Source of the DNA: Escherichia phage JS10 | Strand: one strand, 5' to 3' | DNA length: 64,000 nt | Sequence record: EU863409 | Part shown: positions 1 through 64,000 of the stretch, one piece after another | How positions within the stretch are numbered: the first letter of the stretch is position 1 | Layout of the letters: each line of letters begins with the position of its first letter | Translations under genes and position numbers: made by a program | Notes under the pieces: generated by a model | Told to the model about the DNA's origin: nothing | What the model saw: the letters and a program-made list of their open reading frames with translations, nothing else | Database searches by the model: none

Positions 1-7
1 CTATGCT

Positions 8-706
8 TTAGAACGAGTGGCTTGAGCCTGCTTCCATAGCTAATACGTAAGAAGCTTGTGTACCTTCAAACTTAGCTGCAAATCGAGCATCCTGACCTTC
101 ACCGCGTGCCCATAACAACACATGATAATCGGCAGGCATCATTTTCATATTGGTTTTGTTAATGATGAACTTAAAGTCAGGACCATCATGGTCAGCCACG
201 ACCAGAGAATACAGTGGACGAGTTAATTCTTTATCGTCGACTTGTTTATAACCGTTGATAACAATTTTACCATCGTCTACAGTGATTGCAAATGTATCAA
301 TACTCAGACCAGAGGACACACGCATCAACTGTTGATAATCTTCGGCTTTCAGGTCGAAAATAACTTCGGCCACAGGGAACGGAATAGCTTTACTTGGGAA
401 TGCGATTGTGCTTGGGTCGGCAATAGGCCACTTAATTGTTGAACGTTGGTCTTTAATAATTAATGTTGTTTGGTCTTCACTTACCGAAACTTCAGCACTT
501 TCCGATACCAAAGACAGAATACTTAAGAAGCCATTCAAATCATAGATTGCTGCTTCGATATCGAAGGTATCACTTACAGTAGCTTCACCATAACTTGCAC
601 CGGTAACAGATCGGGTCAGAATGGTGTTACCTGGTTTAAGCATAATGCCTGGGTTAATACCGGAGAAGTTTTTAAGAATGTTCAGGGTTTCTTTAGAGAA
701 TTTCAT
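8..706 (-). CDS. 45: DNA polymerase sliding clamp (gp45)
   Basis: 232-aa ORF resembling T4 gp45 along its length; ATG preceded by AAGGAAA SD; T4 synteny 45-rpbA-45.2-46-47. Confidence 0.9.
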   Translation of the reverse strand: MKFSKETLNILKNFSGINPGIMLKPGNTILTRSVTGASYGEATVSDTFDIEAAIYDLNGFLSILSLVSESAEVSVSEDQTTLIIKDQRSTIKWPIADPSTIAFPSKAIPFPVAEVIFDLKAEDYQQLMRVSSGLSIDTFAITVDDGKIVINGYKQVDDKELTRPLYSLVVADHDGPDFKFIINKTNMKMMPADYHVLLWARGEGQDARFAAKFEGTQASYVLAMEAGSSHSF

Positions 707-731
707 AATGTTTCCTTATCAAGTCAAATTA

Positions 732-1166
732 TTAAGCAATTACGATCATTTGTTTACGGATTGATTCAGGCAGAGATTCAATATACTCTGGAATCTTGGA
801 AGCAATAATAGAACCGGCTTCAAGCAACTGCTCATCAGGGTCGACGCAATAATCATCTTCTAAACGTTCAGAACCGTCGCGGTCGATAACAAGTTTAGCA
901 CCTGCAGCCAAAGAATCTTTAAAGTGTTTACGCATGATTTCAATCCACTTATCAGATACATCATTATCGATGATACTGTACAGCATAAACTTGGTTTCTT
1001 GTGGAAGAGACTGCAATCGGCGTGCAGAGTCGGTATCAATATTCAGTACCCATGATTTACGGATACGGTTCTGATTATGTGGGTTGGAATCAGTACGGAT
1101 GGTTTTAACTTGGATATCTTTAACGGTAACGCCATTAGAAGTAGCAAACATAATATTTTCTCTCAT
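732..1166 (-). CDS. rpbA: RpbA-like RNA polymerase-binding protein (by position)
   Basis: 144-aa ORF at the rpbA position between genes 45 and 45.2; in-frame alternative ATG at 1151. Confidence 0.5.
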   Translation of the reverse strand: MRENIMFATSNGVTVKDIQVKTIRTDSNPHNQNRIRKSWVLNIDTDSARRLQSLPQETKFMLYSIIDNDVSDKWIEIMRKHFKDSLAAGAKLVIDRDGSERLEDDYCVDPDEQLLEAGSIIASKIPEYIESLPESIRKQMIVIA

Positions 1167-1207
1167 TTAGTTGGTAAATGTATTATAAATCAATATTTTA
1201 AAGCAAT

Positions 1208-1399
1208 TTAATCAAAGTACTCATAGACAAACCATGCTGGATTTCTATTTGACATGATTGTAACATATTCTGACTTAAAAGCATTTTGGAGATAATCTTC
1301 AGTAACAAGATGTTCGTCTCCAGAGAAGTTGTTAACTAAAACATATCTCTTTATTTCTGGAACGGCCAACAAATGCTGGCCTGTTATAAAATCACTCAT
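1208..1399 (-). CDS. 45.2-like small protein
   Basis: 63-aa ORF; ATGA start/stop overlap with gene 46 stop; T4 synteny. Confidence 0.5.
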   Translation of the reverse strand: MSDFITGQHLLAVPEIKRYVLVNNFSGDEHLVTEDYLQNAFKSEYVTIMSNRNPAWFVYEYFD

Positions 1400-3078
1400 T
1401 CTAACACCGTGAATCGCCCAACTTTCTTCATTTGAAGATGTTGGCCATAAGCTTGTGGGTCATGGTCTCGGTGAGAGATAATGAACACGTTCGTATCCTC
1501 AAGGCTATTCAAGATGGTTGCAATGCTCTTAACGCCTTCAGAATCCGTGGCACTATCAAAAACTTCATCAAGAATTAACGTGCTGATATTAACACCTGAT
1601 ACCTTAGAAGCAATATCACGCCATGTAAAAAGAAGTGCGATATCAATACGTGCTTTCTCACCCTGTGAAAATGAAGCATAACTAAAGTCTTCACGTCCAC
1701 GTGATTTAATCGTCTCATTGAATTCTTCGTCTAGGGTAAAGACGTAGTCCGCTTCCATAATCTTCAAATAAGAATTAATCTGCTTATTAAAGATAGGAAT
1801 GTATTTCTTAATAATGGAACCTTTAATACCAGTATCCTTCAACATTTCTGTCAGAATTCCACGATGATATTTTTCCATTACCAAGGACGATTTGGTAGAG
1901 ACGATTTTATCAAGCTCTGCTTGAAGCGCAGCAATCTCTTCGGCATTACTTACGAACTCAGCTGCTGCCTGGTCAATTAATACCTTAACCTTTTTGGCTT
2001 TCTCTACGGCAGTAATGGCTTGCTGCTTATGAGTAGCTATCTGAGATTTAATAGCCAACGCTTTATTGCGTTGTTCGGTTACTTGGTCTTTAATGAGCTT
2101 GAGCTCTTGGTATTGCTCATTAATCTTATCCAAAGATTTTTGAAGCTCAAAGTTTTTATCCTTAATTTTAGTAAGGATATTACCATGCTCTTCTAACCCT
2201 TGCATACACGTAGGGCAGTGACCACCAGTTTCGTATAACTTAACCACCTTTGTAAAGGTTGCCATATCATTTTTGATTGCAAATCCTTTATTACTCAGGT
2301 CACTCATGGAGTCGCTAGGGTCATCATCTACGATAACATTGAGTAATTCATCAGTCAGGGATTCTATGCTCGCCTTCGCAGTCCTGGCTTCTTTAACGAG
2401 CTCATCATACATTAATTGTAGGCGGGCGGCGTTCTCGCCGGATAATTTACGTTGACGTTCTTCGTTGTCATTATAAATTTTAATTTGTTGGGTAATAGAA
2501 TCTTGCTTAACGTCTATTACTTGGATTTGGCTATTAGTCTCACGAATTAAAGATTTGTTCAACTTATCCATATCCGCTAATACAGAAACCTCTAAGAGGT
2601 CTTCGACGAGTTTTCTTCTTGCAGGAGTGGATAGGCCCATAAAAGGGGTATATCCAGCTGTGCCGAGTACGACAATTTGTTTGAAGCTTGCATAGGACAT
2701 TCCGATAAGCTGTTCAAATTCCGCTTGGAAGTCTTTACTGCTGGCAGATTCATCAAGACGTTCACCGTCACAAGAGATTTCAAAAACGTTGGGTTTTTGC
2801 CCGCGTTTGATATAGTATTCTTTGCCATCATATTCCATCCACAGTTCGACCAAAAGGTCTTTCTTGTTACTTGAGTTAATCAACTGCCCTTTCTTAACAT
2901 CACGAAAAGGCTTACCGAACAGAGCAAATGTTACAGCTTCAAGGAATGTTGATTTCCCTGCACCATTTTTACCAGTGACTAAGGTCTTTTGGACCTTATC
3001 AAGTTGGATTGTAATAGGCTGCTGCCCTACCGACATAATATTTTTATACGTTACTTTTTTTAACTTAAAAGTCTTCAT
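1396..3078 (-). CDS. 46: recombination endonuclease ATPase subunit gp46 (SbcC/Rad50-like)
   Basis: Walker A GKNGAGKST near N-terminus, long coiled-coil middle, C-terminal signature/D-loop region; start set to internal ATG (MKTFKLKK) with AAGGA SD giving 560 aa. Confidence 0.9.
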   Translation of the reverse strand: MKTFKLKKVTYKNIMSVGQQPITIQLDKVQKTLVTGKNGAGKSTFLEAVTFALFGKPFRDVKKGQLINSSNKKDLLVELWMEYDGKEYYIKRGQKPNVFEISCDGERLDESASSKDFQAEFEQLIGMSYASFKQIVVLGTAGYTPFMGLSTPARRKLVEDLLEVSVLADMDKLNKSLIRETNSQIQVIDVKQDSITQQIKIYNDNEERQRKLSGENAARLQLMYDELVKEARTAKASIESLTDELLNVIVDDDPSDSMSDLSNKGFAIKNDMATFTKVVKLYETGGHCPTCMQGLEEHGNILTKIKDKNFELQKSLDKINEQYQELKLIKDQVTEQRNKALAIKSQIATHKQQAITAVEKAKKVKVLIDQAAAEFVSNAEEIAALQAELDKIVSTKSSLVMEKYHRGILTEMLKDTGIKGSIIKKYIPIFNKQINSYLKIMEADYVFTLDEEFNETIKSRGREDFSYASFSQGEKARIDIALLFTWRDIASKVSGVNISTLILDEVFDSATDSEGVKSIATILNSLEDTNVFIISHRDHDPQAYGQHLQMKKVGRFTVLE

Positions 3079-3328
3079 CGTTATAAGCATCCTTGATGCA
3101 TGATTCAGCCATATGAATTAATGTTTCTGGAGTATCATCTACCATTACATTAAAGCTAAATTCCACAGCCCAATCGGTAGCAACATAAACTTTAATAAGC
3201 TCGCCGGTATCACGAGTGCTCACGGCTTCAAACCAGAACTTAATTGTACTAGGTTGTCCATCATCATCAATAACTATACAGTCGTGTTCCAGTTCAAGTC
3301 CCGATTTTTTGAATTCATCTAAAGTCAT
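3065..3328 (-). CDS. 46.1-like hypothetical protein
   Basis: 87-aa acidic ORF between genes 47 and 46; ATGA overlap with gene 47 stop. Confidence 0.5.
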   Translation of the reverse strand: MTLDEFKKSGLELEHDCIVIDDDGQPSTIKFWFEAVSTRDTGELIKVYVATDWAVEFSFNVMVDDTPETLIHMAESCIKDAYNDEDF

Positions 3329-4347
3329 CGTGTAACCTCATTATAAAGTTGTGCGGCCATAGTCTTAAGGGCTTTAACGTCTTCTTCAGTGTGGCCATCA
3401 GGAAGGGCGTCGATATAATCATACATCATATCCAAGAGGGATTTAACTTCATCTTCCTCTTCAGAATCATCGATATCAACACTATTATCTACCTTAGACA
3501 CAATACGTAAAGAGTGAACAACCTTTTCAAGCTCTGATTCGAACTTAGTAAGACCGTCATCAATTTTATCGACTATAACACGAACTGCGATATTTGTAAA
3601 ATCTTTGTAATCGATAGTCGCGTTAGGATAATGAATCTTACGGTGCCAACAGGTTTCATTAATGATGAAATCCATTTTATGAGTTTCGGTATCGAAAATC
3701 CAGAAACCACGAGGGTCGTTCTCATCGCCTGCAGTAAGGGTCCATGGAGTACCAATGTACTTGACGTTTGCTGCATCAGAAATAGTATGGAAGTGGCCTG
3801 ACCAAACTTGCTTATACTTTTTAAGGAAATCAGGTTCTAAACCGTGAGATTTCATTCCTTTATAGAAATAGAAACCATTTAATTCCCAATGACCAATACA
3901 GAAATCTGCTGTGGTATTTTTGATATGGTCCATGATATCGGTCGTGTTTTCTTCACACATCCATGGAATCAAATCAATTTCGGTGCCATCAAAGTTAACC
4001 GTAGTAGGTTTTTCAATAACCTTGATATGGTCATATTTACCGAGAACTTCAGAAGCAGCATTAGGAGTCAAGGTATTTTTGTAGTGCATATCATGATTAC
4101 CAACAATGGTATACATGGTAATGCCATTAGCTTTAAGCAAATCAGAGATTTCGCGAGCGAATTCCATACACTTATGGGTAATTGCTTTACGAACGTCAAA
4201 GATATCACCGTATTGAATCCATACGGTAATACCATTTGCTTTAGAATAATCAATAGCGTCTTGGATACCTTGACGTTGGATATTTTGTACCCACACATCA
4301 TCGGCCTTCACTCCAAGGTGCCAGTCACCTGTGTTTAATATTTTCAT
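3325..4347 (-). CDS. 47: recombination nuclease subunit gp47 (Mre11/SbcD-like phosphoesterase)
   Basis: N-terminal MKILNTGDWHLG and GNHD metallophosphatase motifs; start at internal ATG matching T4 gp47 N-terminus. Confidence 0.9.
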   Translation of the reverse strand: MKILNTGDWHLGVKADDVWVQNIQRQGIQDAIDYSKANGITVWIQYGDIFDVRKAITHKCMEFAREISDLLKANGITMYTIVGNHDMHYKNTLTPNAASEVLGKYDHIKVIEKPTTVNFDGTEIDLIPWMCEENTTDIMDHIKNTTADFCIGHWELNGFYFYKGMKSHGLEPDFLKKYKQVWSGHFHTISDAANVKYIGTPWTLTAGDENDPRGFWIFDTETHKMDFIINETCWHRKIHYPNATIDYKDFTNIAVRVIVDKIDDGLTKFESELEKVVHSLRIVSKVDNSVDIDDSEEEDEVKSLLDMMYDYIDALPDGHTEEDVKALKTMAAQLYNEVTR

Positions 4348-4487
4348 AAGCCGAGCACCGTTATCGCAATGCAAAATAAAATTATTGAGATGAACCCATC
4401 AGGAGTAGAAAAGAATCCTATCCAACAGGCTCGTGTGAATGTGTAGAATGCCATGAATAACACGACATATCCTAAAAGTAATTCCAT
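4344..4487 (-). CDS. small hydrophobic membrane peptide (47 aa)
   Basis: ORF below track threshold found by translation: MELLLGYVVLFMAFYTF...; GAGGAG SD; stop overlaps gene 47 ATG (ATGA). Confidence 0.45.
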   Translation of the reverse strand: MELLLGYVVLFMAFYTFTRACWIGFFSTPDGFISIILFCIAITVLGL

Positions 4488-4528
4488 ATGTTCTCCTCAG
4501 TTGGTTCATTTTATCATCCGAATATAAA

Positions 4529-4553
4529 GCAAAAAAGGAGCCTAAGCTCCTTT
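4529..4553 (-). terminator. intrinsic terminator-like hairpin
   Basis: GGAGC-TTAG-GCTCC stem-loop followed by U6 on minus strand. Confidence 0.45.
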
Positions 4554-4715
4554 ACCAATTAATACCCCGTACAGAGGTTCATGAGAAGACCTGAACTTGA
4601 TAGGCTTATAGGTAATAGTACCTTCATTTTCCGCTTTAATACGAGCAGCTTCAAATTTAAGTATCATCTCATTTTTGTCAGATTTAATCTTATCAAAATC
4701 CATCGAATTCGTCAT
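4542..4715 (-). CDS. small hypothetical protein (57 aa)
   Basis: Unlisted ORF MTNSMDFDKIK...; AAGAGG SD 8 nt upstream; stop lies in loop of a terminator hairpin; weak support. Confidence 0.3.
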   Translation of the reverse strand: MTNSMDFDKIKSDKNEMILKFEAARIKAENEGTITYKPIKFRSSHEPLYGVLIGKGA

Positions 4716-4988
4716 TCATATAACCTCTTAAACTTTTTCGTATTCGTCATTCATAAGCTTAAAAATCCGGATGTTCATCTTTCATTAGCCACCTGTCCAC
4801 GTTATCATCGTTGCCACCATTTCTTAAGTTGGTGTGAATCCACCCAAACCTTGGCTACAGGCTCAATCCGAAAAATTTCATCGGAATATTGACCCACCAT
4901 TTTGTATTCGGTTTCAGTCTGCTTAATACAAATATTACCGTATGAGCGAAGTCTGAAGGCGGCTCCAATAAGAAGCCGTTTAAAGGGT

Positions 4989-5300
4989 TTATTTACTAGC
5001 GCCATTGATAATTTCCCAAATCTGTTTACGCGTAGTTTCCCACATAACTCTAACGATTTCGTCAGTAGTTGGTTGACGGTAAATACCACGTAATTTAATT
5101 ATAGCATATTTGTAAGCTTCGAAATTGTTTTCGAGAACAGCGCCCTGAGCATGTGTATTAAGACGCTTAATTTCACGGGCATTCTTTTTAAGAATTTTGG
5201 CAGCTTGGGAAGCGGCTTCTTTAGCATTATTCTCTTCTAAACGCTTCTGGGCTTCTTCAATTTGCTCTTCGGTCAATTGAGAAATGTCGGTGCTTTGCAT
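4989..5300 (-). CDS. hypothetical coiled-coil protein
   Basis: 103-aa charged helical ORF; AAGGAT SD; abuts upstream gene stop. Confidence 0.55.
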   Translation of the reverse strand: MQSTDISQLTEEQIEEAQKRLEENNAKEAASQAAKILKKNAREIKRLNTHAQGAVLENNFEAYKYAIIKLRGIYRQPTTDEIVRVMWETTRKQIWEIINGASK

Positions 5301-5301
5301 A

Positions 5302-5529
5302 TTAATCCTTGTAATTCAGTTTTATATAAAAATCTTCGTCGGTAACGTGATAGTTATAAGTTAATGTTCCTTTTTCAGCTTTAATTTCTACCGAATCAGG
5401 GTGTTTTGGGTCTATTACAATAGGAAGCTTGGCAATATCCTTAAGATACATTTTAAGAACATAAGGAATTGCCGAATACTCTCCATCTACTTCTTCTAAA
5501 AGGCCTACCAGGTTAATCTTGAGTTCCAT
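5302..5529 (-). CDS. hypothetical protein (75 aa)
   Basis: Start moved to internal ATG (MELKINL) overlapping the last codons of gene 55 in another frame. Confidence 0.45.
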
Positions 5530-6070
5530 ATAAAAAATCCAGCTCACCAACTTTAGATTCGGCGCTCTTATCAGACCCTGGCGCTTTAACTAAAGAGGTT
5601 TCATACTGAGTCATTTTGTCGTAAATATCCTGGATAAAAGTTTCATCTGCGATACCTACCATGTCGTCGTCATTGGCGTCATAAACGTTATGGACGAAGT
5701 AGCTGTATTTCTTTGCCATTTCTTTACGTTCTTTCTTGATACGCTGAACAAAGGCATTAAAACAAGCCATAGTGATATATGCATGTGGGTTGTCGTATTT
5801 TGTTTCGTCGAAGTTATGAAGACCTTTAATAGAGGCTTCGATTCCATCAGCAATCATTTCTTGCTTCCAAGATTGGGTATATCCGGAGAAGTTGAAACGC
5901 TTAGAAAGGCCTTCAGCAATGAGCATAATAGCCAAGCCGATAACGTCGTTCTGACGAACTATTTTATTAGGGTCGGTATTTTCTCGGAGTTCCGTTTTCC
6001 ACTGGGTAATGGCTTTCAGAAGCTCCTTATTATTTACATAGTTATTTTTAGTCAGTTTAATTTCGGTCAT
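5513..6070 (-). CDS. 55: late-transcription sigma factor gp55
   Basis: 185-aa ORF with T4 gp55-like sequence throughout; GAGGT SD. Confidence 0.9.
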
Positions 6071-6136
6071 TGTTACCTCAGATAACTCAAATCATAGGTC
6101 TATTATATCATAGTATTTGGAGACCCGTTTAAAGCA
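6071..6136 (-). promoter_or_regulatory. promoter-like region with PeSL-like core upstream of gene 55
   Basis: ATAGGTCTATTATATCATAGTA core; TATAAT-like -10; weak -35. Confidence 0.3.
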
Positions 6137-6400
6137 TCAACGGAGTAAGCAATAAGCCTGAAATACTGTTTCAAGGATTTGTATGAACTCGGGATAAGAA
6201 ATTGTATCAGTACATCCATGTTCGGACATATATCCGCAAAATTCTTTAAAAAGTTCCGGATAATCCCGATGGTTGTATTTGGAAATATGAGACTTCCATA
6301 CTAAAGAAGTCTCACCACAAACAAACTCAACATCCATACAGTTATCTATTAAGAAAAATCCGAGACCTTCATAAGCGAGGGTGGTGGATATGGGTTTCAT
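6137..6400 (-). CDS. hypothetical protein
   Basis: 87-aa ORF; ATGA overlap with upstream gene. Confidence 0.5.
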   Translation of the reverse strand: MKPISTTLAYEGLGFFLIDNCMDVEFVCGETSLVWKSHISKYNHRDYPELFKEFCGYMSEHGCTDTISYPEFIQILETVFQAYCLLR

Positions 6401-6663
6401 TGTAGGAATCGAGCTCCTTCTAATGCATCATCAAGATTATCAAACTCATCGACGTAATCAATACCGCCAACTTCATCTTTAGCGTATAGCCAGTACCGTT
6501 TAAATTCATATTCGATAATAAAGTGGTCACCTTCAATCTGGAGAGCCCCATCACCATTAAATTGGACTGCATAACCTGTAAAGCGGACATCATTCAGGAG
6601 TTCTTCTTTCATAGCAATCATTTCCAAGTTTTTATCGTAATTAGAGAGTTTTATTTTAATCAT
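6397..6663 (-). CDS. hypothetical acidic protein
   Basis: 88-aa ORF; ATGA overlaps on both sides. Confidence 0.5.
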   Translation of the reverse strand: MIKIKLSNYDKNLEMIAMKEELLNDVRFTGYAVQFNGDGALQIEGDHFIIEYEFKRYWLYAKDEVGGIDYVDEFDNLDDALEGARFLQ

Positions 6664-6989
6664 TTCGCAGCCTTAACAATTTTCAGGTCAACGAATTTTT
6701 TCTTACGCTGGTTCTTCATACGACGGATGGTTTTGTCTGTGATTTCACCCGGATGCCAAGCTTTAGATTCAACACCGAAGGCAGCAACATCAAACTCATC
6801 AAGAATATATTGAACCAGGATTTCACGAATACCATTCTTACCGATTTTTTGGTCTTTAGAATGCATAATTGGTAACAGTTCAGCAACCCATTGGTCAAGA
6901 ACCTGAGGAGTTACAAAGCCAGTTTTCATCAGTTCATTAACTTTATCGAAAGCGAAAGAGTTCAGTACGTTTTTAATAGCTTGTGACAT
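6660..6989 (-). CDS. hypothetical protein
   Basis: Start at internal ATG (MSQAIKN) directly downstream of a promoter cassette; shares 26 identical nt of RBS plus first codons with gene 13642..14484. Confidence 0.5.
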   Translation of the reverse strand: MSQAIKNVLNSFAFDKVNELMKTGFVTPQVLDQWVAELLPIMHSKDQKIGKNGIREILVQYILDEFDVAAFGVESKAWHPGEITDKTIRRMKNQRKKKFVDLKIVKAAK

Positions 6990-7059
6990 AATAATTTCCT
7001 CAGTTTTAAAATTTATAATCCGTAGGACCATTATACTCTGGTCCCAAGAGTTTGTAAAC
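6990..7059 (-). promoter_or_regulatory. sigma70-like early promoter with stem-loop over -10
   Basis: -35 GTTTAC (plus 7054-7059), 18-bp spacer, -10 TATAAT (7030-7035); hairpin GGACCA-N7-TGGTCC (7025-7043). Confidence 0.5.
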
Positions 7060-7259
7060 TATTTTTGTGCTAATGCACCTTTCCAACCTTCATACATCAT
7101 TGCGGCTGATATTAATATTGCTCCTGCGCATTTTGAATATTTGTTATTCCAAAACCAGTTTAGAAAAACTTCGTCATCAATACCTTGAGCTATCATATTT
7201 TCAAAGAATTGACGACGGGCTTCAGCAATTCGTTGTGATAATTTAGATTCAGGATTCAT
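7059..7259 (-). CDS. hypothetical protein
   Basis: 66-aa ORF; stop overlaps -35 element of downstream promoter. Confidence 0.45.
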   Translation of the reverse strand: MNPESKLSQRIAEARRQFFENMIAQGIDDEVFLNWFWNNKYSKCAGAILISAAMMYEGWKGALAQK

Positions 7260-7391
7260 TTAAATTTTCCAGTTGCCGTTTTCATCAATAAATTTAATCC
7301 AGTCATTTACTGACCACTTAGTCGTATCGCCTTTTGGAGCAACATTTAAGGTGTATAATCCTTGTTTAAAAAGCATACGTTTGATATTCAT
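7260..7391 (-). CDS. hypothetical small protein (43 aa)
   Basis: Internal ATG with GAGGAAAAT SD located 7 nt after stop of upstream gene. Confidence 0.35.
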   Translation of the reverse strand: MNIKRMLFKQGLYTLNVAPKGDTTKWSVNDWIKFIDENGNWKI

Positions 7392-7398
7392 ATTTTCC

Positions 7399-7692
7399 TC
7401 AGCTGTAACGATAGCACTCGTTTGATTTACGTTTTGCAACTCGATGAGAAGTATTGTAATCAGGTTCATCGTCGTTGTAAACATCTTTTTTCAGCTTTCT
7501 CACTTCTTTACGAAGTTGGCGATTCATTTCATTCTTAACTTCAGAATCAACGCCACGCATACGTTTCCACTTGTCAGAACGGAAGATATTTTCATTCAAA
7601 GTTTCTTCCGATACGCCATCAGGTGCTTTACGTCTAGCAATGCAATTAAAATCTCTAGATGGCAATTCTTTACGACGGATAGTTTTACCCAT
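7399..7692 (-). CDS. hypothetical basic protein
   Basis: 97-aa Lys/Arg-rich ORF; GAGGT SD. Confidence 0.5.
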   Translation of the reverse strand: MGKTIRRKELPSRDFNCIARRKAPDGVSEETLNENIFRSDKWKRMRGVDSEVKNEMNRQLRKEVRKLKKDVYNDDEPDYNTSHRVAKRKSNECYRYS

Positions 7693-7694
7693 AG

Positions 7695-7949
7695 TTACCT
7701 CAACAGTTTGTATCCAATAAGGTTTTTAATGTACTGGATGTCTTTGATATCCAAATCCAACTTAAGGTCTTTCAGACGGTCGGCCAGGGTCAAAAAGGTT
7801 ACATGCTTCCAATTCTTCACTGGGCAGCAATAAGTTTTCGGGCCGTTGGCGATTTCAATATTCTTATCAGTGACGGTAAGAAAAATTAGGCGCTCATCAT
7901 CCAGATTAAGGGTGATGACATTTTTCATTGAATGCAATTTCAGGCTCAT
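7695..7949 (-). CDS. hypothetical protein
   Basis: 84-aa ORF; ATGA overlap with upstream small ORF. Confidence 0.5.
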   Translation of the reverse strand: MSLKLHSMKNVITLNLDDERLIFLTVTDKNIEIANGPKTYCCPVKNWKHVTFLTLADRLKDLKLDLDIKDIQYIKNLIGYKLLR

Positions 7950-8122
7950 AATTTAATTTCCTTAGCTATCGAACAAAATACACCACGGTCACAAATCATT
8001 TTAATATTAAGGTCAATTATGGTATACCACACATCCAGGCTAGATATTTCAGTTACTAGAACAGCTTTGCCGTTGATTGAATAATACTGGTTGACTTTAA
8101 TTTCTTTATCTTGGATAGTCAT
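7946..8122 (-). CDS. hypothetical small protein (58 aa)
   Basis: Unlisted ORF MTIQDKEIKVNQYY... immediately downstream of a promoter-stem-loop cassette. Confidence 0.4.
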   Translation of the reverse strand: MTIQDKEIKVNQYYSINGKAVLVTEISSLDVWYTIIDLNIKMICDRGVFCSIAKEIKL

Positions 8123-8180
8123 AATGTTCTCCTCGTGTGTTGATAGGATAGACTATAACACGTGAGGAGAGGAAGTAAAC
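8123..8180 (-). promoter_or_regulatory. PeSL-like promoter-stem-loop cassette (variant)
   Basis: -35 GTTTAC (8175-8180), 17-bp spacer, -10 TATAGT; imperfect inverted repeat whose proximal arm carries GAGGAG SD. Confidence 0.45.
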
Positions 8181-8181
8181 A

Positions 8182-8547
8182 CTAATCTTCAATTAAATCT
8201 CGGTCATAGCCAAGCTCAATCAAAAGGGATTTGAAGGCAGGAATATTTTCTATTTTCTTATTATCAACAAAGATTACAGGATAGCGTATAGCTAAGCTCT
8301 TGAAGCCAGCACGTTTGGCCAATGATACTATAAGAGGCTTATCATATACTGCGCCTGACGGTGTCTGGTTAATCACAGGATAGAAAGTATATTGGATAGA
8401 AAGGGAATTTAGGAGCGATAGAACTGCAATGCACCCTGGACAGCGCATGACCGTCTCAGGGATACCGTAAATCTCAATTTTAGTTAACTTTTGGTCCACA
8501 GGAAATAACTCCTTGGTAGTCCCAAGTTTTGATAACTTCGTCTTCAT
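8182..8547 (-). CDS. glutaredoxin-like redoxin (CPGC motif; NrdH-like?)
   Basis: beta-strand KIEIYG followed by C-P-G-C active-site-like motif; start uncertain because reading frame overlaps the upstream ORF. Confidence 0.45.
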   Translation of the reverse strand: MKTKLSKLGTTKELFPVDQKLTKIEIYGIPETVMRCPGCIAVLSLLNSLSIQYTFYPVINQTPSGAVYDKPLIVSLAKRAGFKSLAIRYPVIFVDNKKIENIPAFKSLLIELGYDRDLIED

Positions 8548-8776
8548 TAGTTCCATATGGGATGTAAATCTGGATAAGGAACCCAGTATCATCAAAAGAG
8601 AAGTAGACGGTAGGTTTAATACCATGAATCTCTGACAGAGCATAGATATCTTTAAGGTCTTCTTCCTTATCTTTAAAGAATTCTGGGTTCAGGTCACAGT
8701 CATGGAAGTACCATTCTTGGCCAAACTTGTCCCAAGCAGCCCAATCAGTAGCTACATACTCTTCAAAACGTTTCAT
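8480..8776 (-). CDS. hypothetical acidic protein
   Basis: 98-aa ORF; ATGA overlap with upstream gene. Confidence 0.5.
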   Translation of the reverse strand: MKRFEEYVATDWAAWDKFGQEWYFHDCDLNPEFFKDKEEDLKDIYALSEIHGIKPTVYFSFDDTGFLIQIYIPYGTNEDEVIKTWDYQGVISCGPKVN

Positions 8777-9000
8777 TCTTTCACCTTCATCATTTTAGAA
8801 ATAACACTATGAACAGACTGGATTCGTTTTTCGAACTCAGAATCTTCAAGACCCTTTTCAGTACTCAGCGCACCAATCATCACAAACAGCAATCCAAATG
8901 GGATAACCAGGATTAAAAGGCACACAATAAACAGGACAAATGTAATATTGGCCAGGATATCAGAAACAGCATTACGAAATTTATTCATACGATAGTCCAT
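8773..9000 (-). CDS. small membrane protein
   Basis: 75-aa ORF with one long hydrophobic helix. Confidence 0.5.
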   Translation of the reverse strand: MDYRMNKFRNAVSDILANITFVLFIVCLLILVIPFGLLFVMIGALSTEKGLEDSEFEKRIQSVHSVISKMMKVKE

Positions 9001-9094
9001 GTATTAGTTACAACAAATAACCATTGAGCAGGATACTCAACACCCATGCGCCGGATAATATCATTCATAGATTCGGTTAAGGCATAAAAATTAA

Positions 9095-9568
9095 TCATTT
9101 AAGCGATTTCCTCAGTTGTTTTTTAAATGAATCGACCATTTGTTTCTTTGTGTCAGATTCATTATAAGTCATTCCATGTGAAAGCATTTCAGCAATCATT
9201 TCTTCCTTACCTAATCTACTGAACTCTTTGGTTTTATCAGGAACGAAATTAGGATGGATATTGTTTTCAGTATAATCAGATTTCAGATAGACCAGCAAAT
9301 TCTCTAACCATTCGAGGTAGTCAACATTTTGACCTTTAAGACCAGAACGGTTGAACTTATGCTTCATTTGTCCTTCTGCAGCATTGCACAGGTTACATAG
9401 TAAACCACGAACCTTACCAGCTTTTGGCCCGCTCAATTCATGGTCGTGGTCAAGGTGGTTACTTTGAACATCAGGGTTTAATTCACGTTTACAAATCAAA
9501 CACTTACCACATTGTGCATCATAAAGTTTTTGTTTTTCTTCTTTGTATAATTTGCCGGTCAACAACAT
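9095..9568 (-). CDS. 49: endonuclease VII (Holliday-junction resolvase, gp49)
   Basis: 157-aa ORF with zinc-binding Cys cluster and HDHE motif matching T4 endo VII. Confidence 0.88.
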   Translation of the reverse strand: MLLTGKLYKEEKQKLYDAQCGKCLICKRELNPDVQSNHLDHDHELSGPKAGKVRGLLCNLCNAAEGQMKHKFNRSGLKGQNVDYLEWLENLLVYLKSDYTENNIHPNFVPDKTKEFSRLGKEEMIAEMLSHGMTYNESDTKKQMVDSFKKQLRKSLK

Positions 9569-9603
9569 AATAAACCCTTACCATTATTAGATAAGGGTAT
9601 TTA

Positions 9604-9789
9604 TTATTTTTCAAATGTGCTATAGAACGAACGGTGCAACCGTTTAAATTGACGAATCATCTTTTTGGTAGGACGAGTATACAATCCCACACAGGTGGCC
9701 ATAAACTGGTCAGTAGGGCTTCCTTTGATAAGAAGTTTCCAGACCTTGTCACCGTTTAACTTTTCGGTATAGACTAATGCAGTTTTCAT
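9604..9789 (-). CDS. hypothetical protein
   Basis: 61-aa ORF; ATGA overlap. Confidence 0.4.
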   Translation of the reverse strand: MKTALVYTEKLNGDKVWKLLIKGSPTDQFMATCVGLYTRPTKKMIRQFKRLHRSFYSTFEK

Positions 9790-10088
9790 GCGACCTCAAA
9801 TTCATTATCATCGTTAGTCCAAAAACACCAGAATGAAGCTTTAGTATCTTCAAACATTTCTTTAGTGTATTCGTATACCTTACCATTGAATTCGATAGCA
9901 GTTACGCCAATGATTCCAGGATTGCCCCATGGAGAAATCTCCACCTTCAAGATTTTAACTTCAGCACCTTCACAGAGCTCGCCTGACTCAAAACCGCGAT
10001 TGCCGTTTAATTCAGGCCAGTCAACATAATGGTCGACATCTTCTTCAGTAATACGAACAGTTTTACCTTCAAATTCAAATAAATTCAT
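9786..10088 (-). CDS. hypothetical acidic protein
   Basis: 100-aa ORF. Confidence 0.5.
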   Translation of the reverse strand: MNLFEFEGKTVRITEEDVDHYVDWPELNGNRGFESGELCEGAEVKILKVEISPWGNPGIIGVTAIEFNGKVYEYTKEMFEDTKASFWCFWTNDDNEFEVA

Positions 10089-10261
10089 CAGAAGGCCTCA
10101 TCAGAAAAGCGGAGTTGAGCTTCAAGCCAATGAATATAATCCGCTGCGGCAAAAATTAAAGCAGATTCTTCATCGGGTAACTTACGAGAATCCGACAATT
10201 CATAAAGCGAATGTTCAATCAGACGGCCTTTATGACGGCCAACTTCAATTTTGGTACTCAT
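10088..10261 (-). CDS. hypothetical small protein (57 aa)
   Basis: Unlisted ORF MSTKIEVGRHKG...; GGAG SD; first gene after promoter at 10262..10331; stop overlaps next ATG. Confidence 0.4.
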   Translation of the reverse strand: MSTKIEVGRHKGRLIEHSLYELSDSRKLPDEESALIFAAADYIHWLEAQLRFSDEAF

Positions 10262-10331
10262 ATCCAAACTCCATATCGATTAAATCATTGTTTGAAGGTT
10301 CATTATACTCTATTTCGGAATCGTTGTAAAC
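10262..10331 (-). promoter_or_regulatory. sigma70-like early promoter
   Basis: -35 GTTTAC (10326-10331), 18-bp spacer, -10 TATAAT (10302-10307); hairpin 10343-10364 just upstream. Confidence 0.5.
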
Positions 10332-10377
10332 CGGTTCCTCTGGCTCGGTAGTTTCCCACCGAGCGACATACCACGGC

Positions 10378-10686
10378 TTAACGGTCACACCACCAACTAC
10401 TTACTTCAAAATCAGGCTCGCCGTCTTCCCAATACCAAGGGCCGATTGGATGCCAATCACCATGCTCATCTTCTTCAAATTCTTCGGATTCGAGCCCAAC
10501 GTATTGCCATTGGACTTCATAAGCAATGTCACCGATTACAACGGTGTTCTCGCCATATGGGTGAGCTACAACAAAGTCTATACCTTCTGCTTTAGCCAGC
10601 CAAACCATATATTCGTATAGTTTATATTCTAGGTCATCTTCGGTGCCATCACCTAGAAAAATGGTCTGTTCATTTAATTCAATCAT
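10378..10686 (-). CDS. hypothetical acidic Trp-rich protein
   Basis: 102-aa ORF; ATGA overlap with nrdC. Confidence 0.5.
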   Translation of the reverse strand: MIELNEQTIFLGDGTEDDLEYKLYEYMVWLAKAEGIDFVVAHPYGENTVVIGDIAYEVQWQYVGLESEEFEEDEHGDWHPIGPWYWEDGEPDFEVSSWWCDR

Positions 10687-10946
10687 TTAAAATATGCTCG
10701 CAGTTGGTCAAAGCCGCCAATAGAAGTTCCATCAGGAGCAAATACCTGAGGCATAGTCAAACCTACTTGAGATTCACGACCAAGAGCAGCCAGGAGTTCA
10801 GCAATCTTCTCATCATCAAATACGCCTTTTTCCGGCATAACGTTAATGAATTCGTAAGGTTGTTTCTTAACATCAAGTAGACGTTTGGCATTATCACAGA
10901 AAACACAACGGTGAATATTTGAATCGTAACCATAAACTTTAAACAT
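10683..10946 (-). CDS. nrdC: NrdC glutaredoxin/thioredoxin
   Basis: 87-aa ORF with CVFC redox motif, matches T4 NrdC closely along its length. Confidence 0.9.
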   Translation of the reverse strand: MFKVYGYDSNIHRCVFCDNAKRLLDVKKQPYEFINVMPEKGVFDDEKIAELLAALGRESQVGLTMPQVFAPDGTSIGGFDQLRAYFK

Positions 10947-10947
10947 T

Positions 10948-11190
10948 TTAAATTCCTAATACTTGTTTGAATGCTTCAGAACGGTCAAGTTCTGTTCCAT
11001 ATTTTTCTAGGTGTTCGTATTTTAAATCATACACATCAGATAGTATATTATTATACGAACGAGTTAAAGCAGATTTCAATACTGAATAACTGTCCGGGAA
11101 TTTACCATGCTCTTTATAATAAGCCAGAGTAAGTTCGCGGACTGCCTTATCGGCAGCCTCTACATATTCTTTACGCTTTGCCATTTTCAT
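10948..11190 (-). CDS. hypothetical protein (80 aa)
   Basis: Start placed at internal ATG beyond stop of upstream zinc-ribbon gene. Confidence 0.4.
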
Positions 11191-11392
11191 CTCGCTCAAA
11201 TCGGTGTTTACAATGGCGGCATTTATACTGAAGCGGATTATGACGCCATTGAACCAACTGGACCTGTTCAGTTCCACATTCAGGACAATTTGGAACATTC
11301 TTAGAAGCTTTTTCACGACGTTCGACAATTTTAATAATTTGATTCCAATCAGGAATAGTTTGGTCAATATCGTCAGCTAATTGGTATTTCAT
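11171..11392 (-). CDS. zinc-ribbon protein
   Basis: 73 aa with CPEC...CRHC four-Cys motif. Confidence 0.5.
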
Positions 11393-12399
11393 TTCAACAG
11401 CTCCAGAGCCTGTTCAAGACGGTCTAAACGATTGGTAGACTCTTCCCAAAGTTTCTTGGCAGCAGTATATTGTCCGGTCAGTTTTTTGTTGATAGCAAGG
11501 GCATCTTTATACGCTTTTTCTAAGGCAACGATTTCCGGTAACTTGGATTTAGTAATTGGTGTATGGGCCATGATAGGGCTGTTCAAGTCGTTAATCAAGT
11601 CTTCTAATGTAGCAGGCTCTTTATCAGTGTTCACAATTTCCTCACATTTTTCTTGGTAAATTTCAGCATCAGTTTTTGGAACAGGGCATTTGATTTCGCG
11701 AACTGTTACTAAAACTTCATATCCTTTCCATCCTAAGTGGTGTTTAACTTCTTGGGTCTCATATTTCTCTACTGTATCCATCAAAGCTAAGGCTTGTTCG
11801 ATAGTATTCAAGGTATCGTAAGCAATATCTTGATACTTTACAACTTCCGCATCATCTTTGGGTTTCCTATTTGGTGACCAGATAACAGAAATAAGCACCT
11901 TTCCTTTATAGCCGTTTGTTTTAATCATGCAATTTGCCATAGGATGAATGGTGCGGCTATCACCGGCAACTACTGTTTTAGTGGCGGCTTTGAGGATTAA
12001 TGCAGAGTTAGCCTTGAATTCAGCGGCCCAACGTTGTGGAAATAAACTACTAGGGTCCATACCTTTAATTTTGACATAACCTTTTATGGTATCACCAAAC
12101 CATTTGTAGCTAACAACATGGCTAGAACCTGGGTGTTTCTCTTTGCCAAACTCTGAAAGGATATCCTTATTAACCAACCGCGAAAGCAGTCGAGAACCTT
12201 TAAATGTATCTACGATATCAGGAATAAACAAGCGGCCCGCGATCTTTTCGATTTCAGCTTTGAAACAGCGCGATAATGCATCATCAATTTGGTCTACCCA
12301 TTTATTGATATTAGAAACTATTACCACATATGGGGTTAATGGAGGGGTATTGGCAGTGATATACGTAGTAAAGGCATTGATGTATTCAGTACGAGTCAT
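11389..12399 (-). CDS. hypothetical protein (336 aa)
   Basis: Start at internal ATG just downstream of promoter 12400..12457; C-terminal coiled coil. Confidence 0.55.
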   Translation of the reverse strand: MTRTEYINAFTTYITANTPPLTPYVVIVSNINKWVDQIDDALSRCFKAEIEKIAGRLFIPDIVDTFKGSRLLSRLVNKDILSEFGKEKHPGSSHVVSYKWFGDTIKGYVKIKGMDPSSLFPQRWAAEFKANSALILKAATKTVVAGDSRTIHPMANCMIKTNGYKGKVLISVIWSPNRKPKDDAEVVKYQDIAYDTLNTIEQALALMDTVEKYETQEVKHHLGWKGYEVLVTVREIKCPVPKTDAEIYQEKCEEIVNTDKEPATLEDLINDLNSPIMAHTPITKSKLPEIVALEKAYKDALAINKKLTGQYTAAKKLWEESTNRLDRLEQALELLK

Positions 12400-12457
12400 G
12401 ATATTCTCCTCAGTAGTTGATAAAAGGATTATACTCCATCCATCCTTGGATGTAAAC
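12400..12457 (-). promoter_or_regulatory. sigma70-like early promoter with degenerate PeSL core
   Basis: -35 GTTTAC (12452-12457), 18-bp spacer, -10 TATAAT (12428-12433); CTCCTCAGTAGTTGATA proximal block. Confidence 0.5.
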
Positions 12458-12458
12458 A

Positions 12459-13340
12459 TTATTTTAGAGCTAATAGTGCCGCACTGAGCTTGTCACGCTG
12501 GTTTTCCATATTCTTGATGCGGGTCAATACGTCTTGAATACTCTTTTTCTCATCTTCAATCTGACCATTTAAACGGTGGATTGATTCCTGAATGCTATCT
12601 GCATAATAGGTCTCAATAGGTTTCATCGTAGGGTTAGTAACAACCAAAGAATTATCAGGTTTAATTTTCCAATGATACGGTTCGGAATTGAATGGACTAG
12701 GCACAGCAGTGGTTTTGAATTTGTCATAGGCTGCATACTGGCCTACGCTGTCACATGATACTGTAGAGGTAGCGATAGATATACGACGTTCCATTTGTGG
12801 GTCCTTTTGTTGAGATTGATAAGGGGTATAAGACAAAAGATATTCACGAGTTAGTTTAACATTAAAATACACTGCATCGGCTCGCCCAGAACAATCAGCA
12901 TATTCATCGGTTGTAACCTTATATGATTCTACAGCCTTAATACGAGTCATTGCTTCTCTGAATAAGGTTTCGAATGCTTCACGAAGGGCCTTATTACCTT
13001 TTGAGGTAGGACGGAAACGAACTTGAATACCGTCAGCCAGAATATTAATGACTAGGTTACGAGCCGTAAAATTAATATTCTTGATATTAACAGGAACCGT
13101 AGAAATACGTCCTGCAGTGGCCAAGAGGTCTTTGATATTAGCTCGCAATGTTGCACCAAACAGGTGGGCTGGGCAACGGCAATAATCGTTCAAAGAACCA
13201 ATATAAGTTCCTTTACGACCTACACCATAAGTATAATTACCATTACAAATATGACCAAAGTCGGCCAGCCGATCGATAGCGATACGACGAGTCGTGTCAT
13301 GGTCGTATATAGAGTATTCTTTACGTGTTTTAATGTTCAT
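12459..13340 (-). CDS. hypothetical protein (293 aa)
   Basis: Long ORF, C-terminal coiled coil; alternative start 13364. Confidence 0.55.
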   Translation of the reverse strand: MNIKTRKEYSIYDHDTTRRIAIDRLADFGHICNGNYTYGVGRKGTYIGSLNDYCRCPAHLFGATLRANIKDLLATAGRISTVPVNIKNINFTARNLVINILADGIQVRFRPTSKGNKALREAFETLFREAMTRIKAVESYKVTTDEYADCSGRADAVYFNVKLTREYLLSYTPYQSQQKDPQMERRISIATSTVSCDSVGQYAAYDKFKTTAVPSPFNSEPYHWKIKPDNSLVVTNPTMKPIETYYADSIQESIHRLNGQIEDEKKSIQDVLTRIKNMENQRDKLSAALLALK

Positions 13341-13341
13341 A

Positions 13342-13557
13342 TTAAAGTCCAAATAATTTTTCATAAAATTTAGCGAAAGGCCATGCGATACACATTATAA
13401 TGCCCACTATCCAGAATATAGGCCATACTAGTGTAATGAATACTGCATCATAGCTTGATTCAATTTCGATTGGATTCCAATCACCCGATTTATGAATGAT
13501 AAAGGTCGTCATAAATCCTAGCACAAAGTAAAGGAGAATAAAACCTAAGATTTCCAT
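13342..13557 (-). CDS. small membrane protein
   Basis: 71 aa, two predicted transmembrane helices. Confidence 0.5.
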   Translation of the reverse strand: MEILGFILLYFVLGFMTTFIIHKSGDWNPIEIESSYDAVFITLVWPIFWIVGIIMCIAWPFAKFYEKLFGL

Positions 13558-13558
13558 A

Positions 13559-13639
13559 TTAACCTATAATGTTTGAGAAAATTAGCCACAGAATACCTGT
13601 GGCTATGATTACATAACCAAGAACAGCGAGCCATTCCAT
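13559..13639 (-). CDS. hydrophobic mini-ORF (26 aa)
   Basis: MEWLAVLGYVIIATGILWLIFSNIIG; AAGGA SD; packed between two genes with 1-2 nt spacers. Confidence 0.3.
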   Translation of the reverse strand: MEWLAVLGYVIIATGILWLIFSNIIG

Positions 13640-13641
13640 AA

Positions 13642-14484
13642 TTAATCCTTAAGAAGATTTAGGATATCGATATATTTCTGGCGTTCAGCCTTAGCTTTGG
13701 CATTCAGGCCAGAGAGTCGGAAAATCTCATCATCTTGTTGTTGGATTGTAACATTCAAGCAAGTAAGCAAATTGCTAAAATACTCGATTTGGGCTTGATG
13801 TTTCTCATTGCTGCGCACTGGCACAGGTTCTGGTTTAGGAGCTTCTGAATGCTCTTCAGCCAGGTCTTTAATTTTATAAAGTTTAATACGTTGGCCTACT
13901 CCAGTTTCAGCATCACCAAAACTAAGAACACCGTGTTGTTCTAATTCAGACAGGGCCAAGCGCAGATGGAACTTCCAGTTGTCATATTGACAACCACTAA
14001 AAGTTGAAATGGTATACTCATTTTCATTTCCAGGGTGGTTAACAATATTAAAGATAATCCAATCACCTGAACCGTTAGTCTTAAATGTCATTTGTTTATC
14101 AAGACCTTTTGCAAGGCGAGCACCAAGAGCCAGTAGACGTCGTTGGTTGGCATGAAGGTCTTGAACAACTTCGCCAAATGACATCGCCGGGATTAAACGA
14201 CCGTAGAGGTCGTAGCCTTTGTTATAATTTTTAAGAATAATTTTGGCATTAGCACGAGACAACATACCTGTTTTACGAAGAGTTTTCATGACCCGGTCTT
14301 CTAAGGTAAACAACCCTTTGGTCTTGTCAAAGATTTTAGTGAAGTCATCTTTAACAGTACAAACATTGAACTTGTCCCACATCATATATAGGACCTTTTC
14401 AACCACTTCTTTAGAACTCGGAATACGACCAAATTTAACAACTTTTTTAACTTCAGAACGAATTTGATTAATTGCTTGTGACAT
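13642..14484 (-). CDS. hypothetical protein (280 aa)
   Basis: ORF starting MSQAI with the same 26-nt 5' block as gene 6660..6989. Confidence 0.55.
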   Translation of the reverse strand: MSQAINQIRSEVKKVVKFGRIPSSKEVVEKVLYMMWDKFNVCTVKDDFTKIFDKTKGLFTLEDRVMKTLRKTGMLSRANAKIILKNYNKGYDLYGRLIPAMSFGEVVQDLHANQRRLLALGARLAKGLDKQMTFKTNGSGDWIIFNIVNHPGNENEYTISTFSGCQYDNWKFHLRLALSELEQHGVLSFGDAETGVGQRIKLYKIKDLAEEHSEAPKPEPVPVRSNEKHQAQIEYFSNLLTCLNVTIQQQDDEIFRLSGLNAKAKAERQKYIDILNLLKD

Positions 14485-14551
14485 AATAATTTCCTCAGTA
14501 AGTAATTAAGAACCTAGAACCATTATACCATCCTTGGTATAAAGCGTTTAT
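14485..14551 (-). promoter_or_regulatory. promoter-like element with stem-loop over -10
   Basis: -10 TATAAT (14522-14527) within hairpin TTATACC-N6-GGTATAA; -35 weak. Confidence 0.35.
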
Positions 14552-15072
14552 GCGAGAACCGTCTTTAAACGCTCTTCAAATTTCTGAAGCAGAGCTTGGC
14601 GTTCAGCTCGTTGTGATTTGTACTGCTCGATACGACCTGAAGTGAGGGCGTACTGTTCGTTTACTGATTCCCGCATGAATTCAGGAATCTCTTTACAAGC
14701 TTTGATTTCGTCAAACTTATCAATAACCGCTTGTTGTTCGGCAATCAAGTTATCAAAATAAGCGATATCTGATTTAACGTTTGCCAGGTCAGATTCGGTA
14801 GGCATTAAACGTTTATTACGCTCAGCTTGATAAGCTTGGTTGGTTTCACGACTCCAGTGAAGAGTACGTTTTTTGTTGGTGTTTTTATAGAGCTCTACAA
14901 TACCAACTGAATCGATGATAGCAATCCAGTTCCAACGGTTTTTGTAAATCTCTCCTCCAGATACGGTAATCTCATTACCACAAGCAACATCATTAAAGAA
15001 CTTGCTTTGTTTTTCAGATTTGAAATTACCATTGTTAAAATTAATCAGTGAAAAAATATCTTTAGCGTTCAT
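14548..15072 (-). CDS. hypothetical protein (174 aa)
   Basis: ORF immediately downstream of canonical PeSL-like cassette. Confidence 0.55.
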   Translation of the reverse strand: MNAKDIFSLINFNNGNFKSEKQSKFFNDVACGNEITVSGGEIYKNRWNWIAIIDSVGIVELYKNTNKKRTLHWSRETNQAYQAERNKRLMPTESDLANVKSDIAYFDNLIAEQQAVIDKFDEIKACKEIPEFMRESVNEQYALTSGRIEQYKSQRAERQALLQKFEERLKTVLA

Positions 15073-15127
15073 GATAACCTCCAGTAGTTGATAGGTCTAT
15101 AGTATCATGTCTAATGGAGATGTAAAC
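15073..15127 (-). promoter_or_regulatory. PeSL-like promoter-stem-loop cassette
   Basis: core TTGATAGGTCTATAGTATCA; -35 GTTTAC; 9-bp inverted repeat arms (one mismatch), proximal arm includes GGAGG SD. Confidence 0.55.
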
Positions 15128-15129
15128 AA

Positions 15130-15471
15130 CTAATAGAAACTTTTTTCACCGGCTTGCCCACTAAACCAGGCGGATTGTGTGTTCTCTTTCCGTTGGTGTT
15201 TAATACGAATAAGGTATTCGTTCCTGATGGCGCAGAGTTCATCTCTGAAGTCGCCTGCCAACTTAACCTGCTTACGGTCTAGATTTATTAAGGCTTGGGT
15301 CTTCGCGGCCAAGCGCAACCTCTTGAAGTCTCCTCCTTCACAACCGGTTTTATAAACCTTCTCAGCGAATTTGTGTTTAGATTCATTATCATAGTCTTCA
15401 ATAGACTGTTTCATGGCATTAGAGTATTTCAACTCTGCTTTTACAAGGTCATAACTAAATTGTTCGAACAT
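15130..15471 (-). CDS. hypothetical protein
   Basis: 113-aa ORF. Confidence 0.5.
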   Translation of the reverse strand: MFEQFSYDLVKAELKYSNAMKQSIEDYDNESKHKFAEKVYKTGCEGGDFKRLRLAAKTQALINLDRKQVKLAGDFRDELCAIRNEYLIRIKHQRKENTQSAWFSGQAGEKSFY

Positions 15472-15481
15472 AATTTCACCT

Positions 15482-16462
15482 TTATTTCAGAAGGGTAACT
15501 TCGGCGATTTCGCTCCAGTCATTTTTATCGGTGGCAATGAAGTCCGCCAGATAAAGAGCTGTACGTAATGATACGTTACGAAGACGAGATACATTGGCCT
15601 TCATCCATGCTAGAGCTTGATAAGTCTCGGCATCAGTCAGACCTCGGTTTTGCATCATATCGGTGGACAGGATAACGTCTTCAACACGAACCATAATCTC
15701 TTCGTTCGAGTGAACTCCGAGGTCTAAGTAAACTGAACGAGATACTAAAGCCTGGAGGTGTGGAGCAAGTTTAGTGCCACGTTCTAATTCACGGTCAATA
15801 TCAACGTTGGTGATGAATACGATGGTGCCTTCATATTCGAATTCTTTATCGATATTTTTATCATCGAGATAAGAACTTGAAGTGCTCCAGCACACCTTAC
15901 GTTTCTCACCGGTATCCAATGCGGCTTTCAGAAGGTTCAGGATATCCATGTCAGAGAATACATCAACATCATCAATAAGAAGAACACTATTAGGGCCGCG
16001 GTTATTCCAAAGTTGCTCGTAAAGACCGATTCCACTAATCTTTCCGTTGATTGATTTATATTCGATAGTTTCATTTTCGTGGGCATTTTGTAATGCTTTA
16101 TCCAAAGAGTATGTTTTACCAATACCTGCGGCACCAGAGATGATAAGGGAACGAATTTTACCATCAATGATTCCGTTAGTCATCATGTTCATTACTTTAA
16201 AACGTTTGTTGATGCGATGTTTCATTTCTTCAGCAGATTCAGTAACCATTGCAGGAGCTTCAGCACCTTCCATTTCAACGTCACATTTGAACACCCATAC
16301 ACCACGTTCAACACCATCAATCTGTACAAATACCTTGCCATCACCGAGGTGAGCTTCAGATTCATGAATTTTATTAGGGAACCAGGTTTTACCTGAACTC
16401 ATGAACGTACCAGAGATTTCATTACCGCGATAGATACCTTTGTTGATTTTGATAGTTAACAT
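15482..16462 (-). CDS. P-loop ATPase (Walker A GAAGIGKT, Walker B LLIDDVD)
   Basis: 326 aa from internal ATG with AAGGAG SD; N-terminal approx 100-aa domain followed by ATPase core. Confidence 0.6.
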   Translation of the reverse strand: MLTIKINKGIYRGNEISGTFMSSGKTWFPNKIHESEAHLGDGKVFVQIDGVERGVWVFKCDVEMEGAEAPAMVTESAEEMKHRINKRFKVMNMMTNGIIDGKIRSLIISGAAGIGKTYSLDKALQNAHENETIEYKSINGKISGIGLYEQLWNNRGPNSVLLIDDVDVFSDMDILNLLKAALDTGEKRKVCWSTSSSYLDDKNIDKEFEYEGTIVFITNVDIDRELERGTKLAPHLQALVSRSVYLDLGVHSNEEIMVRVEDVILSTDMMQNRGLTDAETYQALAWMKANVSRLRNVSLRTALYLADFIATDKNDWSEIAEVTLLK

Positions 16463-16526
16463 TTTATTCTCCTTCACTCAGTAGATTTGATAGGTCTATA
16501 ATAACATGTTTAAAGCAGATGTACAC
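16463..16526 (-). promoter_or_regulatory. PeSL-like cassette (variant, repeat copy 1)
   Basis: GATAGGTCTATAATAACATGTTTAAAGCAGATGTACAC; -35 GTGTAC, -10 TATTAT; palindrome AACATGTT. Confidence 0.5.
16489..16526 (-). repeat. 38-bp direct repeat (copy 1) of PeSL variant core
   Basis: GATAGGTCTATAATAACATGTTTAAAGCAGATGTACAC; second copy at 16801..16838. Confidence 0.7.
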
Positions 16527-16528
16527 AC

Positions 16529-16759
16529 TTATTTTGCAATAATTTCACAGAAGCCATCTTTATAGCGGGCCCATGTTTCACCATTTACTGTATAAAGAGC
16601 AGCTTTACGACCATTAGGCATAACAACTTGTTTACCTTTGTTTTTAGTTACAGCTTCAATAATTTCGTATTCTTCAGCACGATCAGCTTTAAAGGTATCT
16701 TCCAGAGCGATCAAGTTAGTAGTGTAAGAACCGTATTTGTAATTTTTGATAGCGTACAT
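16529..16759 (-). CDS. hypothetical protein (76 aa)
   Basis: Small ORF flanked on both sides by 38-bp direct repeats of the PeSL core. Confidence 0.5.
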   Translation of the reverse strand: MYAIKNYKYGSYTTNLIALEDTFKADRAEEYEIIEAVTKNKGKQVVMPNGRKAALYTVNGETWARYKDGFCEIIAK

Positions 16760-16838
16760 TTTTATATCTCCGTTTGGTTTAAGTTTTCAGCTCTTTAGCT
16801 GATAGGTCTATAATAACATGTTTAAAGCAGATGTACAC
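16760..16838 (-). promoter_or_regulatory. PeSL-like cassette (variant, repeat copy 2)
   Basis: Identical 38-bp core to copy 1 at 16801-16838. Confidence 0.5.
16801..16838 (-). repeat. 38-bp direct repeat (copy 2) of PeSL variant core
   Basis: Identical to 16489..16526; the two copies bracket ORF 16529..16759. Confidence 0.7.
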
Positions 16839-16850
16839 TACTTTTTTGCA

Positions 16851-16880
16851 CTAAACCCAAAAAAGGCCCGAAGGCCTTTT
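16851..16880 (-). terminator. intrinsic terminator
   Basis: GGCC-UUCG-GGCC hairpin with A/U-extended stem and U-rich tail after nucleotidyltransferase gene. Confidence 0.5.
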
Positions 16881-16881
16881 A

Positions 16882-17892
16882 TCATTTATAATACGAGTTA
16901 TGGTTTTCTAGGTAAACCTGCTCAACGAACTTGTCCCAGAACTTCATGTCCACCTTCGCAGGCATACCATTCTTAGCTGCCCAGATGGCATTGGTTTCGA
17001 CTTCATCAACTATAGCTTCGAGCTCAGCCTGTACATCTTTAAAAGCATGTAGCCCTTGTTTGATTTCAAGGATAAATGGTGCTGTTCGTAAAGGATATTG
17101 AAGGTCGCCGGTCATATAGATTTCCTTCAACTGATATCCAGCACGATAAGCATGGCTCAGAGCTTTCCAATCAATGCCTTCATTAGCTTCGGCCTTACGA
17201 GCACGTTCACCATATTCAGCATCAAGTTTATTCAGAGATTGCTTAAGCTCGATTAATGACAAAGTAGTTTGGTACTTACGTCCGAGGACAGTATAGAACG
17301 TTTGAGGACCTGTTTTCTCATGGTTATGAAATACCCATTCACAGAACTCGTTTTCAGGAAGTCGATGTTTGATATCTTCTACCTTAGTGCGACGTTGCTT
17401 AGTAGAACCATCTTCTTGATAATCAACCCACTGTTCAGGAATCTGGTTAACGATAGCCAGTACACCACGCAGAGCAGCCAGACGAGAACCCTTAACACCA
17501 TATTTAGAAGCTTGCTTACGGACGTACCCTAAATAGGCTTTCATGTTAGTTGTATAGAAACGCGAACGGTTATCTTGGATAAATTTCCATACATCAGGTA
17601 AATCAGATTTAACCACCATTTCGGGTGGAGTGTGGAGCATATCCAGAGCAACGGTTTCGCCATCAGCAGCCAGTTTAAAGAAATATTTCAGGCTGTAAAG
17701 CTCATGGTCAACATCATCTTTAGTGTTTTTGGAAGCAGTGTTATTCGTGTTCAGGTTGGTATGGTTCATTGCCGTACCTAACAGAATATCACGCGGATGT
17801 GGAACAAAGATTTCTTTAAAATCGACATCAGATTCCGGAGTACTTGTTCCATAAAGATGGCTACCGAAGTAGCCTTTCATAACTGTTCTCAT
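16882..17892 (-). CDS. Pol-beta-superfamily nucleotidyltransferase
   Basis: G-S-x10-D-V-D motif (GSHLYGTSTPESDVDF) near N-terminus; start at ATG forming ATGA overlap with upstream stop. Confidence 0.6.
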   Translation of the reverse strand: MRTVMKGYFGSHLYGTSTPESDVDFKEIFVPHPRDILLGTAMNHTNLNTNNTASKNTKDDVDHELYSLKYFFKLAADGETVALDMLHTPPEMVVKSDLPDVWKFIQDNRSRFYTTNMKAYLGYVRKQASKYGVKGSRLAALRGVLAIVNQIPEQWVDYQEDGSTKQRRTKVEDIKHRLPENEFCEWVFHNHEKTGPQTFYTVLGRKYQTTLSLIELKQSLNKLDAEYGERARKAEANEGIDWKALSHAYRAGYQLKEIYMTGDLQYPLRTAPFILEIKQGLHAFKDVQAELEAIVDEVETNAIWAAKNGMPAKVDMKFWDKFVEQVYLENHNSYYK

Positions 17893-18341
17893 TCTTTGTT
17901 CTCGAAGTGAATTACAGGACACATCTTAGATTTACGAGCTTTAATGTATTGGACGACGATATTTTCTTTAGTTTCTCGGCCTTCACGCTCAGCTTGAATA
18001 CGTTGCCATTCCTTTTCTTCTCTACGTGCATCATACCACGCGTGTAAATTCATCGCACCTAATGCCAAACCAATGGATAGAGCAATAATAAGAGCTATTG
18101 CAATCAACCCTAAAACAAACCCTAGACTCAACAGAACAGGAGTACTTAATACAAAGAAATGCTCTAATACACCAGCTCCTGCAACAGTTAATCCAAAAAG
18201 CGTACTACCTGCAACAACAGCACAAGCAAAACAAGCCCAAACCATTTTCCAGAAATAAGCACACAAAGAGTGTGGTCGAGAATGACGGTCATAAAAACGG
18301 TCGTGTAATTTAACGTGCCAAGAGTTTGAATTGATAATCAT
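17889..18341 (-). CDS. membrane protein
   Basis: 150 aa with several hydrophobic helices. Confidence 0.5.
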   Translation of the reverse strand: MIINSNSWHVKLHDRFYDRHSRPHSLCAYFWKMVWACFACAVVAGSTLFGLTVAGAGVLEHFFVLSTPVLLSLGFVLGLIAIALIIALSIGLALGAMNLHAWYDARREEKEWQRIQAEREGRETKENIVVQYIKARKSKMCPVIHFENKE

Positions 18342-18351
18342 AATATTTTCC

Positions 18352-18912
18352 TTAAGGGTTCATAGTTGGGATAACAGAGTTCAGATAAGAGACTAAAACT
18401 TTTAGCTCGTCTTTAGTAAATACCACTTCATTTTCACCGTCGTGTCTTTGGGTCAAGGATAGCAAATCACGACCCTGGTGTTGATACACGGATAATTCGG
18501 TATCATAATCCAGTTCTTCTTCATCACCTTCAAATGTTTCACTAGAACGAATCACCGCATCTTGACCTGGAACTTTCCATTCAACTTCAGGCTTGCATTC
18601 TTCCTGGAACAGTTTAAAAATACATTTAAAGAAATTACTAGAATTCCTAATGCTTAGACATTCAGTATCAGTTTCGATATTAAATCCGTCTTCATTTTTA
18701 TAAATTTGGGCCCATACATCGTCGTTAATATCAAACGATGCTCTATGGCGTCCATCAAGATACCCATCTTTATCCAAAACCTTTAAATCATAAAGTGGTT
18801 TAATATCTTGGATAGTTAGTACGATTTTATCGTCTTCTTGTGAAAGCACAATTGCATTATCAACTACTTCAGCGGTCAGTTCACCAAACAATTCAGTTGT
18901 TTCAATAATCAT
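18352..18912 (-). CDS. hypothetical acidic protein
   Basis: 186-aa ORF. Confidence 0.5.
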   Translation of the reverse strand: MIIETTELFGELTAEVVDNAIVLSQEDDKIVLTIQDIKPLYDLKVLDKDGYLDGRHRASFDINDDVWAQIYKNEDGFNIETDTECLSIRNSSNFFKCIFKLFQEECKPEVEWKVPGQDAVIRSSETFEGDEEELDYDTELSVYQHQGRDLLSLTQRHDGENEVVFTKDELKVLVSYLNSVIPTMNP

Positions 18913-18922
18913 TTTCTGTTCC

Positions 18923-19120
18923 TCAACGGTTATGTTTTAAAATACTATAAAGTTCTTCGACTTGGCTTGCATTCAGACAAATCATATCATTTTCTTGTTG
19001 GAGCGTGATTCCGCCTTTTTCTTCCCAATCTTTAACAAAGATGTCATCGTCAGACTCTTCAACATCTGCCAAAAGGACAATAATACCGTCTTCAGAATTA
19101 CCACTTGGGTCGTATAACAT
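18923..19120 (-). CDS. hypothetical acidic protein (65 aa)
   Basis: Start at internal ATG with GAGGAAA SD; 1-nt overlap with stop of upstream mini-ORF. Confidence 0.4.
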   Translation of the reverse strand: MLYDPSGNSEDGIIVLLADVEESDDDIFVKDWEEKGGITLQQENDMICLNASQVEELYSILKHNR

Positions 19121-19215
19121 TACAGTTTCCTCGCTAGCCATGAAAAGAATAAACCTATTAAAACTGGACCAATAAGCATTGTAAGCCAAGCCCAAGGTTC
19201 AAGATAGTAAATCAT
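19120..19215 (-). CDS. hydrophobic mini-ORF (31 aa)
   Basis: MIYYLEPWAWLTMLIGPVLIGLFFSWLARKL; ATGA overlap with upstream gene stop. Confidence 0.35.
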   Translation of the reverse strand: MIYYLEPWAWLTMLIGPVLIGLFFSWLARKL

Positions 19216-19469
19216 CTCATGCTCCTGTGCCAACAGTTACGTGGCTCACGTTTAAAAATTTCATCATGCATTGACTGACAACCTATACAATATATCACAC
19301 CTTTGATAGCTTGACGTCGTGCTTCAGGAATCTCTTCATCACAATCAAAACAATATTTAGCCGATTCACGTTCAACTGCTACTTGCTTACGGGCGTGTAC
19401 TATAGCGGCCTGAACGACCGCTTCCATTTCGAGCTGTTCAGCTCCGTCCTTAGCAAATCCAACAGCCAT
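19212..19469 (-). CDS. TraR/DksA-type C4 zinc-finger protein
   Basis: 85 aa with C-x2-C-x17-C-x2-C (CFDC...CIGC). Confidence 0.55.
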   Translation of the reverse strand: MAVGFAKDGAEQLEMEAVVQAAIVHARKQVAVERESAKYCFDCDEEIPEARRQAIKGVIYCIGCQSMHDEIFKREPRNCWHRSMR

Positions 19470-19651
19470 TATGCTTTCAACTCATTAAGATACTCAACCA
19501 ATGCTGCTTTAGAGTTAGTCAAATCTCTTTTACACTGCTCTATTCCAGAATATGAATAACCTTCGCAATATTCAACAGCTAGGTCATTGGAGGCGTTTTC
19601 AATATGCTGGGCGAGTTTAATAATTTTCTCAATCTGTTCGGTAGTTAACAT
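19469..19651 (-). CDS. hypothetical protein
   Basis: 60-aa ORF. Confidence 0.4.
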   Translation of the reverse strand: MLTTEQIEKIIKLAQHIENASNDLAVEYCEGYSYSGIEQCKRDLTNSKAALVEYLNELKA

Positions 19652-19655
19652 AATA

Positions 19656-19892
19656 TCACCAGTATTTGTTGATAGTAGAAATTAATTCTTGGGCCTGGGT
19701 AGTCTTCAGTTTACATCCACAACCCTTTAATGTGTCTTTAAGGAGCCATGGTTCCTTGAGCTCGTCCTTTTCTAGACGAATTCTGTATCCTCGATAATCG
19801 GCAAAGATACTTCGGTCGTCGAATATCTTAATCTCAAGGATACGACCGTTGATTTCATATTCTAATGAAACCGTAGTACTTGTAAGTTTCAT
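19656..19892 (-). CDS. hypothetical protein
   Basis: 78-aa ORF directly downstream of PeSL-like cassette. Confidence 0.5.
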   Translation of the reverse strand: MKLTSTTVSLEYEINGRILEIKIFDDRSIFADYRGYRIRLEKDELKEPWLLKDTLKGCGCKLKTTQAQELISTINKYW

Positions 19893-19949
19893 ACTGTTCT
19901 CCTCATTAGTTGATAGGTCTATAGTATCACGTTCCTAGAGGATGTAAAC
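19893..19949 (-). promoter_or_regulatory. PeSL-like promoter-stem-loop cassette
   Basis: core TTGATAGGTCTATAGTATCA; -35 GTTTAC (19944-19949); bulged inverted repeat. Confidence 0.55.
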
Positions 19950-19952
19950 ACT

Positions 19953-19984
19953 AAAACGAAAAAAGGTCCCACCGAAGTGGGACC
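19953..19984 (-). terminator. intrinsic terminator
   Basis: GGUCCCAC-UUCG-GUGGGACC hairpin followed by U6CGU4. Confidence 0.65.
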
Positions 19985-19989
19985 TTTGA

Positions 19990-20376
19990 TTATTCTAACG
20001 TTAACAAATACTTAGTCTGGTAAAAGACACCAGTGATGTCGTCCAAAGTCGATTGGATGGCCTTAGGAAGATTTTTGTAGATTTTATCAGACGCTTTAAT
20101 AAGTTCATCAAGAAAATCTATGGGGTCTTTAGGCAGTTCTGAAGCAGATGGTAGTGATGCTTTATATTCTTTGCCACTAAATCCTAAATACTGTTCACTG
20201 AACTGGTCTAGTGGTCCTTGAACTTCTGTATAATAGAAGTCATATGCTTTGTGTCTTGCATAGCTTTTGGTTTCCAAATGGGCTGACTTAAAATAGGCTA
20301 AAGAAACCAACAGCCAACCAATATAAGAATCTACTTCAGTCCCTCGACTAAGTACGAAATCATTGAATTTCATCAT
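19990..20376 (-). CDS. rI.-1-like protein with N-terminal hydrophobic segment (by position)
   Basis: 128 aa, located downstream of rI as in T4. Confidence 0.45.
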   Translation of the reverse strand: MMKFNDFVLSRGTEVDSYIGWLLVSLAYFKSAHLETKSYARHKAYDFYYTEVQGPLDQFSEQYLGFSGKEYKASLPSASELPKDPIDFLDELIKASDKIYKNLPKAIQSTLDDITGVFYQTKYLLTLE

Positions 20377-20653
20377 CTACCTTCATTAGTTTAGCGTATC
20401 GTTCTCCGATAGCCCGACCTTCAATCGAGCAAGACTCTATTGTATTGCAATTTGAAATTTTCCAAGAAGCAGTTACATAAGCCCAGTAGTCTTCGGAGGC
20501 CTTTACACTAGGTTTACTCATTTGCGCATAAACTGGCATCGCACTACTAGCAAAGGCGTCCATCAATTTAGGGTCGGATTTGTTTGCTAGTGAAGATGTT
20601 GGGCTTAAACATCCAATCATAAGGATACAAGCCACTGTACGGAAAATACCCAT
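20360..20653 (-). CDS. rI: lysis-inhibition regulator RI (antiholin) homolog
   Basis: 97 aa; N-terminal signal-anchor-like segment; C-terminal C-x5-C-x-IEGRAIGERYAKLM resembles T4 RI; TATAAATA late promoter upstream. Confidence 0.6.
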   Translation of the reverse strand: MGIFRTVACILMIGCLSPTSSLANKSDPKLMDAFASSAMPVYAQMSKPSVKASEDYWAYVTASWKISNCNTIESCSIEGRAIGERYAKLMKVDDEIQ

Positions 20654-20743
20654 ACAAAAGTCCTTTGTTATTTTATACGAATTTGCCTTTCGGCCTTAAC
20701 CGATAGCGATTACCAAAAGCTAAAGCTCTACGGTTAGTATTAC

Positions 20744-20751
20744 TATTTATA
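20744..20751 (-). promoter_or_regulatory. T4-type late promoter (TATAAATA) for rI
   Basis: Exact TATAAATA on minus strand overlapping stop codon of upstream gene. Confidence 0.5.
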
Positions 20752-21025
20752 GCTTTTTAAGCTTACGACAATACGAATAGAACACGTCGTTAAAATTATA
20801 TTCAACCCAATTCCTCTGTATAGGCGAGGTAATGGAAAGCATATAATGCGCTTTAATTAAATCCATCCCATTTTTATTAGGGCATTCTTTATTATTAGCA
20901 TTATACGTCGCTGCTACAACTTCTATCTCTCTTTTGTAAGCCGCATCATCCATGATGGGCGAAAGAACAATATAAGAGATGGCCACAGCGAACGCTAGAA
21001 TTAAAATCTTTGAATTTAGGTCCAT
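20747..21025 (-). CDS. small membrane/secreted protein (rI.1 position)
   Basis: 92 aa with N-terminal hydrophobic segment, between tk and rI. Confidence 0.45.
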   Translation of the reverse strand: MDLNSKILILAFAVAISYIVLSPIMDDAAYKREIEVVAATYNANNKECPNKNGMDLIKAHYMLSITSPIQRNWVEYNFNDVFYSYCRKLKKL

Positions 21026-21032
21026 AGTACCC

Positions 21033-21605
21033 TCAACTCGTTATTTCTATCCAGTGCTTCCTGCACAATGACACGTAAGAATCGTTGCCACCTATAGAAA
21101 CTTGGGCTCCGTCCTTAATTGCGACACCATCTTGGACCCTAGCAGTCATAGTAGCTTTACGGCCGCAATGGCACACACCTTTGTACTCAACGAGTTTATC
21201 TGCCGTAGCGAGTAATTCAGCAGAACCAGGAAACAGTTTACCCTGAAAATCAGTTCTTAGCCCGTAACACATAACTGGAACATTATAATTGTCTACTATC
21301 TTTGCCAGTTGTTTTATCTGTGCAGGTTCTAAGAACTGTGCTTCATCCACAAACACACAGTGGATATCTTTTTGAGATTCAGCCCAACGATAGAACTCGT
21401 ATAGGTCCATATCCGGAGTCACTGCATTAGCCTCTTGACTAATCCCTATACGAGACGAAATGGTATGGCTTGATTCTCTATTGTCTATCGCAGGCTTTAA
21501 AAGGAGCACGCCCATACCACGTTCTTTGTAGTTATGAGCTGCCGTTAGCAATGAAGCGGTCTTACCTGAGTTCATTGCCGCATAATGAAAATAAAGTTGA
21601 GCCAT
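21033..21605 (-). CDS. tk: thymidine kinase
   Basis: 190 aa; P-loop AMNSGKT, zinc-ribbon CHCG...C; matches T4 Tk. Confidence 0.9.
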   Translation of the reverse strand: MAQLYFHYAAMNSGKTASLLTAAHNYKERGMGVLLLKPAIDNRESSHTISSRIGISQEANAVTPDMDLYEFYRWAESQKDIHCVFVDEAQFLEPAQIKQLAKIVDNYNVPVMCYGLRTDFQGKLFPGSAELLATADKLVEYKGVCHCGRKATMTARVQDGVAIKDGAQVSIGGNDSYVSLCRKHWIEITS

Positions 21606-21614
21606 ATTACCTTC

Positions 21615-21800
21615 TTAAAGCGTATTCACATAAGCTATTAATTCGTTTTCTTTCTCATCAAACCGATCAGCAAATTCTTCTTGCTGTTCGGGAGATAGCG
21701 GGCCATATTCATCGTAAAAAGCGTTTGCTTCTGTATGCTCATCCAAAAGCTCATGGATAAGCTCAAACAATCTACTTTTCTGACTAATACTTAAACTCAT
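21615..21800 (-). CDS. hypothetical acidic protein
   Basis: 61-aa ORF. Confidence 0.4.
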   Translation of the reverse strand: MSLSISQKSRLFELIHELLDEHTEANAFYDEYGPLSPEQQEEFADRFDEKENELIAYVNTL

Positions 21801-22024
21801 TTAGGTTCACCATATCGCACAAATTTAGGATGTTCGCAATAACCGGAATGAAAACCTTCACCCTTATGATTAGAACATCCTTTATTAGAACAGTACCACC
21901 AGTAATCAAATTCACATTCCATTTCATCGTTGCATAAAGCTGCGATTACCGGCCATTCACATTTTTCGCATTTAGCAGTTTTAAGAATTCGGGCTTGGCT
22001 CATAACCATTGCACCTTTAAGCAA
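21797..22024 (-). CDS. Cys-rich zinc-binding-like protein
   Basis: 75 aa with multiple CxxC pairs. Confidence 0.45.
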   Translation of the reverse strand: MLKGAMVMSQARILKTAKCEKCEWPVIAALCNDEMECEFDYWWYCSNKGCSNHKGEGFHSGYCEHPKFVRYGEPK

Positions 22025-22212
22025 TATTCTTCTACATGCTGTTTACGTTTATTTTTATCTATAAAAGTATATTCAACGTATTCACCAATATACCATTTAT
22101 CGGTGTTATGCTGACTTTTTATAGGGCATTTAGTTACTCGGGTTTCGGTCCAGCGCCGAATAATTTCCGCTTTGTTTTTAGGGTCAAACGGATGCGGATA
22201 ATGGGCTTTCAT
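22000..22212 (-). CDS. hypothetical protein
   Basis: 70-aa ORF overlapping neighbours; start uncertain. Confidence 0.35.
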   Translation of the reverse strand: MKAHYPHPFDPKNKAEIIRRWTETRVTKCPIKSQHNTDKWYIGEYVEYTFIDKNKRKQHVEEYCLKVQWL

Positions 22213-22651
22213 AATCTACCACCACTAAATTAACATCAGGAGTAAACAAATTAATCAATTGATAAACCTTGTCCCAATCACCACCAGCAATACCACAACC
22301 AATGCGAGGAATATAAATTCTTGGTTTAAACAAAAGACCTTTTGCTTGTTGATTTAATTCTATCATACAGTTTACTAAAGCACCATAATCAAGATTAGGG
22401 CCTGGTTCGTATTGGGTGTATAAATTATAGCAAATTTGTCCATTATTACCTGTGGCTTGGGTATATGTTCCAAGTTTTGCTATATCACCTAAATAAGTGG
22501 TTTTATCGATAGCAAGAATAGGTGGATAAGCCTTAGCCAATTGTCCAGCTACACCTGAACCCATTGTGTGAAAGCAGTTACACCCGTGTGCAACATTATT
22601 GCCTTGAAGAAACAGGGCGACGATATCGCCCTTAATATAATCAATAATCAT
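22184..22651 (-). CDS. macro-domain protein (ADP-ribose binding/processing)
   Basis: 155 aa; N-terminal GDIV...GCNCF and GSGVAGQ glycine-rich motifs typical of macro domains. Confidence 0.65.
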   Translation of the reverse strand: MIIDYIKGDIVALFLQGNNVAHGCNCFHTMGSGVAGQLAKAYPPILAIDKTTYLGDIAKLGTYTQATGNNGQICYNLYTQYEPGPNLDYGALVNCMIELNQQAKGLLFKPRIYIPRIGCGIAGGDWDKVYQLINLFTPDVNLVVVDYESPLSASV

Positions 22652-23004
22652 TTAGAGTTTAGCCCTCGGTTGTAAGAGTCAACGAGTCTGTCTACCATAG
22701 ACGCGCACATTTCTTTGTACTTTTTATCAGATGGAACACATTCAGTAACGTTTAGACGTTGCTCGTATCTTTTAGAAAGAGTTTTCTCTTTCATTCGGCG
22801 ATGCTCGACGTCGTTCTGTCCATCTTTAAAAGCAGCTGTTATTTTTGAACTGAATTCAATAACACATTCAGTATTACTCGGATGACAATAATCTTTTGCT
22901 GTACGGGTGGCATACTCGACAATTGAATTATTTGTATCATCAACCTGTGATGCTAATACTCCCGGAGCAATCAACATAAGCGCTATAGTCATCTGTTTAA
23001 TCAT
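22648..23004 (-). CDS. secreted protein with signal peptide (vs position)
   Basis: 118 aa; N-terminal signal peptide ending ...GVLASQ; paired Cys. Confidence 0.5.
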   Translation of the reverse strand: MIKQMTIALMLIAPGVLASQVDDTNNSIVEYATRTAKDYCHPSNTECVIEFSSKITAAFKDGQNDVEHRRMKEKTLSKRYEQRLNVTECVPSDKKYKEMCASMVDRLVDSYNRGLNSK

Positions 23005-23544
23005 TTAATATACCGCCTCAAACATCTTTTTAGATTTTAGGTAATTGGCCTTTTCTAGAACTTCGGAAGCATATTTACTGCCTGCTTTGACATTCCAGCC
23101 CGCATTATAAGAAGCAATCGCTTTTCTCAGGTCACCTTTGTGAACATCAATCCAATAAGACAGTTCAATGTAGGCCCAAGAGGCACTGTTCTGTCGTTTT
23201 TGGACCATACGGATTATTTCTTTGTCTGTCATCTTCCAACCTACCTGTTTAACACGACTTCTTAACGTAGGCAAGTAATTTTGGAACATGCCATAAGCAT
23301 GGTGCTTATCTTTATTTAAACCCTGATTAATTCCGGCGGATGATTCTTGCCATAGTAATCCGGCCATGATATATCCTAATCCTTTTTGATTAGGGTTTTC
23401 TTTGAACTTTCCCGACTTTTGGTATTGTTCACCGAAAGCATACGCATAATGTAAATTATCGAGTTGTTCATTACTGAAAGTAGGCTCTACGCTATAGGCA
23501 GACATACTAACTGTCAATAGTAAAGTGGCTAATACTTTTTTCAT
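23005..23544 (-). CDS. periplasmic lytic-transglycosylase-like protein
   Basis: 179 aa; signal peptide; LLWQESS...AYGMFQ resembles SLT catalytic region. Confidence 0.55.
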   Translation of the reverse strand: MKKVLATLLLTVSMSAYSVEPTFSNEQLDNLHYAYAFGEQYQKSGKFKENPNQKGLGYIMAGLLWQESSAGINQGLNKDKHHAYGMFQNYLPTLRSRVKQVGWKMTDKEIIRMVQKRQNSASWAYIELSYWIDVHKGDLRKAIASYNAGWNVKAGSKYASEVLEKANYLKSKKMFEAVY

Positions 23545-23556
23545 GAGACCTCATTA

Positions 23557-24015
23557 TTAAAGATAGATTACTTTCGTGCTGGTTTTACCTTCTAAACGTT
23601 TAGAGTTAACAAATGCCATACGACATTTTAATGAATACCCTTTATCAGGATGTTTACGATCTACGGTCATACCCAACCATAAGGTTTTATCGGTAATCTC
23701 GAGACGCAGTGGACGATACACTTTACCTGGGACAATTTCAGATTCTACGTCAGGAAGAGGCTCCTGGATTAAAAATTCATGGATTTCTTTAACATGATTG
23801 TGGAGCTTCTTGAACAAAGAGAAAACATATTTTTCGTCAATTTCACGTTGGATAGCACGGTCCAACAAGTGATTAGAGTACTTAATAAAGAAAGCTGGGA
23901 CACCGCTCTTAATGGCGGCTTTTTTGATGGACGCGTTAAGTTCACGAAATTCGGTTTCGAACTGACGACGTAATTTGTTGCGGCGGATGAATACTTCTGA
24001 ATTAATTTCTGACAT
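23557..24015 (-). CDS. regB: RegB site-specific endoribonuclease
   Basis: 152 aa resembling T4 RegB (FIRRNKLRR, LLDRAIQREIDE); downstream of canonical PeSL-like cassette. Confidence 0.8.
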   Translation of the reverse strand: MSEINSEVFIRRNKLRRQFETEFRELNASIKKAAIKSGVPAFFIKYSNHLLDRAIQREIDEKYVFSLFKKLHNHVKEIHEFLIQEPLPDVESEIVPGKVYRPLRLEITDKTLWLGMTVDRKHPDKGYSLKCRMAFVNSKRLEGKTSTKVIYL

Positions 24016-24072
24016 TTTGTAATCTCCTGTAGTTGATAGGTCTATAGTACCACGTCTACAGGAGATGTAAAC
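24016..24072 (-). promoter_or_regulatory. PeSL-like promoter-stem-loop cassette (upstream of regB)
   Basis: -35 GTTTAC, 17-bp spacer, -10 TACTAT; perfect 9-bp arms CTCCTGTAG / CTACAGGAG (24024-24032 / 24056-24064). Confidence 0.6.
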
Positions 24073-24077
24073 TGCTT

Positions 24078-24356
24078 TTAGTATTTTTCTTCAGGTTGGA
24101 AAACGGAACGACAGGCCCACATGGATGCTTCTTTCAAGCGTTCGATTGCCGTACGAATCTGGGCGAGACGTTCATGAGTGAGGTCGAATTCTTCATCACT
24201 CATTTTATCAACACCCGAGCATGTAAAGGCTTCAACATATTCTTCTTCTAGTGCTTTAAAGATTAAGCCTAATCGAACTTCAGCATCTTTAATGGCATTC
24301 ACTTTACTGATTTTATCGTCGGTATGTGGCTTGTAACCTTTGATATCTTCAATCAT
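24078..24356 (-). CDS. hypothetical protein (vs.3-vs.8 region)
   Basis: 92-aa ORF; ATGA-coupled chain. Confidence 0.45.
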   Translation of the reverse strand: MIEDIKGYKPHTDDKISKVNAIKDAEVRLGLIFKALEEEYVEAFTCSGVDKMSDEEFDLTHERLAQIRTAIERLKEASMWACRSVFQPEEKY

Positions 24357-24571
24357 TTCACTTCCTCATCAGATGCAATATCATATTCTACAAAACGAAG
24401 GCCGTCATATCCACCACTAACAGAGATATACGTAGTCGGGTAAACAGTTTCTTTACCATTCCATTGGCCACCGTCCCAACATTCCATAAAGCCTTGTTCG
24501 CCCTGTTCGTGGAACCAGTCAACAAACATCTTCAGAGCTTCATCAGAGCCTTCAATTGTCAATTTAGACAT
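24353..24571 (-). CDS. hypothetical protein
   Basis: 72-aa ORF. Confidence 0.45.
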   Translation of the reverse strand: MSKLTIEGSDEALKMFVDWFHEQGEQGFMECWDGGQWNGKETVYPTTYISVSGGYDGLRFVEYDIASDEEVK

Positions 24572-24860
24572 ATTTTTTCCAGTCAGAAATCATATGAATC
24601 TCTTGGTCATACGTCAAGAGACTACGAGTTATAATACCCTTACAAGGCCCTGAGATGAACTCGAGGGTGAAGTAAGGAACCTGTTTCATTAATCGGATAC
24701 TAGGAGCGTGGCATCTAAAACGAGAGCCCTTAAAGGGCCCTGACATGAATACATATTCTAATGGATAGAAATAAGCATGCTCAAAGTTTGTAGTAAGGTC
24801 CTCTCTTCGAACCTTACGTGAGAAATAACAGAACTCAAAAAGTTCTTCATCGGTCATCAT
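24564..24860 (-). CDS. hypothetical protein
   Basis: 98-aa ORF with internal duplicated SGP(F/C)KG segment. Confidence 0.45.
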   Translation of the reverse strand: MMTDEELFEFCYFSRKVRREDLTTNFEHAYFYPLEYVFMSGPFKGSRFRCHAPSIRLMKQVPYFTLEFISGPCKGIITRSLLTYDQEIHMISDWKKYV

Positions 24861-25384
24861 TGCATTCCTATCACAAAGAACAGTGGCAGAGGTTTAGAAC
24901 CCTGGCACATAAATTTGTTAATCATTACCTGGTAAGCTTCATAGAACTTATCCATCGATGGAAGGCGCATTGGCTCTTCGATAATAATCAATAATCGAGT
25001 AACTGATAGACCACGATACTTATGGAAGTTATCTTCGTCTAAAAATGAACGCACGGTATCATATACAACAAATCCAGGACCTTCTACTTGAAGGTGTGGT
25101 TGGGCCTTAGAAACCCTTTTTATTATATTACAGATTTCTCGTGAGCGATGCGAAGAACTTGACATAACAATCACATCATTACCCTTGGAAACCCAATCAG
25201 CTGCGAACTGAGCAAGGGCACTTGTTTTACCTGTTTGACGCCCGCCGTCAAGTCGAAGAGTACCAAATTCTTGCATTCTTGAAGTGGGTTCGTACCAGGT
25301 ATATTGGTCTGAGTCTAAACGTTCAATGGCGCGTTCAGCGAAGGCGTGCATTAAGGTTAGATAAATGGGAGTTAAAAATTTCAT
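24857..25384 (-). CDS. small P-loop NTPase-like protein
   Basis: 175 aa; GGRQTGKTSA Walker A and LLIIIEEP Walker B-like. Confidence 0.5.
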   Translation of the reverse strand: MKFLTPIYLTLMHAFAERAIERLDSDQYTWYEPTSRMQEFGTLRLDGGRQTGKTSALAQFAADWVSKGNDVIVMSSSSHRSREICNIIKRVSKAQPHLQVEGPGFVVYDTVRSFLDEDNFHKYRGLSVTRLLIIIEEPMRLPSMDKFYEAYQVMINKFMCQGSKPLPLFFVIGMQ

Positions 25385-25544
25385 AATGGTCTCTTAGTTG
25401 TGGGGCCGTTCCTTGGCACATAATTCATCCATGTATCCGTATGTAAACCCTTTACCGCACTTGGGCTCGACCTTATTACAGGTAGGGAAAGGTCCATCAC
25501 TCAGAGGACGCGACGTTCATGAGGAGAGGGCCGGCTTGCCTTTA

Positions 25545-25844
25545 TTAGAAAGAACCAGAACCTTTAATTGTATTCTGGCGACCTTTATTTTCTAATTCAG
25601 AGTGGTCGATTTCGTATGCTTGGGCTACACCAAAGGCCTTTTTAACTTTAGCTAAAGAGCCTTTAGATGTAACAATATTAAAAGTATTACCTTTAGTAAA
25701 ATCAACCAAATCCACTTGTACGCCCTGTTTACCGAGGCTTGCTACAATAGCATCAACATATTCTTGGTCTAAGGTGCCTTGGACACCTATTTGGAATGCT
25801 TTAGGAGCTTTGGCTTCTGTAATAAATTCTTGATAGGTTTTCAT
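25545..25844 (-). CDS. internal-protein-like capsid-targeted protein
   Basis: N-terminus MKTYQEFITE (capsid targeting sequence with I-x-E protease site); 99 aa. Confidence 0.6.
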   Translation of the reverse strand: MKTYQEFITEAKAPKAFQIGVQGTLDQEYVDAIVASLGKQGVQVDLVDFTKGNTFNIVTSKGSLAKVKKAFGVAQAYEIDHSELENKGRQNTIKGSGSF

Positions 25845-25898
25845 ATTATTCCTTAAGTTGATAGAAGTATTCTATCACGGATTTAATTAAGCGTAAAT
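25845..25898 (-). promoter_or_regulatory. promoter with stem-loop over -10 (PeSL-related)
   Basis: -35 TTTACG, 17-bp spacer, -10 TAGAAT inside hairpin GATAGAA-N3-TTCTATC. Confidence 0.4.
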
Positions 25899-26303
25899 AG
25901 CCTTGCCATAGTGTTTGTACCAGGTAGGGCGTTGTGCAATTTTTTCGTCCAAACGGGCTTGTGAAATAGCGATAGAAGCTTCGTGAGGAACATAATCACC
26001 ACGGAATTCCTGAGGAATATCACTAATGTCCTGGACTGTAGTATCCTTGATATTAAAGCCACGTTTTAAACATTCGGCTATAAGCTCGATTTGACGCTTA
26101 CGTAAAAATTCAAGCTTATCATAAAAGAATGTAACGTGGCCTGTACCAAGGATAAAAGTAGGGCTGATTTTAAAATCACGAACACGTTTACCGTTAGCAA
26201 CATGCTTACGAACTGCACCGAAAACACGTGGTAATTCACGATATTCAGCCATTAAGTGTTGGTCAGCCAATTCAGATACTAAGGTAAGGTTGATACGAGT
26301 CAT
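25887..26303 (-). CDS. denV: endonuclease V (pyrimidine-dimer DNA glycosylase DenV)
   Basis: 138 aa, near-identical to T4 DenV along its length. Confidence 0.92.
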
Positions 26304-26359
26304 TTTTAATCTCCTGTAGTTGATAGGTCTATAGTATCATGCCTACAGGAGAAGTAAAC
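26304..26359 (-). promoter_or_regulatory. PeSL-like promoter-stem-loop cassette (upstream of denV)
   Basis: Same architecture and arms as regB cassette; -35 GTTTAC 26354-26359. Confidence 0.6.
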
Positions 26360-26758
26360 TTATTTGTAAGTTTTCATCCAATTCTTGAACAGAGCTGCAA
26401 CGTCTTTCTCTTTAACGTTCAATTTAACGTCCAGCATTTTGCCACCAGCGGCACGTGTCTGACGAATCTTAGCCGTACCGGTTTCGCCATTCCACTCAAC
26501 ATAATACTGCCCGGTGTTCATAGCGATACCATCGCCATAGTCTTCGTTCTTAGAAGTAGTGAATGCCAACTTCATGGTCTTAGAGACACGGGCCTGCATG
26601 CCTGTCTGCAGAGCGTTACGAACGCGAATAACCTGAGGAGTGGCCTGGGTCAGGTTCTCGTTCAGTTCTTCGGTGAACTCTTCTGATTCAAACATTGCCA
26701 AAAGTTCAGCGGGCGCCGGGATTACAGCTTCGGCGATAAATTCATTGTAAGTTTTCAT
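26360..26758 (-). CDS. internal-protein-like capsid-targeted protein (ipII position)
   Basis: N-terminus MKTYNEFIAE; 132 aa; C-terminus ends WMKTYK-stop, a remnant CTS start. Confidence 0.6.
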   Translation of the reverse strand: MKTYNEFIAEAVIPAPAELLAMFESEEFTEELNENLTQATPQVIRVRNALQTGMQARVSKTMKLAFTTSKNEDYGDGIAMNTGQYYVEWNGETGTAKIRQTRAAGGKMLDVKLNVKEKDVAALFKNWMKTYK

Positions 26759-26799
26759 ATAGGTCCTTTAAAGGTAAATGTGTTTAAGTATAGGCTTTA

Positions 26800-27396
26800 T
26801 TAATTACCACGGGCTGCATTAGCAACGGCGTAAGCGTACTGAATATTAGCGTCTTTAAACGTACCTTTAGAGGTATCTAGCTCTGCCTTAAAGCCGGCTT
26901 TAGTCATAACATCGGCAAATTCTTTACGGAAAGCCATTGTATCAAGACCTTTCCATGCTGATTTATGCTTGGCAAATTCAAGACCAGCGAAGTTGACTGC
27001 TTTAGCCAATTTATTATCAATAGTCCATTTACCTGCTTTAGGCACAAATATCGGACCTTTCTGTTTAGAGAATAGTTTTAAATTCCAGCGACGAAGGTCG
27101 CCGTCGGCTTTAACAAAAGCTGCGTCCAAGTTACTAGCAACAACATCTTGAATATGGCCAAATTTAAGCCCATCAGCTTCAATATTTAGGTCGTTACGCC
27201 AGCGAAGTCCTTCCCAGGCGAAAGCTTTAAAGTCGGAAGCTTTTGTAGCTAAATACCGTTCAATAGGAGCTGTTTTAGCGTCAAAGCCGTTTCCTGGGTT
27301 GTCAACGCCGTTTCCTCGGTAGGTCCACTCATCTTTATTAATGCCTTTGACCTTTCCTGCAGTAGCTTCGGTGATAAATTCTTTATACGTTTTCAT
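26800..27396 (-). CDS. internal-protein-like capsid-targeted protein (ipIII position)
   Basis: N-terminus MKTYKEFITE; 198 aa Lys/Ala-rich. Confidence 0.6.
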   Translation of the reverse strand: MKTYKEFITEATAGKVKGINKDEWTYRGNGVDNPGNGFDAKTAPIERYLATKASDFKAFAWEGLRWRNDLNIEADGLKFGHIQDVVASNLDAAFVKADGDLRRWNLKLFSKQKGPIFVPKAGKWTIDNKLAKAVNFAGLEFAKHKSAWKGLDTMAFRKEFADVMTKAGFKAELDTSKGTFKDANIQYAYAVANAARGN

Positions 27397-27475
27397 ACGG
27401 GTCCTTCAAATGTAAATTTAATTAGTCTGTTCAAGTAACTGTAGATATACTATCACAATTCTAGGAGATGTAAAC
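27397..27475 (-). promoter_or_regulatory. PeSL-like cassette (variant) upstream of internal-protein operon
   Basis: -35 GTTTAC (27470-27475), 17-bp spacer, -10 TAGTAT. Confidence 0.45.
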
Positions 27476-27480
27476 TGCTT

Positions 27481-27969
27481 TTATCTATAAGCAGCCCAAG
27501 TACCTGTTTTAAAGGTGGCGATAACACGCTTGGCACGATTCGGGGTTTGCTTGTACCAACGAGACTGCGCCAGGTTAACTGCCGCATCGTCCCAACGTTT
27601 CTGTTGGAGCATACGTAAAGAGTTAGTGAACCCTGCCACACCTGCTTCACCCATTTGGAAGACCATATTAATCAATGCGCAACGACGAACTTCGTCCAAC
27701 ACATCATAAACCGGTTTCAATTTAGGATTGCGCATTATAGCTCTACGAGCATTTTCCACTGAACGATTAAAGAGTTGTTCAGCTTCAGCCATAGTAATAC
27801 GACCATTACAAACTCGACCCATAAGCTTATCAAGTTCAGCGCGAGCAACATCTTTAGATGGGTTCTTGGTAACTAACTGGCCAATACCAATAGTCCAATA
27901 ACCTTCGGTGTCTTTATAAAGGTTTAAATCAAGACCTTCGTCTTGACGTAACATATCAAAAATATCCAT
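27481..27969 (-). CDS. e: endolysin (T4 lysozyme, gene e)
   Basis: 162 aa; catalytic E11/D20-containing N-terminus [21 protein letters not shown]; matches T4 lysozyme. Confidence 0.92.
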
Positions 27970-27973
27970 AATT

Positions 27974-27993
27974 ACCTCCTGATTATAGGAGGT
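27974..27993 (-). promoter_or_regulatory. Shine-Dalgarno-sequestering hairpin of gene e
   Basis: Inverted repeat ACCTCCT-GATTAT-AGGAGGT; proximal arm is the AGGAGG SD. Confidence 0.55.
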
Positions 27994-28000
27994 ATTTATA
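27993..28000 (-). promoter_or_regulatory. T4-type late promoter (TATAAATA) for gene e
   Basis: Exact TATAAATA immediately 5' of a CCTCCT-N6-AGGAGG hairpin and the e start codon. Confidence 0.6.
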
Positions 28001-28450
28001 TCAAAAGAGTGAATCTAAAACCTTAAACATCGACGGGCCCATGACATATTCCCATTGCGGACGTTTAATCAAAGCGAAAGCGTCGAATTCCGGAATCGTA
28101 CGACCATCAGGGAACGTATGGTAAGCTGTACATTTGCAATTCTTGAACTGCTCGTGTTCGACAGGCACAGTATATAAGAACAGGTGTAGATTCTTATTGC
28201 TTGAATATTTGAACTCACCTAGGTCTTTCAGGAACGCAGGGTCATATGCTGTGAATCCAATCTCTTCTTCGGTTTCACGCATTGCCGCTTGAATAGGCTC
28301 TTCACCCGGTTCGACATGACCTTTAGGGATGTCCCATTTATGACGCATGTTCTCTGGATTACGAGAGCCTGTTACACGACCCATAACCAATTCTTTATCG
28401 GCGGTCATGAACAAAATACCAGCGGATAATTCTTTCGCTTTCTTACTCAT
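28001..28450 (-). CDS. nudE: Nudix hydrolase NudE
   Basis: Nudix box [22 protein letters not shown]; start at internal ATG 2 nt after upstream stop. Confidence 0.75.
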
Positions 28451-28679
28451 CGTCTCGTTCCCATGATTGTTTAAAGATATCTCGTATAATAATTTCAACA
28501 CACGTTTCTGTTGACGGACTTTCACTATCAGACACTTGAATCATATAATCAGAAATAGGTCGGAACATATCCAAGTCGCTTTCTAAATCTTCTTTGATTT
28601 TCTCTTCTGATGTTCCTGTGTCATAGGAATACAGATAAGAATCGCATGACTCGGATTTAATATAAATCGCAATACTCAT
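28443..28679 (-). CDS. hypothetical acidic protein
   Basis: 78-aa ORF; ATGA overlap. Confidence 0.45.
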   Translation of the reverse strand: MSIAIYIKSESCDSYLYSYDTGTSEEKIKEDLESDLDMFRPISDYMIQVSDSESPSTETCVEIIIRDIFKQSWERDDE

Positions 28680-29263
28680 TTACGGCATTCCTCAATAAAA
28701 GAATTTAATGTATTTTTCTTAGTGATATCGTCATACACCTTTTTAACTTTAGAAATACGAAAAGGTACTTCAATAACTGCAGTCCATAAAAATGATGCGA
28801 TAAGTCCTAAGATGGCCGCAGACATCGCTGAAGCGAATACACTAATGGGTAAGTCATTATCTGTTGTCAGGAAAAACCCTAGGAGTGGGAAAAATAATAT
28901 CCCCATCCAAACATAGAACCTAGAACTCACTAATTTGTCGTATTCATCACTCCATGTACGGAAGCCGTATTTTTTACTATAACAAATCAATGGGTCTGGT
29001 GTCTGTTCTTTATGGGGTTCTGGTTGCCAACCATTTACGATATAGCCCATTTTATATTCCTCAATTAAAAGTTGTTTCATTTCAGCAGTACAACCCGACC
29101 AATCTATTGTACTGGCTGAAATTCCTTCATCACCATCATCAATATTTCGCCAGGACTTTTTAATAATCATATTCTCACCACTTGGGATAATGATTCCGGC
29201 ATTTTCTGACCGACGGATGAAGTTTACATCAACACCCATGCAACCAGGTTCATAAAGGGCCAT
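28676..29263 (-). CDS. membrane protein with C-terminal FIEEC module
   Basis: 195 aa, two hydrophobic helices, ends NTLNSFIEECRK. Confidence 0.5.
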   Translation of the reverse strand: MALYEPGCMGVDVNFIRRSENAGIIIPSGENMIIKKSWRNIDDGDEGISASTIDWSGCTAEMKQLLIEEYKMGYIVNGWQPEPHKEQTPDPLICYSKKYGFRTWSDEYDKLVSSRFYVWMGILFFPLLGFFLTTDNDLPISVFASAMSAAILGLIASFLWTAVIEVPFRISKVKKVYDDITKKNTLNSFIEECRK

Positions 29264-29949
29264 TACCAGCCCTCCATAGGAAATTCCAGATATACTTGAG
29301 CATTAACACGGATTTCATTAGTAATCTTTTTAACACGGTCAGTATTACGAGAGACACGACCAAACCAGCGCCAACCGTTACTTACCGCACGAGAACCCGT
29401 ATGCCATGTCTGCCAATCAAACTGGAGCAATGTGCGGTCAGGAGCATCCCACTTGGTTAATTCATTGGACTCAATTTTTTCCAGAACTTCTTTATGCCAC
29501 TGGCGATAGATAAGTTCGCCTTCAGGAATCTGACTAAATTGCGCAGTTCCGGTTGCAAAATAAGTAGGACACACATCAGCGTTAACAAGACCAAGAATAT
29601 GTTCAGAATGGTATCGAGGATTATCATAATCAGGTTGGCCTGCGGTAATAAAGTGTTGACCCACCGGAATATCCGGACGTGGTACATCATCATGGTGATA
29701 ACCTGGGATAGCAGGATACCAACCAGGCATAAGCATATGAACTCGGGAATCAAATACAACCTGGTCGGTGTTCCACTCATCTGGCAGGTTCATAATGAAG
29801 CTGCGAGTAATAGGGCCACCATTATCAAAAGCGAAAGCCAATGAGCTGTTGAAGAACATAGTTTCGTTTTTGATTTTATCGTTAGAAATTTTACCGGCAA
29901 AACTACCCACTGCACGAGCTTGAGAATTAAAAGTTTTCGGGCTGTTCAT
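29263..29949 (-). CDS. hypothetical protein (228 aa)
   Basis: His/Trp-rich ORF, function not recognisable. Confidence 0.55.
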   Translation of the reverse strand: MNSPKTFNSQARAVGSFAGKISNDKIKNETMFFNSSLAFAFDNGGPITRSFIMNLPDEWNTDQVVFDSRVHMLMPGWYPAIPGYHHDDVPRPDIPVGQHFITAGQPDYDNPRYHSEHILGLVNADVCPTYFATGTAQFSQIPEGELIYRQWHKEVLEKIESNELTKWDAPDRTLLQFDWQTWHTGSRAVSNGWRWFGRVSRNTDRVKKITNEIRVNAQVYLEFPMEGW

Positions 29950-29963
29950 AATATTTTCCTCAA

Positions 29964-30176
29964 TTACTTTTTGTTGAAAAAGTACATTTTACCTTTAGGG
30001 GATAAGGATACACGAAGTGCGTTACCGATACCAACTGAACATTTAACCAGGTCAGCAGATTTCAATTCACCAAATGCTTGACGAAGGTCACCGTCACGAG
30101 TGTTAACCATCAGACATTTAGCACCAGCTGCACGAACTTCATTTAACATGTTGATTGCTTGGTTAGAAAGTTTCAT
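29964..30176 (-). CDS. hypothetical protein (70 aa)
   Basis: Start at ATG with GGAGAATAAA SD directly after PeSL-like cassette. Confidence 0.45.
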   Translation of the reverse strand: MKLSNQAINMLNEVRAAGAKCLMVNTRDGDLRQAFGELKSADLVKCSVGIGNALRVSLSPKGKMYFFNKK

Positions 30177-30242
30177 TTTATTCTCCATTTCACTCTGTTG
30201 TTTTGATAGGTCTATAGTATCACACCTATAGACCTTGTATAC
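30177..30242 (-). promoter_or_regulatory. PeSL-like promoter-stem-loop cassette (type with core-derived stem)
   Basis: -35 GTATAC, -10 TACTAT; perfect 10-bp stem AGGTCTATAG / CTATAGACCT (30208-30217 / 30226-30235). Confidence 0.55.
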
Positions 30243-30254
30243 TGTTTTATGCAA

Positions 30255-31214
30255 TTATTTTTCGAAAGGACGAATTAAATGTTGGTTAGCCTTGAAACGA
30301 TTAACATAGTCTTCGCGACCCAGGGTGTTATACATATTAACCACAGCTTGGTAGTTTTCCCAGGCATACTCACGGAACCATCCAGAAGTAATGGAGGTAC
30401 AGACTTTTTCCAGAGCAACATGGAAGCTCACGGATGGAGAGATATTGAACTCATTAGGAACCTGCGAACGCTCTAGAGCAAGTACACATGCTTCTTCATA
30501 TACGCCAGCCAGTTTAATAGCTTCAGGCAAAGCTTCAAACTTCTCACGTGAGGTCATGACTTCAGAACCATCTTTCATATAAAAGGTATACGCTGGGCGT
30601 CCAGCCAATGCCACAGCTTCATGGATAGAGTCATGGTCTAATGTATAAATGGTATCATTAAAGAACGATGATTTGTTTACATCCAATTTAGGATGAGAAT
30701 AGCTCAACGTTTCTTTCTGGCGTTGCAGCATGATTTCTTGGAGCTCTTCATTCAAGGTTACACCTTTATTACGAAGATATTTGATGTGGGACATCGTCTT
30801 CAAAAAGAACGGGTTGTTCTTCAAATAACGATGGCTCATTTTGATAGCCAGACAGATATCAGGCGTGGCCCAATAGAAACCAGTAAGACGATCCTTTTTA
30901 ATATGATTTTCAGCATATTTCAGGAGACGATAACTTGAGGTGAAATCTTCGTCCTGAAGCTCACCGGTAATTTCTCGTACGTTAGTCAGAGCACGGACAA
31001 TATAAGCTTCAAAATAGGTTTCTTTACCATTGTACATACATTTAAAGGCCTGGACATCTGGATTATCCACAGGGACATGGGCGCCGAACATCCGGGCTTT
31101 AAATTGATTCCATGAGCCTTGGTCGGCAATAAAATCCCAATCAGAATTTTCAATATACTTACTTTCAATCAGACCAGCGTGGTGCAGTGCACGAGAACCA
31201 ATAACTAGCATCAT
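30255..31214 (-). CDS. hypothetical protein (319 aa), possible nucleotidyltransferase-like N-terminus
   Basis: N-terminal IGSRAL...SDWDF weakly resembles a G-S...D-x-D fold motif; otherwise unassigned. Confidence 0.5.
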   Translation of the reverse strand: MMLVIGSRALHHAGLIESKYIENSDWDFIADQGSWNQFKARMFGAHVPVDNPDVQAFKCMYNGKETYFEAYIVRALTNVREITGELQDEDFTSSYRLLKYAENHIKKDRLTGFYWATPDICLAIKMSHRYLKNNPFFLKTMSHIKYLRNKGVTLNEELQEIMLQRQKETLSYSHPKLDVNKSSFFNDTIYTLDHDSIHEAVALAGRPAYTFYMKDGSEVMTSREKFEALPEAIKLAGVYEEACVLALERSQVPNEFNISPSVSFHVALEKVCTSITSGWFREYAWENYQAVVNMYNTLGREDYVNRFKANQHLIRPFEK

Positions 31215-31241
31215 AATATTTTCCTCATTAATAAAGACGAG

Positions 31242-31394
31242 TTACTTCATATTTACCCAGTTCAGATTTTTTGCTTCAATACGCGTTGCGGCTAGATTAG
31301 CAGCCTCTAGTGAAGAAAATTGAACCACTTGGGAAGTATTCTGCCTTACGCCACCTTGTGGGTGAGTAACAAAAACAATAAGAACATTATACAT
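31242..31394 (-). CDS. hypothetical small protein (50 aa)
   Basis: Unlisted ORF MYNVLIVFVTHPQGG...; GAGGAAAA SD; shares 16-nt initiation region with gene 30255..31214. Confidence 0.35.
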   Translation of the reverse strand: MYNVLIVFVTHPQGGVRQNTSQVVQFSSLEAANLAATRIEAKNLNWVNMK

Positions 31395-31415
31395 AATATT
31401 TTCCTCAGAGTAAAC

Positions 31416-31664
31416 TTAAATTTCAGCAACGTAATCGTTATGCAATTCCCACATATTATCAGAATTATTCTTAACGATAGGAATTATCTCATTAGAGATT
31501 TCTTCTGCATAAGGGTCATTGATACAGTGAGCATCTTCAAAACGAACACCGTAATCAGACTTCTTATAGGCAAAGCCATAAATCTTTTTAAACTTAGCAC
31601 GACTAATTCGTACCGGCTCATCAGACTTATCAGACTTATCAGACAGCGGAGAGTAATACCACAT
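31416..31664 (-). CDS. hypothetical protein
   Basis: 82 aa with SDKSDKSD from a 9-bp tandem repeat; GAGGAG SD. Confidence 0.45.
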   Translation of the reverse strand: MWYYSPLSDKSDKSDEPVRISRAKFKKIYGFAYKKSDYGVRFEDAHCINDPYAEEISNEIIPIVKNNSDNMWELHNDYVAEI

Positions 31665-31708
31665 AATGTTCTCCTCATGTTGGTGTACGGTAATAGTAAC
31701 ACGGTTTT

Positions 31709-32038
31709 CTAGAGTTGTACATCACTTCTACAATATTCTAAAAATAATTTATCGTTGTCTACTGTATCCCAACGTCGCCAAGATGGATTCCAGACCAAAG
31801 CGTTGTCACCACAATCATTGAGCTTAAAATGGTCATAGTACATGGCTATGTGTCTAGTCTCGTCACCAGAGAACCCTAGTATAGGCTCGCCGTGGGTATG
31901 ATACATATGGTGATGCATTGAGAGGTCGCATTTATAAAACATCTCACGTTTACCACGAATGAACAAGAAAGCTTGTCCATTCATATAGAATTCTTTATCC
32001 GTTTTCAAAAGGTATTTGAATACTGAATCTTTATGCAT
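31709..32038 (-). CDS. hypothetical His-rich protein
   Basis: Start at ATG with AGGAGG SD; HHHMYHTHGE metal-binding-like stretch. Confidence 0.5.
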   Translation of the reverse strand: MHKDSVFKYLLKTDKEFYMNGQAFLFIRGKREMFYKCDLSMHHHMYHTHGEPILGFSGDETRHIAMYYDHFKLNDCGDNALVWNPSWRRWDTVDNDKLFLEYCRSDVQL

Positions 32039-32068
32039 AAGTCCTCCTACCACATCCGTGTGGTTAAA

Positions 32069-32296
32069 TTATTTTCCTAACGAAATACGAGTAGGTTTTT
32101 TGCCAAAGTATTCTTCATAAGAACCATCTAAACGACCTGCTTTAGACCGACAATATGAATCATACTTTTTGTAATAGGTCATCTCAGTATTATAACGTGG
32201 ATGTCTATCAGCCATAATAATACTTAATGGCCAACCTTTGGCATACTCGCGAAGACCGTTTATTTTACGAATGTATCTTTTCTTTAATTTTAGCAT
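32069..32296 (-). CDS. hypothetical basic protein
   Basis: 75-aa Arg/Lys/Tyr-rich ORF. Confidence 0.45.
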   Translation of the reverse strand: MLKLKKRYIRKINGLREYAKGWPLSIIMADRHPRYNTEMTYYKKYDSYCRSKAGRLDGSYEEYFGKKPTRISLGK

Positions 32297-32514
32297 GAGC
32301 TCGGGTACCAGATTTTACCATCGGAACGAGCAACGAAGGTGCGACCAGCTTCTTCGCCGTAACAAGAGCTATTCAGCCAATCTTCAAGACGAACTTCACC
32401 ATCGTAATCGTCTAACTCAACACCAAAACTTTGAGCAGAAGCCATATCTTTTACTTTCTTATACAATGCAGCCAGTTCAAGAGCAGCTTTTTCTAATTCA
32501 TTAATATCAGTCAT
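32290..32514 (-). CDS. small acidic protein, W-x-S-S-C C-terminal family (copy 5)
   Basis: 74 aa ending WYPSSC; last of five tandem paralogs. Confidence 0.5.
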   Translation of the reverse strand: MTDINELEKAALELAALYKKVKDMASAQSFGVELDDYDGEVRLEDWLNSSCYGEEAGRTFVARSDGKIWYPSSC

Positions 32515-32526
32515 TTTTTTTATTCC

Positions 32527-32736
32527 TTAGCAAGACATAGAGGAGCTAAACCAGAAACCTTCACCATCTGGGATACCGTAATCATCACGGACCCATTCGT
32601 AATCATCATATTCCGGACTAGAAGCCGGAATATATTCTTCGCCACCAGCGTGGAAGTGCTGACCTGTTTCGTCAGCCACGGACTGGCCTTTACGTACTAA
32701 TTCACGGATTTGTTTTTCAATTTCATCAATAGTCAT
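32527..32736 (-). CDS. small acidic protein, W-x-S-S-S-x-x-C family (copy 4)
   Basis: 69 aa ending WFSSSMSC. Confidence 0.5.
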   Translation of the reverse strand: MTIDEIEKQIRELVRKGQSVADETGQHFHAGGEEYIPASSPEYDDYEWVRDDYGIPDGEGFWFSSSMSC

Positions 32737-32745
32737 TTTATTACC

Positions 32746-32943
32746 TTAGCATTCGTAAGAGGAGGACACCCAAGAGGTACCACTAATAGTAATACAACCG
32801 TTATAAAGCGTGATATGTCGTTCTAGGTCACGGACACCATCAATATAGATATCAGCTTCTTCGCGTTCTTCTTTACAAATTTGAATAACGTTTTCAATTG
32901 CTGCAGCGGCAGTTCGGATTGCACAATCTAATTCACGAGACAT
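32746..32943 (-). CDS. small acidic protein, W-x-S-S-S-x-x-C family (copy 3)
   Basis: 65 aa ending WVSSSYEC. Confidence 0.5.
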   Translation of the reverse strand: MSRELDCAIRTAAAAIENVIQICKEEREEADIYIDGVRDLERHITLYNGCITISGTSWVSSSYEC

Positions 32944-32952
32944 AATATTTCC

Positions 32953-33234
32953 TTAACATTCAGAAGAAGAGGACACCCAACCACCATTTTCCAGGTCAGT
33001 TGTATAGTCATGAGTATTAACAATAGCCCATTCAGGATGACCATCTTCTTCCCAATGGGCAAGGTCAGCTTTCAAGGCACCAGGAGAATAATAGTCACCG
33101 CCCATACCGCGAGCAGGGTATATATTAAAATGAGTCTCATATTTGTCTGCAATTTCCTCGGCACGACGAATAGCTTCATGAATTTCTTTTACTGCGGCCA
33201 GAAGCTCTGGGTTGTTATGATTATCATTCATCAT
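32953..33234 (-). CDS. small acidic protein, W-x-S-S-S-x-x-C family (copy 2)
   Basis: 93 aa ending WVSSSSEC; shares IADKY...GGDYY block with copy 1. Confidence 0.5.
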   Translation of the reverse strand: MMNDNHNNPELLAAVKEIHEAIRRAEEIADKYETHFNIYPARGMGGDYYSPGALKADLAHWEEDGHPEWAIVNTHDYTTDLENGGWVSSSSEC

Positions 33235-33243
33235 AGCTTTTCC

Positions 33244-33534
33244 TTAGCACATTGCCGAAGAGGAGACCCAGGCACCAACTGTAACGACACCGTTTTCAAC
33301 TTCACCGCCATTGTTTTCAATTTCATCTTTAAACCACTGGGAGCATTCATAACCAACAGGGTAGTATGTACGTCCTGAGCCATAATCACCTGTTCCGAAT
33401 TGAATACCATACTTATCGGCAATAGCTTCACATTTGTGTTCGATGGTATCCACTTTATTCAGAAGAGCATAGATAGCCTTTTCTGCAGATTTCTCGTCGT
33501 TGTATTCAGGGATTTCAATTTCAATTTTATTCAT
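33244..33534 (-). CDS. small acidic protein, W-x-S-S-S-x-x-C family (copy 1)
   Basis: 96 aa ending WVSSSAMC; ATGA overlap with upstream membrane protein gene. Confidence 0.5.
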   Translation of the reverse strand: MNKIEIEIPEYNDEKSAEKAIYALLNKVDTIEHKCEAIADKYGIQFGTGDYGSGRTYYPVGYECSQWFKDEIENNGGEVENGVVTVGAWVSSSAMC

Positions 33535-33884
33535 GATTTACATTCCTTAATAAAGGTTTCAAGGTCATTACGGTTGGTTTGTTTTACATACTCATTATAA
33601 TTAGCCATCTCTAAAGCATATCTCTTACGGATGGGGGCATTCAAAGCATTTGTATGGCAAATATCATACACGAGAGGGATAAAATAAGCCACGACAGCCG
33701 GAGCGATTATCATATAGAAACCCATCTCAATAGGCATGACTCCTTCGATTGCAGCCATAACTGTGGTCATTACCAGACCAACCAGACCGCCGAGCATACC
33801 GGTGACAATTCCCATAAATAAGGAAATAGCAATATCATATTCAGCCAATTGATAAACATGTGATGAAAGACTAGGCCGCTCCAT
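33531..33884 (-). CDS. membrane protein with C-terminal FIKEC module
   Basis: 117 aa from internal ATG with AAGAGG SD; two hydrophobic helices; ends NDLETFIKECKS. Confidence 0.5.
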   Translation of the reverse strand: MERPSLSSHVYQLAEYDIAISLFMGIVTGMLGGLVGLVMTTVMAAIEGVMPIEMGFYMIIAPAVVAYFIPLVYDICHTNALNAPIRKRYALEMANYNEYVKQTNRNDLETFIKECKS

Positions 33885-34413
33885 TTTGAACCTCTTTAGC
33901 GTATTCACGGCATTCTTTAATAAAACGATTAAGTTTACGTTGCTGTTTACGACTCTCTGATGTGTATTCGTTGGCTAAAATAATAAGCTCATCTTTATCG
34001 TAGTTTTTGATATCCGAATAACTCGGACGGCGGTCGACCATACCAAATACATCCCCATTTTCTAGTGCCACATAACATACTAAATGATAATCATCATCTG
34101 CAACATTAATATGTACACAGTCAGTACTCTCGTTTAAAGAATATACTGAATATCTCACTCCAGCGAATTTAGCACTCTGTATACCCAATCCAAGGTCAAT
34201 AATTTCTAAAGCTTCTGCAAAAGAAAGGTCTTCAGCTAAAGCAAAGATAAAGGGTAATTTGGTAGTATATCCACGTCTACTTGTTCGACTTAAGAAATCA
34301 TTGGAATAACCTAGGTCTTGGCGAATTCTATAAAGAACAGTATTAGTTTCATGGGAAAGACCACTATGTTTAAACCAGTCTACATTTGATATAAGGTCGG
34401 TATATAAGCTCAT
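33871..34413 (-). CDS. hypothetical protein with FIKEC module
   Basis: 180 aa; ...RKLNRFIKECREYAKEVQNGAA at C-terminus. Confidence 0.5.
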   Translation of the reverse strand: MSLYTDLISNVDWFKHSGLSHETNTVLYRIRQDLGYSNDFLSRTSRRGYTTKLPFIFALAEDLSFAEALEIIDLGLGIQSAKFAGVRYSVYSLNESTDCVHINVADDDYHLVCYVALENGDVFGMVDRRPSYSDIKNYDKDELIILANEYTSESRKQQRKLNRFIKECREYAKEVQNGAA

Positions 34414-34461
34414 AATATTCTCCTCTCCTCCAAATAGGGAGACCGAAGTCTCCCGGTAACA

Positions 34462-35055
34462 TTACTTAAGTGAATTAATGTAGTCGTCGATATCGGCAGA
34501 AGTCGTATCCATTCCAACTTGTGGGCCTTTAAACGTTTCTACACGTAGCAGGGTATCTTCAATATCAATCTTAGTCAGTGCAGCGATTTCAACCACATCA
34601 TCGGCAGTAGCAATACCAAGGGCAGCCATATTACGAGTTTCACGGATGTACTCGAGCTTAACAGCCAGTTCCTGACGAGAGTCATCAAGTTCCTTGACCT
34701 TCAGTTTAATTTCATTACGCATTTCGATATAATCGTCAGCTTTCTTACGAAGTTGAGTGGCTGTACGACGATAAAGGAGGCCGAGTTTAGCATGTACCTG
34801 AACATCGGCGCCTTCGGCAATCAGTTTACGAATTTCGCGTTCTTTAGAAGCAGCCAGTTGGTCTTTTTCATTTGCCAATGCACGAATGCGTTTTTCTTCA
34901 TTCACAGACTTAACATGAGCAGTCTGGAGTTCGGTAATTTTATCAATCAGGGTAGAAGCAGCTTTAGTATACTGGTCTTCGATTGACAGGTTCTGAGTCA
35001 TTGCGGTACCCAGTTTAGAACGGATGAACTCAACAATTTTCTTTAAAGTATTCAT
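34462..35055 (-). CDS. coiled-coil protein, possibly PspA/IM30-like
   Basis: 197 aa almost entirely heptad-like helices; start at ATG with AAGGAAA SD after a GTTTAC-N18-TATAAT promoter; homology assignment tentative. Confidence 0.5.
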
Positions 35056-35128
35056 AGTATTTCCTTCAGTCGGTTGGTATTTTGTAATCCATGAGGACAT
35101 TATACCCTGTCCTCTGAGGGTTGTAAAC
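35056..35128 (-). promoter_or_regulatory. sigma70-like early promoter with stem-loop over -10
   Basis: -35 GTTTAC (35123-35128), 18-bp spacer, -10 TATAAT (35099-35104) inside hairpin GAGGACA-N7-TGTCCTC. Confidence 0.5.
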
Positions 35129-35132
35129 ATTT

Positions 35133-35531
35133 TTATTTCATTTTGGCGAGGCAGATTTCATTGGCTTCCCATTGAGCTTGCTTAATAATAGCTTTGGATA
35201 CAGGAACCTTTTGACCATAAGTTTTTGACGTTGAGAGAACAATATATTTGTTTGCCTCATTATGCCAACCTAGTGATTTTTCACCATGACTACCTTTAAC
35301 CACAGCTGACACCTCAACAGAGCAACCACCATCAGAAATCTTGGTTTCTACAATCCATTCATTTCTCTCGGCAGCTTCAATTTCCGATCTCCTTTTTTCT
35401 TCATACATGGCGGCCCAATCAGTTTTTGCCAAGCTGAAAGTAAGAGCTTTCTCTAATTCTTTGGCAGCTTTTTGTTGTTCAGGCGTTAATGAATTGTACA
35501 ACTCTTGCATTTCTTTATCTTCGATATTCAT
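35133..35531 (-). CDS. hypothetical protein (132 aa)
   Basis: Start at ATG with GTGAAGGAG SD after PeSL-like cassette. Confidence 0.5.
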
Positions 35532-35595
35532 TATGCTCTCCTTCACTCCGTTGTTTTGATAGGTCTATAGTATCATATTCTACGAAAGAGTAAAC
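35532..35595 (-). promoter_or_regulatory. PeSL-like promoter cassette
   Basis: core TTGATAGGTCTATAGTATCA; -35 GTTTAC (35590-35595); hairpin degenerate. Confidence 0.5.
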
Positions 35596-35618
35596 ATCTT
35601 TTTTAAACTTTTAGAAAC

Positions 35619-35646
35619 AAAAAAGGCCCAACCTTTCGGAAGGGCC
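35619..35646 (-). terminator. intrinsic terminator
   Basis: GGCCC...GAAA...GGGCC hairpin plus U6; identical sequence repeated at 36242..36270. Confidence 0.55.
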
Positions 35647-35651
35647 TCGAA

Positions 35652-36206
35652 TCAGTTCTTGTAGAACCGGAATGGGTTCACGTGGAAGGCTAACATAGCT
35701 TTAGGGATTTTACGAGACAAAAGGCTCTTAAGCTTCCAGCCACAGTAAACGCGAAGGTAAAATGTGATTCCGCCGACCTTAAGATAAGGAACTGAAGCAA
35801 ATACACCCCAGGCATCATCATTCCACATCCACAACCAACCATGGTGGGCTTTATCAGGAGAACCTGATTCTACGTCAGGATTACCACGATAATGGAATTC
35901 CGAGCTACAATCACGGCCTAGTTTATGATAAGCAAAGTTATAAGCTTTATTTCGCCATAGCCAAGCTACTCTCTGGAGATAAACACCGCCAGGCATTTTC
36001 CTGATTTTAGCCCAACGTTTAATATGACCTTTATCGCCGTCAATTGGATTATCGTATGTCATCATCCAATCAAAACCATATGGCAATTTACCAGTCTTTT
36101 TATTATGAAAAGGAACCACAAAAGGCGCAAGGATAACGGCTAGAACCATAGAGATAAAATCTAGTGGGACCAACAGAATCCAACTCAAATATTTTAAAAG
36201 TTTCAT
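35652..36206 (-). CDS. membrane-anchored protein (184 aa), late-promoter driven
   Basis: N-terminal signal-anchor helix; TATAAATA 27 nt upstream; flanked by identical terminator hairpins. Confidence 0.5.
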   Translation of the reverse strand: MKLLKYLSWILLVPLDFISMVLAVILAPFVVPFHNKKTGKLPYGFDWMMTYDNPIDGDKGHIKRWAKIRKMPGGVYLQRVAWLWRNKAYNFAYHKLGRDCSSEFHYRGNPDVESGSPDKAHHGWLWMWNDDAWGVFASVPYLKVGGITFYLRVYCGWKLKSLLSRKIPKAMLAFHVNPFRFYKN

Positions 36207-36232
36207 ATTATTTCCTAAGTTAGTTTACTGTA

Positions 36233-36240
36233 TATTTATA
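36233..36240 (-). promoter_or_regulatory. T4-type late promoter (TATAAATA)
   Basis: Exact TATAAATA 27 nt upstream of gene 35652..36206, just downstream of a terminator. Confidence 0.5.
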
Positions 36241-36241
36241 C

Positions 36242-36270
36242 AAAAAAGGCCCAACCTTTCGGAAGGGCCT
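36242..36270 (-). terminator. intrinsic terminator after tRNA/sRNA cluster
   Basis: Same 29-bp hairpin plus U6 as at 35619..35646. Confidence 0.55.
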
Positions 36271-36279
36271 TTAACCTAG

Positions 36280-36439
36280 GGTAGCCTTGTCGGGGTTCCA
36301 CCTGCTAGGCAAGTGTTCTGTGCGCCGTTTCAGCTGTGAGATAAGGGACTTTAAGAGGAACTCATGTACTCCTTAAAGTCGGGTCTTATTCAGGGAACTT
36401 CAGTCCGACGACTTACCGGTAGCGACCCGGTTTCTTGTT
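36280..36439 (-). ncRNA. candidate structured small RNA adjacent to tRNA cluster
   Basis: About 160 nt non-coding, GC-rich inverted repeats (e.g. CTTTAAG...CTTAAAG), between tRNA-Arg and a terminator; no tRNA cloverleaf found; analogous position to T4 species 1/2 RNAs. Confidence 0.25.
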
Positions 36440-36515
36440 TGGTCGAGACAGTAGGGATCGAACCTACGACCTACGGTTTAGAAGACCGTTGCTCTTCCTT
36501 CTGAGCTATGCCTCG
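36440..36515 (-). tRNA. tRNA-Arg (anticodon UCU)
   Basis: 76-nt cloverleaf: anticodon stem ACGGT/ACCGT with loop CTTCTAA, T-arm GTAGG-TTCGATC-CCTAC, encoded CCA; unusual C1-G72 acceptor start. Confidence 0.65.
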
Positions 36516-36519
36516 TATT

Positions 36520-36594
36520 TGGCGGACATGCATGGATTCGAACCATGGACCAATTGATTAACAGTCAACTGCTCTACCACTGAGCTACACATCC
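36520..36594 (-). tRNA. tRNA-Asn (anticodon GUU)
   Basis: 75-nt cloverleaf: D-arm TAGCTCAGTGGTAGAGC, anticodon loop CTGTTAA, T-arm CATGG-TTCGAAT-CCATG, encoded CCA. Confidence 0.75.
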
Positions 36595-36598
36595 AAAT

Positions 36599-36672
36599 TG
36601 GTGGCCCTGGGTGGAATCGAACCACCATCCAGCGATTATGAGTCGCTCGCTTGACCGTCCAGCTACAGGGCC
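36599..36672 (-). tRNA. tRNA-Met/Ile2 (anticodon CAU)
   Basis: 74-nt cloverleaf: acceptor GGCCCTG/CAGGGCC, anticodon stem AGCGA/TCGCT with loop CTCATAA, T-arm GGTGG-TTCGATT-CCACC, encoded CCA. Confidence 0.75.
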
Positions 36673-36677
36673 TTAAT

Positions 36678-36944
36678 TTAAATTACAAATCCAGCAGGAG
36701 CATTATCATCTTTAGCCATGTGCTGAATTGTATGATAAGTCATTTCTTCAGGAGCAACCAGATAAGCCGCAGCATTAACTAGTGGAATTATTTTTGGTTT
36801 AGCGAATGTGCTATCGGCAATTGCCATAAAGGGCTCGCCGTCGGTCTCAACTTCGCCAAATTGACATTCATATGAAATAGAACAACGTTTAGTAGTTGTT
36901 GTCTTGGTTTCTGGGTCATAAAAAGCTAATTTTAATACTAACAT
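36678..36944 (-). CDS. hypothetical protein (88 aa)
   Basis: Start at ATG with GAGG SD; first gene upstream of tRNA cluster. Confidence 0.4.
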   Translation of the reverse strand: MLVLKLAFYDPETKTTTTKRCSISYECQFGEVETDGEPFMAIADSTFAKPKIIPLVNAAAYLVAPEEMTYHTIQHMAKDDNAPAGFVI

Positions 36945-37073
36945 AAACACCTCAAATAAAATTAAGTAAAGTAAGTTTGATTAATAGACCTTGTCTATTA
37001 TGAAAGGCTCTTTGAGGGAAGAACCTTTGGTAATAGAGGGTATTAATGATAGAGTAATAATATCACATAATTC

Positions 37074-37559
37074 TTAAAGCATATCAAGTGCTTTCACATC
37101 AGGGATTTTAATTTCTTCTTCAATAATATACAGCTTAACGTAAGAAATTACACGGATGAAATCACCATCATATTCACAAGCCATACCAAGGAGCTCAGTA
37201 AGGGCTTCATTCAAGTAGTATTCTTCCTCGTCGTCATTCAGCAAGGCTTCTAAGTCTTGGATACCGAGGGCCTTATCTAAAAATTCAGGGGTCAACTGGC
37301 CTGATTTTACACCCGATTCAATGTAGGCTATAACCAGATGCTTAACTACGTCCCATTCCGAATTACCACATTTATCCGGGTTGTTGCAATGCGAACCATG
37401 GAAAAGTTCTAGGATATATTTGTACTGTTGGATTTCATGTTCTTCTACGCCAAATACAGTCTGGGTTTTATAGTTATCGCCATCATTTTCCCAGGTTTCA
37501 ATTTCAATCACATAACCTTTAGGGATAGTTTGTCCGAATTTAATATTCATTGTGGCCAC
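37074..37559 (-). CDS. hypothetical acidic protein
   Basis: 161-aa ORF. Confidence 0.5.
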   Translation of the reverse strand: MATMNIKFGQTIPKGYVIEIETWENDGDNYKTQTVFGVEEHEIQQYKYILELFHGSHCNNPDKCGNSEWDVVKHLVIAYIESGVKSGQLTPEFLDKALGIQDLEALLNDDEEEYYLNEALTELLGMACEYDGDFIRVISYVKLYIIEEEIKIPDVKALDML

Positions 37560-37837
37560 ATATTAATATAATCAAGTTTAATAGAAGCAATCTTCAAAGG
37601 ATTTTTAAAGATGTCGTATTCGACCAATCCATTTTCAGTTGCAGTATAAAAAGTAAAGTTGACAGAATTATAGCGTTGGCTGTTAACTTTGAGTTTAACA
37701 TCGCTTGAACTACGGCCAATATTAACCTGTTGAACATCAAGCACAGCATCTTTGCCGTAATTTCGAATCAACAACTCGGCTGCAACCTGATCGGATTTAT
37801 AGCCATTCTCTGGATTAGTAACCTTAACGTATAACAT
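37547..37837 (-). CDS. hypothetical protein
   Basis: 96-aa ORF overlapping neighbours. Confidence 0.5.
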   Translation of the reverse strand: MLYVKVTNPENGYKSDQVAAELLIRNYGKDAVLDVQQVNIGRSSSDVKLKVNSQRYNSVNFTFYTATENGLVEYDIFKNPLKIASIKLDYINMWPQ

Positions 37838-38239
37838 TTAACCCTCGTCTACAATAGTGTGGGTATTGGCATTAACAATCTGCCACCAGCCAAAACGATT
37901 GGAACCGTAAAGAGGTTTATTCTCGTTTTCTTTAATGATATCGCGCAGTTCATCTTCAGAGAAGGCTTTAGCGATTAAATCAGTATACCCACCACGTGGA
38001 TAATAATTATCACCCGCAAACAAAAGGAAATTTACCTTTCCGGAAGGAACATATGCTTCCTTAGGATACTTGTTTCCTGCGTGGTCGACAACTTCAATAT
38101 AACGGTAAGGAATATCAGTTCTTTCAACCCATTGCCATGCTGCTGCAGGGGATTCAAAAGCATCTACACCTAAACGGTTATCTTCATCTTTAGACGGATT
38201 ATTTTCGTAATCCGCATATACATAATATTCAACGTTCAT
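37838..38239 (-). CDS. hypothetical protein
   Basis: 133-aa ORF. Confidence 0.5.
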   Translation of the reverse strand: MNVEYYVYADYENNPSKDEDNRLGVDAFESPAAAWQWVERTDIPYRYIEVVDHAGNKYPKEAYVPSGKVNFLLFAGDNYYPRGGYTDLIAKAFSEDELRDIIKENENKPLYGSNRFGWWQIVNANTHTIVDEG

Positions 38240-38424
38240 TATTCACCTTTAGAGATTTTATCCATAACAAAAGAGATTGAACCAATTAAGAATGCCACTA
38301 CTAAAGAGATTGTATTCTCGGAAGTTGTAAGCAAATCCAACATGAATCCTGCAAACATACTAAAGCCAAAAGCAGTAACGGCGGCCAGTGCAGTAACATT
38401 TCTAATTAATTCACAACGTTTCAT
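38239..38424 (-). CDS. small membrane protein (61 aa)
   Basis: Start at ATG with GGAGAATAAA SD after PeSL-like cassette; two hydrophobic helices. Confidence 0.45.
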   Translation of the reverse strand: MKRCELIRNVTALAAVTAFGFSMFAGFMLDLLTTSENTISLVVAFLIGSISFVMDKISKGE

Positions 38425-38490
38425 TTTATTCTCCAATCACTCATTTGTTTTGATAGGGCTATAGTATCATCACTAAAGCCCGTTGTAAAC
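38425..38490 (-). promoter_or_regulatory. PeSL-like promoter-stem-loop cassette (covarying stem)
   Basis: core GATAGGGCTATAGTATCA with stem GGGCTATAG / CTAAAGCCC; -35 GTTTAC. Confidence 0.55.
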
Positions 38491-38492
38491 AC

Positions 38493-38786
38493 TTATTTTG
38501 TAATTTCTTTGATTTTAGAAACTACTTTATCTTTGGTAAGACCGGAAAAAGTCTTATATTTTGTAAAGTGGATATCATCACCAAGATTAATATAATATTT
38601 CTTTTTAACCGTATTGAATGCTATACTAACAGGTTTACCATTTACTGTAATAGTAATTTGCTGAGCCTTATCAACATCACCTGAGCCAAAGGCTCTTTTA
38701 ATATCGCTACTAATATCGGCCATAGCCGCTTTGTTAATGGAATACAAATCTGTCGATTCTTTGATAAATTCTTGATAAGTTTTCAT
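38493..38786 (-). CDS. internal-protein-like capsid-targeted protein
   Basis: N-terminus MKTYQEFIKE; 97 aa; downstream of canonical PeSL-like cassette. Confidence 0.6.
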   Translation of the reverse strand: MKTYQEFIKESTDLYSINKAAMADISSDIKRAFGSGDVDKAQQITITVNGKPVSIAFNTVKKKYYINLGDDIHFTKYKTFSGLTKDKVVSKIKEITK

Positions 38787-38855
38787 TTTTTTGTTTCCGT
38801 TAGGTTGGGTTTGTTTTGATAGGTCTATAGTATCATGCCTATAGACCTTGTAAAC
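38787..38855 (-). promoter_or_regulatory. PeSL-like promoter-stem-loop cassette
   Basis: -35 GTTTAC (38850-38855), 17-bp spacer, -10 TACTAT; perfect 10-bp stem 38821-38830 / 38839-38848. Confidence 0.6.
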
Positions 38856-38866
38856 ATCTTTTTAAA

Positions 38867-39780
<914 letters not shown>

Positions 39781-39788
<8 letters not shown>

Positions 39789-40542
39789 TTTTATTTCCTA
39801 ATAATTTATCAATAGTGGTGTATAGTTCAGAAAGAGTGCCGTTATTTTCAACAACAACGTCACCAGGTAAAATTGGTAGACCCGCTTCAGTGATGTGCGA
39901 GTCTTGTACTTGACCGGTTTCAGCGCGAACTACATGAATAATCGTAGCACCCATCGCTCTGAGCGAATCAATTTCATGTGTTTGACGAACATCAGGTACG
40001 ACATAGTATTTCGCATCAGAGTATATTTTATCAAAATAGTCTAAAGCGAACAACTTAACCCAATACATCTTATCAAATTGGTTAACAATAATATCAGTCC
40101 CAAGGGTCTGCATGAGACGACGTACTGACCAATTGTTATTTTTATTTATTACTTCAAATAGCCGGTCTTTTGTTTCTTCAGACAGATACTGGACCGGGGT
40201 AAGACCATAATGATATGCGGTAAGAACGTCAATTCCTGGAATAGGAAGGATATTATTCAGTTTAACAATAGCATGTTCAAAAATATCAACCACATCATAT
40301 GGTTTTAAAGGAAGGATTTCTTCACGGTCGTAACCGATACCTTCAAAACAGTTAAAATCAAGTTTAGGCATATAGATACGGTCGAATACAGGGTCATCAG
40401 ATATGTATTCATAAGCTTCAGCCAGATACTTTTTAATAGGACCAGCGAGTTGGAATTTTACGGAATCCATATTCTCAATTACATAGTTAGCAACGGTATC
40501 CTTACCGCTACGTTTGATTCCTACAATTGATATTAGTTTCAT
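39781..40542 (-). CDS. 1: deoxynucleoside monophosphate kinase (gp1)
   Basis: 253 aa; P-loop GIKRSGKDT; T4 synteny. Confidence 0.85.
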
Positions 40543-41132
40543 TATTTTCTCATAGATGGATGCATAGACATACGAGCCACACGTTGTTCGGCATACGAAT
40601 CAATTTGTGGACGACCTGTAACTATTGTACCATCTATTTCTACAGCAAACGATTTGAAGTTGAATGTTGCTGTAGCGATTATCGCAGGGTCGGAATCTTC
40701 TTTATAAGAGTACTGAATCTCGGAAAGGTCTGATGGCCAACCACCGTAGTAATGAATGCTCATTACGATTTTCTGTTTGTTGTTATCAAGAATGTGGAGG
40801 GTGATAGCCTCAGGCTGGCCTTTAGGATGCCAGGCTTCAGATTCATGTGTTACATAGTTGTTTAATGATAGCATCCATTTATAAACGTCCAGCCATGATT
40901 TCAATTCGCGGTCTACAAGAAAGTTCACAATCAAAGGGTCGAATTCTACAGTAGAACCTGGCAGTTTAGCACGGTTTATACCTTGGGTCGATCCTGGGAC
41001 GTCTGAGACCGGAATATGGATACCTGGTAGTGTTACATCTTGTACGTTCAATTTGAATGACTGCGTCATTCCTGAGTCACTAACCTCTAAGATAAAGTTG
41101 GTAGTGTTAGTTTGGTTAAATAAACCGTTCAT
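40542..41132 (-). CDS. 3: tail completion / sheath stabiliser (gp3) by position
   Basis: 196 aa from internal ATG with AGGA SD; T4 order 1-3-2-4. Confidence 0.6.
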   Translation of the reverse strand: MNGLFNQTNTTNFILEVSDSGMTQSFKLNVQDVTLPGIHIPVSDVPGSTQGINRAKLPGSTVEFDPLIVNFLVDRELKSWLDVYKWMLSLNNYVTHESEAWHPKGQPEAITLHILDNNKQKIVMSIHYYGGWPSDLSEIQYSYKEDSDPAIIATATFNFKSFAVEIDGTIVTGRPQIDSYAEQRVARMSMHPSMRK

Positions 41133-41217
41133 AGGATTCCTATATTGCTTAAGTCCTAGCCAGTGTATAATGGTCCTAGGTCTGTTCCATTCAATAACTG
41201 GCTGGGATAATAGATTA

Positions 41218-42045
41218 TTATGCGTTCTTCCATACTTTCTGAGCTGAGTAACGCTTACCTTTAGATACAAATTGCTGAAGCGGAAGCATGACCACATTAG
41301 CCCAATCAGAAGGTTTTATCTCTACTAAAGGACCCTTGATATTTCCAGGGATATAAGCCTTAATCATCACGTCAGCGCCAGCGAATCCTTTTACCTTACT
41401 CCAATCGATTTTTAATTTAGTCGAGTTCGTAATGGTAGGCGTACTCGCGTATTGCTTCAGCAATTCTTCTAGAAATTGCTGGCGTGCTTTAGGCGGAATA
41501 TAGTGTAAGTTCAACCCGTACATCAGATTATGCTTACCAAGCCCAAGATAAATGATTAAAGGATATTTGTCCCAGTAGGGTAATGTGTCCTTGTGTTTAG
41601 CATCATAGATATAAGCATAAAGCTTGCCAGGAGATGGTTTAGATACCTGGTGTCCACGAATTCCTTTCTTTAATGTTTCTGTAAACCATTTAGCTGATTT
41701 ATTGTTTACAGCAGCACCTTCGTTAGCAATCTTATCACGAATACTCTTTCTAAAACTATTCACCAAAATTAATTGACGTTCGGCTTTGGTCAATTTATTG
41801 CCAGGTTTCTTCTGGAGTTTTTCGACCTGTACAGCAGTTTTAATTCGACTCGAGTATCGAGACATCGCAGATGTAAAGCTAGAATACTTAATGCCTTTAT
41901 CTTCAGCGAATTTCTTAGCCGAGACACCTTTGGCCTTAGCTTTGGCATATTCAACACCTAAAGCTATCCATTGTTGCTCTGAACGAGTGGGCTTAGAACC
42001 TTTTGTGGTTTCAGTGGCCTCATTGATGTAGGAAAATATACTCAT
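41218..42045 (-). CDS. 2: DNA end-protector protein (gp2) by position
   Basis: 275 aa; ATGA overlap with gene 4 stop. Confidence 0.65.
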
Positions 42046-42491
42046 CCTTTCCATCCTAATTTTTTCAGTGAGTTTTCAGTTATCAATCTAAAATTGATTC
42101 CCATTTTATCTGCTGTAGCTTTAGCAGCTTTCCATTTATCTTTATTTACACTCCATGTATAATGTTCGTTGATATATCTCTTTTTAGCGGCTGTAGTCAT
42201 TTTAGCAGGAGCCGCTGGAGGATGGGTTTCTTTAAAAGGTTTGACTTCAAAAAAGAATTGTTGGCCGTTATCAAACTTAACCCAGAAGTCCATAAAATAT
42301 CGACGTTTCTTTCCATCAGCATTACTAAAATACGGAATAACTACCTCTTCAGAGTTCCATTGGACTACGTTAGGATGATTGTCAAGCCAACGCATGAGCC
42401 ATGCTTCCCATGAGGAACGATATTGGATTTTCTTCCAGTCACCTTTATATTTTTGTAAGTTGGTAGGTTTAAATTTCCCTGAGTAAGCCAT
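42042..42491 (-). CDS. 4: head completion protein (gp4)
   Basis: 149 aa resembling T4 gp4 (MAYSGK..., KKRRYFMD); TATAAATA late promoter upstream. Confidence 0.85.
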
Positions 42492-42502
42492 AGTTGCCTC
42501 CT

Positions 42503-42510
42503 TATAAATA
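42503..42510 (+). promoter_or_regulatory. T4-type late promoter (TATAAATA) for gene 53 operon
   Basis: Exact TATAAATA 28 nt upstream of gene 53 ATG. Confidence 0.6.
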
Positions 42511-42517
42511 TTAATAT

Positions 42518-42525
42518 TATTTATA
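42518..42525 (-). promoter_or_regulatory. T4-type late promoter (TATAAATA) for genes 4-2-3
   Basis: Exact TATAAATA on minus strand 27 nt upstream of gene 4 ATG; divergent from the gene 53 promoter. Confidence 0.6.
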
Positions 42526-42537
42526 CTCGGAGGCCCT

Positions 42538-43140
42538 ATGCTCTTCTCATTTTTCGATCCTATCGATTACGAATCAAAAACAGTCAAGCCAGATTCCGGC
42601 TCATTAACAAATGCCGATGTATTGAGCGTGCCGATGACTGATATATTTAGAAATTATAAAGAATACTTTGATAGAGTGGCTAAAAATTATACACTAAAAA
42701 CTTATTATATCAATGGAGCCCCGCGTCCGGAAGAATTAGCCCATCTTCTTTATGGCAATGTCCAATTATATTGGGTTCTACTGATGTGTAATAATATATA
42801 CGACCCGTATTATGGATGGATTACCGGCCAAGAAGCCGCCTACCAAGCAGCCATCCAAAGATATTCTACTGCTGGTGGAAACCAGGTCCTTTACCATGTA
42901 AACGAAAAAGGCGAGAAATTCTGGAATCTTGTCAACACACCAGAAAATCCGTATACTTGGTATGATAAAGGCGATACAGAAAAACGTTATCCTCAATACG
43001 AAGGCCCGTTGGCTGCAGTAGATATTTACGAGGATGCTATTCGCAAAAATGAATATAAGCGTGAAATAAAAATTATAGACCCTAATGATATTGAGTCTTT
43101 TATTTCTGCCCTTATTCGTGAAATGGAGAAAGCCCTCTAA
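42538..43140 (+). CDS. 53: baseplate wedge protein gp53
   Basis: 200 aa resembling T4 gp53 (MLF.FFDPI, TYYI.G.PRPEELA); GGAGG SD; TATAAATA upstream. Confidence 0.85.
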   Translation: MLFSFFDPIDYESKTVKPDSGSLTNADVLSVPMTDIFRNYKEYFDRVAKNYTLKTYYINGAPRPEELAHLLYGNVQLYWVLLMCNNIYDPYYGWITGQEAAYQAAIQRYSTAGGNQVLYHVNEKGEKFWNLVNTPENPYTWYDKGDTEKRYPQYEGPLAAVDIYEDAIRKNEYKREIKIIDPNDIESFISALIREMEKAL

Positions 43141-44882
43141 TGATTAACATGTCTGATAATTTAAGTTGGTTCGTCGGTGTAGTTGAAGACCGAATGGACC
43201 CACTCAAACAGGGCCGAGTACGCGTACGCGTCTGGGGTATGCATCCATATGAAAAAGTACAAGGTCCTGTAAAAGGCCTTCGTACAGAAGATTTACCATG
43301 GATGTCGGTATTAATGCCTACATCTTCTGCCTCTGTTTCAGGTATCCAAACCGCTATGACTGGTATGGTCCCTGGTACACAAGTTTACGGACACTTTCTT
43401 GATAAGTGGAAATTAAACGGGCTTGTCCTCGGCACATATGGTTCAGCTTCAAAACAAAAGGCGAATCCAAACGAAGGTTTTAGTGACCCAACAGGACAGT
43501 ATCCGCTTTATTTAGGTAATGATGCCGCTGCACTAAACCGAGGTGGTGAAGTTGGGTATGATGCCACTTCTAACGTAATACAAGATGCAAACACTGATGT
43601 AGGTATTAATCCGGATGGATTAGATTTAAGCCAAGTTAAGCCTGATGATAATCCTAATTTCACAATAGAAAACATGCTTCATCGTGATGAAGGGCTTAGA
43701 CTGAAGGTATATTGGGATACCGAAGGATACCCTACTATTGGTATAGGTCACCTTATTACACCACAACCTATTAGAGATATGAATCAGATAAACAAAATAT
43801 TATCTAATCAAATAGGCCGAGAAGTTAAAGGTAACCCTGGTGCAATATCAATGGACGAGGCTTCCAAGTTATTCCAAGAAGACCTTAAAAAAGTTCAAAA
43901 CGATATAGGCAGGCATAGTGTTGTAGGTCCGGTTTACAATAAAGAAAACCGTTCAAGACAAATGGCTCTTGAAAACATGGCTTTCCAAATGGGTTTAGGT
44001 GGACTTGCCAAATTTAAAACGATGCTTGGCGCAATGCTAGTCGGAGATTATAAGAAAGCATTTGATGCCGCTCGTGATTCAGTATGGTTCAACCAAACTA
44101 AAGGCCGAGCATCAAGGGTATCAATGATTATCCTTACGGGTAATATGGAATCATACGGTATTATGGCCCCTAAAGAAAGAGAATTTAAAGGACGTTCGTA
44201 TAGGATGATTCAAACCTTTGCGGCTCCTGCAAATTCTGACCCAGCCGACCCATGGACTCCGGAAGATACAAGGATTCTTTTTAAAGAACCTGATTCTAGT
44301 TATAAAGGCGAATACCCATATGTCCAAACCATGCAAACTGAAGGTGGGCATATCCAAGAATTCGATAACACCCCAGGGCAAGAACGTTACCGATTAATCC
44401 ACCCTACAGGTAGTTACGAAGAAGTCGCTCCTGACGGACGTAAAACTTCTAAGACAGTAGCCGACGGGTATTATATGACCCAAGGCGATTCCAATACTTA
44501 TGTTGGCGGTAATAATAAAGTCAATATAGGTGGCGATGAAACCTATTATAATATGGCAAACGTTCGACGTCAAACTGACGGTTCTGAAAGCATCCATATT
44601 CGTGGTAATGAAACCAAAACAGTAGAAGGCGACGGGACCCTTATTGTTAAAGGAAATGTTACGGTTATTGTTGAAGGCAATGCCGATATAACTGTTAAAG
44701 GTGATGCAAAAACCTTAGTCGAAGGCAATCATGATTATACAGTAAATGGAAATGTTAAGTGGTCGGTAAACGGAAACGTCGATATGACTGTTGCCGGTAA
44801 TTGGTCTGAAACTATGTCGACTATGAGTTCTATTGCGTCCGGTCAATATACTATTGATGGTTCGAGGATTGACATTGGCTAA
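43140..44882 (+). CDS. 5: baseplate hub and tail lysozyme gp5
   Basis: 580 aa; central lysozyme domain (YWDTEGYPTIGIGHLI); C-terminal beta-helix repeats. Confidence 0.9.
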   Translation: MINMSDNLSWFVGVVEDRMDPLKQGRVRVRVWGMHPYEKVQGPVKGLRTEDLPWMSVLMPTSSASVSGIQTAMTGMVPGTQVYGHFLDKWKLNGLVLGTYGSASKQKANPNEGFSDPTGQYPLYLGNDAAALNRGGEVGYDATSNVIQDANTDVGINPDGLDLSQVKPDDNPNFTIENMLHRDEGLRLKVYWDTEGYPTIGIGHLITPQPIRDMNQINKILSNQIGREVKGNPGAISMDEASKLFQEDLKKVQNDIGRHSVVGPVYNKENRSRQMALENMAFQMGLGGLAKFKTMLGAMLVGDYKKAFDAARDSVWFNQTKGRASRVSMIILTGNMESYGIMAPKEREFKGRSYRMIQTFAAPANSDPADPWTPEDTRILFKEPDSSYKGEYPYVQTMQTEGGHIQEFDNTPGQERYRLIHPTGSYEEVAPDGRKTSKTVADGYYMTQGDSNTYVGGNNKVNIGGDETYYNMANVRRQTDGSESIHIRGNETKTVEGDGTLIVKGNVTVIVEGNADITVKGDAKTLVEGNHDYTVNGNVKWSVNGNVDMTVAGNWSETMSTMSSIASGQYTIDGSRIDIG

Positions 44883-44916
44883 TATTTTACCTATGAGCAC
44901 TGATTTAGGAGATTCC

Positions 44917-45414
44917 ATGGAAGGAGCCTCAATCGATGTTACGTTTACCGCTCAATTAGAAACAAACGAAACATTAGTTGAAATAAATATAACAGAATAT
45001 GAGCCAACAGAAGGCATTATTGTCGATGGGGCTCGTTTATACGGAACCTATGAATCGGTATTCGGATTTTCTGAAGATGCTTTAAAATATCGATTAGGTG
45101 ATGAATTTAAAACAGCAGGTTCATGGAAAGATTTACCAGAGGACAAGAGCACTCAATTATACCTCTGGAAAGCCCCTGGTAATCTTCAGAAGACTTTTTC
45201 CTATACCGTCACATTAATCTATGACTTTCAGGAAGAGTCATCAGGAGGTGATACAGGGAGCTCAGGAGGAAGTAATTCTAGAGCCGGTAACGAAACAGAC
45301 CCTCCTCCAGCACCGGTAAGAAAAACTCTTACTAAGGTTTATACCAAGGTTATAGTGGGTAATTGGAGTCGCTGGGGAGACCAATTAAGAGAATATGTAT
45401 ATGCAAGACCATAG
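44917..45414 (+). CDS. 5.1-like hypothetical protein
   Basis: Start at ATG with AGGAG SD; 165 aa. Confidence 0.5.
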   Translation: MEGASIDVTFTAQLETNETLVEINITEYEPTEGIIVDGARLYGTYESVFGFSEDALKYRLGDEFKTAGSWKDLPEDKSTQLYLWKAPGNLQKTFSYTVTLIYDFQEESSGGDTGSSGGSNSRAGNETDPPPAPVRKTLTKVYTKVIVGNWSRWGDQLREYVYARP

Positions 45415-46015
45415 ATACTTTTACCTATATTGCATAACCAATAAATTAAATGGTATGATTTATGTGGGTGTTCATCAAACAGATAATTTAGAAGATGGAT
45501 ATATGGGGTCTGGTAAGGCCCTTAAAGAAGCCCAAGCCGAACTAGGGATGGATAATTTCGACAAACATATTATTAAATTCTTTGGAACCCAGGATGAGTG
45601 TTATTTAGCTGAAAGAGAAATAGTTAACAAATCCTTCGCAAAGTCTTCTTTAACATATAATATAAAGAAAGGAGGCATGGGTGGTTGGATTGTAAGGAAT
45701 GGATATAAACATACCGAAGCTACTAAAGATAAAATGAGAATTTCCGGTAGTGGATGTAATAATGGATTTTATGGAAAGAAACATTCTGAAGAAACTATAA
45801 AAGCTATTGCCGAAGCCAACTCTAAATGGGAAAGAAAGCCAAATCAAAGGGAAAAAATGTCTAAAAAGCATTCAGGCAAAAACAATCCTATGTTTGGTAC
45901 TGTGGCTCCTAATGCAATAACAGTTAAATACAACGGGGAAGAATATACAAGCATTTCTTCTGCGGCAAAAGCAGCAGGATTATCCACTTCAACATTTAGA
46001 AGAAGGTATCTATAA
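45395..46015 (+). CDS. GIY-YIG homing endonuclease (Seg-like)
   Basis: N-terminal [25 protein letters not shown] motif followed by repeated NUMOD-like G(Y/K)KHSEET modules. Confidence 0.75.
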
Positions 46016-46308
46016 TGTCGGGCTTAAGTTATAATCAATGCGTAACAGCAGGTCATGAAGCATGGCCTCCTACAGTAATAAATGCCACCCAGGGTAAAGT
46101 ATTTACAGGCGGCATTCCTGTATTAGTCGATGGGGACCCAATAACTCCTCATACAGAAATTAAAAAACCATATGAAACCCACGGTGGGGTAACCCAACCT
46201 AGAACATCAAAGGTATATGTTACAGGCAAAAAGGCTGTCCAAATGGCAGACCCTATTTCGTGCGGAGATACAGTCGCACAAGCCTCATCTAAAGTATTCA
46301 TAAAATAG
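46015..46308 (+). CDS. 5.4: baseplate spike tip PAAR-like protein gp5.4
   Basis: 97 aa, size and position match T4 gp5.4. Confidence 0.8.
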
Positions 46309-46316
46309 GAATTAAA

Positions 46317-48275
46317 ATGGCTACTCCTACGAATTACCAATTAACAAGAACCGTTAACGCTATCCCAAAAGTATTTGTGGGAGCTACGTTTGAAGAAATT
46401 AAAAAGAATATTATCGATTGGCTTTCCAGCCAGGAAGAATTTAAGGATTACGATTTCGTTGGTTCTCGAATGAATATCCTTATTGATATGCTTGCTTATA
46501 ATACTCTTTATATACAGCAATTTGCTAACACAGCTTTATACGAGTCTTTTATAGGAACAGCAAACCTTCGTTCTTCGGTTGTCCAAGCTGCACAAGATAA
46601 CGGATACCTTCCTAGTTCTAAATCCGCGGCAAAAACAAGTATTATGTTGACCTGTACTCAGGCCCTGAATGAAAAGAATATTCGTATCCCACGTGGTACT
46701 AAATTCTTGGCCTATGCTCGTGATACTTCAGCAGACCCGTATGCTTTTGTTACCACGGAAAACGTTATTGCCGTACGTGATGTTAATAACCAATATCTCC
46801 CTATTGTATCTTTAGCACAAGGTCGTATTATTCGTACTGAACTTAAGTATGACCCTAAAACCCCTATTCTTATTCGTGACCCAGATATCGATAGACAAGA
46901 AGTCAAACTTTATGTCGATGGTGCAGAATGGACTAACTGGACTAATAAATCCATGGTTCATGCTGGTAGTACATCAACCATTTACTATATGCGTGAAACC
47001 GTAGATGGTAATACCGAATTCTTCTTTGGTGAAGGCGTTGCCGAAAAATCAGTTGCGGGCGGTGTATTAGAAGCTAACTATATTGGTGGTTTAAAACCTG
47101 TTAAAGATGCTACCATTGTTATAGAATATCTTCGTACCGATGGTGAAGTTGCTAACGGCGCAGTGGACTTTAGTTATGCGGATTCTTTGGCATATATTAC
47201 GGTTGAAAAAATTACAGAAAACTATGATGGGAATCCGGATTATGTAGGTGCTGATGGTGGTGGTGACCCTGAAGATATCGAACGTATTCGTGAACTGGCT
47301 GTAGTTAAACGCGAAGCCCAGATGCGTGCCGTAACTGGTACGGATTATGATACATTCGTTTCAGAGCGATTTGGTTCTATTGTACAAGCAGTACAAACCT
47401 TTACGGACCCAAATAAACCAGGTTACGCCTTTGTTACTATTAAACCTAAATCAGGATTGTATTTGACTGCGGTTCAACGTGAAGATATCCAAAATTATCT
47501 TTCAGAATTTAACTTGGCGCCTATTACTCCTTCGGTTATTTCTCCAGACTACTTGTTCTTAAAGCATAAAATTAAGGTTTCATATGCACTGAACAAATTA
47601 CAGGAATCCGAACAATGGCTAACGGCTCAAATCCTTTCTCAAATAGACCGTTATTATATTAACGAAGTTGAAATATTCAACCACGGATTTGCCAAGTCTA
47701 AAATGCTGACTTATATTGATAATGCAGACCACAGTATCCTTGGCTCTTCGGCTACGGTAACAATGGTTCGCGAGGTATTAAACTTCTTCAAAACACCTGA
47801 AGCGGGTATTAAATACTATAATCAATACACCAACCGTTCTGTAACTTCTAGTGAATTTGAGTTCGTCCCAACAAACGTATCGGATGATATTAAATCTTAT
47901 AACGTACGTATTGTTGCCACAGATAAAGACGAACGAGGCGATGGTAAAATGGTTATAGGTCCTTTCCGTCCAGGTGATGTAATTGAAAACCAATACATCC
48001 AACCTTATACCGGAGATGACTTCGATAAAATGGCAGCTCCTGCAGACCAATCAGTCTACTATGTTATTGGCGAAATTGATTATTACTCAGACTTTATTTT
48101 CTGGGATATCGCCGCAATAGGCCTTACTTCTGACCGTTTTGAAGTCCAGTCTATTGAACTTTATGCAGGGCCAGACCAAGACAACATCTTTACCAAAGAC
48201 GGTTCTCTAATCGTATTTGAAGATGACCTTCGTCCTCAGTACACAACTATAGAGTTGGAACCAATTACAATATAA
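46317..48275 (+). CDS. 6: baseplate wedge protein gp6
   Basis: 652 aa; T4 order. Confidence 0.85.
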   Translation: MATPTNYQLTRTVNAIPKVFVGATFEEIKKNIIDWLSSQEEFKDYDFVGSRMNILIDMLAYNTLYIQQFANTALYESFIGTANLRSSVVQAAQDNGYLPSSKSAAKTSIMLTCTQALNEKNIRIPRGTKFLAYARDTSADPYAFVTTENVIAVRDVNNQYLPIVSLAQGRIIRTELKYDPKTPILIRDPDIDRQEVKLYVDGAEWTNWTNKSMVHAGSTSTIYYMRETVDGNTEFFFGEGVAEKSVAGGVLEANYIGGLKPVKDATIVIEYLRTDGEVANGAVDFSYADSLAYITVEKITENYDGNPDYVGADGGGDPEDIERIRELAVVKREAQMRAVTGTDYDTFVSERFGSIVQAVQTFTDPNKPGYAFVTIKPKSGLYLTAVQREDIQNYLSEFNLAPITPSVISPDYLFLKHKIKVSYALNKLQESEQWLTAQILSQIDRYYINEVEIFNHGFAKSKMLTYIDNADHSILGSSATVTMVREVLNFFKTPEAGIKYYNQYTNRSVTSSEFEFVPTNVSDDIKSYNVRIVATDKDERGDGKMVIGPFRPGDVIENQYIQPYTGDDFDKMAAPADQSVYYVIGEIDYYSDFIFWDIAAIGLTSDRFEVQSIELYAGPDQDNIFTKDGSLIVFEDDLRPQYTTIELEPITI

Positions 48276-48302
48276 GCCTCTTCGGAGGTTTAAGGAGATT
48301 TA

Positions 48303-51300
48303 ATGTCTGTACAAGCGCCTTATGTTACTAGTCTGAGAATTGATAAGCTCTCGGCTAACCATGTGAGCATTCTTTGGGATGACGTAGGCGCCAACTTCTA
48401 TTATTTCGTAGAACTGGCCCAAACGAAGGATGCGGGTGTAGAAATTCCCGACGATAGATTATTTTGGAGAAATTTAGGTTACACCCCTAATAACGAATGG
48501 TTTGAAGAGGCATTCATTTCTCCTAATTCATTTTATAAAATGCGAGTTGCGGTCGCTGCTCAGGGGTTTGAGCAGTCTGAGTGGGTTTACACTGAAGAAT
48601 TTGAAACTTTCTCTACCAACGCATATACATTTGAGCATATGCGTGAATTCACATTGTCTAATAAATTTATTGAAGAAAAATTCACAAAAAATAATCAGAA
48701 TTATGTGAACTTTAATACCGATGCCATTATGGCTTCCTTAATGACGGAAGATTTTAACTTTACGCCGGCGTATTCGCATTTGTCATCTATATCAAATTAT
48801 GTTTTAAAAGCCGACCGATTCCATGAAATCCAAGGAAGCATTCAAGCAGTTTGTAAAGACCCTAGACGTTCTATTTTAATGGAACTTGGTGGAGTTCTGT
48901 ATCTTTTAGAAAGATTCCAAAGCACAGCTAAAGTTTCTAATGATAAAGGACAAAACTGGCACTATATTAGATTGTTTAACGATAGAGTGGGTAATCCGGT
49001 ATCTAGAACGGCTCATTACCAAACAGAAACTACTACATACGTACTAGGTTATGACCAAATATTTTACGGGCGTAAATCAAGTGATATTAGATGGTCTGCT
49101 GATGACGTTCGCTTTAGTTCTCAGGACGTAACATTTGCTAAAATCGGTAGTGATATAGACCTTCCGTTTGAAATAGAAATATTTGGGTCATACGCAAAAC
49201 TCCCATTGCCTATTTCCACTATCGCCGAAGCTATGTGTGCTTCTGACGATTTCATTTATGTTGCGGGTAGAGACAGAGTTTATAAAGCAAAAACATCCGA
49301 GGCCCCTATAGACACCGACCCTAGCTCACCAACTTACGGCGAGAAGATATTTGAAAGCGGATATTCAACTATCACAGGGAACCCTAAAGCTGTTTGTTAT
49401 AAATTAGATTCTATTCAAGGGCATACGTTTGCTTTAATTACAGGTGAAGTTAAAGAAGAAAAAATGGACCCTACAGTAGAGGCTAACGTAATTGATTCTG
49501 AATCTAAAGGTGTCTATTGGTTGGATGTAGAAACAGATACTTGGACTCGTGTATTCGGAAATACTGAAGAAGAACGTCGTCGTATAGAGCATGGATATAC
49601 TAGCATGTCTACAGATGGTGAAGAATTATTTTTCAGTTCAAGCAACTTTAGATACGAAGTAGAGGTTGATTCTGAACTTCCTTGGAAATATCCTGAAATT
49701 GTTACTTCGGCCGTTAAATACGTTAAAGACGAACAGTGGATTCATAATAAGCATTATTTGATGATGAGCTTTAGGTCTAACTCTAAATCAGATTTTAAAG
49801 AATTTAAACCAGGTCGTATGGCTTATTATGCTGAACCATTCTTCAGTTGGTCACGTCGTGATGGAACCCGTTCTTGGATTACTACAGGTGACCATGCGAT
49901 GGTTGTTTATAACGATGCTTTGTATCAGAAAATAATCGACCTTAATAGTGGTTCATCGCCGGAACGTATTGTTCACGAGATTTGGAATAAAGGATTTTGC
50001 AAAGTTACATCCCCTAATATCGAATTTAATGGCTTTAAAAAATATTCCTCTGGTATGATGATTCACAAATCTACCGGTGAATTAGTTGGTTATTTTGAAT
50101 TCGACTATCGTGTGCGTGATGAAGTCCGTGTTATTTGGAAGCCTAAAGAAATTATGTTTACGGCAGAGCTCCAAAACCAAGAGCATGAAATTCCATGGGC
50201 CCCTAAAGAAGAGACCGGCGAACAAGACCCTGATTTGAAACCGTTATTGGTCAAAATGGTTCCGGATAGTTATTTACTCCAAGATTCCAATTTTGAAAAA
50301 TTCTGCGAATATTATCTACAGTTTATTAGTGATGGTTCCGGCACTCATTATAATAATTTGTTAAACCTTATTCGTAATCAGTATCCTCGTGAAGAAGACT
50401 CATGGGAATACCTATGGTCTGAAATTTATAAACGTAATATCTATTTGTCAAAAGAAAAACGCGACGAAGTTGTTAGATTTTTCCAAGCTCGTCAGTCTGA
50501 TTTTTGGTCAACTAAAGGTACTGAAGCTTCATATAAATTCCTGTTTAAATTGCTTTATAATGAAGATGTCGAAATTGATATCGAGTCCAAGAACTCTATC
50601 GAATATGATATCATCGTAGAATCCGACAATATCAGTGAAGATATCGTAGGCCAAACGATTTATACTCCTACAGGAAGAAGTAATGTTACTTATATAGAAC
50701 GAAATTACAAAGATGGTAAATTGCAATGGCGTTTAACCATTCATAATCTTTTGGGTCGTTTTATAGTCGGTCAGGAAATCAAATCTGAACGTACTTCATT
50801 TAAGGGTATGATTGTTCAAGGTGTTCGCGGCAAAGAGCTTTTGAGTAACAATATCGATTATATCAACCGTAACCGTTCTTACTATGTGATGACTATTAAG
50901 TCTAATCTCCCGACCTCTCGTTATCGCAATGACGTTTTGAGATTTGTTCACCCGGTAGGTTTCGGCTTTATAGGTATAACTTTGCTTTCTATGTTTGTTA
51001 ACGTTGGTTTAACACTAAAACATACAGAAACCATTATTAATATCCTTAAGAACTATAAATGGGACTCAGGTTTGCCATCTGAATGGTATGATAGAGTTGC
51101 TGTAATAGGTTTTGATGGTAATATAGAACGAGACCCTCGTACAGGTGCTCCGATGTACAACGTTGGACCTAAAGCAGGTGAGCCATTTGATATTCCTGCC
51201 GATTATGATGCAGAAAATGATTTCTCTGTATTCCAAGGTCAATTACCACACGAACGTATTAAAAAGCATAGTCCATTGTTTGACCAAAGTGCTGTGACTT

Positions 51301-51398
51301 TTGCCAATTGGCGTGCACTGGTTGATAAGCGTCTTAAAGACGATATTGGAAATCCTAGAGACCCTAAAGTTCCAACTCAGGTAAAAATTAATGATTAA
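48303..51398 (+). CDS. 7: baseplate wedge protein gp7
   Basis: 1031 aa; T4 order and size. Confidence 0.85.
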   Translation: MSVQAPYVTSLRIDKLSANHVSILWDDVGANFYYFVELAQTKDAGVEIPDDRLFWRNLGYTPNNEWFEEAFISPNSFYKMRVAVAAQGFEQSEWVYTEEFETFSTNAYTFEHMREFTLSNKFIEEKFTKNNQNYVNFNTDAIMASLMTEDFNFTPAYSHLSSISNYVLKADRFHEIQGSIQAVCKDPRRSILMELGGVLYLLERFQSTAKVSNDKGQNWHYIRLFNDRVGNPVSRTAHYQTETTTYVLGYDQIFYGRKSSDIRWSADDVRFSSQDVTFAKIGSDIDLPFEIEIFGSYAKLPLPISTIAEAMCASDDFIYVAGRDRVYKAKTSEAPIDTDPSSPTYGEKIFESGYSTITGNPKAVCYKLDSIQGHTFALITGEVKEEKMDPTVEANVIDSESKGVYWLDVETDTWTRVFGNTEEERRRIEHGYTSMSTDGEELFFSSSNFRYEVEVDSELPWKYPEIVTSAVKYVKDEQWIHNKHYLMMSFRSNSKSDFKEFKPGRMAYYAEPFFSWSRRDGTRSWITTGDHAMVVYNDALYQKIIDLNSGSSPERIVHEIWNKGFCKVTSPNIEFNGFKKYSSGMMIHKSTGELVGYFEFDYRVRDEVRVIWKPKEIMFTAELQNQEHEIPWAPKEETGEQDPDLKPLLVKMVPDSYLLQDSNFEKFCEYYLQFISDGSGTHYNNLLNLIRNQYPREEDSWEYLWSEIYKRNIYLSKEKRDEVVRFFQARQSDFWSTKGTEASYKFLFKLLYNEDVEIDIESKNSIEYDIIVESDNISEDIVGQTIYTPTGRSNVTYIERNYKDGKLQWRLTIHNLLGRFIVGQEIKSERTSFKGMIVQGVRGKELLSNNIDYINRNRSYYVMTIKSNLPTSRYRNDVLRFVHPVGFGFIGITLLSMFVNVGLTLKHTETIINILKNYKWDSGLPSEWYDRVAVIGFDGNIERDPRTGAPMYNVGPKAGEPFDIPADYDAENDFSVFQGQLPHERIKKHSPLFDQSAVTFANWRALVDKRLKDDIGNPRDPKVPTQVKIND

Positions 51399-52395
51399 TT
51401 CTACAGTAGTTTATCGTTCTATTGTTACTTCAAAATTTAGAACGGAAAAAATGTATAACTTTTACAGAACAATAGGTGACGGTGAAGACCAGAACACTAT
51501 GTATGTATCTTTCGGAAGGGCCCGACCGTGGGCCGATAACGAAAATGACCCTGGTTTTGCGCCACCCTATCCTGTAGATGATTCTGAAGGCGTAGAAGAC
51601 GTCTGGACCAACATGATGGGTTGTGTTAAGGTTTATAAGAGTATGCTGGATTGTGTTGTCCCACGCAAAGACTGGGGTGACACAACTTATCCTAACCCAT
51701 TTACTTTCCAGATCGGTGAAATTGTAGTAGCGAATAGCCAGCCACAAAACCGTACTGATGTAGGTGCTGGGTGGATGGTTTATCGTTGTGTAGATATTCC
51801 TGAATCAGGTACATGTTCTATTTTGTCCCTTGATAATAAAACCGAGTGTATTAAACTTGGTGGCAAATGGACTTCAAATGTGCAATCAGTTAAAGCCCCG
51901 GCAGGACAGGGTGATACGGAAGGTATGGTGGATACCGGTGATGGATATCTCTGGGAATATTTGTATGAGATTCCACCTGATGTAAGTATTAACCGATGCA
52001 CTAATGAATATATTGTAGTTCCATGGCCAGAAGAAATTGCTGAGGACCCAGAACGTTGGGGATACGAGAATAACCTCACTTGGCAACAAGACGATTATGG
52101 ATTAATTTACCGTATTAAAGCCAATACTATTCGCTTTAAAGCATTCTTAGATTCGGTTTATTTCCCTGAATTTAGTTTGCCAGGCAACAAAGGTTTTAGA
52201 CAGCTTTCGATAATTTCTAACCCGTTAGAAGCTAAAGCTCACCCATCCGATCCGATCATTAAAGCCGAAAAAGAGTACTATGATGTTATAGACCTCTCCC
52301 GCCACTCCGGTGAAATGATTTATATGGAAAACCGTCCTCCGGTTATTCGTTCCATGGACCAAACAGAAGAAATTAACATTGTCTTCGAATTCTAA
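51391..52395 (+). CDS. 8: baseplate wedge protein gp8
   Basis: 334 aa resembling T4 gp8 throughout. Confidence 0.9.
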   Translation: MINSTVVYRSIVTSKFRTEKMYNFYRTIGDGEDQNTMYVSFGRARPWADNENDPGFAPPYPVDDSEGVEDVWTNMMGCVKVYKSMLDCVVPRKDWGDTTYPNPFTFQIGEIVVANSQPQNRTDVGAGWMVYRCVDIPESGTCSILSLDNKTECIKLGGKWTSNVQSVKAPAGQGDTEGMVDTGDGYLWEYLYEIPPDVSINRCTNEYIVVPWPEEIAEDPERWGYENNLTWQQDDYGLIYRIKANTIRFKAFLDSVYFPEFSLPGNKGFRQLSIISNPLEAKAHPSDPIIKAEKEYYDVIDLSRHSGEMIYMENRPPVIRSMDQTEEINIVFEF

Positions 52396-52398
52396 TAA

Positions 52399-52420
52399 GG
52401 GCCGCAAGGCCCTTTCGGGG
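52399..52420 (+). terminator. weak terminator/attenuator-like hairpin after gene 8
   Basis: GGGCC-GCAA-GGCCC then TTTC; short U tract. Confidence 0.3.
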
Positions 52421-52489
52421 GTATCATTATCCTTTAAGCGGGAGACTTTGGAGCATCTATTTATAATAGTGCAAAGGTGTTATTACTAT

Positions 52490-52497
52490 TATAAATA
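52490..52497 (+). promoter_or_regulatory. T4-type late promoter (TATAAATA) for gene 9
   Basis: Exact TATAAATA in the gp8-gp9 intergenic region. Confidence 0.55.
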
Positions 52498-52523
52498 CAC
52501 TATATCAATAATGAGGCATACCT

Positions 52524-53384
52524 ATGATTAAGCAAACTGGTAAAGAACTAATTGACGTCGGTGAAATTGGTAATGCCAGCACCGGCGACATTCTTTATGA
52601 CGGCGGTGTTAAACTGAACACTGACTTAAACAACATCTATAATACTTTCGGCGACCAACGTAAAACCGCTTTAACCGGCGAATTGACCGGCCAGAAATTA
52701 CACGCTACAGGCTATTATCAAAAATTTGGTGATATGGACCAAGCAAGCTCGGTTGATTTAGGCTCTTTGGTGGATATTGATGCTTCTAGCGGTTCTATCG
52801 TATTAACCACTGTAAAGGGTGCAGTTGGTGAAGGAATTGAGATTATCAACTCTAACGGAAGTATTTCATCTACCAACTATCTTGAAATCCGTATATTAGA
52901 TACTTTTGCAAGCCATCCTACTTCGACCCTGCGTATTGTAACACCTTATACCAGAGTTCTTTTATGGTGTGTATCGGATACAAACGGTGTTGCGGTATGG
53001 GATTATTCAATTGAAAGCATGTTTGGTGATAAACGAGTTCCATTAAATAAGACATATAATATATCTTCTGTCGCTCGTGATATCCCGGTGGTTTATTCAG
53101 GTCAATATTCATTGGTCAAACTTTTAGTTACTGCAGTGAATGCCAACGAAACCATTTACAAAGCTTCAGAATATCTTGTGTTTATCGACAACCAAGCTAA
53201 AAAGATTTATTCCACTGAATACGCAGTTATTAAACGTGGACAAACTTCAGATGATGACGAAATTTATTCTCTAGATTTTAAATTCGATACATCAAACTAT
53301 ATTATCGCGACCGCTTCTTCTGTCAATCCTATGAGGCTTGCAATTAAGGTCGTAGAAACCCAAACTATTGGAGTTCCAGTATAA
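52524..53384 (+). CDS. 9: baseplate wedge / long-tail-fibre attachment protein gp9
   Basis: 286 aa; TATAAATA late promoter upstream; T4 order. Confidence 0.8.
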   Translation: MIKQTGKELIDVGEIGNASTGDILYDGGVKLNTDLNNIYNTFGDQRKTALTGELTGQKLHATGYYQKFGDMDQASSVDLGSLVDIDASSGSIVLTTVKGAVGEGIEIINSNGSISSTNYLEIRILDTFASHPTSTLRIVTPYTRVLLWCVSDTNGVAVWDYSIESMFGDKRVPLNKTYNISSVARDIPVVYSGQYSLVKLLVTAVNANETIYKASEYLVFIDNQAKKIYSTEYAVIKRGQTSDDDEIYSLDFKFDTSNYIIATASSVNPMRLAIKVVETQTIGVPV

Positions 53385-55195
53385 TGAAACAAGACTTAAA
53401 AGTAGGTTCCGCTGTTGATGACGGGTCCGGTGATTACCTGCGCGCAGGTGGTCTTAAAATTAATAACAACTTCAATGAGCTTTATTACCAATTAGGCGAC
53501 GGCAATAACCCACATGCCGCAGGCGCTTGGAAACAACATTCTACTGAAGACGGTGCTTTGTTGAATGCCGTAATGGGTCATAGCTATACCCTTAATACCC
53601 AGGGTGGGCGTATTAACGTCCAGCTTCCTAAAGGCTCTCCTGAAGAATATAACTTTGTTATCCGTGTACGTGACGTGTATTCTTCATGGCAAGCTAACCC
53701 AGTAACCTTAATCCCTGCCACAGGTGATACCATTAAGGGTTCAGCTACTCAAGTTGAAATTGCTCGCAACTTCTCTGACCTTGAATTGGTTTATTGTGCA
53801 CCTGGTCGTTGGGAATATGTTGAAAATAAGCAAGTAAACCGTATTCCAAATAACGACCTTGCTACCGTAGCAACTAAGCAGTTTATTGCTACTGAAGGTC
53901 AAACAGATTTTCTAGATGTTTTCCCTGGCCTTTCTTACAACGTAGCAAGTTTAAGCGTTTCACAACGTGGTAACAATTTGTTCTATGGTGTTGATGATAT
54001 TTTTGATGCTGCTACCGCAGAGTTTGGTTCTCCGGGTGCTCAACCAGGTGAATTGGTTGCCTTGAATGGTAAGGACATCCGTTTAAAATATCCATGCGAA
54101 GCAGGTGATACTGTTATTATCAAATCGTATAATGACGGACTTGCCCAATGGCGCAGTTCTTATAACCGCCGTGATATAACAATCAAAAGTTCAGAATTGA
54201 CTAAAGACGTTTCTGTTCCTGGTTCTTCTTTCGTGGGTGATTTGAGTACTTCACATGTTATATCAGCAGCTGATTTGAATATTTCCGTTAACAGTCCTAT
54301 CAACCCAAATGCTTGCCAAGTCATGCTTAATAGCACATTACTTCATCAAGCTGGTACTGCAGGCCTTCCTTCGTTTTATTGTGAAGGTGCCGACGGACGT
54401 ACTGCTACCGAGTGTTTTAATGCAGGCGGGCAATGGACTCAATCTAAATCAGACTATATTTTTAATTTGACCCCTGAAGATAAGATTGAATCCATCGAAT
54501 TTGGACGTGACTTTGAACATGGCGATATTCTTACGGTAATTTGGTACAATAACGATATCGGCACTACCATGGAAATTGATGAGATTTTGGATTATACCAA
54601 TAACATCTATATTTCTAAAGGCCCTTCTATTGATATATCAGGCCAGGTTCGTATCACTGATGTAGATAATCCTTTTGCACCTAACGTTGAACCTGTCGCC
54701 CCATCTAATATTACAATAGATACGGCATCGACATTTTTTGATTTAATTTACCCTGTAGGAACCATCTATGAGAACACGGTGAATCCTAATAACCCTAAAA
54801 CTTATATGGGCTTTGGTTCATGGAAGCGTTTATCTGATGTGTTCTTGGTAGGTTGGTCTCCTGACGCTAGTTCTTTGTTTAATGCAAATAATAACGACCT
54901 GGATTCAGCGGGTGTTCCACAATCAACTGCAGGCGGGACTGGTGGTGCTCATGTGGCTAATTTGAAATATGAGAATATCCCAGAACTTAATACAGATGAT
55001 AAAGTCCTTATTGCTGATAACGATGGCCCTATTTTTGTAGGTGGATGTTTAGTTGACCCTGATTCACAAGGACCGGCTTATACAAAATATCGTGAAGATA
55101 AAGCCAGTATTAATAAGGCCCAAGGGACCACTCCTATCCCGGTTAATACTCTACCACCATACTTAACTGTTCATCGCTGGATGAGGATTGCATAA
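53384..55195 (+). CDS. 10: baseplate wedge and tail pin protein gp10
   Basis: 603 aa; T4 order and size. Confidence 0.85.
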   Translation: MKQDLKVGSAVDDGSGDYLRAGGLKINNNFNELYYQLGDGNNPHAAGAWKQHSTEDGALLNAVMGHSYTLNTQGGRINVQLPKGSPEEYNFVIRVRDVYSSWQANPVTLIPATGDTIKGSATQVEIARNFSDLELVYCAPGRWEYVENKQVNRIPNNDLATVATKQFIATEGQTDFLDVFPGLSYNVASLSVSQRGNNLFYGVDDIFDAATAEFGSPGAQPGELVALNGKDIRLKYPCEAGDTVIIKSYNDGLAQWRSSYNRRDITIKSSELTKDVSVPGSSFVGDLSTSHVISAADLNISVNSPINPNACQVMLNSTLLHQAGTAGLPSFYCEGADGRTATECFNAGGQWTQSKSDYIFNLTPEDKIESIEFGRDFEHGDILTVIWYNNDIGTTMEIDEILDYTNNIYISKGPSIDISGQVRITDVDNPFAPNVEPVAPSNITIDTASTFFDLIYPVGTIYENTVNPNNPKTYMGFGSWKRLSDVFLVGWSPDASSLFNANNNDLDSAGVPQSTAGGTGGAHVANLKYENIPELNTDDKVLIADNDGPIFVGGCLVDPDSQGPAYTKYREDKASINKAQGTTPIPVNTLPPYLTVHRWMRIA

Positions 55196-55860
55196 TGACT
55201 TTAACTGAAATGAAAAGCGGGTTAAAATCCCGCTTAGCTGACTATTTGGAATTATCTTACACCAGTGACAAGCCTACTGCTGTTGCTGACCAACGACCTA
55301 TCGGTGGCCCTTCTGCAAACCAAACCCAGAAGGGTGTTTATTTTCCTACAGTCCAAAGTGCAATAGATGATATTGCATTTAGAACAGAGCTTCCTGTGAA
55401 CTCTGTTATTATTACCACAGAAAACAGAGCACCTGGATTTATCCAACAATCTGATAAAATTACATTTACCGGTTCTATTTCTTCAGGCGGCGAACTTGGC
55501 GACCCTGTTATTATTAAAGTGTTTGGACTTCCTGTAGAGGTCTTAGTTGGTGATTCATCTGTATTGGTTGCATCTAAAGTAAATGATGTATTTTTAGACG
55601 CCATTGCTAATAGCTATATTTTAGCCGAAACGTCTATTGACGCCTTAGACCAATCTACCTTGAATATTAAATACAATGACTATCAGAATCATATTTTTTC
55701 ACCATATAAACAATCGGGTTGTACAATTTCCCATACTATAGTCCAGCAGCCAAGGGCTGGATATGGTAAGTGGGAATACTTAGGTAACTCTACCCAATCG
55801 TTAGCAGGTGGTACAGTTAACGGCACGATTCCTTTATATTACTATAAGAGATTATATTAA
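55195..55860 (+). CDS. 11: baseplate wedge and tail pin protein gp11
   Basis: 221 aa; T4 order and size. Confidence 0.8.
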   Translation: MTLTEMKSGLKSRLADYLELSYTSDKPTAVADQRPIGGPSANQTQKGVYFPTVQSAIDDIAFRTELPVNSVIITTENRAPGFIQQSDKITFTGSISSGGELGDPVIIKVFGLPVEVLVGDSSVLVASKVNDVFLDAIANSYILAETSIDALDQSTLNIKYNDYQNHIFSPYKQSGCTISHTIVQQPRAGYGKWEYLGNSTQSLAGGTVNGTIPLYYYKRLY

Positions 55861-57386
55861 TGTCAACAAACACACTAAAACACATTAGTGATAAATCGGA
55901 ATTCAAATCATTCGACCCTACTGGGTCGAATTTCCCGCCTGATATTACTAATGTTCAAGAAGCATTGGCAACTATTTCATTAATCGGCGTCACAGGTAAT
56001 GTTCCTTCAGCCACAGAAACGTCCCAAGGCATTATTCGTCTTGCCACCACACAAGAAGTAATGGATGGATTGGATGCTTATAGTGCAGTGACTCCGGCAA
56101 CTTTAAAAGCTCGTTTAGATATTCCTACTCAGGCAACAGAAACTTATGTAGGTATCACCCGTTATGCTACTAACGCTGAAGCCATAGCAGGCACAGAGCC
56201 CCAGGCTGCAATCGTAGCAACCTCTTTGAAAGCGGTAATGGATTATACATTTGAGAACCGTTTATCAACAGAGAACGCCACAGGCGTTATCAAGATTTCA
56301 ACTACACCTGCTGCATTAGCTGGTACCGATGATACCACAGCAATGTCCCCACTTAAAGTATCGCAAGCAATTGGTGCGGCCACAGCAGCGTTACCGGTTT
56401 ATTCTACGGCAACGACCACAAATGAAGGTTTGGTTCGTTTAGCTACTAATGCTGAAGTTGGCAATGGAAGTCTTTCGGTAGGTATTGCTATTTCTCCAGC
56501 CGGATTAGCCACATTAACTTCCACCGAAGCCAGAAGTGGTATTATTAAACTCGCAGGTTGGGATATGGTATCTAATGGTACTGACCATACTGCCGCTGTT
56601 ACTCCGGCATCTTTGCTAGCTCGTACAGGTAATACAGGACGAATTGGCTTGGTTCGTTTATCTACTACAGTTGGACAAGGCGATGGTAATACGGCCCTGG
56701 CTTATAATGCTAACGTTATTTCTACTTCAGGTGGTGAAATATGGGGTACTTTAAACGTTAATGGCACATTACGTCGTAATGGTGTTGATGTTGTTACCCA
56801 CGACCAATTATCAGATAGCGTTCCGGTAGGTACTATTTGTATGTGGGGTGGACATGAAGGTAATATCCCAGGCAAATGGCGAGCTTGTGTAGGTGGGACT
56901 TATACTGGCGGTGCATATTTAAATGCTGTTGGCGGACGTTGGGGATGGTGGGGTGCTATTCCAGATTTCCGTGGATTATATCCTCGCGGTGCTAACATGG
57001 TCGGTGGATATTCTGAAGGTGAAGTTAACCCACATATTGCCGGTAACCGAGGAGAAGACGGTAAAGGTAAAGCCCGTTTAGGTAACGGTGTAGGTTCGTT
57101 CCCACAATCTTCTGTTCAAGCCCAAGCATTACGTTATCATAAACACGCCGGTGGTTTTGGTGAACATGATAACTATGGTGCTTTTGGTAACACCGCTAAC
57201 TCTGGGTATGTTGGTACTCGTAAAGGACTTGACTGGGATAACCGTAGTTATTATACTAACGAAGGGTTTGAGACCACTGAACCTTGGAACCGTGATGGCC
57301 ATACCACACTGAATAGTGAAGGACTTATTGCAAATGAAACACGTCCTTGGACAATGTCCGTTCTTTTTATTATTAAAGTAGAATAA
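55860..57386 (+). CDS. 12: short tail fibre gp12
   Basis: 508 aa; N-terminal G-x-x-R-L-A-T repeat motifs typical of gp12. Confidence 0.85.
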   Translation: MSTNTLKHISDKSEFKSFDPTGSNFPPDITNVQEALATISLIGVTGNVPSATETSQGIIRLATTQEVMDGLDAYSAVTPATLKARLDIPTQATETYVGITRYATNAEAIAGTEPQAAIVATSLKAVMDYTFENRLSTENATGVIKISTTPAALAGTDDTTAMSPLKVSQAIGAATAALPVYSTATTTNEGLVRLATNAEVGNGSLSVGIAISPAGLATLTSTEARSGIIKLAGWDMVSNGTDHTAAVTPASLLARTGNTGRIGLVRLSTTVGQGDGNTALAYNANVISTSGGEIWGTLNVNGTLRRNGVDVVTHDQLSDSVPVGTICMWGGHEGNIPGKWRACVGGTYTGGAYLNAVGGRWGWWGAIPDFRGLYPRGANMVGGYSEGEVNPHIAGNRGEDGKGKARLGNGVGSFPQSSVQAQALRYHKHAGGFGEHDNYGAFGNTANSGYVGTRKGLDWDNRSYYTNEGFETTEPWNRDGHTTLNSEGLIANETRPWTMSVLFIIKVE

Positions 57387-57395
57387 GGGTAAAAA

Positions 57396-59795
57396 ATGAT
57401 TAACAAATTGGAACTTAGTGAGTTACCATTTGTTGACGGCGTACCTGATGCTCCTCAAAAGCGTATCCAATGGATACGCGAGGGTGATTGTATGTCTGCG
57501 GCAAAAACAAAATACGGCAATGAAGGTAATTTGAACGCTGCTGCTTTAGGAGTTCAGAAAAACGTAGAAGCTCTTGATGCCAACGATTTAAAAACTGCTG
57601 ATAAAGTTAATGAGCTTATAGAAAACGTTAATAATATCAATGACGCTTTAGAAATGTCAACAGATATTTCTATCATTCAACAAATAGAGAAAAACCGTGT
57701 TGATATTGTAGACCTTAAAAAAGTCACCGAAGATACAACAGAAAAATTGGACACCTTAACAACCAATTTTGATTTCTTGCGTGAAGATGTTGGTTATCAT
57801 GACCCTTTACAAGACGGCCCATATTTAACTGTACGTGAAAATATTGTTCTTCTTAAAACTGAAATAGGTCATTATGAAAACCAGGATATAAACGGCAATC
57901 CACTGCCTCCTGGCGAAACTAATGAAGCCACTGGTATAAAACGCCGCATCATGGATAATACCACTGAATTGGTGGACCATCGTCTCCGCCTTGATACCCT
58001 TGAAAGAAACTATGAAGATTCTGATGTTGGACAATTGGGTATTAAATTAAATGAAATTCGCGCCGAATTAGGACCACATTCTGATACGGTAGGTAAACAA
58101 CCTGCATATACCCGAATTTCAGTATTAGAAACGGCTGCAGTTAATTTTAATACAGCTATTGACGAAATTAAGGATAATATTGATTTCTCTGGTATGCCTA
58201 TAAAGGACCGAGTAACTACTTTAGAAAGCAAAACCTTTACCTTAGAAAATTCGGTTAATGTTGATTTAAAACCTAGAGTAACTTCTATAGAAACTCAAAT
58301 CGGATCCGAGTCTGCACCGGCATCTATTAATGGTCGTTTAAGCGGACTTCGTACTGATGTAAATGATTTAAAAACCGTAGTAGGTGTTAGTTCAAGTGAT
58401 GGCCTACGTTTCCAAGTTACTGATATCAACCGCCGTTTAGGTAGTGAAGTATCTCCGGCTGCAGGAACCATTAATAAGCGTTTAAATGATGTTATTATTC
58501 AAGCAAACCAATCCACCTCGTCTATCCAGGATATTCAGGTAAAAATTGGTAACAACCAATCCGGTATTAAGGGTACTTTACTTAAACTCACCGATAAGGT
58601 TGACGGGACGAACCCTAACGGAGCTACCGTAGAAGAACGTGGTCTTATTAATGCGGTTACTTCTTTAGAAACCCAGATGCAAGGTAAATTAGGTGATGCA
58701 CCTTCTGATGGTAAACTCTATGCACGTCGAAATGCGGCATGGGCTGAAGTTGTTAATAATTCCACAGAAATAGAAACCGTTAAAGCCGATTTAGTTGTTA
58801 CCGACGGTAAAGTGACCGCGTTAACTTCCAGAGTAGATGGTAATGATACCTCAATTTCTTCTCTTGATACTCGTACCGGTGCATTAAACACTTCGGTTGG
58901 CGAGATTAAAGCTGATATAGTTTCTATAAAGGCTAAAGATGATGAACAGGATGGTCGTTTAACAGCACTTGAATCTAGTGATGTGACCATTAACGGTAAA
59001 ATTGCTGCTCTTGAAACTAAGACAGATACCACTGATGATGATGTCACAGCACTGGCTTTAGACGTTTCTTCTTTAGAGAACCAATTGACTCCTATAAAAG
59101 CCGATATTACCAAAAACAAAGGTGATATTGTTGCCTTAACTGGTCGAGTGGCTTCTACTGAAGGCGAAATTAATGCAATTAAAGTTGATACAGCCAAAAT
59201 TGCTCCTTTAACAACTAGAGTTACTACGGCAGAAGGTAAAATCACTACTTTAGAAACAGGGCTTGCCGCTGTTAAAGTCGAATCCGATAAGGTAGCAGGT
59301 ATTAATACCCGCCTTAGCACTGCAGAAGGTGACATCGGAACACTTAAAACAGGGTTGGCTGAAGTTAAGGGTGAATCCGATAAAGTAGCAGCTATAGATA
59401 CCCGTTTAGGTGTTGTTGAAGTTGAATCAGGTAAAGTAGCAGGAATCGATGCTCGTTTGGGTGATGTTGAAGGCGAAGTTAGTACTCTTGAAACGGGTTT
59501 AGCTGCCGTTAAAGTCGAATCCGATAAGGTAGCAGGTATTAATACCCGTTTAGGTACGGTCGAAGGTAAAGTTGGTACTCTTGAAACAGGTTTGGCTGCT
59601 GTTAAAGTTGAATCTGATAAAGTTGCTGACTTAGGAACCCGTTTAACCGCCGCCGAAGGTAAAATTACGGCCTTAGAAACAGAATTATCTAAACGTCCAC
59701 CGGTGGCTCCTGCCGCAGACGGACTTCCGTATGTTCTGGTTGATAACGCATGGGTATTATTGTCTGATTTTGTGACTTTAAACTCAGCGCCATAA
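57396..59795 (+). CDS. wac: fibritin (whisker antigen control, wac), expanded
   Basis: 799-aa coiled-coil protein with C-terminal foldon-like YVLVDNAWVLLSDF; internal tandem repeats; followed by terminator. Confidence 0.8.
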   Translation: MINKLELSELPFVDGVPDAPQKRIQWIREGDCMSAAKTKYGNEGNLNAAALGVQKNVEALDANDLKTADKVNELIENVNNINDALEMSTDISIIQQIEKNRVDIVDLKKVTEDTTEKLDTLTTNFDFLREDVGYHDPLQDGPYLTVRENIVLLKTEIGHYENQDINGNPLPPGETNEATGIKRRIMDNTTELVDHRLRLDTLERNYEDSDVGQLGIKLNEIRAELGPHSDTVGKQPAYTRISVLETAAVNFNTAIDEIKDNIDFSGMPIKDRVTTLESKTFTLENSVNVDLKPRVTSIETQIGSESAPASINGRLSGLRTDVNDLKTVVGVSSSDGLRFQVTDINRRLGSEVSPAAGTINKRLNDVIIQANQSTSSIQDIQVKIGNNQSGIKGTLLKLTDKVDGTNPNGATVEERGLINAVTSLETQMQGKLGDAPSDGKLYARRNAAWAEVVNNSTEIETVKADLVVTDGKVTALTSRVDGNDTSISSLDTRTGALNTSVGEIKADIVSIKAKDDEQDGRLTALESSDVTINGKIAALETKTDTTDDDVTALALDVSSLENQLTPIKADITKNKGDIVALTGRVASTEGEINAIKVDTAKIAPLTTRVTTAEGKITTLETGLAAVKVESDKVAGINTRLSTAEGDIGTLKTGLAEVKGESDKVAAIDTRLGVVEVESGKVAGIDARLGDVEGEVSTLETGLAAVKVESDKVAGINTRLGTVEGKVGTLETGLAAVKVESDKVADLGTRLTAAEGKITALETELSKRPPVAPAADGLPYVLVDNAWVLLSDFVTLNSAP
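59223..59675 (+). repeat. tandem coiled-coil repeat region inside wac
   Basis: At least three copies of an approx 30-aa unit TLETGLAAVKVESDKVAGINTRL; two copies share a long identical nucleotide block. Confidence 0.6.
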
Positions 59796-59796
59796 T

Positions 59797-59818
59797 AAAA
59801 GGGCTTCGGCCCTTTTTT
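59797..59818 (+). terminator. intrinsic terminator after wac
   Basis: AAAAGGGC-TTCG-GCCC followed by T6. Confidence 0.7.
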
Positions 59819-59820
59819 GC

Positions 59821-59828
59821 TATAAATA
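59821..59828 (+). promoter_or_regulatory. T4-type late promoter (TATAAATA) for gene 13
   Basis: Exact TATAAATA directly after the wac terminator. Confidence 0.6.
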
Positions 59829-59849
59829 CGGTTATTAGAGGAATAAAAC

Positions 59850-60785
59850 ATGGCAAGTGAATCATATAACCCTAAGCAACTCAAGGACGCTATTCTGCGC
59901 CGCCTGGGTGCACCGATTACAAATATTGAAGTAACTACTGACCAAGTATATGATTGCATCCAGCGCGCCCTGGAGCTCTACGGCGAATACCATTATAACG
60001 GGTATAACAAAGGTTATCAGGCTTTTTATATTGGCCATGACGATGAAGAAAAATTCCGTAATGGCGTATTCGACCTTAAAGGACGTAATATATTTGCAGT
60101 AACACAAATTTTGAGAACTAACGTTGGCTCTTTAACATCTATGGACGGGCAAGCAACTTATCCATGGTTTACAGATTTTGTACTAGGTTTGGCAGGTATT
60201 AATGGTGGTCTTGGGTCTTCATGTAATAGTTTTGGGCCTAATGCCTTCGGCGCCGACCTTGGCTATTTTACACAATTAATGCAATATCGTTCTATGATGC
60301 AGGACCTTTTGGTTCCGCTGCCTGATTATTGGTATAATGATGCCACTGAACAATTGAAGGTAATGGGCAACTTTGTTAAAGGCGACTTTATTGTAATTGA
60401 AGTTTATACCCGTTCATTTAATGGCGTTGATTCCATGGTTGGGAATACAGCAGGATATGGATATGCTTCTGGTGGCTGTGACGAAAATGAATGGAGCCCT
60501 GGGGCTATTTGGGACAATCCTGCACGTCGAATTTCAGGAATGAGAGCTGGCGAGGACCTTGGACTACAAGATGGCGCGTATAATAACCGTTGGGTCAAAG
60601 ATTACGCTACGGCATTAGTTAAAGAGGTCAATGGTAATATTTTAGCCAAACACCAAGGTATGCAATTAGCCGGCGGAACCACTGTAGATGGCATTCGATT
60701 GATTGAAGAAGCTCGTTTAGAAAAAGAACGTCTTCGCGAAGAATTAGATTTGCTCGACCCACCAACACCTATTTTAATTGGATAA
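59850..60785 (+). CDS. 13: neck protein gp13
   Basis: 311 aa resembling T4 gp13; TATAAATA upstream. Confidence 0.85.
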
Positions 60786-60787
60786 TT

Positions 60788-61561
60788 ATGGCTACTTTTG
60801 ATTCGAGTTTATTTGCTAAGCTGGAAAATAACACCGGCTATGCTAACACGAACGAAACTGAAATAATGAACCCTTTCGTCAACTTTTATCGCCATGAGAA
60901 CACTCAAACATTGGCTGATGCTTTAGTTGCTGAGTCTATTCAAATGCGTGGTATCGAGCTTTATTATATACCACGCGAATACGTTAATCCTGACCAGCTA
61001 TTTGGCGAAGACCTTCAGAACAAATTTACTAAAGCCTGGAAGTTTGCGGGTTATTTGGATTCCTTTGAAGGTTATTCTGGTGACAATACTTATTTCAGTA
61101 AGTTCGGTATGATGGTTAATGATGAAGTAACAATCACAATTAACCCTAACCTTTTTAAACATCAATGCAACGGCACTGAACCTGTTTCAGGTGACTTGAT
61201 TTATTTCCCAATGGATAACAGCCTATTTGAAATTAATTGGGTTCAACCTTACGACCCATTCTATCAAGTTGGTACAAACGTCCAGCGTCGCATTACTGCT
61301 ACCAAGTTCATTTATAATGGTGAAGAACTTCGTCCTGAATTACAGAGAAATGAAGGCATTAATATTCCTGAATTCAGTGAGCTTGATTTAATGCCTGTTA
61401 AGAATATTGATGGGTTGGCTGATATCTCTGATATCCAATATGAAGAGGTTAATGAGATTAATGCTGAAGCAGCGGAATTCGTACACCCTTATGTAGTGCT
61501 TAATGGTAGAGGAGAAGATGCTCCTCCTACAGCATTTGATGATGCTTTTTTAGATGATTAA
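60788..61561 (+). CDS. 14: neck protein gp14
   Basis: 257 aa; T4 order. Confidence 0.8.
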
Positions 61562-61567
61562 ATAATA

Positions 61568-61590
61568 CATGGCGCATCCCGCGCCATTTT
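61568..61590 (+). terminator. weak terminator/attenuator-like hairpin after gene 14
   Basis: ATGGCGC-ATCCC-GCGCCAT then TTT. Confidence 0.3.
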
Positions 61591-61600
61591 AGGAGGTTTG

Positions 61601-62463
61601 ATGTTTGGACATTGGTATAATAGTTCGCTACGTCGCTATATTGTTTTGATGGGTGATTTATTTTCCCATGTTCAAGTAGCACGTCAAAGAGAAGATACAG
61701 GGCTTAAATTTATTAAGGTTCCTATTACGTACGCTTCTAAAGAAAGATTTATGGCTAACTTAGGTAAATGGACGGCAGTACAGAATATCCCAAATCCTAA
61801 TATGACGCCAAAAGAAAGGGCTGAACAAAAAGCTAAGGTGGAAACTGTTCTTCCACGTATGAACCTCCAAATGGTTGACATGCTTTATAACTCACAATAC
61901 AAAACAGCTCTTCAAAATAGAACACAAATTCAATTTGAGAATGGAGACCCTCGTAAACGAGTCAGCCAATATTCTCCTACTCCAGTAAAAATGATTTTCG
62001 AACTGGGCATTTACACTAGAACCCAAGATGATATGTTCCAAATTGTGGAACAGATTATGCCTTATTTCCAACCTCATTTCAATACCACCATTACGGAACT
62101 CTATACAAACGAAATTAAATTTGACCGTGATATTCGTATTGTATTCCAGTCTATTGCAATGGACGAACAATTAGAAGGTGATACCACTTCTCGTCGACGT
62201 TTAGAATGGTCTATGATGTTTGAGGTTAACGGATGGTTATATCCTCCAGTTAAAGAAATGGAAGGCGAAATTAAAACCATTTATCTTGATTTCTTTGCTA
62301 ACTCAAAGGAACTCGCTCCTGAAGGTAATTTTGAATCTGTTGATAGCGAAGTGGTTCCAAGAGATGTAGAACAAGCAGAATGGGATGGAAGTTCCGTTCA
62401 AACATATTCACAAGATATTCCAGTGCCTGTCGAGCCAGCGCCTCCAGCACCAAGGAGAAACCC

Positions 62464-62467
<4 letters not shown>
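61601..62467 (+). CDS. 15: tail sheath stabiliser / terminator gp15
   Basis: Start at ATG after AGGAGG SD (track start is a TTG one codon upstream). Confidence 0.8.

Positions 62468-64000
<1,533 letters not shown>

Follow-up and report, generated by a model that had tools for sequence, protein, structure and literature searches.

A 26-nt translation-initiation block shared by two unrelated genes of a JS98-like T4-type phage, and shorter start blocks that act as deletion and insertion junctions

Introduction

Two kinds of short shared sequence are familiar from phage T4. Deletions in rII are bounded by direct repeats of about 8–20 bp, the segment between them being lost and one hybrid copy left behind; and internal-protein genes that are otherwise unrelated start with a common leader, MKTYQEFIAE, the capsid targeting sequence (CTS), whose 10 residues form a functional protein signal and are conserved as a peptide in a variable locus.

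Modular shuffling by promoter-early and promoter-middle stem-loops (PeSL/PmSL) has been published for T4-type phages (Arbiol et al. 2010, PMC2839356; Comeau et al. 2014, PMC4122927). These cassettes consist, in order, of a stop codon, a sigma-70-like or Mot-box promoter, a stem-loop, a Shine-Dalgarno sequence (SD) and a start codon; the stem-loop overlaps the -10 box, lies between -35 and -10 or stands just upstream of the promoter. Copies are dispersed in hyperplastic regions, and the crossovers reported fall between -10 box and ATG (PMC2839356, PMC4122927). Known sites of the translational repressor RegA lie behind a poly(A) tract and take in the AUG, in RNA that is A+U-rich and unstructured (e.g. 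AAAUUAUGAUU of gene 44; PMC3014915). T4 gp55.2, whose homolog is one of the two genes discussed below, inhibits E. coli topoisomerase I (PMC4396842).

Here we analysed a stretch of 64,000 nt of Escherichia phage JS10 (EU863409; hereafter the window), which belongs to Dhakavirus (JS98-like T4-type phages) and is 96% identical to JS98. An earlier note, made from the letters of this stretch, had reported that two unrelated genes share an identical 26-nt ribosome-binding-site and start-codon block, and had taken such shared gene starts for traces of homology-driven exchange of gene bodies.

Results and discussion

Extent and statistics of the shared block

The 26-mer GCTTGTGACATAATAATTTCCTCAGT (plus-strand sense) is found exactly at 6979–7004 and 14474–14499, two occurrences in total, the second being a direct repeat of the first at a distance of 7,495 bp. 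Its minus-strand sense is ACTGAGGAAATTATT-ATG-TCA-CAA-GC, i.e. a GAGG SD, an 8-nt A/T spacer, ATG and the codons for S, Q and A. Over a wider span the copies agree at 31/32 bases (6973–7004 vs 14468–14499; repeat family D7), and after the single mismatch ATT (I) comes next in both the 55.2 and the nrdC.6 homologs. The limits that the earlier note gave for the two genes are correct (Table 1), as is its statement that the proteins are unrelated beyond residue 5: the family alignments match with an hhalign probability of 2% and fall into separate Pfam/PHROG families (DUF7570/PHROG 1475 vs PHROG 2257), which rules out deep homology.

Table 1. Features of the window discussed in the text
Feature	Position	Strand	Remarks
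55.2 homolog, 109 aa	6660..6989	-	Pfam DUF7570, PHROG 1475
26-nt block, copy 1	6979..7004	-	SD GAGG, 8-nt A/T spacer, ATG, codons 2-4 of 55.2 homolog
Hairpin GGGACC / GGTCCT around -10 box of 55.2 promoter	7024..7045	-	PeSL-type stem-loop
Predicted sigma-70-type early promoter upstream of 55.2, TTTACA-17-TATAAT (11/12)	7030..7058	-	consensus scan
12-nt ATG block ATGATTGAATTA (start codon + 3 codons, MIEL)	10675..10686	-	deletion junction
nrdC.6 homolog, 280 aa	13642..14484	-	PHROG 2257
26-nt block, copy 2	14474..14499	-	same SD, spacer, ATG and codons 2-4, at nrdC.6 homolog
Predicted middle-promoter-like element upstream of nrdC.6	14522..14546	-	CGCTTTA (MotA-box-like), 12 nt, TATAAT; sequence reading
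10-bp hairpin AGAGCGUUUA...UAAACGCUUU	14541..14575	-	spans nrdC.8 stop codon and Mot-like box
One-mismatch copy TAAGGAAAATATTATG of 16-nt block, start of membrane-protein gene 17889-18341	18339..18354	-	
Third exact copy of 16-nt block, start of 228-aa gene 29263-29949	29947..29962	-	exact match
16-nt block, start of 319-aa gene 30255-31214 (DUF7277/DUF7275)	31212..31227	-	downstream repeat
16-nt block TGAGGAAAATATTATG, start of 50-aa ORF 31242-31394	31392..31407	-	upstream repeat of relatives' deletion

When 100 dinucleotide-shuffled sequences were searched, GCTTGTGACATAATAATTTCCTCAGT matched none of them, even at 3 mismatches. Since this null of pure chance is too lenient, start-anchored all-pairs and column-shuffle nulls were used instead, and the 26-mer stands out against these too. 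With sequences aligned at the start codon, no identity among 101 gene starts of the window, or among the 103 annotated starts of JS98 (5253 pairs), is longer; the runs that come next measure 17, 16 and 15. When columns were shuffled with position-specific composition preserved, the maxima were 10–17 (median 12). If columns are taken as independent, identity at 15 upstream and 8 coding bases together has an estimated probability of ~5e-12 per pair; that model understates the real constraints, but some historical copying event may have occurred.

History of each copy

Most of the related loci that were found share the N-terminus of the 55.2 homolog, MSQAIKNVLNSF, and ATG TCN CAR GCN ATY AAA AAC (MSQAIKNV) begins most of 40 related 55.2 loci in viral contigs. 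Synonymous positions of this 5' end vary freely across the loci (tca/tct/tcc/tcg, caa/cag, gct/gca), so the constraint in 55.2 lies on the peptide and not on an RNA element. The spacer ATTATT is confined to Dhakavirus among the 55.2 loci examined. In Gaprivervirus MN01 the gene starts with gactgaggaatatatcATGactgcatct (MTASITN) and does not carry the block; 6666–7078 of the window (55.2 with its promoter) cannot be aligned to MN01, while the flanks align at 84–89%. The hairpin at the -10 box (6–8 bp) is 100% paired in 14 orthologous sequences, with compensatory changes at 4 of 6 pairs and a pairing score reached by 0 of 500 shuffles; T4 has a terminator hairpin, GGGCTTCGGCCC, at the same site.

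The nrdC.6 proteins start with MSQAIN in Dhaka- and Gaprivervirus, MSV(V/A)IN in T4-type phages and MSITSDAIK in Mosigvirus. Here MN01 has attGAGGAAATTATTATGTCACAAGCAATTAAT, identical to the block at 25/26 positions within a gene aligned at 76.6% identity (p ~0.01), and Mosigvirus has the same upstream promoter region together with ctgaggaaatagttATG; a T4-type start, ATGtcagtagcaattaat, differs from tcacaagcaattaat at only 2 nt. The middle-promoter-like element is conserved in the Gapriver- and Mosigvirus nrdC.6 loci, and the hairpin overlapping it hardly varies among the loci examined; a search upstream of nrdC.6 for a sigma-70 -35 hexamer found none. Matches of nrdC.6 by tblastn were to coliphage-type relatives only (the loci examined belong to Tequatro-, Mosig-, Gapriver- and Dhakavirus), and a profile search for remoter loci gained T4-type loci only. 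Judged from these orthologous starts, each gene carried its 5' end before the related genera split. Inside Dhakavirus the 55.2 copy is constant and only the nrdC.6 copy changes, by CAA -> CAG in 5/6 relatives and by an additional ATT insertion in KIT01. Recent copying or concerted evolution is ruled out by this one-sided variation, and also by the block at nrdC.6 being older than the Dhaka/Gapriver split.

Comparison with PeSL cassettes, and gene-body exchange at the 26-nt pair

The 55.2 site has every part of a PeSL/PmSL cassette. It has the predicted sigma-70 promoter and a hairpin around the -10 box; at nrdC.6 the promoter can be read as Mot-box type (CGCTTTA-12 nt-TATAAT), and the 10-bp hairpin supplies the stem-loop; GAGG-8 nt-ATG is present at both sites. 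Unlike in copies of a shared cassette, the 26-nt identity covers only the cassette 3' end and 8 coding bases, the promoters and stem-loops of the two being dissimilar, and no indel or replacement makes use of the pair. A GTATAATGGTYCTA common to both upstream regions had raised the idea of likeness over the whole cassette, from promoter to start, and was judged coincidental: the copy in 55.2 forms the Dhakavirus-specific arm of the covarying hairpin, whereas the TATAATGGTT of nrdC.6 is ancestral; the 20 nt separating GTATAATGGTYCTA from the block are only ~40% alike; and a third exact copy lies antisense within a coding region at 41165–41178. Downstream of the block, a CGTNCTGAA match is read in a different frame in each gene and was put down to chance.

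According to the earlier note, the block would be a portable 5' end behind which gene bodies are swapped by homologous recombination. Such a process is published for T4-type phages (PMC2839356, PMC4122927), it operates at start blocks of 16 and 12 nt in the same genome group (see below), and 55.2 with its promoter is indeed a divergent module between Dhaka- and Gaprivervirus. However, the MN01 module is bounded at 6665 and 7079, away from the block, and the orthologs of 55.2 and nrdC.6 occupy unchanged map positions in T4, Mosig-, Gapriver- and Dhakavirus. No breakpoint was found at either copy in six Dhakavirus relatives (JS98, IME341, EcWhh-1, UGJNEcP3, MX01 and KIT01), and neither recombinant junction of the pair was found in 50,697 phage records. 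A search for further copies returned the exact 26-mer at these two loci only, in JS98-type genomes only, and the attached genes do not vary in relatives, which leaves exchange at this pair unsupported. The block precedes no third gene body in any T4-type genome searched; in IMG/VR and metagenomes, a version relaxed at synonymous positions precedes only 55.2 or nrdC.6 bodies, with one convergent exception, a 23-nt core upstream of a tail assembly chaperone gene in a contig of an unrelated phage, from which it follows that the block sequence can arise independently. For the 26-nt pair the portable-5'-end model is thus largely refuted, and we consider it very improbable. As direct repeats the two copies could also serve as recombination substrates, and exchange between them would delete 7.5 kb including gene 49, nrdC and nrdH, a loss that would presumably be deleterious.

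Start blocks of 16 and 12 nt as junctions

The earlier note had named a second block, of 16 nt (CATAATATTTTCCTCA), as shared by two gene starts. This block is real, but it has three exact copies (29947, 31212 and 31392) rather than two, with one-mismatch copies at 18339, 6987 and 14482, and here the data directly support the exchange proposal. A 50-aa ORF lies between two TGAGGAAAATATTATG copies, and in relatives exactly the inter-repeat 180 nt is absent: IME341 lacks the ORF, as do most Dhakavirus-level records according to database counts, and relatives without it retain one hybrid 16-nt block. Since the ORF and both repeats are also present in Gaprivervirus VR7, this arrangement looks ancestral. 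In CLB_P2, a 292-nt cassette of promoter and ORF is inserted at 29962/29963, the exact upstream edge of the third copy.

The 12-mer behaves similarly. In IME341, EcWhh-1, UGJNEcP3 and KIT01 it is found at the start of a small membrane ORF and again at that of gene 49.3, a further small ORF lying in between; JS98 has a 331-nt insert with the same 12-mer at its bounds; and the window and MX01 are without the 318–337 nt between the 12-mer copies.

Breakpoints of the kind described for PeSL thus occur at the 16-nt and 12-nt blocks, and the 16-nt block acts as a crossover site as PeSLs do, although the deletions seen here need only an RBS/ATG repeat (12–20 nt) and not a whole PeSL. Both 31212/31392 (180 nt) and 10675–10686 (318–337 nt) show the pattern of the T4 rII deletions, with the difference that the repeats are translation-initiation signals instead of random sequence, so that every deletion or insertion product retains an intact start site; no deletion product of the 26-nt pair is observed. 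These results suggest that an RBS/ATG repeat of 12–20 nt is enough for gain or loss of a single ORF, all products keeping a working start. Their main value is one of calibration: two unrelated genes share a striking 26 nt without this being a gene-exchange scar, while less striking start blocks in the same window are demonstrable deletion/insertion junctions. The exchange idea is right in general and already published as PeSL-mediated modular shuffling (PMC2839356, PMC4122927), to which clean, sequence-resolved examples from Dhaka- and Gaprivervirus are added; current understanding of T4-type genome plasticity is unchanged.

Explanations of the 26-nt identity

We lean, with modest confidence, towards the reading that both copies are strong translation-initiation regions of an ordinary kind that have descended vertically, each along with its gene, and happen to coincide over 26 bases. 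The upstream half (ACTGAGGAAATTATT-ATG) would be one instance of an initiation class favoured by this phage, with GAGG 8 nt before ATG and the consensus TGAGGA-(A/G)-AA-N-ATT-ATG; GAGG stands at exactly this distance in 12 of 103 JS98 gene starts with near-identical spacers (e.g. TGAGGAGAACATT, TGAGGAGAATATC and TGAGGAAAATATT), and TGAGGAAAWTATTATG within <=2 mismatches has 9 sites in the window vs 0.26 expected. Members of the class are A/U-rich and unstructured, and would recruit ribosomes to early or middle transcripts starting ~35–40 nt upstream; promoter activity, transcript 5' ends and the use of both start codons are predicted here from JS98 annotation and consensus scans. Folding of the 5' UTR-plus-start segments is no stronger than that of shuffled sequence (z = +0.78 and +1.28), and sequestration of the start region by RNA structure, also considered, found no support in folding z-scores of -1.3 to +1.3. 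The downstream half (TCA CAA GC) encodes S-Q-A, an N-terminus that each family may conserve independently of the other. Initiation strength and the N-termini would then be under purifying selection that holds both copies nearly unchanged, hence 26/26 identity in JS98 and in the JS10 window; the 25/26 match with MN01 in a less conserved gene speaks for such selection.

A possible, if rather unlikely, alternative is old short-patch gene conversion, in which a tract of <=30 nt, nucleated by pre-existing similarity (CTGAGGAAAT..TT-ATG-TCA...ATT-AA), was copied between the initiation regions in the ancestor of Dhakavirus, or of Dhaka- and Gaprivervirus together, and then kept by selection. The excess over a start-site-aware null would fit such an event, as would the recombination at even shorter start blocks in this genome group. 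Q-A at nrdC.6 positions 3–4 is limited to Dhaka- and Gaprivervirus, and MSQAI is usual in the 55.2 loci examined; the Dhakavirus-specific ATTATT of 55.2 equals the older nrdC.6 spacer, as a short conversion patch would give. However, these two signs conflict in direction, the codons pointing from 55.2 to nrdC.6 and the spacer from nrdC.6 to 55.2, and 2–4 point substitutions suffice to reach identity from the outgroup states. The identity also ends at -15, farther upstream of which each locus retains its own orthologous promoter region, so any conversion tract must have been tiny, and the copies show no concerted change within Dhakavirus. Compatible with independently inherited initiation regions, though we think it improbable, is that the block is a putative binding site for a RegA-type RNA-binding repressor, by which 55.2 and nrdC.6 are co-repressed. 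Anchored at the AUG, GAAAUUAUUAUGUCA agrees with the T4 RegA SELEX consensus aaAAUUGUUAUGUAA at 12/15 positions, and the two block sites rank as the top 2 of 103 JS98 gene starts in this match. Like the RegA operators of T4 and RB69, which are common to many unrelated early mRNAs (PMC3014915), GGAAAUUAUUAUGUCA is an A+U-rich, unstructured site at the AUG with a 5' A tract. Its RegA binding is putative, though, and RegA specificity is loose (~30 target mRNAs), which makes 12/15 agreement within an A/T-rich start region weak evidence; moreover, spacer and synonymous positions differ from genus to genus in both gene families, contrary to what a conserved operator would show. If the operator were real, a repressor recognising GGAAAUUAUUAUGUCA would switch off the topoisomerase-I-inhibitor homolog and nrdC.6 jointly, and a common operator, not ribosome binding alone, would keep the two sequences identical in JS98-type phages. 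The regA gene itself lies outside the window.

Capsid-targeting-type starts

The CTS resembles the 26-nt pair in placing a conserved 5' coding end on unrelated gene bodies; it differs in that MSQAI has 5 residues, occurs in two genes only and has no known signal function. Starts of the CTS type are themselves present in the window, as MKTYQEFI, MKTYNEFI and MKTYKEFI (repeat family D4).

Identity of the two gene starts

The 26-mer, a Shine-Dalgarno plus start-codon block that reads ACTGAGGAAATTATT ATG TCA CAA GC(T/A) ATT AA in gene sense, occurs twice in the window, exactly where the earlier note placed it (6979-7004 and 14474-14499, minus strand), and the identity of the two 5' ends stretches to 31 of 32 bases (repeat family D7). 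According to the JS98 annotation, the genes that follow are homologs of T4 55.2 (6660..6989, minus strand) and nrdC.6 (13642..14484, minus strand). Their proteins were said to be unrelated past residue 5, and this holds: they belong to different families (DUF7570/PHROG 1475 and PHROG 2257), with an hhalign probability of 2%. T4 gp55.2 inhibits E. coli topoisomerase I (PMC4396842). Window 6000-15500 aligns over its whole length with Escherichia phage JS98 (Straboviridae, Tevenvirinae, Dhakavirus) at 96.4% identity, and about 940 T4-type records match it partially.

Shuffles of the window contained no match to the 26-mer with up to 3 mismatches allowed. Because dinucleotide shuffling is not a stringent enough control at gene starts, we aligned all annotated starts at their initiation codons and compared them in pairs (103 starts and 5253 pairs in JS98; 101 starts in the window). 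In both sets the longest identical run belongs to the 55.2/nrdC.6 pair, with 26 nt; the next-longest runs measure 17, 16 and 15 in JS98 and 17, 16, 16, 16 and 15 in the window, and within-column shuffles that preserve position-specific composition reach maxima of 10-17. The identity is therefore real, and neither base composition nor a simple positional consensus accounts for it.

The block is one of 12 JS98 starts (out of 103) with GAGG exactly 8 nt upstream of ATG. The spacers of these 12 starts are much alike (TGAGGA-A/G-AA-N-AT-T/C), nearly all of the 14-17 nt runs ranked below the 26-mer come from this class, and TGAGGAAAWTATTATG is found within two mismatches at 9 window sites (0.26 expected). 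The two segments comprising 5' UTR and start fold no better than shuffled sequence (z = +0.78 and +1.28), as expected of an open initiation region.

Search for exchange at the 26-mer

In IMG/VR, the exact 26-mer is found in 7 stretches, all from genome-size contigs (155-172 kb), and the two copies occur together only in the JS98 contig. With synonymous positions relaxed (GAGGAAATTATTATGTCNCARGC; IMG/VR plus the metagenome collection), the downstream bodies are 55.2 or nrdC.6 with one exception, an unrelated 14-kb viral contig of 42% GC (L077, IMGVR_UViG_2814123064_000003), where GAGGAAATTATTATGTCACAAGC (23 nt of the block, minus strand) stands ahead of a gene for a tail assembly chaperone (PHROG 183, Pfam Phage_TAC_12) whose product begins MSQATITING; this copy is an independent, convergent occurrence. 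Aligning window 5000-16500 by blastn with six Dhakavirus relatives (JS98, IME341, EcWhh-1, UGJNEcP3, MX01 and KIT01) revealed several gene-sized indels, none of them at 6979-7004 or 14474-14499. Synthetic queries built to represent each of the two conceivable recombinant junctions retrieved no record with at least 80% query coverage among 50,697 phage genomes, and gene order at both loci is identical in T4, Mosigvirus, Gaprivervirus and Dhakavirus. Given this distribution of copies, the absent breakpoints and junctions and the conserved gene order, the search for further copies that the earlier note had called for leaves its proposal of gene-body exchange unsupported at the 26-nt pair. Recombination between the direct repeats would remove 7,495 bp and with them gene 49 (endonuclease VII), nrdC and nrdH; we infer that such a deletion would be strongly counter-selected, so the missing products are no proof that the repeats never recombine.

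History and origin of the two copies

Across 40 related 55.2 loci from viral contigs, the 31 distinct proteins mostly share the N-terminus MSQAIKNVLNSF (MTIQIKN in T4-type phages, MSTKIKN in Mosigvirus), there is free variation at synonymous positions (tca/tct/tcc/tcg; caa/cag; gct/gca; att/atc), and spacers differ between lineages, so the coding half of the block is an old feature of 55.2 at the peptide level. The nrdC.6 start of Gaprivervirus MN01 (attGAGGAAATTATTATGTCACAAGCAATTAAT) is 1 base from the block, its 55.2 start being gactgaggaatatatcATGactgca (MTASITN). Mosigvirus PhAPEC2 shares the nrdC.6 upstream promoter region, with ctgaggaaatagttATG and then MSITSDAIK, and a T4-type locus has ATGtcagtagcaattaat (MSVAIN), 2 bases off the Dhakavirus coding sequence. 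Together with the 55.2 N-termini, these starts indicate that each half of the block is ancestral at its own locus.

Over positions -15 to +14, the 5' ends of 55.2 and nrdC.6 agree at 27-28 of 29 positions in Dhakavirus (20/29 in KIT01, owing to an ATT insertion), 19/29 in Gaprivervirus, 16/29 in Mosigvirus and 13/29 in T4; exact 26/26 identity is limited to JS98 and this phage. Concerted evolution of the copies is ruled out, because within Dhakavirus nrdC.6 alone varies (CAA to CAG in 5 of 6 relatives, the added ATT in KIT01) while the 55.2 copy is constant across the relatives compared. The nrdC.6 copies of the window and MN01 are identical at 25 of 26 positions in a gene aligned at 76.6% identity (chance about 0.01 by our own arithmetic), which points to purifying selection on this start region. 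Between the same two phages, blastn finds no alignment for window 6666-7078 (55.2 plus promoter), the 55.2 proteins are 56% identical and the flanks 84-89%; this suggests that the whole cassette, bounded by the 55.2 and 55.3 stops, either underwent allelic replacement or evolved fast.

On balance, we lean slightly towards an origin in which both start regions, of a preferred class, would each have been inherited vertically; two old N-termini, by chance in agreement, would have been joined to them, and selection would hold both 5' ends in place. A conversion patch of at most 30 nt in an ancestor would account for the statistical excess and for the Dhakavirus-specific ATTATT spacer of 55.2, but we consider it rather unlikely: the codons and the spacer point to transfer in opposite directions, the outgroup states are only 2-4 point changes short of identity, and the identity stops at -15, beyond which each locus retains its own promoter. 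A RegA-type operator common to both genes is a candidate that we offer only as a lead; 12 of 15 positions of the T4 RegA SELEX consensus (PMC3014915) are matched by the block, whose two copies are the top two of 103 starts, but RegA specificity is loose, and spacer and synonymous sites vary across genera.

Promoters and hairpins upstream

Upstream of 55.2 we predict a near-consensus sigma-70 promoter (TTTACA-17-TATAAT), and a hairpin at 7024-7045 has the -10 box of this promoter in its loop. When this hairpin was compared with orthologous loci (L010-L049, L064 and L065), its six pairs were 100% paired at 14 loci with compensatory changes at 4 of 6, whereas 0 of 500 shuffles equalled the score and slid controls were 44-56% paired. 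The arms covary across genera (GGGACC/GGTCC, GAGGAC/GTCCTC, GGGAGC/GCTCTC, GGGGTC/GACCCC), and a GC-rich terminator hairpin occupies the equivalent position in T4. In other lineages a different, Mot-box-type promoter lies at this promoter position, likewise inside a hairpin. The 55.2 cassette has the published architecture and structural features of a PeSL, i.e. stop codon, promoter, stem-loop overlapping the -10 box, Shine-Dalgarno and start codon (PMC2839356; PMC4122927). No sigma-70 -35 hexamer was found upstream of nrdC.6, where a 10-bp hairpin that spans the nrdC.8 stop codon lies ahead of CGCTTTA-12 nt-TATAAT; this region reads as a predicted middle-promoter (PmSL) variant.

Start blocks that mark indels

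The exchange reading does hold at three places in the window: the 16-nt start block that the earlier note gave as a second case, its third copy, and a 12-mer. Two of the three exact 16-nt copies, 180 nt apart, bracket a 50-aa ORF (31242-31394, PHROG 20278). IME341 breaks alignment at 31231/31392 with a 20-nt overlap and reads ...aagtttacTGAGGAAAATATTATGatgctagtt, i.e. the small-ORF upstream flank, one hybrid block and the body of the 319-aa gene. Matches to the 164 nt unique to the ORF are present in 30 phage records (12 at at least 90%; 18 at 80-90%, including Gaprivervirus VR7, VR20, VR26 and SP18) as compared to 44 at at least 90% for the adjoining gene, duplicate GenBank/RefSeq entries included, so the ORF is missing from roughly three quarters of Dhakavirus-level records. 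Since VR7 has the ORF with both repeats (TAATGAGGAAAATATTATG), this arrangement looks ancestral and the absence is a deletion between the repeats. A promoter-like TTTACT-17-TATAAT (31386-31414, minus strand) overlaps the ORF at its start region and at codons 2-3, and loses its -10 box in the relatives with the deletion; such sites are not above chance in number here.

At the third copy, CLB_P2 has a 292-nt unit inserted exactly at 29962/29963, made up of a sequence that resembles an early promoter, a Shine-Dalgarno and an ORF encoding a small signal-peptide-like protein, with a TGA stop that is part of the block's TGAGG. The 12-mer ATGATTGAATTA begins both a small membrane ORF and gene 49.3 in IME341, EcWhh-1, UGJNEcP3 and KIT01, with a second small ORF between, and bounds a 331-nt insert in JS98; the window and MX01 are without the intervening 318-337 nt and have a hybrid junction at 10675-10686. 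Further indels of the region break at ATG/stop overlaps with microhomology of 5-10 nt.

The phenomenon is modular shuffling mediated by PeSL/PmSL elements, as published for T4-type phages, combined with deletion between short direct repeats, a classical process. The 16-nt and 12-nt blocks lie at rearrangement breakpoints as PeSLs do, whereas the 26-nt pair does not and is a real feature that is essentially ordinary in kind; the 16-nt block adds tidy examples of an already known process.

Other repeats in the window

Table. Positions of further repeats, start families and gene-sized indels (the latter as compared to Dhakavirus relatives) in the window.
Feature	Position	Description
Five gene starts (D4)	25808-25859, 26722-26773, 27360-27411, 38750-38801, 39040-39091	About 50 nt in common, encoding MKTY(Q/N/K)EF(I/L)...
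Dispersed early-promoter cassettes (D2/D3/D5)	15075-15148, 16474-16547, 16786-16859, 19897-19970, 24020-24093, 26307-26380, 35543-35616	
Further early-promoter cassettes of D2/D3/D5 type	27446, 30213, 38444, 38810	
Exact direct repeat ACAAAAAAGGCCCAACCTTTCGGAAGGGCCT (D19)	35617-35647, 36240-36270	31 nt; 623 nt apart
ATTGCTTAAG...GTATAATGGTCCTAGG	41140-41178 (+)	Mot-box-like sequence and exact copy of -10-flank motif GTATAATGGTCCTA
48-nt block, four copies (D6)	32507-33271	At tandem small-gene junctions; spacings 219, 207, 291 nt
177-nt unit, four overlapping copies (D1)	59139-59645	60-77% identity; spacings 93, 144, 93 nt; plus-strand structural-gene part
Indel	6656-6665	231-nt ORF after 55.2 stop in IME341, EcWhh-1, UGJNEcP3; junction AAATGA
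Indel	9790-10083	100-aa ORF 9786-10088 missing from EcWhh-1 and UGJNEcP3; junction ATGAA
Indel	13384-13633	Variable small-ORF slot downstream of nrdC.6; ATGGAA at flanks

The capsid targeting sequence is a known case of one 5' end on unrelated gene bodies, and the D4 starts, on otherwise different genes, look like that of the T4 internal proteins. The D2/D3/D5 cassettes read GTTTAC-N17-TA(C/T)TAT-AGACCTATCAA in minus-strand sense, and in several copies the promoter spacer base-pairs, through an inverted repeat (e.g. CTCCATTAG / CTACTGGAG), with the GGAG Shine-Dalgarno that lies downstream; the cassettes are PeSL-like elements. The D19 repeat reads as terminator-like (on the minus strand, a GC-rich hairpin and then a T run). 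The element at 41140-41178 is antisense, within minus-strand ORF 40542-41297. D6, made up of conserved gene ends and AAGG-ATG start regions, is probably the mark of a small paralogous gene array, and D1 probably reflects repetition within a baseplate or fibre protein.

Follow-up and report, generated by a model that had tools for sequence, protein, structure and literature searches.

The hyperplastic region of Escherichia phage JS10 contains a family of repeated promoter cassettes, which is real and functional-looking, T-even PeSL-like, and of a kind already known. The phage is a JS98-like Dhakavirus rather than a member of the RB49 group, to whose cassettes the original prediction had likened the elements, and the region corresponds to the nrdC–tk–regB–denV–ipIII–e–tRNA–57B hyperplastic region of T4. 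The PeSL concept, with cassettes of hyperplastic regions at indel and replacement boundaries, was described in Arbiol 2010 (PMC2839356) and Comeau 2014 (PMC4122927). The family probably represents T-even-type immediate-early expression cassettes, the JS98-group counterpart of the PeSL cassettes.

The 20-nt core TTGATAGGTCTATAGTATCA (plus-strand sequence), with at most three mismatches allowed, occurs ten times in the window, that is, in the whole analysed stretch of 64,000 nucleotides. The matches are at 15088, 16487, 16799, 19910, 24033, 26320, 30203, 35556, 38450 and 38816, six of them being exact, while the expectation from shuffles is 0.02 and none of the shuffles reached ten. This bears out the earlier claim of at least ten repeated promoter elements upstream of minus-strand genes; the start coordinates given there (15073 to 38787) are in each case the base adjoining the ATG of the downstream gene. 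All ten copies are oriented towards minus-strand genes with the ATG directly downstream, and share the layout [A-rich]-GTTTAC/GTGTAC/GTATAC-N17(18)-TG-N-TACTAT/TATTAT-AGACCTATCA-leader-SD-ATG. Each copy is a complete and portable unit of 55-80 bp, formed by an A-rich UP-like tract, the -35 box GTTTAC, a 17-nt spacer, an extended -10 box (TG-N-TACTAT), an invariant discriminator/start region (AGACCT-ATCAA), and a leader of 20-45 nt ending with the GGAG Shine-Dalgarno (SD) sequence and the ATG. The invariant stretch common to the cassettes spans positions -15 to +5 and is followed by the short leader. In the whole window, a perfect GTTTAC separated by 16-18 nt from a TAnnnT hexamer is found at 16 sites on the minus strand and none on the plus strand.

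The GGAG SD sequence is seen in nine of ten cassette genes as compared to 8 of 76 other genes (p = 5e-7), the sole core copy lacking it being the one at 38787..38855. The RegB cleavage consensus GGAGRAYARAA, taken from PMC3014915 and PMC1702504, is matched at 10 or 11 of 11 positions in five cassette genes and in none of the others. Judging from the T4 consensus only, by which the start site, the promoter strength and the early timing are assigned, the host sigma-70 RNA polymerase would initiate about 7 nt past the -10 box, yielding an early mRNA burst that serves the one accessory gene, or the short operon, downstream. By virtue of its GGAG(AAUAAAA) SD, the cassette mRNA would be a substrate of the phage RegB endoribonuclease and would thereby be shut off.

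The original prediction placed the -10 box of every copy in a hairpin formed by an inverted repeat. Six or seven of the ten copies fit this description: the folds are strong relative to shuffles at 24033, 26320, 30203 and 38816 (z from -3.1 to -5.7), moderate at 15088 (z about -1.9) and 38450 (z about -2.0), and weak at 19910, whereas comparison of the MFE with shuffles yields no significant hairpin at 16487, 16799 and 35556. Hence the hairpin is not obligatory. The hairpins fall into two classes supported by covariation. The partner of the spacer is the SD sequence of the gene itself in class A, and the -10 box with the discriminator in class B. As the latter class leaves the SD untouched, a single mechanism cannot cover both. 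The two classes, the occlusion of the SD in class A, and the RegB-type GGAG SD within the cassette were not part of the earlier account.

The nrdC.8 homolog (14548-15072) is preceded by a class A cassette at 15073..15127 (MFE -12.1, z -1.85; minus strand, as are all cassettes and promoters below). Its spacer AUCUCCAUUAG pairs with CUACUGGAGGU, the latter containing the SD, and the SD is unpaired with probability 0.00 in the read-through RNA vs. 0.28 in the own transcript. The regB gene (23557-24015) has a class A cassette at 24016..24072 (MFE -18.3, z -3.84), where AUCUCCUGUAG pairs with CUACAGGAGAU, and the class A cassette of denV (25887-26303) is at 26304..26359 (MFE -18.1, z -4.62). The assignment of these two genes, named in the original prediction among the accessory genes preceded by cassettes, was confirmed by Pfam (PF10715, 1.6e-69, for RegB and PF03013 for DenV). 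The other targets, according to homology to the annotated JS98 and MN04, are nrdC.8, nrdC.10, trna.4, small ORFs and an internal-protein-like gene. One of the small ORFs (78 aa, 19656-19892) follows a cassette with a weak class A hairpin at 19893..19949 (z -0.21), with the pairing CCUC/GAGG and inner UGAUA/UAUCA; its junction is a homology breakpoint in IME08 and SP18.

Class B comprises three cassettes. The one upstream of a 70-aa ORF, at 30177..30242 (MFE -15.4, z -3.13), has AGGUCUAUAG paired with CUAUAGACCU, the 3' arm ending at -1, and a perfect RegB consensus in the leader. A perfect RegB consensus is also present in the cassette of the trna.4 homolog, at 38425..38490 (MFE -13.9, z -2.04). 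It has the variant core AGCCCU, and the class B hairpin is preserved by the compensating spacer GGGCU. The third cassette, at 38787..38855 (MFE -17.3, z -5.74), precedes the internal-protein-like ORF 38493-38786, whose N-terminus is of the conserved capsid-targeting type.

In three cassettes the hairpin is not significant. Two of them carry the GTGTAC/TATTAT variant: the cassette of the nrdC.10 homolog at 16463..16526 (z +0.75), with the perfect RegB consensus GGAGAATAAAA in the leader, and the one at 16760..16838, upstream of the 76-aa ORF 16529-16759. The third, at 35532..35595 (z +0.28), precedes the 132-aa ORF 35133-35531; this junction is a breakpoint in five relatives, with about 1 kb extra here in JS98 and MN04.

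The listed variants and core-less promoters are all present as well. The variant at 8123..8180, with TATAGT and the partial core CCTATCAAC, has a strong class A hairpin (MFE -18.2, z -5.02) that occludes the SD, the unpaired probability being 0.00 in read-through RNA vs. 0.78 in the own transcript. A degenerate variant (ATTTAC/TAGAAT, CTATCAAC) is located at 25845..25898 upstream of an internal head protein gene. The variant upstream of ipIII at 27397..27475 (z +0.69) still has CUCCUAGAAUUGUGA, which is the 5' arm of a T4 ipII-type hairpin, but the 3' arm is lost. The promoter scan also yields an early promoter with TATAAT and the partial core TTATCAACTAC at 12400..12457, upstream of the nrdC.4 homolog, and core-less GTTTAC-N18-TATAAT sites: early promoters at 6990..7059 and 35056..35128, sequence-related downstream of the -10 box, the latter with a short inverted repeat GAGGAC/GUCCUC around it; a promoter-like site at 10262..10331; and a site at 31386..31415, absent from the earlier list. 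The invariance of the core segment AGACCTATCAA goes beyond what promoter function accounts for, and the other early promoters in the window lack this segment.

The pairing in class A is supported by compensatory changes in 6 of 13 alifold pairs, examples of the stems being CUGUAG/CUACAG, CUCUAG/CUAGAG, CAGUAG/CUACUG, CAUUAG/CUAAUG and CCAAG/CUUGG. In class B, 85% of cells pair, as compared to 25-43% with the partner slid, and the covariation score exceeds those of all 500 shuffles. The complementarity of spacer and leader from the same element is -5.99 kcal/mol vs. -5.16 (sd 0.23) for permuted pairs, with 0 of 2000 permutations as low, although orthologs make up much of the set of 135 variants, so that both the covariation and the permutation statistics overstate independence. 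Since the predicted start site is within the hairpin or immediately past it, the hairpin could form only in the read-through RNA and not in the own transcript of the cassette. The partition function gives an unpaired probability of the class A SD of 0.00 in the read-through RNA vs. 0.26-0.30 in the own transcript, so the predicted contrast is real, yet not all-or-none. Class A most likely masks the ribosome-binding/RegB site on the read-through RNA, and the gene would then be translated only from transcripts of its own promoter. Class B would most likely serve the upstream RNA by attenuation, by pausing or by stabilising its 3' end. In T4, hairpins that occlude the SD and have a promoter inside are established at e, soc, 49 and I-TevI (PMC3014915), and the gene e version is present in the window.

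Alternatively, the stem-loops could be terminators or attenuators of upstream transcription, the cassette being a terminator–promoter composite that isolates each gene transcriptionally. Termination is the function given to the PeSL stem-loops in RB49 and phi1; the drop in lacZ expression downstream of one RB49 PeSL stem-loop was similar to that caused by rrnB T1 (Arbiol 2010, PMC2839356), and the most frequent PeSL subclasses have the hairpin between -35 and -10 or overlapping -10. With -14 to -17 kcal/mol, the hairpins of class B are stable, and their location is exactly intergenic. However, no cassette hairpin is followed by a U-tract, all continuing into AUCAAAACAA or UUAAAAAUG, and none was called in the terminator scan; hence the sequence is not suggestive of a terminator. 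Sites that evidently call for termination have a canonical terminator of their own just upstream of the cassette: intrinsic terminators from the scan at 16861-16880 (cassette 16760..16838) and 19962-19987 (19893..19949), and, identified by eye, a terminator-like hairpin with a T-run at 35617-35647 (35532..35595), exactly duplicated at 36240-36270. Moreover, the 3' arm of class A is the SD itself and covariation preserves the SD pairing, of which a terminator has no need. Thus, we consider the composite unlikely.

The proposal that the cassettes provide portable homology for module shuffling agrees with their coincidence with indel and replacement boundaries between relatives. When cassette positions are compared across related genomes, each of the ten cassette junctions coincides with a homology breakpoint in one or more of six relatives, vs. 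27 of the 52 remaining junctions (p = 0.004); the intergenic spacers at cassette junctions are also longer, and when the comparison is made with spacers of at least 30 nt, the enrichment has p = 0.019. HSP ends fall inside the elements in 25 of 142 cases, with 3.4% expected. The clean indel is that of ORF76, flanked by a 39-nt exact direct repeat with the downstream member in the cassette 16463..16526 and the upstream one in 16760..16838: in place of the cassette-ORF76-cassette arrangement of the window, MX01 and IME08 have a single hybrid cassette and lack the 312-bp unit. The end points are within the core itself and not just somewhere in the spacer. Copies share 17-39 nt of exact identity at the invariant core. 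Among 135 unique variants from IMG/VR and the relatives, 30 spacer types and 28 leader types form 57 combinations with 10 four-gamete quartets. Relatives also differ by the gain or loss of entire cassette-plus-gene units exactly at the core. This comparison shows the invariant core to be a preferred crossover point, at which different upstream and downstream halves have been joined in new combinations. In RB49 mini-circles the crossovers are between -10 and the SD or ATG (PMC2839356), and T4 recombination uses microhomologies of 6-10 bp (PMC9391042). The cassettes are one of several exchange sites, given the breakpoints at cassette-less junctions.

The latter, about half of such junctions, also fit common descent or copy-paste of one strong promoter, with the core and the inverted repeats being leftovers without function beyond the promoter and the link with indels due only to long intergenic spacers. 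In agreement with this, the core-less early promoters carry other sequence downstream of -10, and three or four copies have no hairpin. On the other hand, the spacer and the leader vary freely, yet compensatory changes maintain the complementarity between them, with several independent stem versions and in three genera; the denV core is unchanged between T4 and the JS98-likes, although the flanks differ; the enrichment in GGAG and the RegB consensus is strong; and it is the core itself that holds the indel end points. We regard simple copying as improbable.

Finally, the core (TGATA-CTATAGACC-TATCA, an imperfect palindrome from -15 to +5) might bind a phage protein, either an early-promoter shut-off factor or a recombination-starting nuclease. 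It is conserved beyond the needs of RNA polymerase recognition or of either hairpin class, and holds the inverted repeat TGATA/TATCA and the palindrome CTATAG; the shut-off mechanism of T4 early promoters is not completely understood (PMC3014915), and a protein targeting the PeSL stem-loops was speculated in Arbiol 2010. However, the analysis yielded no candidate protein. T4, with the best-documented shut-off, has one copy (the denV promoter) and the SP18-type phages almost none, as compared to 16-17 in the JS98-likes and 8-10 in the RB69-likes, hence the core cannot be a general shut-off operator. The variant cores AGCCCT, AGCCTT, TTACCC and ACAACT persist with compensating spacers, which points to pairing rather than protein read-out. 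A protein-binding role thus seems highly improbable, and immediate-early expression cassettes remain the preferred reading.

In T4, the early promoter of the ipII-denV intergenic region is orthologous to the denV copy (47 of 50 nt identical), and the ipII hairpin has a 14-bp stem (z -5.4). The regB copy has the same hairpin architecture as the regB promoters of T4 and RB69, but different stem sequences. The likeness to PeSL noted in the original prediction holds insofar as these are early-promoter cassettes in which the -10 box is often covered by a stem-loop. It does not extend to sequence: RB49 PeSL have a TTGACA -35 box and GGGG...CCCC stems, which are absent here, the cassettes being instead built on T-even-type GTTTAC promoters.

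The core TTGATAGGTCTATAGTATCA is matched on the plus strand at ten positions of the 64-kb window with at most three mismatches (15088, 16487, 16799, 19910, 24033, 26320, 30203, 35556, 38450 and 38816; these coordinates are used below as names of the cassettes), six of the matches being exact. Dinucleotide-preserving shuffles yield an expectation of 0.02, and none of 100 shuffles reached ten, which bears out the ten-copy family of the original prediction. All ten copies share one minus-strand layout, running from an A-rich tract to the ATG. The -35 box is GTTTAC in six copies, GTGTAC in two, GTATAC in one and TTTACA with 18-nt spacing in one; the spacer is 17 nt long and ends in TG-N; the -10 box is TACTAT in eight copies and TATTAT in two, and it is followed by AGACCTATCA, a 20–45-nt leader, the Shine-Dalgarno (SD) sequence and the ATG. 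A sigma-70-type early promoter with an AT-rich upstream tract, facing the gene and having the SD and ATG at its 3' end, is thus present in 10/10 copies. The positions originally assigned to the copies (15073, 16463, 16760, 19893, 24016, 26304, 30177, 35532, 38425 and 38787) are exact, each being the base that adjoins the start codon of a minus-strand gene, and the variants at 8123, 25845 and 27397, as well as the promoters without the core at 6990, 10262, 12400 and 35056, are present as listed. Sites with a perfect GTTTAC, a 16–18-nt spacer and TAnnnT number 16 on the minus strand and none on the plus strand of the window. The family is real and has a functional look, and it had been correctly spotted and delimited.

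One additional core-less site, missing from the initial list, lies at 31386-31415 (GTTTAC-N18-TATAAT). Its -10 box coincides with codons 2–3 of a 50-aa ORF (31242-31394); either this ORF is spurious, or transcription begins within it and is directed at the 319-aa gene downstream. Further, a 32-nt stretch comprising an SD and the first codons (ACTGAGGAAATTATTATGTCACAAGCAATTAA, minus strand) occurs at 6973-7004 and 14468-14499, 7.5 kb apart, with 97% identity; this leader/N-terminus module is unrelated to the core family.

Two other identities of the element were considered. A MITE-like mobile element is ruled out, as there are no terminal repeats and no target duplications, and both the orientation and the distance to the ATG are fixed. 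The core is neither a MotA box nor a late promoter, since it has no TGCTT at -30 and no TATAAATA. The Rfam scan of the whole window identified no known RNA family at the cassettes, its only hits being three tRNAs at 36443-36672. The latter form a minus-strand cluster (63–73 bits), as in JS98 (Arg, Asn, Met), and homology to the relatives breaks at both its flanks.

The phage of the window is a Dhakavirus, a T4-type coliphage similar to JS98; its best matches are MN04 and UP19 at 96% and, over the parts in common, JS98 at 96.8%. It is no member of the RB49 group. By homology to annotated relatives, the 12–40 kb segment is the counterpart of the T4 nrdC–tk–vs–regB–denV–ipIII–e–tRNA–57B–1–3 segment, so that on this mapping it is the classical hyperplastic region, and all ten copies are located in its nrdC-57B part. 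The genes behind the cassettes are, by homology, nrdC.8, nrdC.10, trna.4 and an internal-protein-like gene, together with regB (PF10715, 1.6e-69), denV (PF03013) and small ORFs of 76, 78, 70 and 132 aa. The predicted placement in front of ORFans and accessory genes is therefore confirmed.

Several features of the neighbouring genes were observed along the way. The nrdC.10 homolog (15482-16462, 326 aa, behind cassette 16487) has weak matches to AAA/STAND-type NTPases at residues ~100-208 and a weak HTH match at residues 244-300, all its Pfam matches being below the curated cut-off; the protein is possibly an NTPase that has a DNA-binding tail. A repeat family with copies at 25808-25859, 26722-26773, 27360-27411, 38750-38801 and 39040-39091 forms the conserved 5' end of five minus-strand genes and encodes an N-terminus of the MKTYQEFI type, the capsid-targeting sequence of T-even internal proteins. 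Thus there are five internal-protein-type genes in the window; they lie in two clusters, each beside promoter cassettes. Five small tandem genes (65–96 aa) at 32290-33534 share a repeated 48-nt junction formed by a gene end, SD and start, and appear to be translationally coupled paralogs amplified in tandem; there are no promoter cassettes between them.

The cassette is a T-even-type early promoter plus leader. It has GTTTAC at -36 to -31, an A-rich tract at -40 to -44, TGn, and TAnnnT at -12 to -7, in agreement with the T4 early-promoter consensus (PMC1524935, PMC2988021); the UP-like A tract, GTTTAC, TGn, the TAnnnT -10 box and C at -3 to -1 are all common to T4 early promoters and the cassettes (PMC2988021, PMC1524935). 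The match to this consensus and the location upstream of orthologs of T4 early genes point to the early class. The denV cassette and the T4 promoter between ipII and denV are one and the same element, with 47/50 identical positions (T4 sequence GTTTACATCTCCTGTAGGTATGATACTATAGACCTATCAACTACAGGAGA). The T4 GenBank and RefSeq records have no promoter annotated around denV. The regB promoters of T4 and RB69 have the same architecture as the regB cassette of the window, and the T4 regB and ipII promoters bear hairpins equivalent to those of the cassettes. What differs is the copy number: the core version is single-copy in T4, whereas in JS98-like and RB69-like phages it has spread to many sites. Blastn places 16–17 core copies per genome in Dhakavirus, 8–10 in RB69-like Mosigvirus and one in T4, and there are almost none in SP18-type Gaprivervirus. 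An exact-pattern scan of IMG/VR yielded 78 core loci, which, pooled with six relatives, gave 135 distinct variants.

According to the original prediction, each copy places its -10 box in a hairpin. The RNA of each cassette from the -35 box to the ATG was folded and compared with shuffles. The claim holds clearly for 6/10 copies and weakly for one (19910), and fails for 16487, 16799 and 35556, which have no such hairpin. Relative to shuffles, the fold is much more stable in cassettes 24033, 26320, 30203 and 38816 (z from -3.1 to -5.7) and moderately more stable in 15088 and 38450 (z about -2).

The hairpins fall into two classes. In class A (15088, 24033, 26320, the 8123 variant and, weakly, 19910), the promoter spacer, e.g. 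AUCUCCUGUAG, pairs with the SD-containing leader CUACAGGAGAU, and a small inner helix UGAUA/UAUCA lies inside the core. Across copies and phages this helix is kept with differing sequences (CUGUAG/CUACAG, CAGUAG/CUACUG, CAUUAG/CUAAUG, CCAAG/CUUGG), the version of RB69 regB being CUCUAG/CUAGAG, and at T4 regB the 15-bp helix differs altogether in sequence (-23.1 kcal/mol, z -4.4). Compensatory changes are detected by RNAalifold in 6/13 pairs. In class B (30203, 38450, 38816), the helix is formed between the spacer AGGUCUAUAG and the -10 box plus discriminator CUAUAGACCU, and its last position is -1. Here the arms co-vary as GGGCU/AGCCC, AGGCU/AGCCU and GAUAGGGUA/UACCCUAUC, and the UAUUAU -10 box occurs with a matching GAUAA spacer. 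In the alignment of 19 class B sequences, 85% of the cells are paired, compared to 25–43% with a slid partner, and the covariation score is above those of all 500 shuffles. With one representative for each of the 57 spacer and leader combinations, the spacer–leader complementarity within the same element averages -5.99 kcal/mol, compared to -5.16 (sd 0.23) after permutation, and 0/2000 permutations were as low; as many of the sequences are orthologs, these covariation and permutation statistics overstate independence. A stronger argument is the existence of several distinct versions of the stem. At the level of aligned sequences, both classes are supported by covariation.

Transcription is predicted to start at the A located 7 nt 3' of the -10 box, +1 in the T4 numbering. 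This start would fall within the class A loop and directly after the class B helix, that is, 3' of the 5' arm of the hairpin. Therefore the transcript begun at the cassette promoter (own transcript) would lack this arm, and only RNA arriving from upstream (read-through RNA) would fold; given the predicted start, this restriction follows from the geometry. The SD lies within a helix whose 5' arm is upstream of +1 in cassettes 15088, 24033 and 26320 and in the 8123 variant. The calculated probability of the class A SD being unpaired is 0.00 in the read-through RNA and 0.26–0.30 in the own transcript; for the 8123 variant, the values are 0.00 and 0.78, respectively.

What the hairpins do has several possible answers. 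An intrinsic-terminator reading is disfavoured, as none of the cassette hairpins is followed by a U-tract, and the terminator scan called none of them. For class A, insulation is favoured by the position of +1, the SD accessibility values and the likeness to hairpins of the T4 genes e, soc, 49 and I-TevI discussed below: the hairpin would shield both translation of the gene and the RegB site from read-through. Class B might attenuate transcription, make it pause, or stabilise a 3' end. Separate terminator hairpins are situated just upstream of three cassettes, 16799, 19910 and 35556, the first and the last of which have no cassette hairpin. Two of these terminators are canonical and were found by the scan (16861-16880 and 19962-19987).

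The third, upstream of cassette 35556, was noticed by eye at 35617-35647. It has a 100% identical 31-nt copy at 36240-36270, both being terminator-like hairpins with a T-run (AGGCCCTTCCGAAAGGTTGGGCCTTTTTTGT, minus strand), missed by the scan because of an internal mismatch in the stem. The two copies flank a 184-aa ORF (35652-36206) and form a second kind of single-gene direct repeat.

The module also includes the leader. The SD is GGAG in 9/10 cassette genes, compared to 8 of the 76 remaining genes of the 5–40.6 kb segment (Fisher p = 5e-7). A perfect match to GGAGRAYARAA is present in three leaders (gene-side coordinates 16463, 30177 and 38425), and two more match it at 10/11 positions, while 0/76 other genes match. 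This is the consensus of the RegB/S1 endonuclease site, cut at GG^AG (PMC1702504, Durand et al. 2006; PMC3014915), and in the leaders it constitutes the SD of early-type genes. Since the phage encodes its own RegB, behind one of the cassettes, the cassette appears to join a strong early promoter to a RegB-prone mRNA, and RegB probably cuts and inactivates this mRNA. The RegB sites are predicted from the consensus match; the 3' context of T4 denV, the ortholog of one copy, makes it resistant to RegB in vivo (PMC1702504). As TTGGAG occurs in some leaders, the terminase preference of IME08, TTGGA^G (PMC3105952), was also considered; it is unrelated, since the motif is present in just one of the window's cassettes and that paper makes no link to promoters.

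The invariance of AGACCTATCAA is not explained by promoter function, because the same window contains early promoters without the core, and neither hairpin class fully accounts for it. A shorter motif at the start site, CTATCA(A/G), is common to T4 regB and the partial variants. The start region may be constrained, the copies may still be exchanging sequence, or a factor may be bound. The last of these could be made specific: the 20-nt core from -15 to +5 (TGATACTATAGACCTATCAA) would be recognized by a factor that the phage encodes, beyond being a promoter and recombination homology. Such a factor would be either an agent shutting off these early promoters or a nuclease starting exchanges at the core, and the flanking hairpins would tune access to the site. 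We regard this proposal as very improbable.

To describe the breakpoints, the 10–42 kb part of the window was compared with the homologous regions of JS98, MN04, MX01, IME08, ABTNLsp5 and SP18. Homology ends in at least one relative at 10/10 cassette junctions, compared to 27/52 junctions without a cassette (p = 0.004), or 7/13 if only the non-cassette junctions of at least 30 nt are considered (p = 0.019). The elements make up 3.4% of the region and contain 25 of 142 HSP ends. The clearest case is ORF76 (16529-16759), bracketed by two cassettes with 39 exact nucleotides in common. MX01 and IME08 have a single cassette at this slot, with the upstream flank of the upstream copy of the window and the leader of the downstream copy; judging by these sequences, this is the product expected of a crossover in the core. 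Cassettes also bracket the internal-protein-like gene at 38493-38786, which has been replaced in relatives, and JS98 and MN04 have ~1 kb extra at cassette 35556. The 135 variants join 30 types of spacer to 28 types of leader in 57 different ways, and ten four-gamete quartets are present; hence the spacer and leader halves have been reassorted around the invariant core. The cassette junctions, the ORF76 unit and the mosaic halves together uphold the claim that cassettes mark points of insertion, deletion and replacement. However, they are not the sole points of exchange, since half of the other junctions are breakpoints as well. These observations agree with the RB49 mini-circle crossovers, which fall between the -10 box and the SD or ATG (PMC2839356), and with T4 recombination at 6–10-bp microhomologies (PMC9391042).

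At the ORF76 slot, MN04 has a 756-nt gene on the opposite strand (4566-5321 of the MN04 locus that was compared, equivalent to 16508-16889 of the window) in place of the cassette–ORF76–cassette unit; on sequence comparison it is a third allele of this cassette-bounded slot.

The PeSL (promoter-early-stem-loop) idea, that conserved early-promoter cassettes are both regulatory units and crossover points for shuffling of accessory genes, thus extends to the JS98 group of therapeutic coliphages, and the element is tied directly to the well-studied T4 promoters of denV and regB. The family consensus may be used in annotation and engineering to find early transcription units and likely recombination joints. 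Beyond what has been published, a strong early promoter nested in a hairpin that would hide the SD and the RegB site on read-through RNA, combined with a RegB-sensitive SD, suggests a testable design principle. Under such a design each accessory gene would be expressed in a context-independent burst, as needed for a portable gene cassette; if confirmed, it would explain the transfer of cassettes between genomes without disturbing the neighbours.

The PeSLs of RB49 and phi1 (Arbiol et al. 2010, PMC2839356), PST/T4, and nt-1 and KVP40 (Comeau et al. 2014, PMC4122927) are likewise repeated intergenic units that run from an AT-rich tract through a sigma-70-type early promoter to the SD and ATG; they also have a stem-loop, which in the window is clear in 6/10 cassettes and weak in one more. 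They also resemble the cassettes in their hyperplastic location before ORFans and accessory genes, in the association with indels and replacements, and in crossovers between the -10 box and the SD/ATG. The differences are the genus, Dhakavirus; the -35 box, GTTTAC, GTGTAC or GTATAC rather than TTGACA; the stems, AU-rich or SD-containing rather than made of G/C runs; the 20-nt core, invariant across copies; the absence of a U-tract after the hairpins; and the SD serving as the 3' arm in class A. The latter is not discussed in the PeSL papers, and the word "translation" is absent from the main text of PMC2839356. In organization and predicted function the cassettes fit the PeSL concept; by sequence they are not part of the RB49 family. 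In PMC2839356, the only, brief mention of JS98 concerns "PeSL-like sequences" in the vicinity of gene 43. The PST/T4 PeSLs have TTTACW-N17-TAYWAT, and their stem-loops are described just upstream of the promoter, not over it (PMC4122927). The closest known elements are these, the T4 denV and regB promoters, and the early promoters that, according to Repoila et al. 1994 (cited in PMC2839356), flank T4 internal-protein genes.

In the papers covered, those on PeSLs and the T4 studies cited here by PMC number, we found no description of the subfamily with the invariant 20-nt core or of its expansion in JS98-like and RB69-like phages, nor of two hairpin classes with covariation, SD occlusion by the spacer, or a built-in RegB consensus; the T4 denV and regB hairpins may have been described earlier.

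The closest mechanistic likeness of class A is to an architecture established for e, soc, 49 and I-TevI of T4, namely an SD-occluding hairpin with a late promoter inside it (PMC3014915). There too the 5' arm is upstream of the promoter start and the 3' arm covers the SD; given these arm positions, of the T4 e/soc/49/I-TevI type, long transcripts are predicted to be untranslatable and own transcripts translatable. The T4 gene e control itself is conserved in the window: at 27967-28012 (minus strand), the lysozyme gene e is preceded by the classical SD-occluding hairpin, UACCUCC-UAUAAUCA-GGAGGUA (MFE -13.8, z -4.3), and a late promoter TATAAATA adjoins the 5' arm of this hairpin. In the cassettes, by contrast, the internal promoter is of the early sigma-70 type rather than the late, gp55-dependent type, and the control would separate own from read-through RNA instead of early from late. 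Thus the relation between the cassettes and the T4 e-type hairpins, as judged from the predicted folds, is a likeness of mechanism rather than membership.

Follow-up and report, generated by a model that had tools for sequence, protein, structure and literature searches.

Why does a small open reading frame (ORF) in a T4-like phage genome lie between two identical copies of one short sequence, and does this arrangement mark a gene that is gained and lost? The ORF in question encodes 76 amino acids and lies within the window, the 64,000-nucleotide stretch of Escherichia phage JS10 (sequence record EU863409) that was analyzed as a whole. An earlier note on this DNA had described a 38-bp sequence at 16489–16526 and again at 16801–16838, flanking the ORF at 16529–16759. 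Both the repeat and the ORF were confirmed. The 38-mer has exactly two occurrences on the plus strand of the window, where 100 dinucleotide-preserving shuffles gave an expected count of 0.00, and match extension showed the true length of the exact direct repeat to be 39 bp (16488–16526 and 16800–16838, with a period of 312 bp). The earlier note was silent on the strand of the ORF, which is the minus strand. The features of the locus are listed here in the order of transcription, with coordinates given for the window.

16882–17892, minus strand: nrdC.11 homologue (nucleotidyltransferase), the upstream flank; from the JS98 annotation, PHROG 388 and Pfam RlaP.
16861–16880, minus strand: predicted intrinsic terminator hairpin after nrdC.11, AAAAGGCC-UUCG-GGCCUUUU followed by a U-run; from the terminator scan.
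16800–16838, minus strand: predicted promoter, copy 1, upstream of the 76-aa ORF; an exact 39-bp repeat with a sigma-70-like match, belonging to the early-promoter family of the window.
16760–16799, minus strand: 5′ UTR of the 76-aa ORF; its Shine-Dalgarno sequence GGAG is 8 nt from the ATG, and it holds a small hairpin, CAGCTAAAGAGCTG.
16529–16759, minus strand: the 76-aa accessory ORF, encoding a predicted small all-beta protein.
16488–16526, minus strand: predicted promoter, copy 2, identical to copy 1 and preceding nrdC.10; a “half” cassette without a stem-loop upstream.
16463–16487, minus strand: 5′ UTR of nrdC.10; together with the −10 half of copy 2 this is the stretch common to ORF-less alleles, and it is the junction site in phages WG01 and PSD9.
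15482–16462, minus strand: nrdC.10 homologue (AAA-type NTPase-like), the downstream flank; from the JS98 annotation, PHROG 1250 and weak Pfam AAA hits.

A 2-kb query covering the locus matched Escherichia phage JS98 (Dhakavirus, Tevenvirinae) at 97.6% identity, and the closest record over 20 kb is MN04 at 96.5%. The window is from a JS98-like Dhakavirus in which the ORF lies between nrdC.11 and nrdC.10, and all genes adjoining the ORF are also on the minus strand. Copy 1 sits 40 nt upstream of the ATG of the ORF, and copy 2 begins 2 nt past its stop codon. The GC-rich terminator hairpin (fold energy −13.4 kcal/mol, z = −2.6) is 22 nt upstream of the −35 element of copy 1. Together with the A-rich tract GCAAAAAAG and copy 1 it makes up a complete promoter/stem-loop cassette of the PeSL type; PeSLs are repeated early promoter/terminator cassettes in hyperplastic regions, flanking ORFans that differ between close relatives (PMC2839356). 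No stable structure was found at copy 2 when 16463–16540 was folded (z = +1.6), and the terminator scan placed no terminator between the 76-aa ORF and nrdC.10. Among the 13 ORFs scanned between 11.4 and 22.7 kb there was no integrase or recombinase; their PHROG annotations are unknown function, nucleotidyltransferase, membrane protein, thymidine kinase and phosphatase. No homing endonuclease family was matched within about 5 kb on either side of the ORF.

Read on the minus strand, each repeat consists of GTGTAC at −35, the 17-nt spacer ATCTGCTTTAAACATGT, TATTAT at −10, and then AGACCTATCA. The spacer contains an extended −10 TGn, so that the overall form is GTGTAC-17 nt-TGtTATTAT, and an AT-rich tract lies 5′ of the −35 element (GCAAAAAAGTA at copy 1, AAAATAAGT at copy 2). 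The consensus for T4 early promoters has GTTTAC at −36 to −31, an extended −10 and an A-rich UP-like element (Nolan et al., 2006, PMC1524935), and that for the PeSL promoters of T4/PST is TTTACW-N17-TAYWAT (PMC4122927), with which the repeat promoter has one mismatch. Each copy of the repeat is a predicted T4-type early sigma-70 promoter; promoter and terminator calls in this study rest on consensus and folding, from which activity is deduced. Both the 76-aa ORF and nrdC.10 have a GGAG Shine-Dalgarno sequence with the ATG 8–9 nt later. The repeat spacer also holds TGCTTTA, the core sequence of the MotA box (window positions 16505–16517 and 16817–16829). A MotA-dependent middle promoter was considered and rejected, as the motif is 7 nt from the −10 element and 11–13 nt are required (PMC1524935).

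The repeat belongs to a wider family. At least nine related copies of the pattern GTTTAC-N17-TAYWAT-AGACCTATC exist in the window, exclusively on the minus strand; each stands directly 5′ of a Shine-Dalgarno sequence and ATG, within 20–45 nt. The earlier note's term “cassette core” is apt insofar as these relatives exist, but what they share is a predicted early promoter on the strand opposite to the one it had read, and no dedicated recombination site. Family members share 20–34 of 38 positions in pairwise comparison (26–34 if the divergent copy at 27475 is left aside). The 38/38 identity of the pair goes beyond this similarity, so promoter consensus does not explain it.

Some other promoters of the family contain an embedded stem-loop, which was sought in both repeat copies and is present in neither. 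These stem-loops are of two classes. In class a (24020–24093, 26307–26380 and 15075–15148) the spacer between −35 and −10 (ATCTCCTGTAG) pairs with the downstream Shine-Dalgarno region (CTACAGGAGAT), a pairing that would hide the ribosome-binding site in read-through transcripts and not in transcripts begun at the promoter itself. In class b (30197–30259, 38444–38506 and 38810–38872) the pairing partner of the spacer is the −10 region with the bases that follow it (AGGTCTATAG/CTATAGACCT).

Further repeats were noted elsewhere in the window. A second ORF between identical repeats encodes 184 aa (35652–36206, minus strand) and is flanked by identical 31-nt intrinsic terminator hairpins (35617–35647 and 36240–36270, 623 bp apart); it is preceded by the T4 late-promoter-like sequence TATAAATA. 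Its architecture is that of the 76-aa locus, with terminators as the repeats and not promoters. A 32-nt repeat, 97% identical, at 6973–7004 and 14468–14499 (7.5 kb apart) spans the Shine-Dalgarno sequence, start codon and first codons of two minus-strand genes. At 59139–59645 a unit of about 177 nt occurs in four overlapping, diverged copies (60–77% identity), spaced 93 and 144 nt apart; this repeat is probably internal to a structural protein gene.

The protein encoded between the two promoter copies has no Pfam domain, and its PHROG matches are only to families of unknown function. A word-indexed homologue search with the 76-aa sequence returned only itself, and a full HMMER scan gave 13 hits. 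The exhaustive scan defines a small family of phage proteins, 76–140 aa long, with the conserved core V-x-MPNGRKA-x-LF-x-V-x-x-E-x-WARY-x-DG. Hits to large proteins were rejected as clues to function, being low-complexity or repeat artefacts (e.g., P0004) or a marginal match to an RCC1 blade. The AlphaFold2 model, built on a 7-sequence alignment, is mostly beta with a pLDDT of 83. From the predicted promoter and the GGAG Shine-Dalgarno sequence we infer that the product is an early-expressed accessory protein. The ORF has six variable sites among the genomes that carry it, all of them synonymous third positions, which marks it as a genuine gene on which purifying selection acts. WG01, PSD9, EcWhh-1, UP19 and ABTNLsp5 have it annotated as a hypothetical protein, whereas it is unannotated in both JS98 records (NC_010105.1, at 49270–49497, and EF469154.1). 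The absence of this gene from the JS98 reference annotation is a practical point for users of that reference.

Whether such a gene is private to one phage can be seen from its relatives. At least 49 related records cover at least 80% of the 2-kb query, and the ORF is found at 100% amino-acid identity in nine of them, which represent seven isolates (JS98, WG01, PSD9, EcWhh-1, UP19, ABTNLsp5 and Ec2-ASingh). The repeat arrangement is accordingly neither private to the genome of the window nor new in it, being common to these seven other isolates from two Dhakavirus species. The comparison of presence and absence that the earlier note had proposed does bear out an accessory module, one that is present, absent or replaced in close relatives.

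At least six alleles of the nrdC.11–nrdC.10 slot occur within Dhakavirus. In the empty allele (IME08, Bp7, VR5, NC-G and others) a terminator, an A-tract and one promoter come straight before nrdC.10. CLB_P2 has an unrelated 74-aa ORF in the slot, and 04086 has this CLB_P2-type ORF together with a secreted-looking 93-aa ORF. In MN04 and AnYang the slot holds a collagen-like gene of about 250 aa on the opposite strand, with the annotation “tail needle knob”; MN04, the nearest backbone to the window, bears a different allele from it. The hairpin followed by GGGTTTAGTGCAAAAAA is kept in most slot alleles, those of MN04 and AnYang being without it. The 93-aa ORF of 04086 has a canonical MotA-type middle promoter in front of it, AATGCTTTA-N12-TACAAT (about 1560–1625 of the locus, minus strand), which indicates that slot modules bring differing promoter classes. 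The “tail needle knob” gene (1266–2021 of the locus in MN04, 1266–2024 in AnYang and 897–1670 in PEi20) has G-X-Y repeats and 55–80% identity among these three phages, in the same slot, and is an odd passenger in an early-gene region.

Four other T4-like lineages have homologues of the 76-aa ORF (39–54% identity) that either adjoin nrdC.10 on its upstream side or lie close to it there, namely in EcS1 (Kagamiyamavirus), PEi20 (Kanagawavirus), CkP1 and CC31 (Karamvirus), and Serratia phage 92A1. The 5′ UTR of the ORF is homologous to those of the PEi20 and Serratia 92A1 homologues. Since the homologues hold the same position, the ORF is at its native slot and not at a new insertion site. The 74-aa ORF and the “knob” gene of other Dhakavirus alleles also have homologues in these lineages, in the same order, so that the Dhakavirus alleles are subsets of a collinear gene pool common to several genera. 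At the nrdC.10 slot of EcS1 and PEi20 the promoter spacer is identical to that of the repeat at 16 of 17 positions, with ORF proteins only about 54% identical. The EcS1 homologue is bracketed by near-identical promoter copies (45 bp, one mismatch) that share an identical spacer, one position off the JS98-type spacer. Gene conversion between adjacent copies would be expected to leave such matching spacers within the EcS1 genome.

The two copies are identical in the window, JS98, WG01 and PSD9, and differ at 4–7 positions in the other four isolates. In EcWhh-1, UP19 and ABTNLsp5 the downstream copy has four spacer differences (ATCCATTTCAAAC), in Ec2-ASingh it has five differences, and the upstream copy has private changes in ABTNLsp5 and Ec2-ASingh. 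According to the earlier note, diverged repeats in all relatives would have pointed to an ancient, fixed architecture; such divergence is seen in these four carriers, and the remaining four retain perfect identity. That identity may reflect gene conversion between adjacent copies or a recent common origin.

Sequence divergence places the module apart from its surroundings. Across the eight carriers the 353-bp segment from the terminator through the ORF has at most five differences (≤1.4%), whereas the flanks differ by 4–8%, with up to 79 of 943 positions in nrdC.11 and up to 42 of 889 in nrdC.10; the module is about 10-fold less diverged. Between JS98 and WG01 the flanks differ by 6.4% and the module at 1 of 353 positions (binomial P = 1.6e-9), and other carrier pairs gave binomial P values from 2e-8 to 3e-6. 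The same holds for third positions, of which 6 of 77 are variable in the ORF vs. 176 of about 664 in the flanks. Divergence so far below that of the flanks indicates a module much younger than the backgrounds in which it lies, one spread laterally by recombination. The data argue for recent lateral spread of the module among Dhakavirus lineages, as read from these alignments. Low module diversity could in part stem from a small carrier population and not from mobility. The earlier description of a “recently mobilised gene cassette” therefore holds for the shallow divergence and the recent lateral spread, but not for a new insertion, the ORF being at its native slot.

The ends of the shared tracts suggest where exchange may have occurred. 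In WG01 and PSD9 the end of the tract in common with JS98 falls somewhere from 16488 to 16473, no more than about 15 nt beyond copy 2, and past this junction the 5′ UTR of WG01 is of the Bp7/AnYang type. A junction at this position would imply a crossover in the approximately 35 bp of homology that the UTR and the −10 half of the promoter make up together. The left-hand tract boundaries are inside the 3′ end of nrdC.11 (about 16915–16957, 35–75 nt in) and not at the cassette, so that ordinary flank homology appears to contribute at least as much as the cassette does. On the nrdC.10 side the boundaries are blurred by the 5′ end of that gene, which is 98–99% conserved in every allele.

The earlier note had expected the ORF to be inserted or excised by recombination between copies. 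At empty sites the promoter reads GTTTACACCCTCGTAGAGCATG... in IME08-type and GTTTACAACCTGATTAATCGTG... in VR5-type genomes, and only 10 of 17 spacer positions are shared with the repeat promoter. With a different promoter in place, the sequenced empty sites are no simple product of excision. A synthetic excision junction was searched against a phage collection (50,697 records), where full-length matches were at most 90.5% identical and of the IME08 type, and in IMG/VR, which had no exact match. The repeat promoter itself was found in IMG/VR only in JS98, and a search of JGI metagenome contigs with a degenerate promoter core found nothing. As no allele with a single JS98-type promoter appeared in phage records, IMG/VR or JGI metagenome contigs, excision between the copies did not find support at this locus; a precise 312-bp deletion or mini-circle excision, to which the repeats would predispose the ORF, is a prediction. 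The insertion route fared no better, because a single crossover into the sequenced empty alleles would not yield two identical copies. Replacement by a donor block already bearing promoter, ORF and promoter fits better.

Taken together, the locus is probably a duplicated T4-type early promoter that flanks a 312-bp plug-in module, exchanged by the modular shuffling already published for PeSLs. The upstream copy, behind the terminator and the A-rich tract, would drive the 76-aa ORF, and the downstream copy would drive nrdC.10. The ORF and one promoter copy would then form a self-contained unit of 312 bp that fits the nrdC.11–nrdC.10 slot, a hyperplastic intergenic site of T-even-like phages. During co-infection, homologous recombination by the phage may cross over at conserved terminator, promoter and UTR sequences and at gene ends. 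The module could move between genomes in this way without disturbing nrdC.10 expression, because every outcome would leave a promoter before nrdC.10.

Three other readings of the same observations must be weighed against modular shuffling. If the architecture were ancient and fixed, it would have been inherited vertically, the copies would be identical through promoter constraint, and relatives without the ORF would represent old deletions. The homologues upstream of nrdC.10 in EcS1, PEi20, CkP1, CC31 and Serratia 92A1 are in keeping with this, as are the 16/17 spacer match to the slot promoters of EcS1 and PEi20 and the four carriers with diverged repeats. We nevertheless regard vertical inheritance as quite improbable, given module divergence of ≤1.4% against 4–8% in the flanks, synonymous sites included, and another allele in MN04, the nearest backbone; nor does promoter function need identity, since family members share only 20–34 of 38 positions. 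The 8-genome data already point to a module tree that is shallower than the flank trees and incongruent with them. Selection for expression only, with the duplication serving to match the ORF and nrdC.10 in early timing and strength and the repeats being irrelevant to gene gain and loss, is similarly doubtful. It would suit two genes of an early-gene region that both have a GGAG Shine-Dalgarno sequence and no terminator separating them, and the recurrence of the same spacer motif at this slot in other genera. It leaves unexplained the presence/absence polymorphism, the shallow module divergence and the WG01 junction in the promoter/UTR, and carriers with four spacer mismatches exist. There is likewise little probability that a promoter–ORF mini-circle integrated recently, by a single crossover, into the resident nrdC.10 promoter of an IME08-like ancestor. 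Circles formed between flanking PeSLs have been demonstrated in RB49/phi1 (PMC2839356), and the JS98-type and IME08-type alleles share the left flank at 98%, their differences being confined to the stretch of the nrdC.10 promoter that runs from the −35 element into the −10. Such an event, however, predicts that the upstream copy would be an IME08-type hybrid and the downstream copy of the JS98 type, where the observed copies are both of the JS98 type or of the JS98 type and a third variant; it would also need, as target or product, a genome with only one JS98-type promoter, and none was found in the phage collection, IMG/VR or metagenomes.

An assembly or sequencing artefact that duplicated a short segment would account for the perfect identity of the copies and for nothing else. 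The arrangement is present in seven independently sequenced isolates (nine database records), and the intervening ORF is both conserved and subject to purifying selection, so that this reading is effectively refuted and its probability close to nil. A further proposal goes beyond modular shuffling: the copies may be kept identical by recurrent gene conversion, with the spacer ATCTGCTT(T/C)AAACATGT a functional element and not neutral sequence. We hold this to be unlikely. The spacer, which three genera share at 16 of 17 positions in this slot, could serve as a site for a phage regulator, given its out-of-register Mot-box-like TGCTTTA, or as a preferred recombination signal that travels with the gene family. 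If this proposal were true, the cassette would be a specialised, selected signal for exchange and regulation, and more than a promoter used incidentally by recombination.

Under modular shuffling, the locus is a clean natural example of how T4-like phages may gain, lose and exchange small early genes with the expression of a neighbour undisrupted. It opens no new biological question, and its slot with at least six alleles offers a place in which the exchange mechanism can be measured directly. The Dhakavirus (JS98) group has been used in phage therapy trials. The locus is predicted to be unstable in production lysates through the 312-bp deletion.

As promoters, the repeats resemble the early promoters of T4 in their −35 element (GTGTAC vs. 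GTTTAC), 17-nt spacer, TGn and TATTAT −10, in the A-rich tract upstream of copy 1, and in their position 5′ of a conserved early-region gene and a novel ORF; they differ in the third base of the −35 hexamer, which is G in place of T. The integron gene cassette, in which small promoter-associated accessory ORFs are bounded by repeats in an array, is a superficial parallel only. The present locus has no integrase, attI or attC, and its repeats are predicted promoters that would be used by general homologous recombination. Deletion in T4 and E. coli through homologous or slipped recombination at short direct repeats (Albertini et al., 1982, as cited in PMC4122927) is another comparison, for exact 39-bp repeats 312 bp apart are a classic substrate and the product would keep one predicted promoter. 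No deletion product was found for this locus in the collections searched, and here the parallel stays a prediction.

The closest known system is that of the PeSLs, in which crossovers fall between the −10 element and the start codon and mini-circles were shown experimentally in RB49/phi1 (Arbiol et al., 2010, PMC2839356); a later study applied the model to T4/PST and KVP40/nt-1 as well (Comeau et al., 2014, PMC4122927). For JS98, PMC2839356 mentions PeSL-like sequences only at the g43 locus, and the nrdC.10/nrdC.11 module is not described there. The likeness lies in the sigma-70-like early promoter with its A/T-rich upstream tract and, at copy 1, an adjoining stem-loop terminator, and in the intergenic position within a hyperplastic region that has at least six alleles at the slot. 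A small ORFan is flanked here and some relatives have a single cassette, as with RB49 ORFan192 vs. phi1, and one crossover appears to lie in the interval from the −10 to the start codon, where those of the sequenced RB49 mini-circles also lie. Unlike the PeSLs described before, this locus is in a different phage group, its downstream copy has no stem-loop, which leaves copy 1 as the single full PeSL, and its copies are identical over 39 bp where PeSL copies are merely similar. The empty allele here has a different promoter and is no direct excision product, and mini-circles, demonstrated in RB49/phi1, are at this locus a prediction. With these differences, the nrdC.11–nrdC.10 locus is a fresh example of the PeSL modular shuffling already described, extended to another genus.

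Follow-up and report, generated by a model that had tools for sequence, protein, structure and literature searches.

Three short hydrophobic reading frames at gene junctions of a JS98-like T4-type phage are probably accessory membrane-peptide genes

Genes and features around the three frames

The window, by which we mean the whole 64,000-nucleotide stretch of DNA analysed here, can be placed as a JS98-like (Dhakavirus) T4-type coliphage because a 1.7-kb stretch around the short frame that we call ORF-C is 97.9% identical to phage MN04 and 97.5% identical to JS98 over its full length. A preliminary description of this DNA had proposed that three hydrophobic mini-ORFs are coupled to the genes next to them. 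All three (ORF-A, ORF-B, and ORF-C) were confirmed at the coordinates listed below, on the minus strand, which also carries the genes around them, and the coupling contexts were borne out, with ATGA (ORF-A), TAA-T-ATG (ORF-B), and TAATG (ORF-C) leading onto the downstream gene. Each mini-ORF sits exactly between a Shine-Dalgarno sequence (SD) and the start of its downstream neighbour. The following features lie at the ORF-C junction.

18923..19120, minus strand: 65-aa DUF7189 gene (JS98 orf94), downstream of ORF-C (Pfam PF23819, 1e-29)
19120..19215, minus strand: ORF-C, probable gene for a 31-aa hydrophobic peptide of the phrog_12165 / VR7ORF105c family (sequence, PHROG match, tblastn, omega)
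19129..19133, minus strand: SD of DUF7189 itself, GAGGA, within the 3' end of ORF-C (duplex -6.4 kcal/mol)
19212..19469, minus strand: 85-aa DksA/TraR C4 zinc-finger gene, upstream of ORF-C (Pfam PF01258, 1.6e-9)
19222..19226, minus strand: SD of ORF-C, AGGAG, 6 nt before the ATG and within the 3'-terminal part of the TraR-like gene (duplex -6.6 kcal/mol)

ORF-C reads ATG MIYYLEPWAWLTMLIGPVLIGLFFSWLARKL TAA. The TGA of the TraR-like gene overlaps its ATG as ATGA, and its TAA has one base in common with the DUF7189 ATG (TAATG). The match to phrog_12165 covers positions 1-31 of 31 (hmmscan, 1e-23), and tblastn placed ORF-C, 84-100% identical, in 104 Dhakavirus/Gaprivervirus phage records. Annotations of it exist at the TraR-like/DUF7189 junction in VR7 (VR7ORF105c, ADR32480.1) and E33, with others in VR5 (VR5_097, YP_009205791.1), JS09_078, PhAPEC2, and further phages, but JS98 and MN04, the nearest genomes, have none. 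Among 1.84 billion representatives, no distant homologues were found beyond one 50%-identity cluster; a second match, to a 1026-aa protein, was compositional and had no aligned stretch. A TTG at 19233 would lengthen ORF-C to 37 aa, but we rejected this start because the TTG lies within the TraR gene and the SD comes after it, ahead of the ATG. Recoding that would fuse ORF-C to DUF7189 was ruled out as well, since the relative frame varies among phages (TAATG vs. TAAATG); the TAAATG variant leaves both ORF-C and DUF7189 open.

Klebsiella-type relatives have the TraR gene followed directly by DUF7189, with the same AGGAG in use and no ORF-C between the two, and in Bp7, IME281, QL01, and IME341 the TraR gene is deleted and ORF-C is kept together with its AGGAG SD. 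The deletion in these four phages and in phage 005 (loci L041, L042, L092, L093, and L099) removes 234 nt of the TraR/DksA-like gene in frame. What is left is a 7-codon ORF, ATGGCTGATGGCACAGGAGCCTGA (MADGTGA-stop), which preserves the TAATG start with mobD.3 and whose stop lies 1-2 nt ahead of the ORF-C ATG. In phage 005, a deletion runs from codon 13 of ORF-C into DUF7189, so that ORF-C is truncated.

The second junction, between an NrdC.6-like gene and a small membrane ORF, is laid out as follows.

13342..13557, minus strand: 71-aa two-segment membrane ORF (phrog_7899), downstream of ORF-B
13559..13639, minus strand: ORF-B, probable gene for a 26-aa hydrophobic peptide (sequence, 25 records, omega)
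13642..14484, minus strand: NrdC.6-like gene (280 aa), upstream of ORF-B
13646..13650, minus strand: SD of ORF-B, AAGGA, 6 nt before the start (duplex -5.9 kcal/mol)

ORF-B has the sequence MEWLAVLGYVIIATGILWLIFSNIIG. Two nucleotides separate the stop of the NrdC.6-like gene from the ORF-B start, and one separates the ORF-B stop from the ATG of the 71-aa ORF. ORF-B was found in 25 Dhakavirus/Gaprivervirus records, among which it is annotated as a hypothetical protein in RZ (YP_010650958.1) and DK-13 (QMV34006.1); it had no PHROG match, and its exact sequence is absent from a collection of 15 billion proteins. In phages without ORF-B, the junction GATTAATTATGGAA runs directly into the 71-aa ORF with the same AAGGA SD. 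A direct repeat of 10-12 nt, TTAAT(T)ATGGAA, flanks the 82-nt ORF-B unit and is composed of stop, spacer, ATG, and GAA. Comparison of positions 13558..13652 of the window with genomes that lack ORF-B (L082 and L085-L087) showed a single copy of this repeat junction, which is consistent with gain or loss of ORF-B via recombination between the start regions. VR20 carries an ORF-B variant of 25 aa.

The third junction lies directly upstream of gene 47.

3325..4347, minus strand: gene 47 (Mre11/SbcD-like nuclease subunit), overlapped at its ATG by the stop of ORF-A (ATGA) and lacking a good SD
4344..4487, minus strand: ORF-A, 47 aa, T4 gene 47.1 homologue, phrog_6693 (hmmscan, tblastn, omega, AF2 model)
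4493..4498, minus strand: SD of ORF-A, GAGGAG, strong, 5 nt before the start (-9.2 kcal/mol)
4508..4531, minus strand: TGCTTTA, 11 nt, TAAAAT, putative middle promoter before 47.1-47-46, read from the sequence
4534..4553, minus strand: hairpin resembling a terminator, upstream of ORF-A; its T4 counterpart is marked as 'dyad symmetry' in X01804.1

The match of ORF-A to phrog_6693 covers positions 1-47 of 47 (hmmscan, 1.1e-30), and tblastn found homologues in ~600 phage records, including 'orf E' of the original T4 sequence (X01804.1). ORF-A is 80% identical to T4 gp47.1 over 45 residues, from which it differs by one extra N-terminal residue and by the C-terminal tail (VLGL vs. VLDI in T4); both frames lie directly upstream of gene 47, overlap it as ATGA, and have a hairpin before them. 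The exact ORF-A protein is deposited for JS98/JS10 (YP_001595187.1; JS98 RefSeq annotation 47.1). Its conserved core is RACWIGFFSTPDGFIS, and RACW[IV]GFFSTPDGFIS is invariant in 47.1 although the N-terminus of gp47 is merely 68-74% identical and serine codons switch between TCT and AGC. The ATGA overlap of 47.1 with gene 47 was present in all 13 of the 13 IMG/VR loci that carry 47.1.

Many T4-type phages are missing 47.1. There, the hairpin, the promoter-like block, and the SD stand directly before gene 47; where 47.1 is present, they stand before 47.1. The promoter-like block at 4508..4531 is conserved in relatives and resembles the T4 MotA-dependent middle promoter consensus. In some phages the 47.1 slot is filled by homing-endonuclease-like ORFs of 205-251 aa (L046, which is QL01; L072, which is phage 005; and L064). 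The stop of this ORF overlaps the gene 47 ATG (ATGA) in L064 and L072, and the ORF extends a few codons into gene 47 in L046.

Peptides that are both small and hydrophobic tend to escape detection. For T4, the RNAs of 47.1 and mobD.2 have been detected and classed as 'early', and the gp47.1 and MobD.2 proteins were undetected by mass spectrometry (Class_P = NA; PMC9697503 Table S2).

Predicted structure and hydrophobicity

The maxima of hydrophobicity over 17 residues (Kyte-Doolittle) ranged from 2.05 to 2.69 among the three peptides, values in keeping with predicted helices that could span a bilayer. The AF2 model of ORF-C, made with no alignment, has one helix at residues 7-30 (pLDDT 88), and the arginine and lysine at its C-terminus (R-K) suggest an N-out, C-in orientation for the modelled peptide. 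The corresponding model of ORF-A (no alignment, pLDDT 80) has two helices, at residues 2-27 and 30-46, with a break at the conserved T-P of STPDG. The wording 'single-helix hydrophobic' in the preliminary description thus suits ORF-C but does not fit ORF-A. Searches of Pfam, NCBIfam, and PDB gave no match for any of the three peptides, and the sole PDB hit, NirC (E = 3.6), was discarded as noise.

Taken by themselves, the statistics of the window do not set the mini-ORFs beyond chance. Its DNA has 39% GC, and open frames of such lengths, like random ORFs that are hydrophobic, are common there: from the stop-codon frequency, the chance of staying open is ~0.20, 0.15, and 0.05 for 26, 31, and 47 codons, respectively. 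Among 256 short ATG-ORFs in the six frames, ORF-B ranked 3rd, ORF-A 5th, and ORF-C 27th in hydrophobicity. As the evidence from within the window is weak, the case for the mini-ORFs rests on their comparison with relatives.

Selection on the peptides

Homologous DNA was collected from relatives using the flanking genes as queries (16 loci for ORF-A, 14 for ORF-B, and 29 for ORF-C), and codon changes were counted on minimum spanning trees. By this parsimony shortcut, applied to 10-12 unique and closely related sequences per ORF, we counted 42.8 synonymous and 47.2 non-synonymous changes in ORF-A (omega 0.31, P = 7e-8), 13 and 8 in ORF-B (omega 0.20, P = 4e-4), and 18 and 14 in ORF-C (omega 0.21, P = 2e-5). 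The direction of the synonymous excess agrees across the three, and P remained <= 1.3e-3 for the mini-ORFs under a transition bias (kappa) of 1-4. The two shifted sense frames gave omega values of 0.5-2.3. Omega was low as well, as expected, in the antisense frame with which each ORF shares its third codon positions; it is the stop codons, and not omega, that exclude this frame. Scored in the same way, the neighbouring genes had values of 0.07 (TraR), 0.27-0.29 (DUF7189), 0.22 (C-terminus of NrdC.6), and 0.27 (71-aa ORF). Within the first 10 codons of ORF-C in RZ/TH55, there were 4 synonymous and 0 non-synonymous changes.

The synonymous excess is confined to the ORF frame, so purifying selection acts on the peptides themselves, and selection on the amino-acid sequence implies in turn that the peptide does something. 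It had been proposed at the outset to compare conservation of the peptide with conservation of the frame in related phages. This comparison came out in favor of the peptide, with omega values of 0.20-0.31 vs. 0.5-2.3 in the shifted frames.

Relatives in which a frame is interrupted while the flanking genes are intact had been named as what would count against coding function. One such case was found: in VR25, a 16-nt deletion turns ORF-B into MEWLAVLGYVFCG-stop, and both neighbouring genes are intact. This broken copy speaks for dispensability rather than for non-coding status. The mini-ORFs can be called dispensable on account of their clean absence in relatives, the frameshift of ORF-B in VR25, and the truncation of ORF-C in phage 005. 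On this comparison of genomes, all three are accessory, that is, dispensable, kept by selection where present, and occasionally broken.

Coupling to the downstream genes

We paired the 21 nt before the gene 47 start to the anti-SD in related loci, which were counted regardless of kinship. The mean SD duplex energy was -3.2 kcal/mol in loci with 47.1 (n = 13) and -7.7 kcal/mol in loci without it (n = 25). The exceptions, with a weak SD and no 47.1, mostly have another ORF that overlaps gene 47 as ATGA. The gene 47 SD is also weak in phages with a homing-endonuclease-like ORF in the 47.1 slot. Within the window, the SD energies of the downstream genes are -5.3 for gene 47, -3.6 (weak) for the 71-aa ORF, and -6.4 (good) for DUF7189. 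Since the SD of gene 47 is poor where 47.1 is present, the hand-off from 47.1 is probably the main initiation route for gene 47. These comparisons support a putative relay of ribosomes by the mini-ORFs.

RNA structure that could hide the gene 47 start was looked for at the 47.1/47 junction, and the fold was no better than in shuffled sequences (z = -0.45). An origin of the mini-ORFs by partial duplication of the 5' end of the next gene was rejected. In this comparison, each mini-ORF was globally aligned with the start of the next gene, the ribosome-binding site and ATG being held fixed in the shuffles, and the alignments were like those of shuffled sequences (z = 0.4, 0.4, and -0.9).

Alternative explanations

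Were the frames chance openings in spacer DNA, their conservation would have to reflect recent ancestry or nucleotide-level constraints, which might come from SDs, from RNA structure, or from another start of the downstream gene that overlaps the frame. Chance is not demanding here, with P at 0.15-0.2 for 26-31 open codons and hydrophobic random ORFs being common; moreover, the SD of the next gene sits in the 3' end of ORF-C, and some annotations extend orf94 over ORF-C or choose another frame over ORF-B. Against this stand the substitutions, which concentrate at third codon positions in the ORF frame only, and the alternative 29-aa frame over ORF-B has an omega of 2.2. The ATG further upstream, from which the extended orf94 would start, is a GTG in E33 and has no SD, the 47.1/47 junction showed no significant RNA structure at the z-score given above, and 47.1 is conserved across genera, all of which makes chance frames very improbable. 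A role of the frames solely in carrying ribosomes between cistrons, with a functionless peptide that is degraded, would agree with several observations: stop and start overlap or abut at every mini-ORF junction, gene 47 is without an SD when 47.1 is present, the 7-codon TraR remnant in Bp7-type phages maintains a chain of short ORFs into ORF-C, and the T4 47.1 peptide was undetected (PMC9697503). For such a role an open frame would suffice, yet the ORF frame shows a three- to five-fold suppression of non-synonymous change, as strong as in neighbouring genes, and DUF7189 has a good SD of its own. In addition, relatives without the mini-ORF put the downstream ATG after the same SD, so the relay is not needed. 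We consider it improbable that the frames serve as relays and nothing else. Peptide function and ribosome relay had been put forward as alternatives, and both found support, the former in the omega values and the latter in the SD pattern of gene 47; what did not hold is that the frames exist mainly for relay.

The peptides resemble those of the TisB/Hok/Ibs type in size and hydrophobicity, and the lysis-inhibition gene is 1.4 kb away from ORF-C, which belongs to the mobD-rI neighbourhood. It could be argued from this that they are membrane-damaging toxins or lysis-timing peptides (similar to type I toxins or to holin/antiholin helpers) and not modulators of membrane proteins. However, the mini-ORFs lie inside tightly packed early/middle operons, with no antisense RNA found by the Rfam scan, which matched tRNAs alone, and no dedicated regulatory leader. 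Lysozyme and holin genes are not adjacent, the peptides are freely lost with no visible compensation, and they show no similarity to any entry in Pfam, NCBIfam, or PDB, so that a toxin or lysis function appears quite unlikely.

A model of accessory membrane-peptide genes

The explanation that we prefer, and hold to be likely, is that the three frames are genuine short accessory genes for membrane peptides that also hand ribosomes to the gene downstream. As such they would code for short proteins in the variable ('hyperplastic') early/middle regions of a T4-type phage, and each would be translated from its own SD. The 26-47 residue hydrophobic, helical products most likely insert in the host inner membrane, ORF-B and ORF-C as predicted single-pass helices and ORF-A (T4 gp47.1) as two predicted helices around the STPDG turn. 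The terminating ribosome would then be passed to the downstream cistron via ATGA, TAATG, or TAA-N-ATG. By analogy with bacterial small membrane proteins, the peptide would target a membrane protein of the host or of the phage.

A bolder extension of this model, which we regard as quite unlikely, is that the mini-ORFs represent micro-cassettes that capture ribosome-binding sites and recur in T4-type phages, and that gp47.1 in addition tethers the gp46/47 nuclease to the membrane or regulates it. A membrane-peptide gene would enter or leave between an SD and an ATG, take over the SD, and re-deliver ribosomes to the next gene by termination-reinitiation. If true, a host-directed membrane effector could be gained or lost without disturbing expression of the operon. 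The peptide gp47.1, co-translated with gp47, would hold or regulate the gp46/47 (Mre11/Rad50-like) nuclease at the membrane. Mickelson and Wiberg (1981, cited in PMC3016280) reportedly described a DNase that is associated with the membrane and under the control of genes 46 and 47, which would fit such a tether.

Value for annotation

The comparative evidence is a reason to annotate the mini-ORFs. The closest reference genomes list neither ORF-B nor ORF-C, ORF-B is given in the wrong frame in one relative, and ORF-C or 47.1 is listed in merely about a quarter to a third of the related records. In UPEC01 (L105, 306..395), the +2 frame over ORF-B is annotated (omega 2.2), and in IME08 (L111, 321..593) and Bp7 (L042, 14320..14538), DUF7189 is extended over the 3' end of ORF-C from a start without an SD. 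The frames had been described as unlisted, which holds for the gene track examined at the time but not for the databases, where ORF-A is present in the JS98 RefSeq record and ORF-B and ORF-C in some sister phages. The mini-ORF families are already in public databases, and no new kind of element is indicated.

The mini-ORFs would join a large pool of small phage membrane proteins and may act on envelope proteins or defence systems of the host. Natural variants with and without each ORF offer a handle to separate the function of the peptide from that of the relay.

The initial list was confined to hydrophobic mini-ORFs. Other ORFs of <60 aa fill gaps on the minus strand at 7946..8122, 10088..10261, 31242..31394, 8985..9098, and 4542..4715. 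These five have reasonable SDs, are not hydrophobic, and are probably real small genes; 4542..4715 corresponds to a-gt.2 in JS98. Elsewhere in the window, a 251-aa ORF fills the 675-nt interval at 40543..41217, and a tRNA cluster (Arg-TCT, Asn-GTT, and Met-CAT) lies at 36440..36672 on the minus strand (ARAGORN and Rfam).

Comparison with known systems

Small bacterial inner-membrane proteins such as AcrZ, MgrB, MgtS, KdpF, and CydX have 26-49 aa and one hydrophobic helix, are often encoded in or beside operons, and act by binding larger membrane proteins. By analogy, the mini-ORF peptides would most likely do the same, but they share no sequence similarity with these proteins and are phage-encoded and dispensable.

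Among T4-type phages, small hydrophobic ORFs are also found at other junctions. T4 mobD.2 (34 aa; L100, 2329..2433) is such an ORF, like ORF-C but unrelated to it in sequence, and the same applies to a 27-aa hydrophobic ORF, MNFVSLYGYEIIISLLILIIAILMTRK, in two T4-type phages (L014, 1755..1838; L008, ~2021..2104). A tblastn search with the 27-aa peptide of L014 returned no match, probably owing to low-complexity masking. Both mobD.2 and the 27-aa ORF, which range from moderately to strongly hydrophobic, occupy a slot of the same gene cluster before mobD.1 or mobD.1-like genes, with TAATG/ATGA overlaps, although the exact slot differs from that of ORF-C. Their presence in similar slots thus indicates that small hydrophobic junction ORFs recur in the variable regions.

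Modular shuffling of the PeSL type has been described for T4-type phages, with indels beside terminator-promoter cassettes (PMC2839356, PMC4122927). The 47.1 indel is similar in that it adjoins a terminator-promoter cassette, whereas the edges of the ORF-B indel are the TTAAT(T)ATGGAA direct repeat and not PeSLs. With translationally coupled cistrons, the mini-ORFs share the overlaps of stop and start and the loss of the downstream SD where the upstream ORF is present. They differ from pure leader ORFs in that their peptides are under selection.
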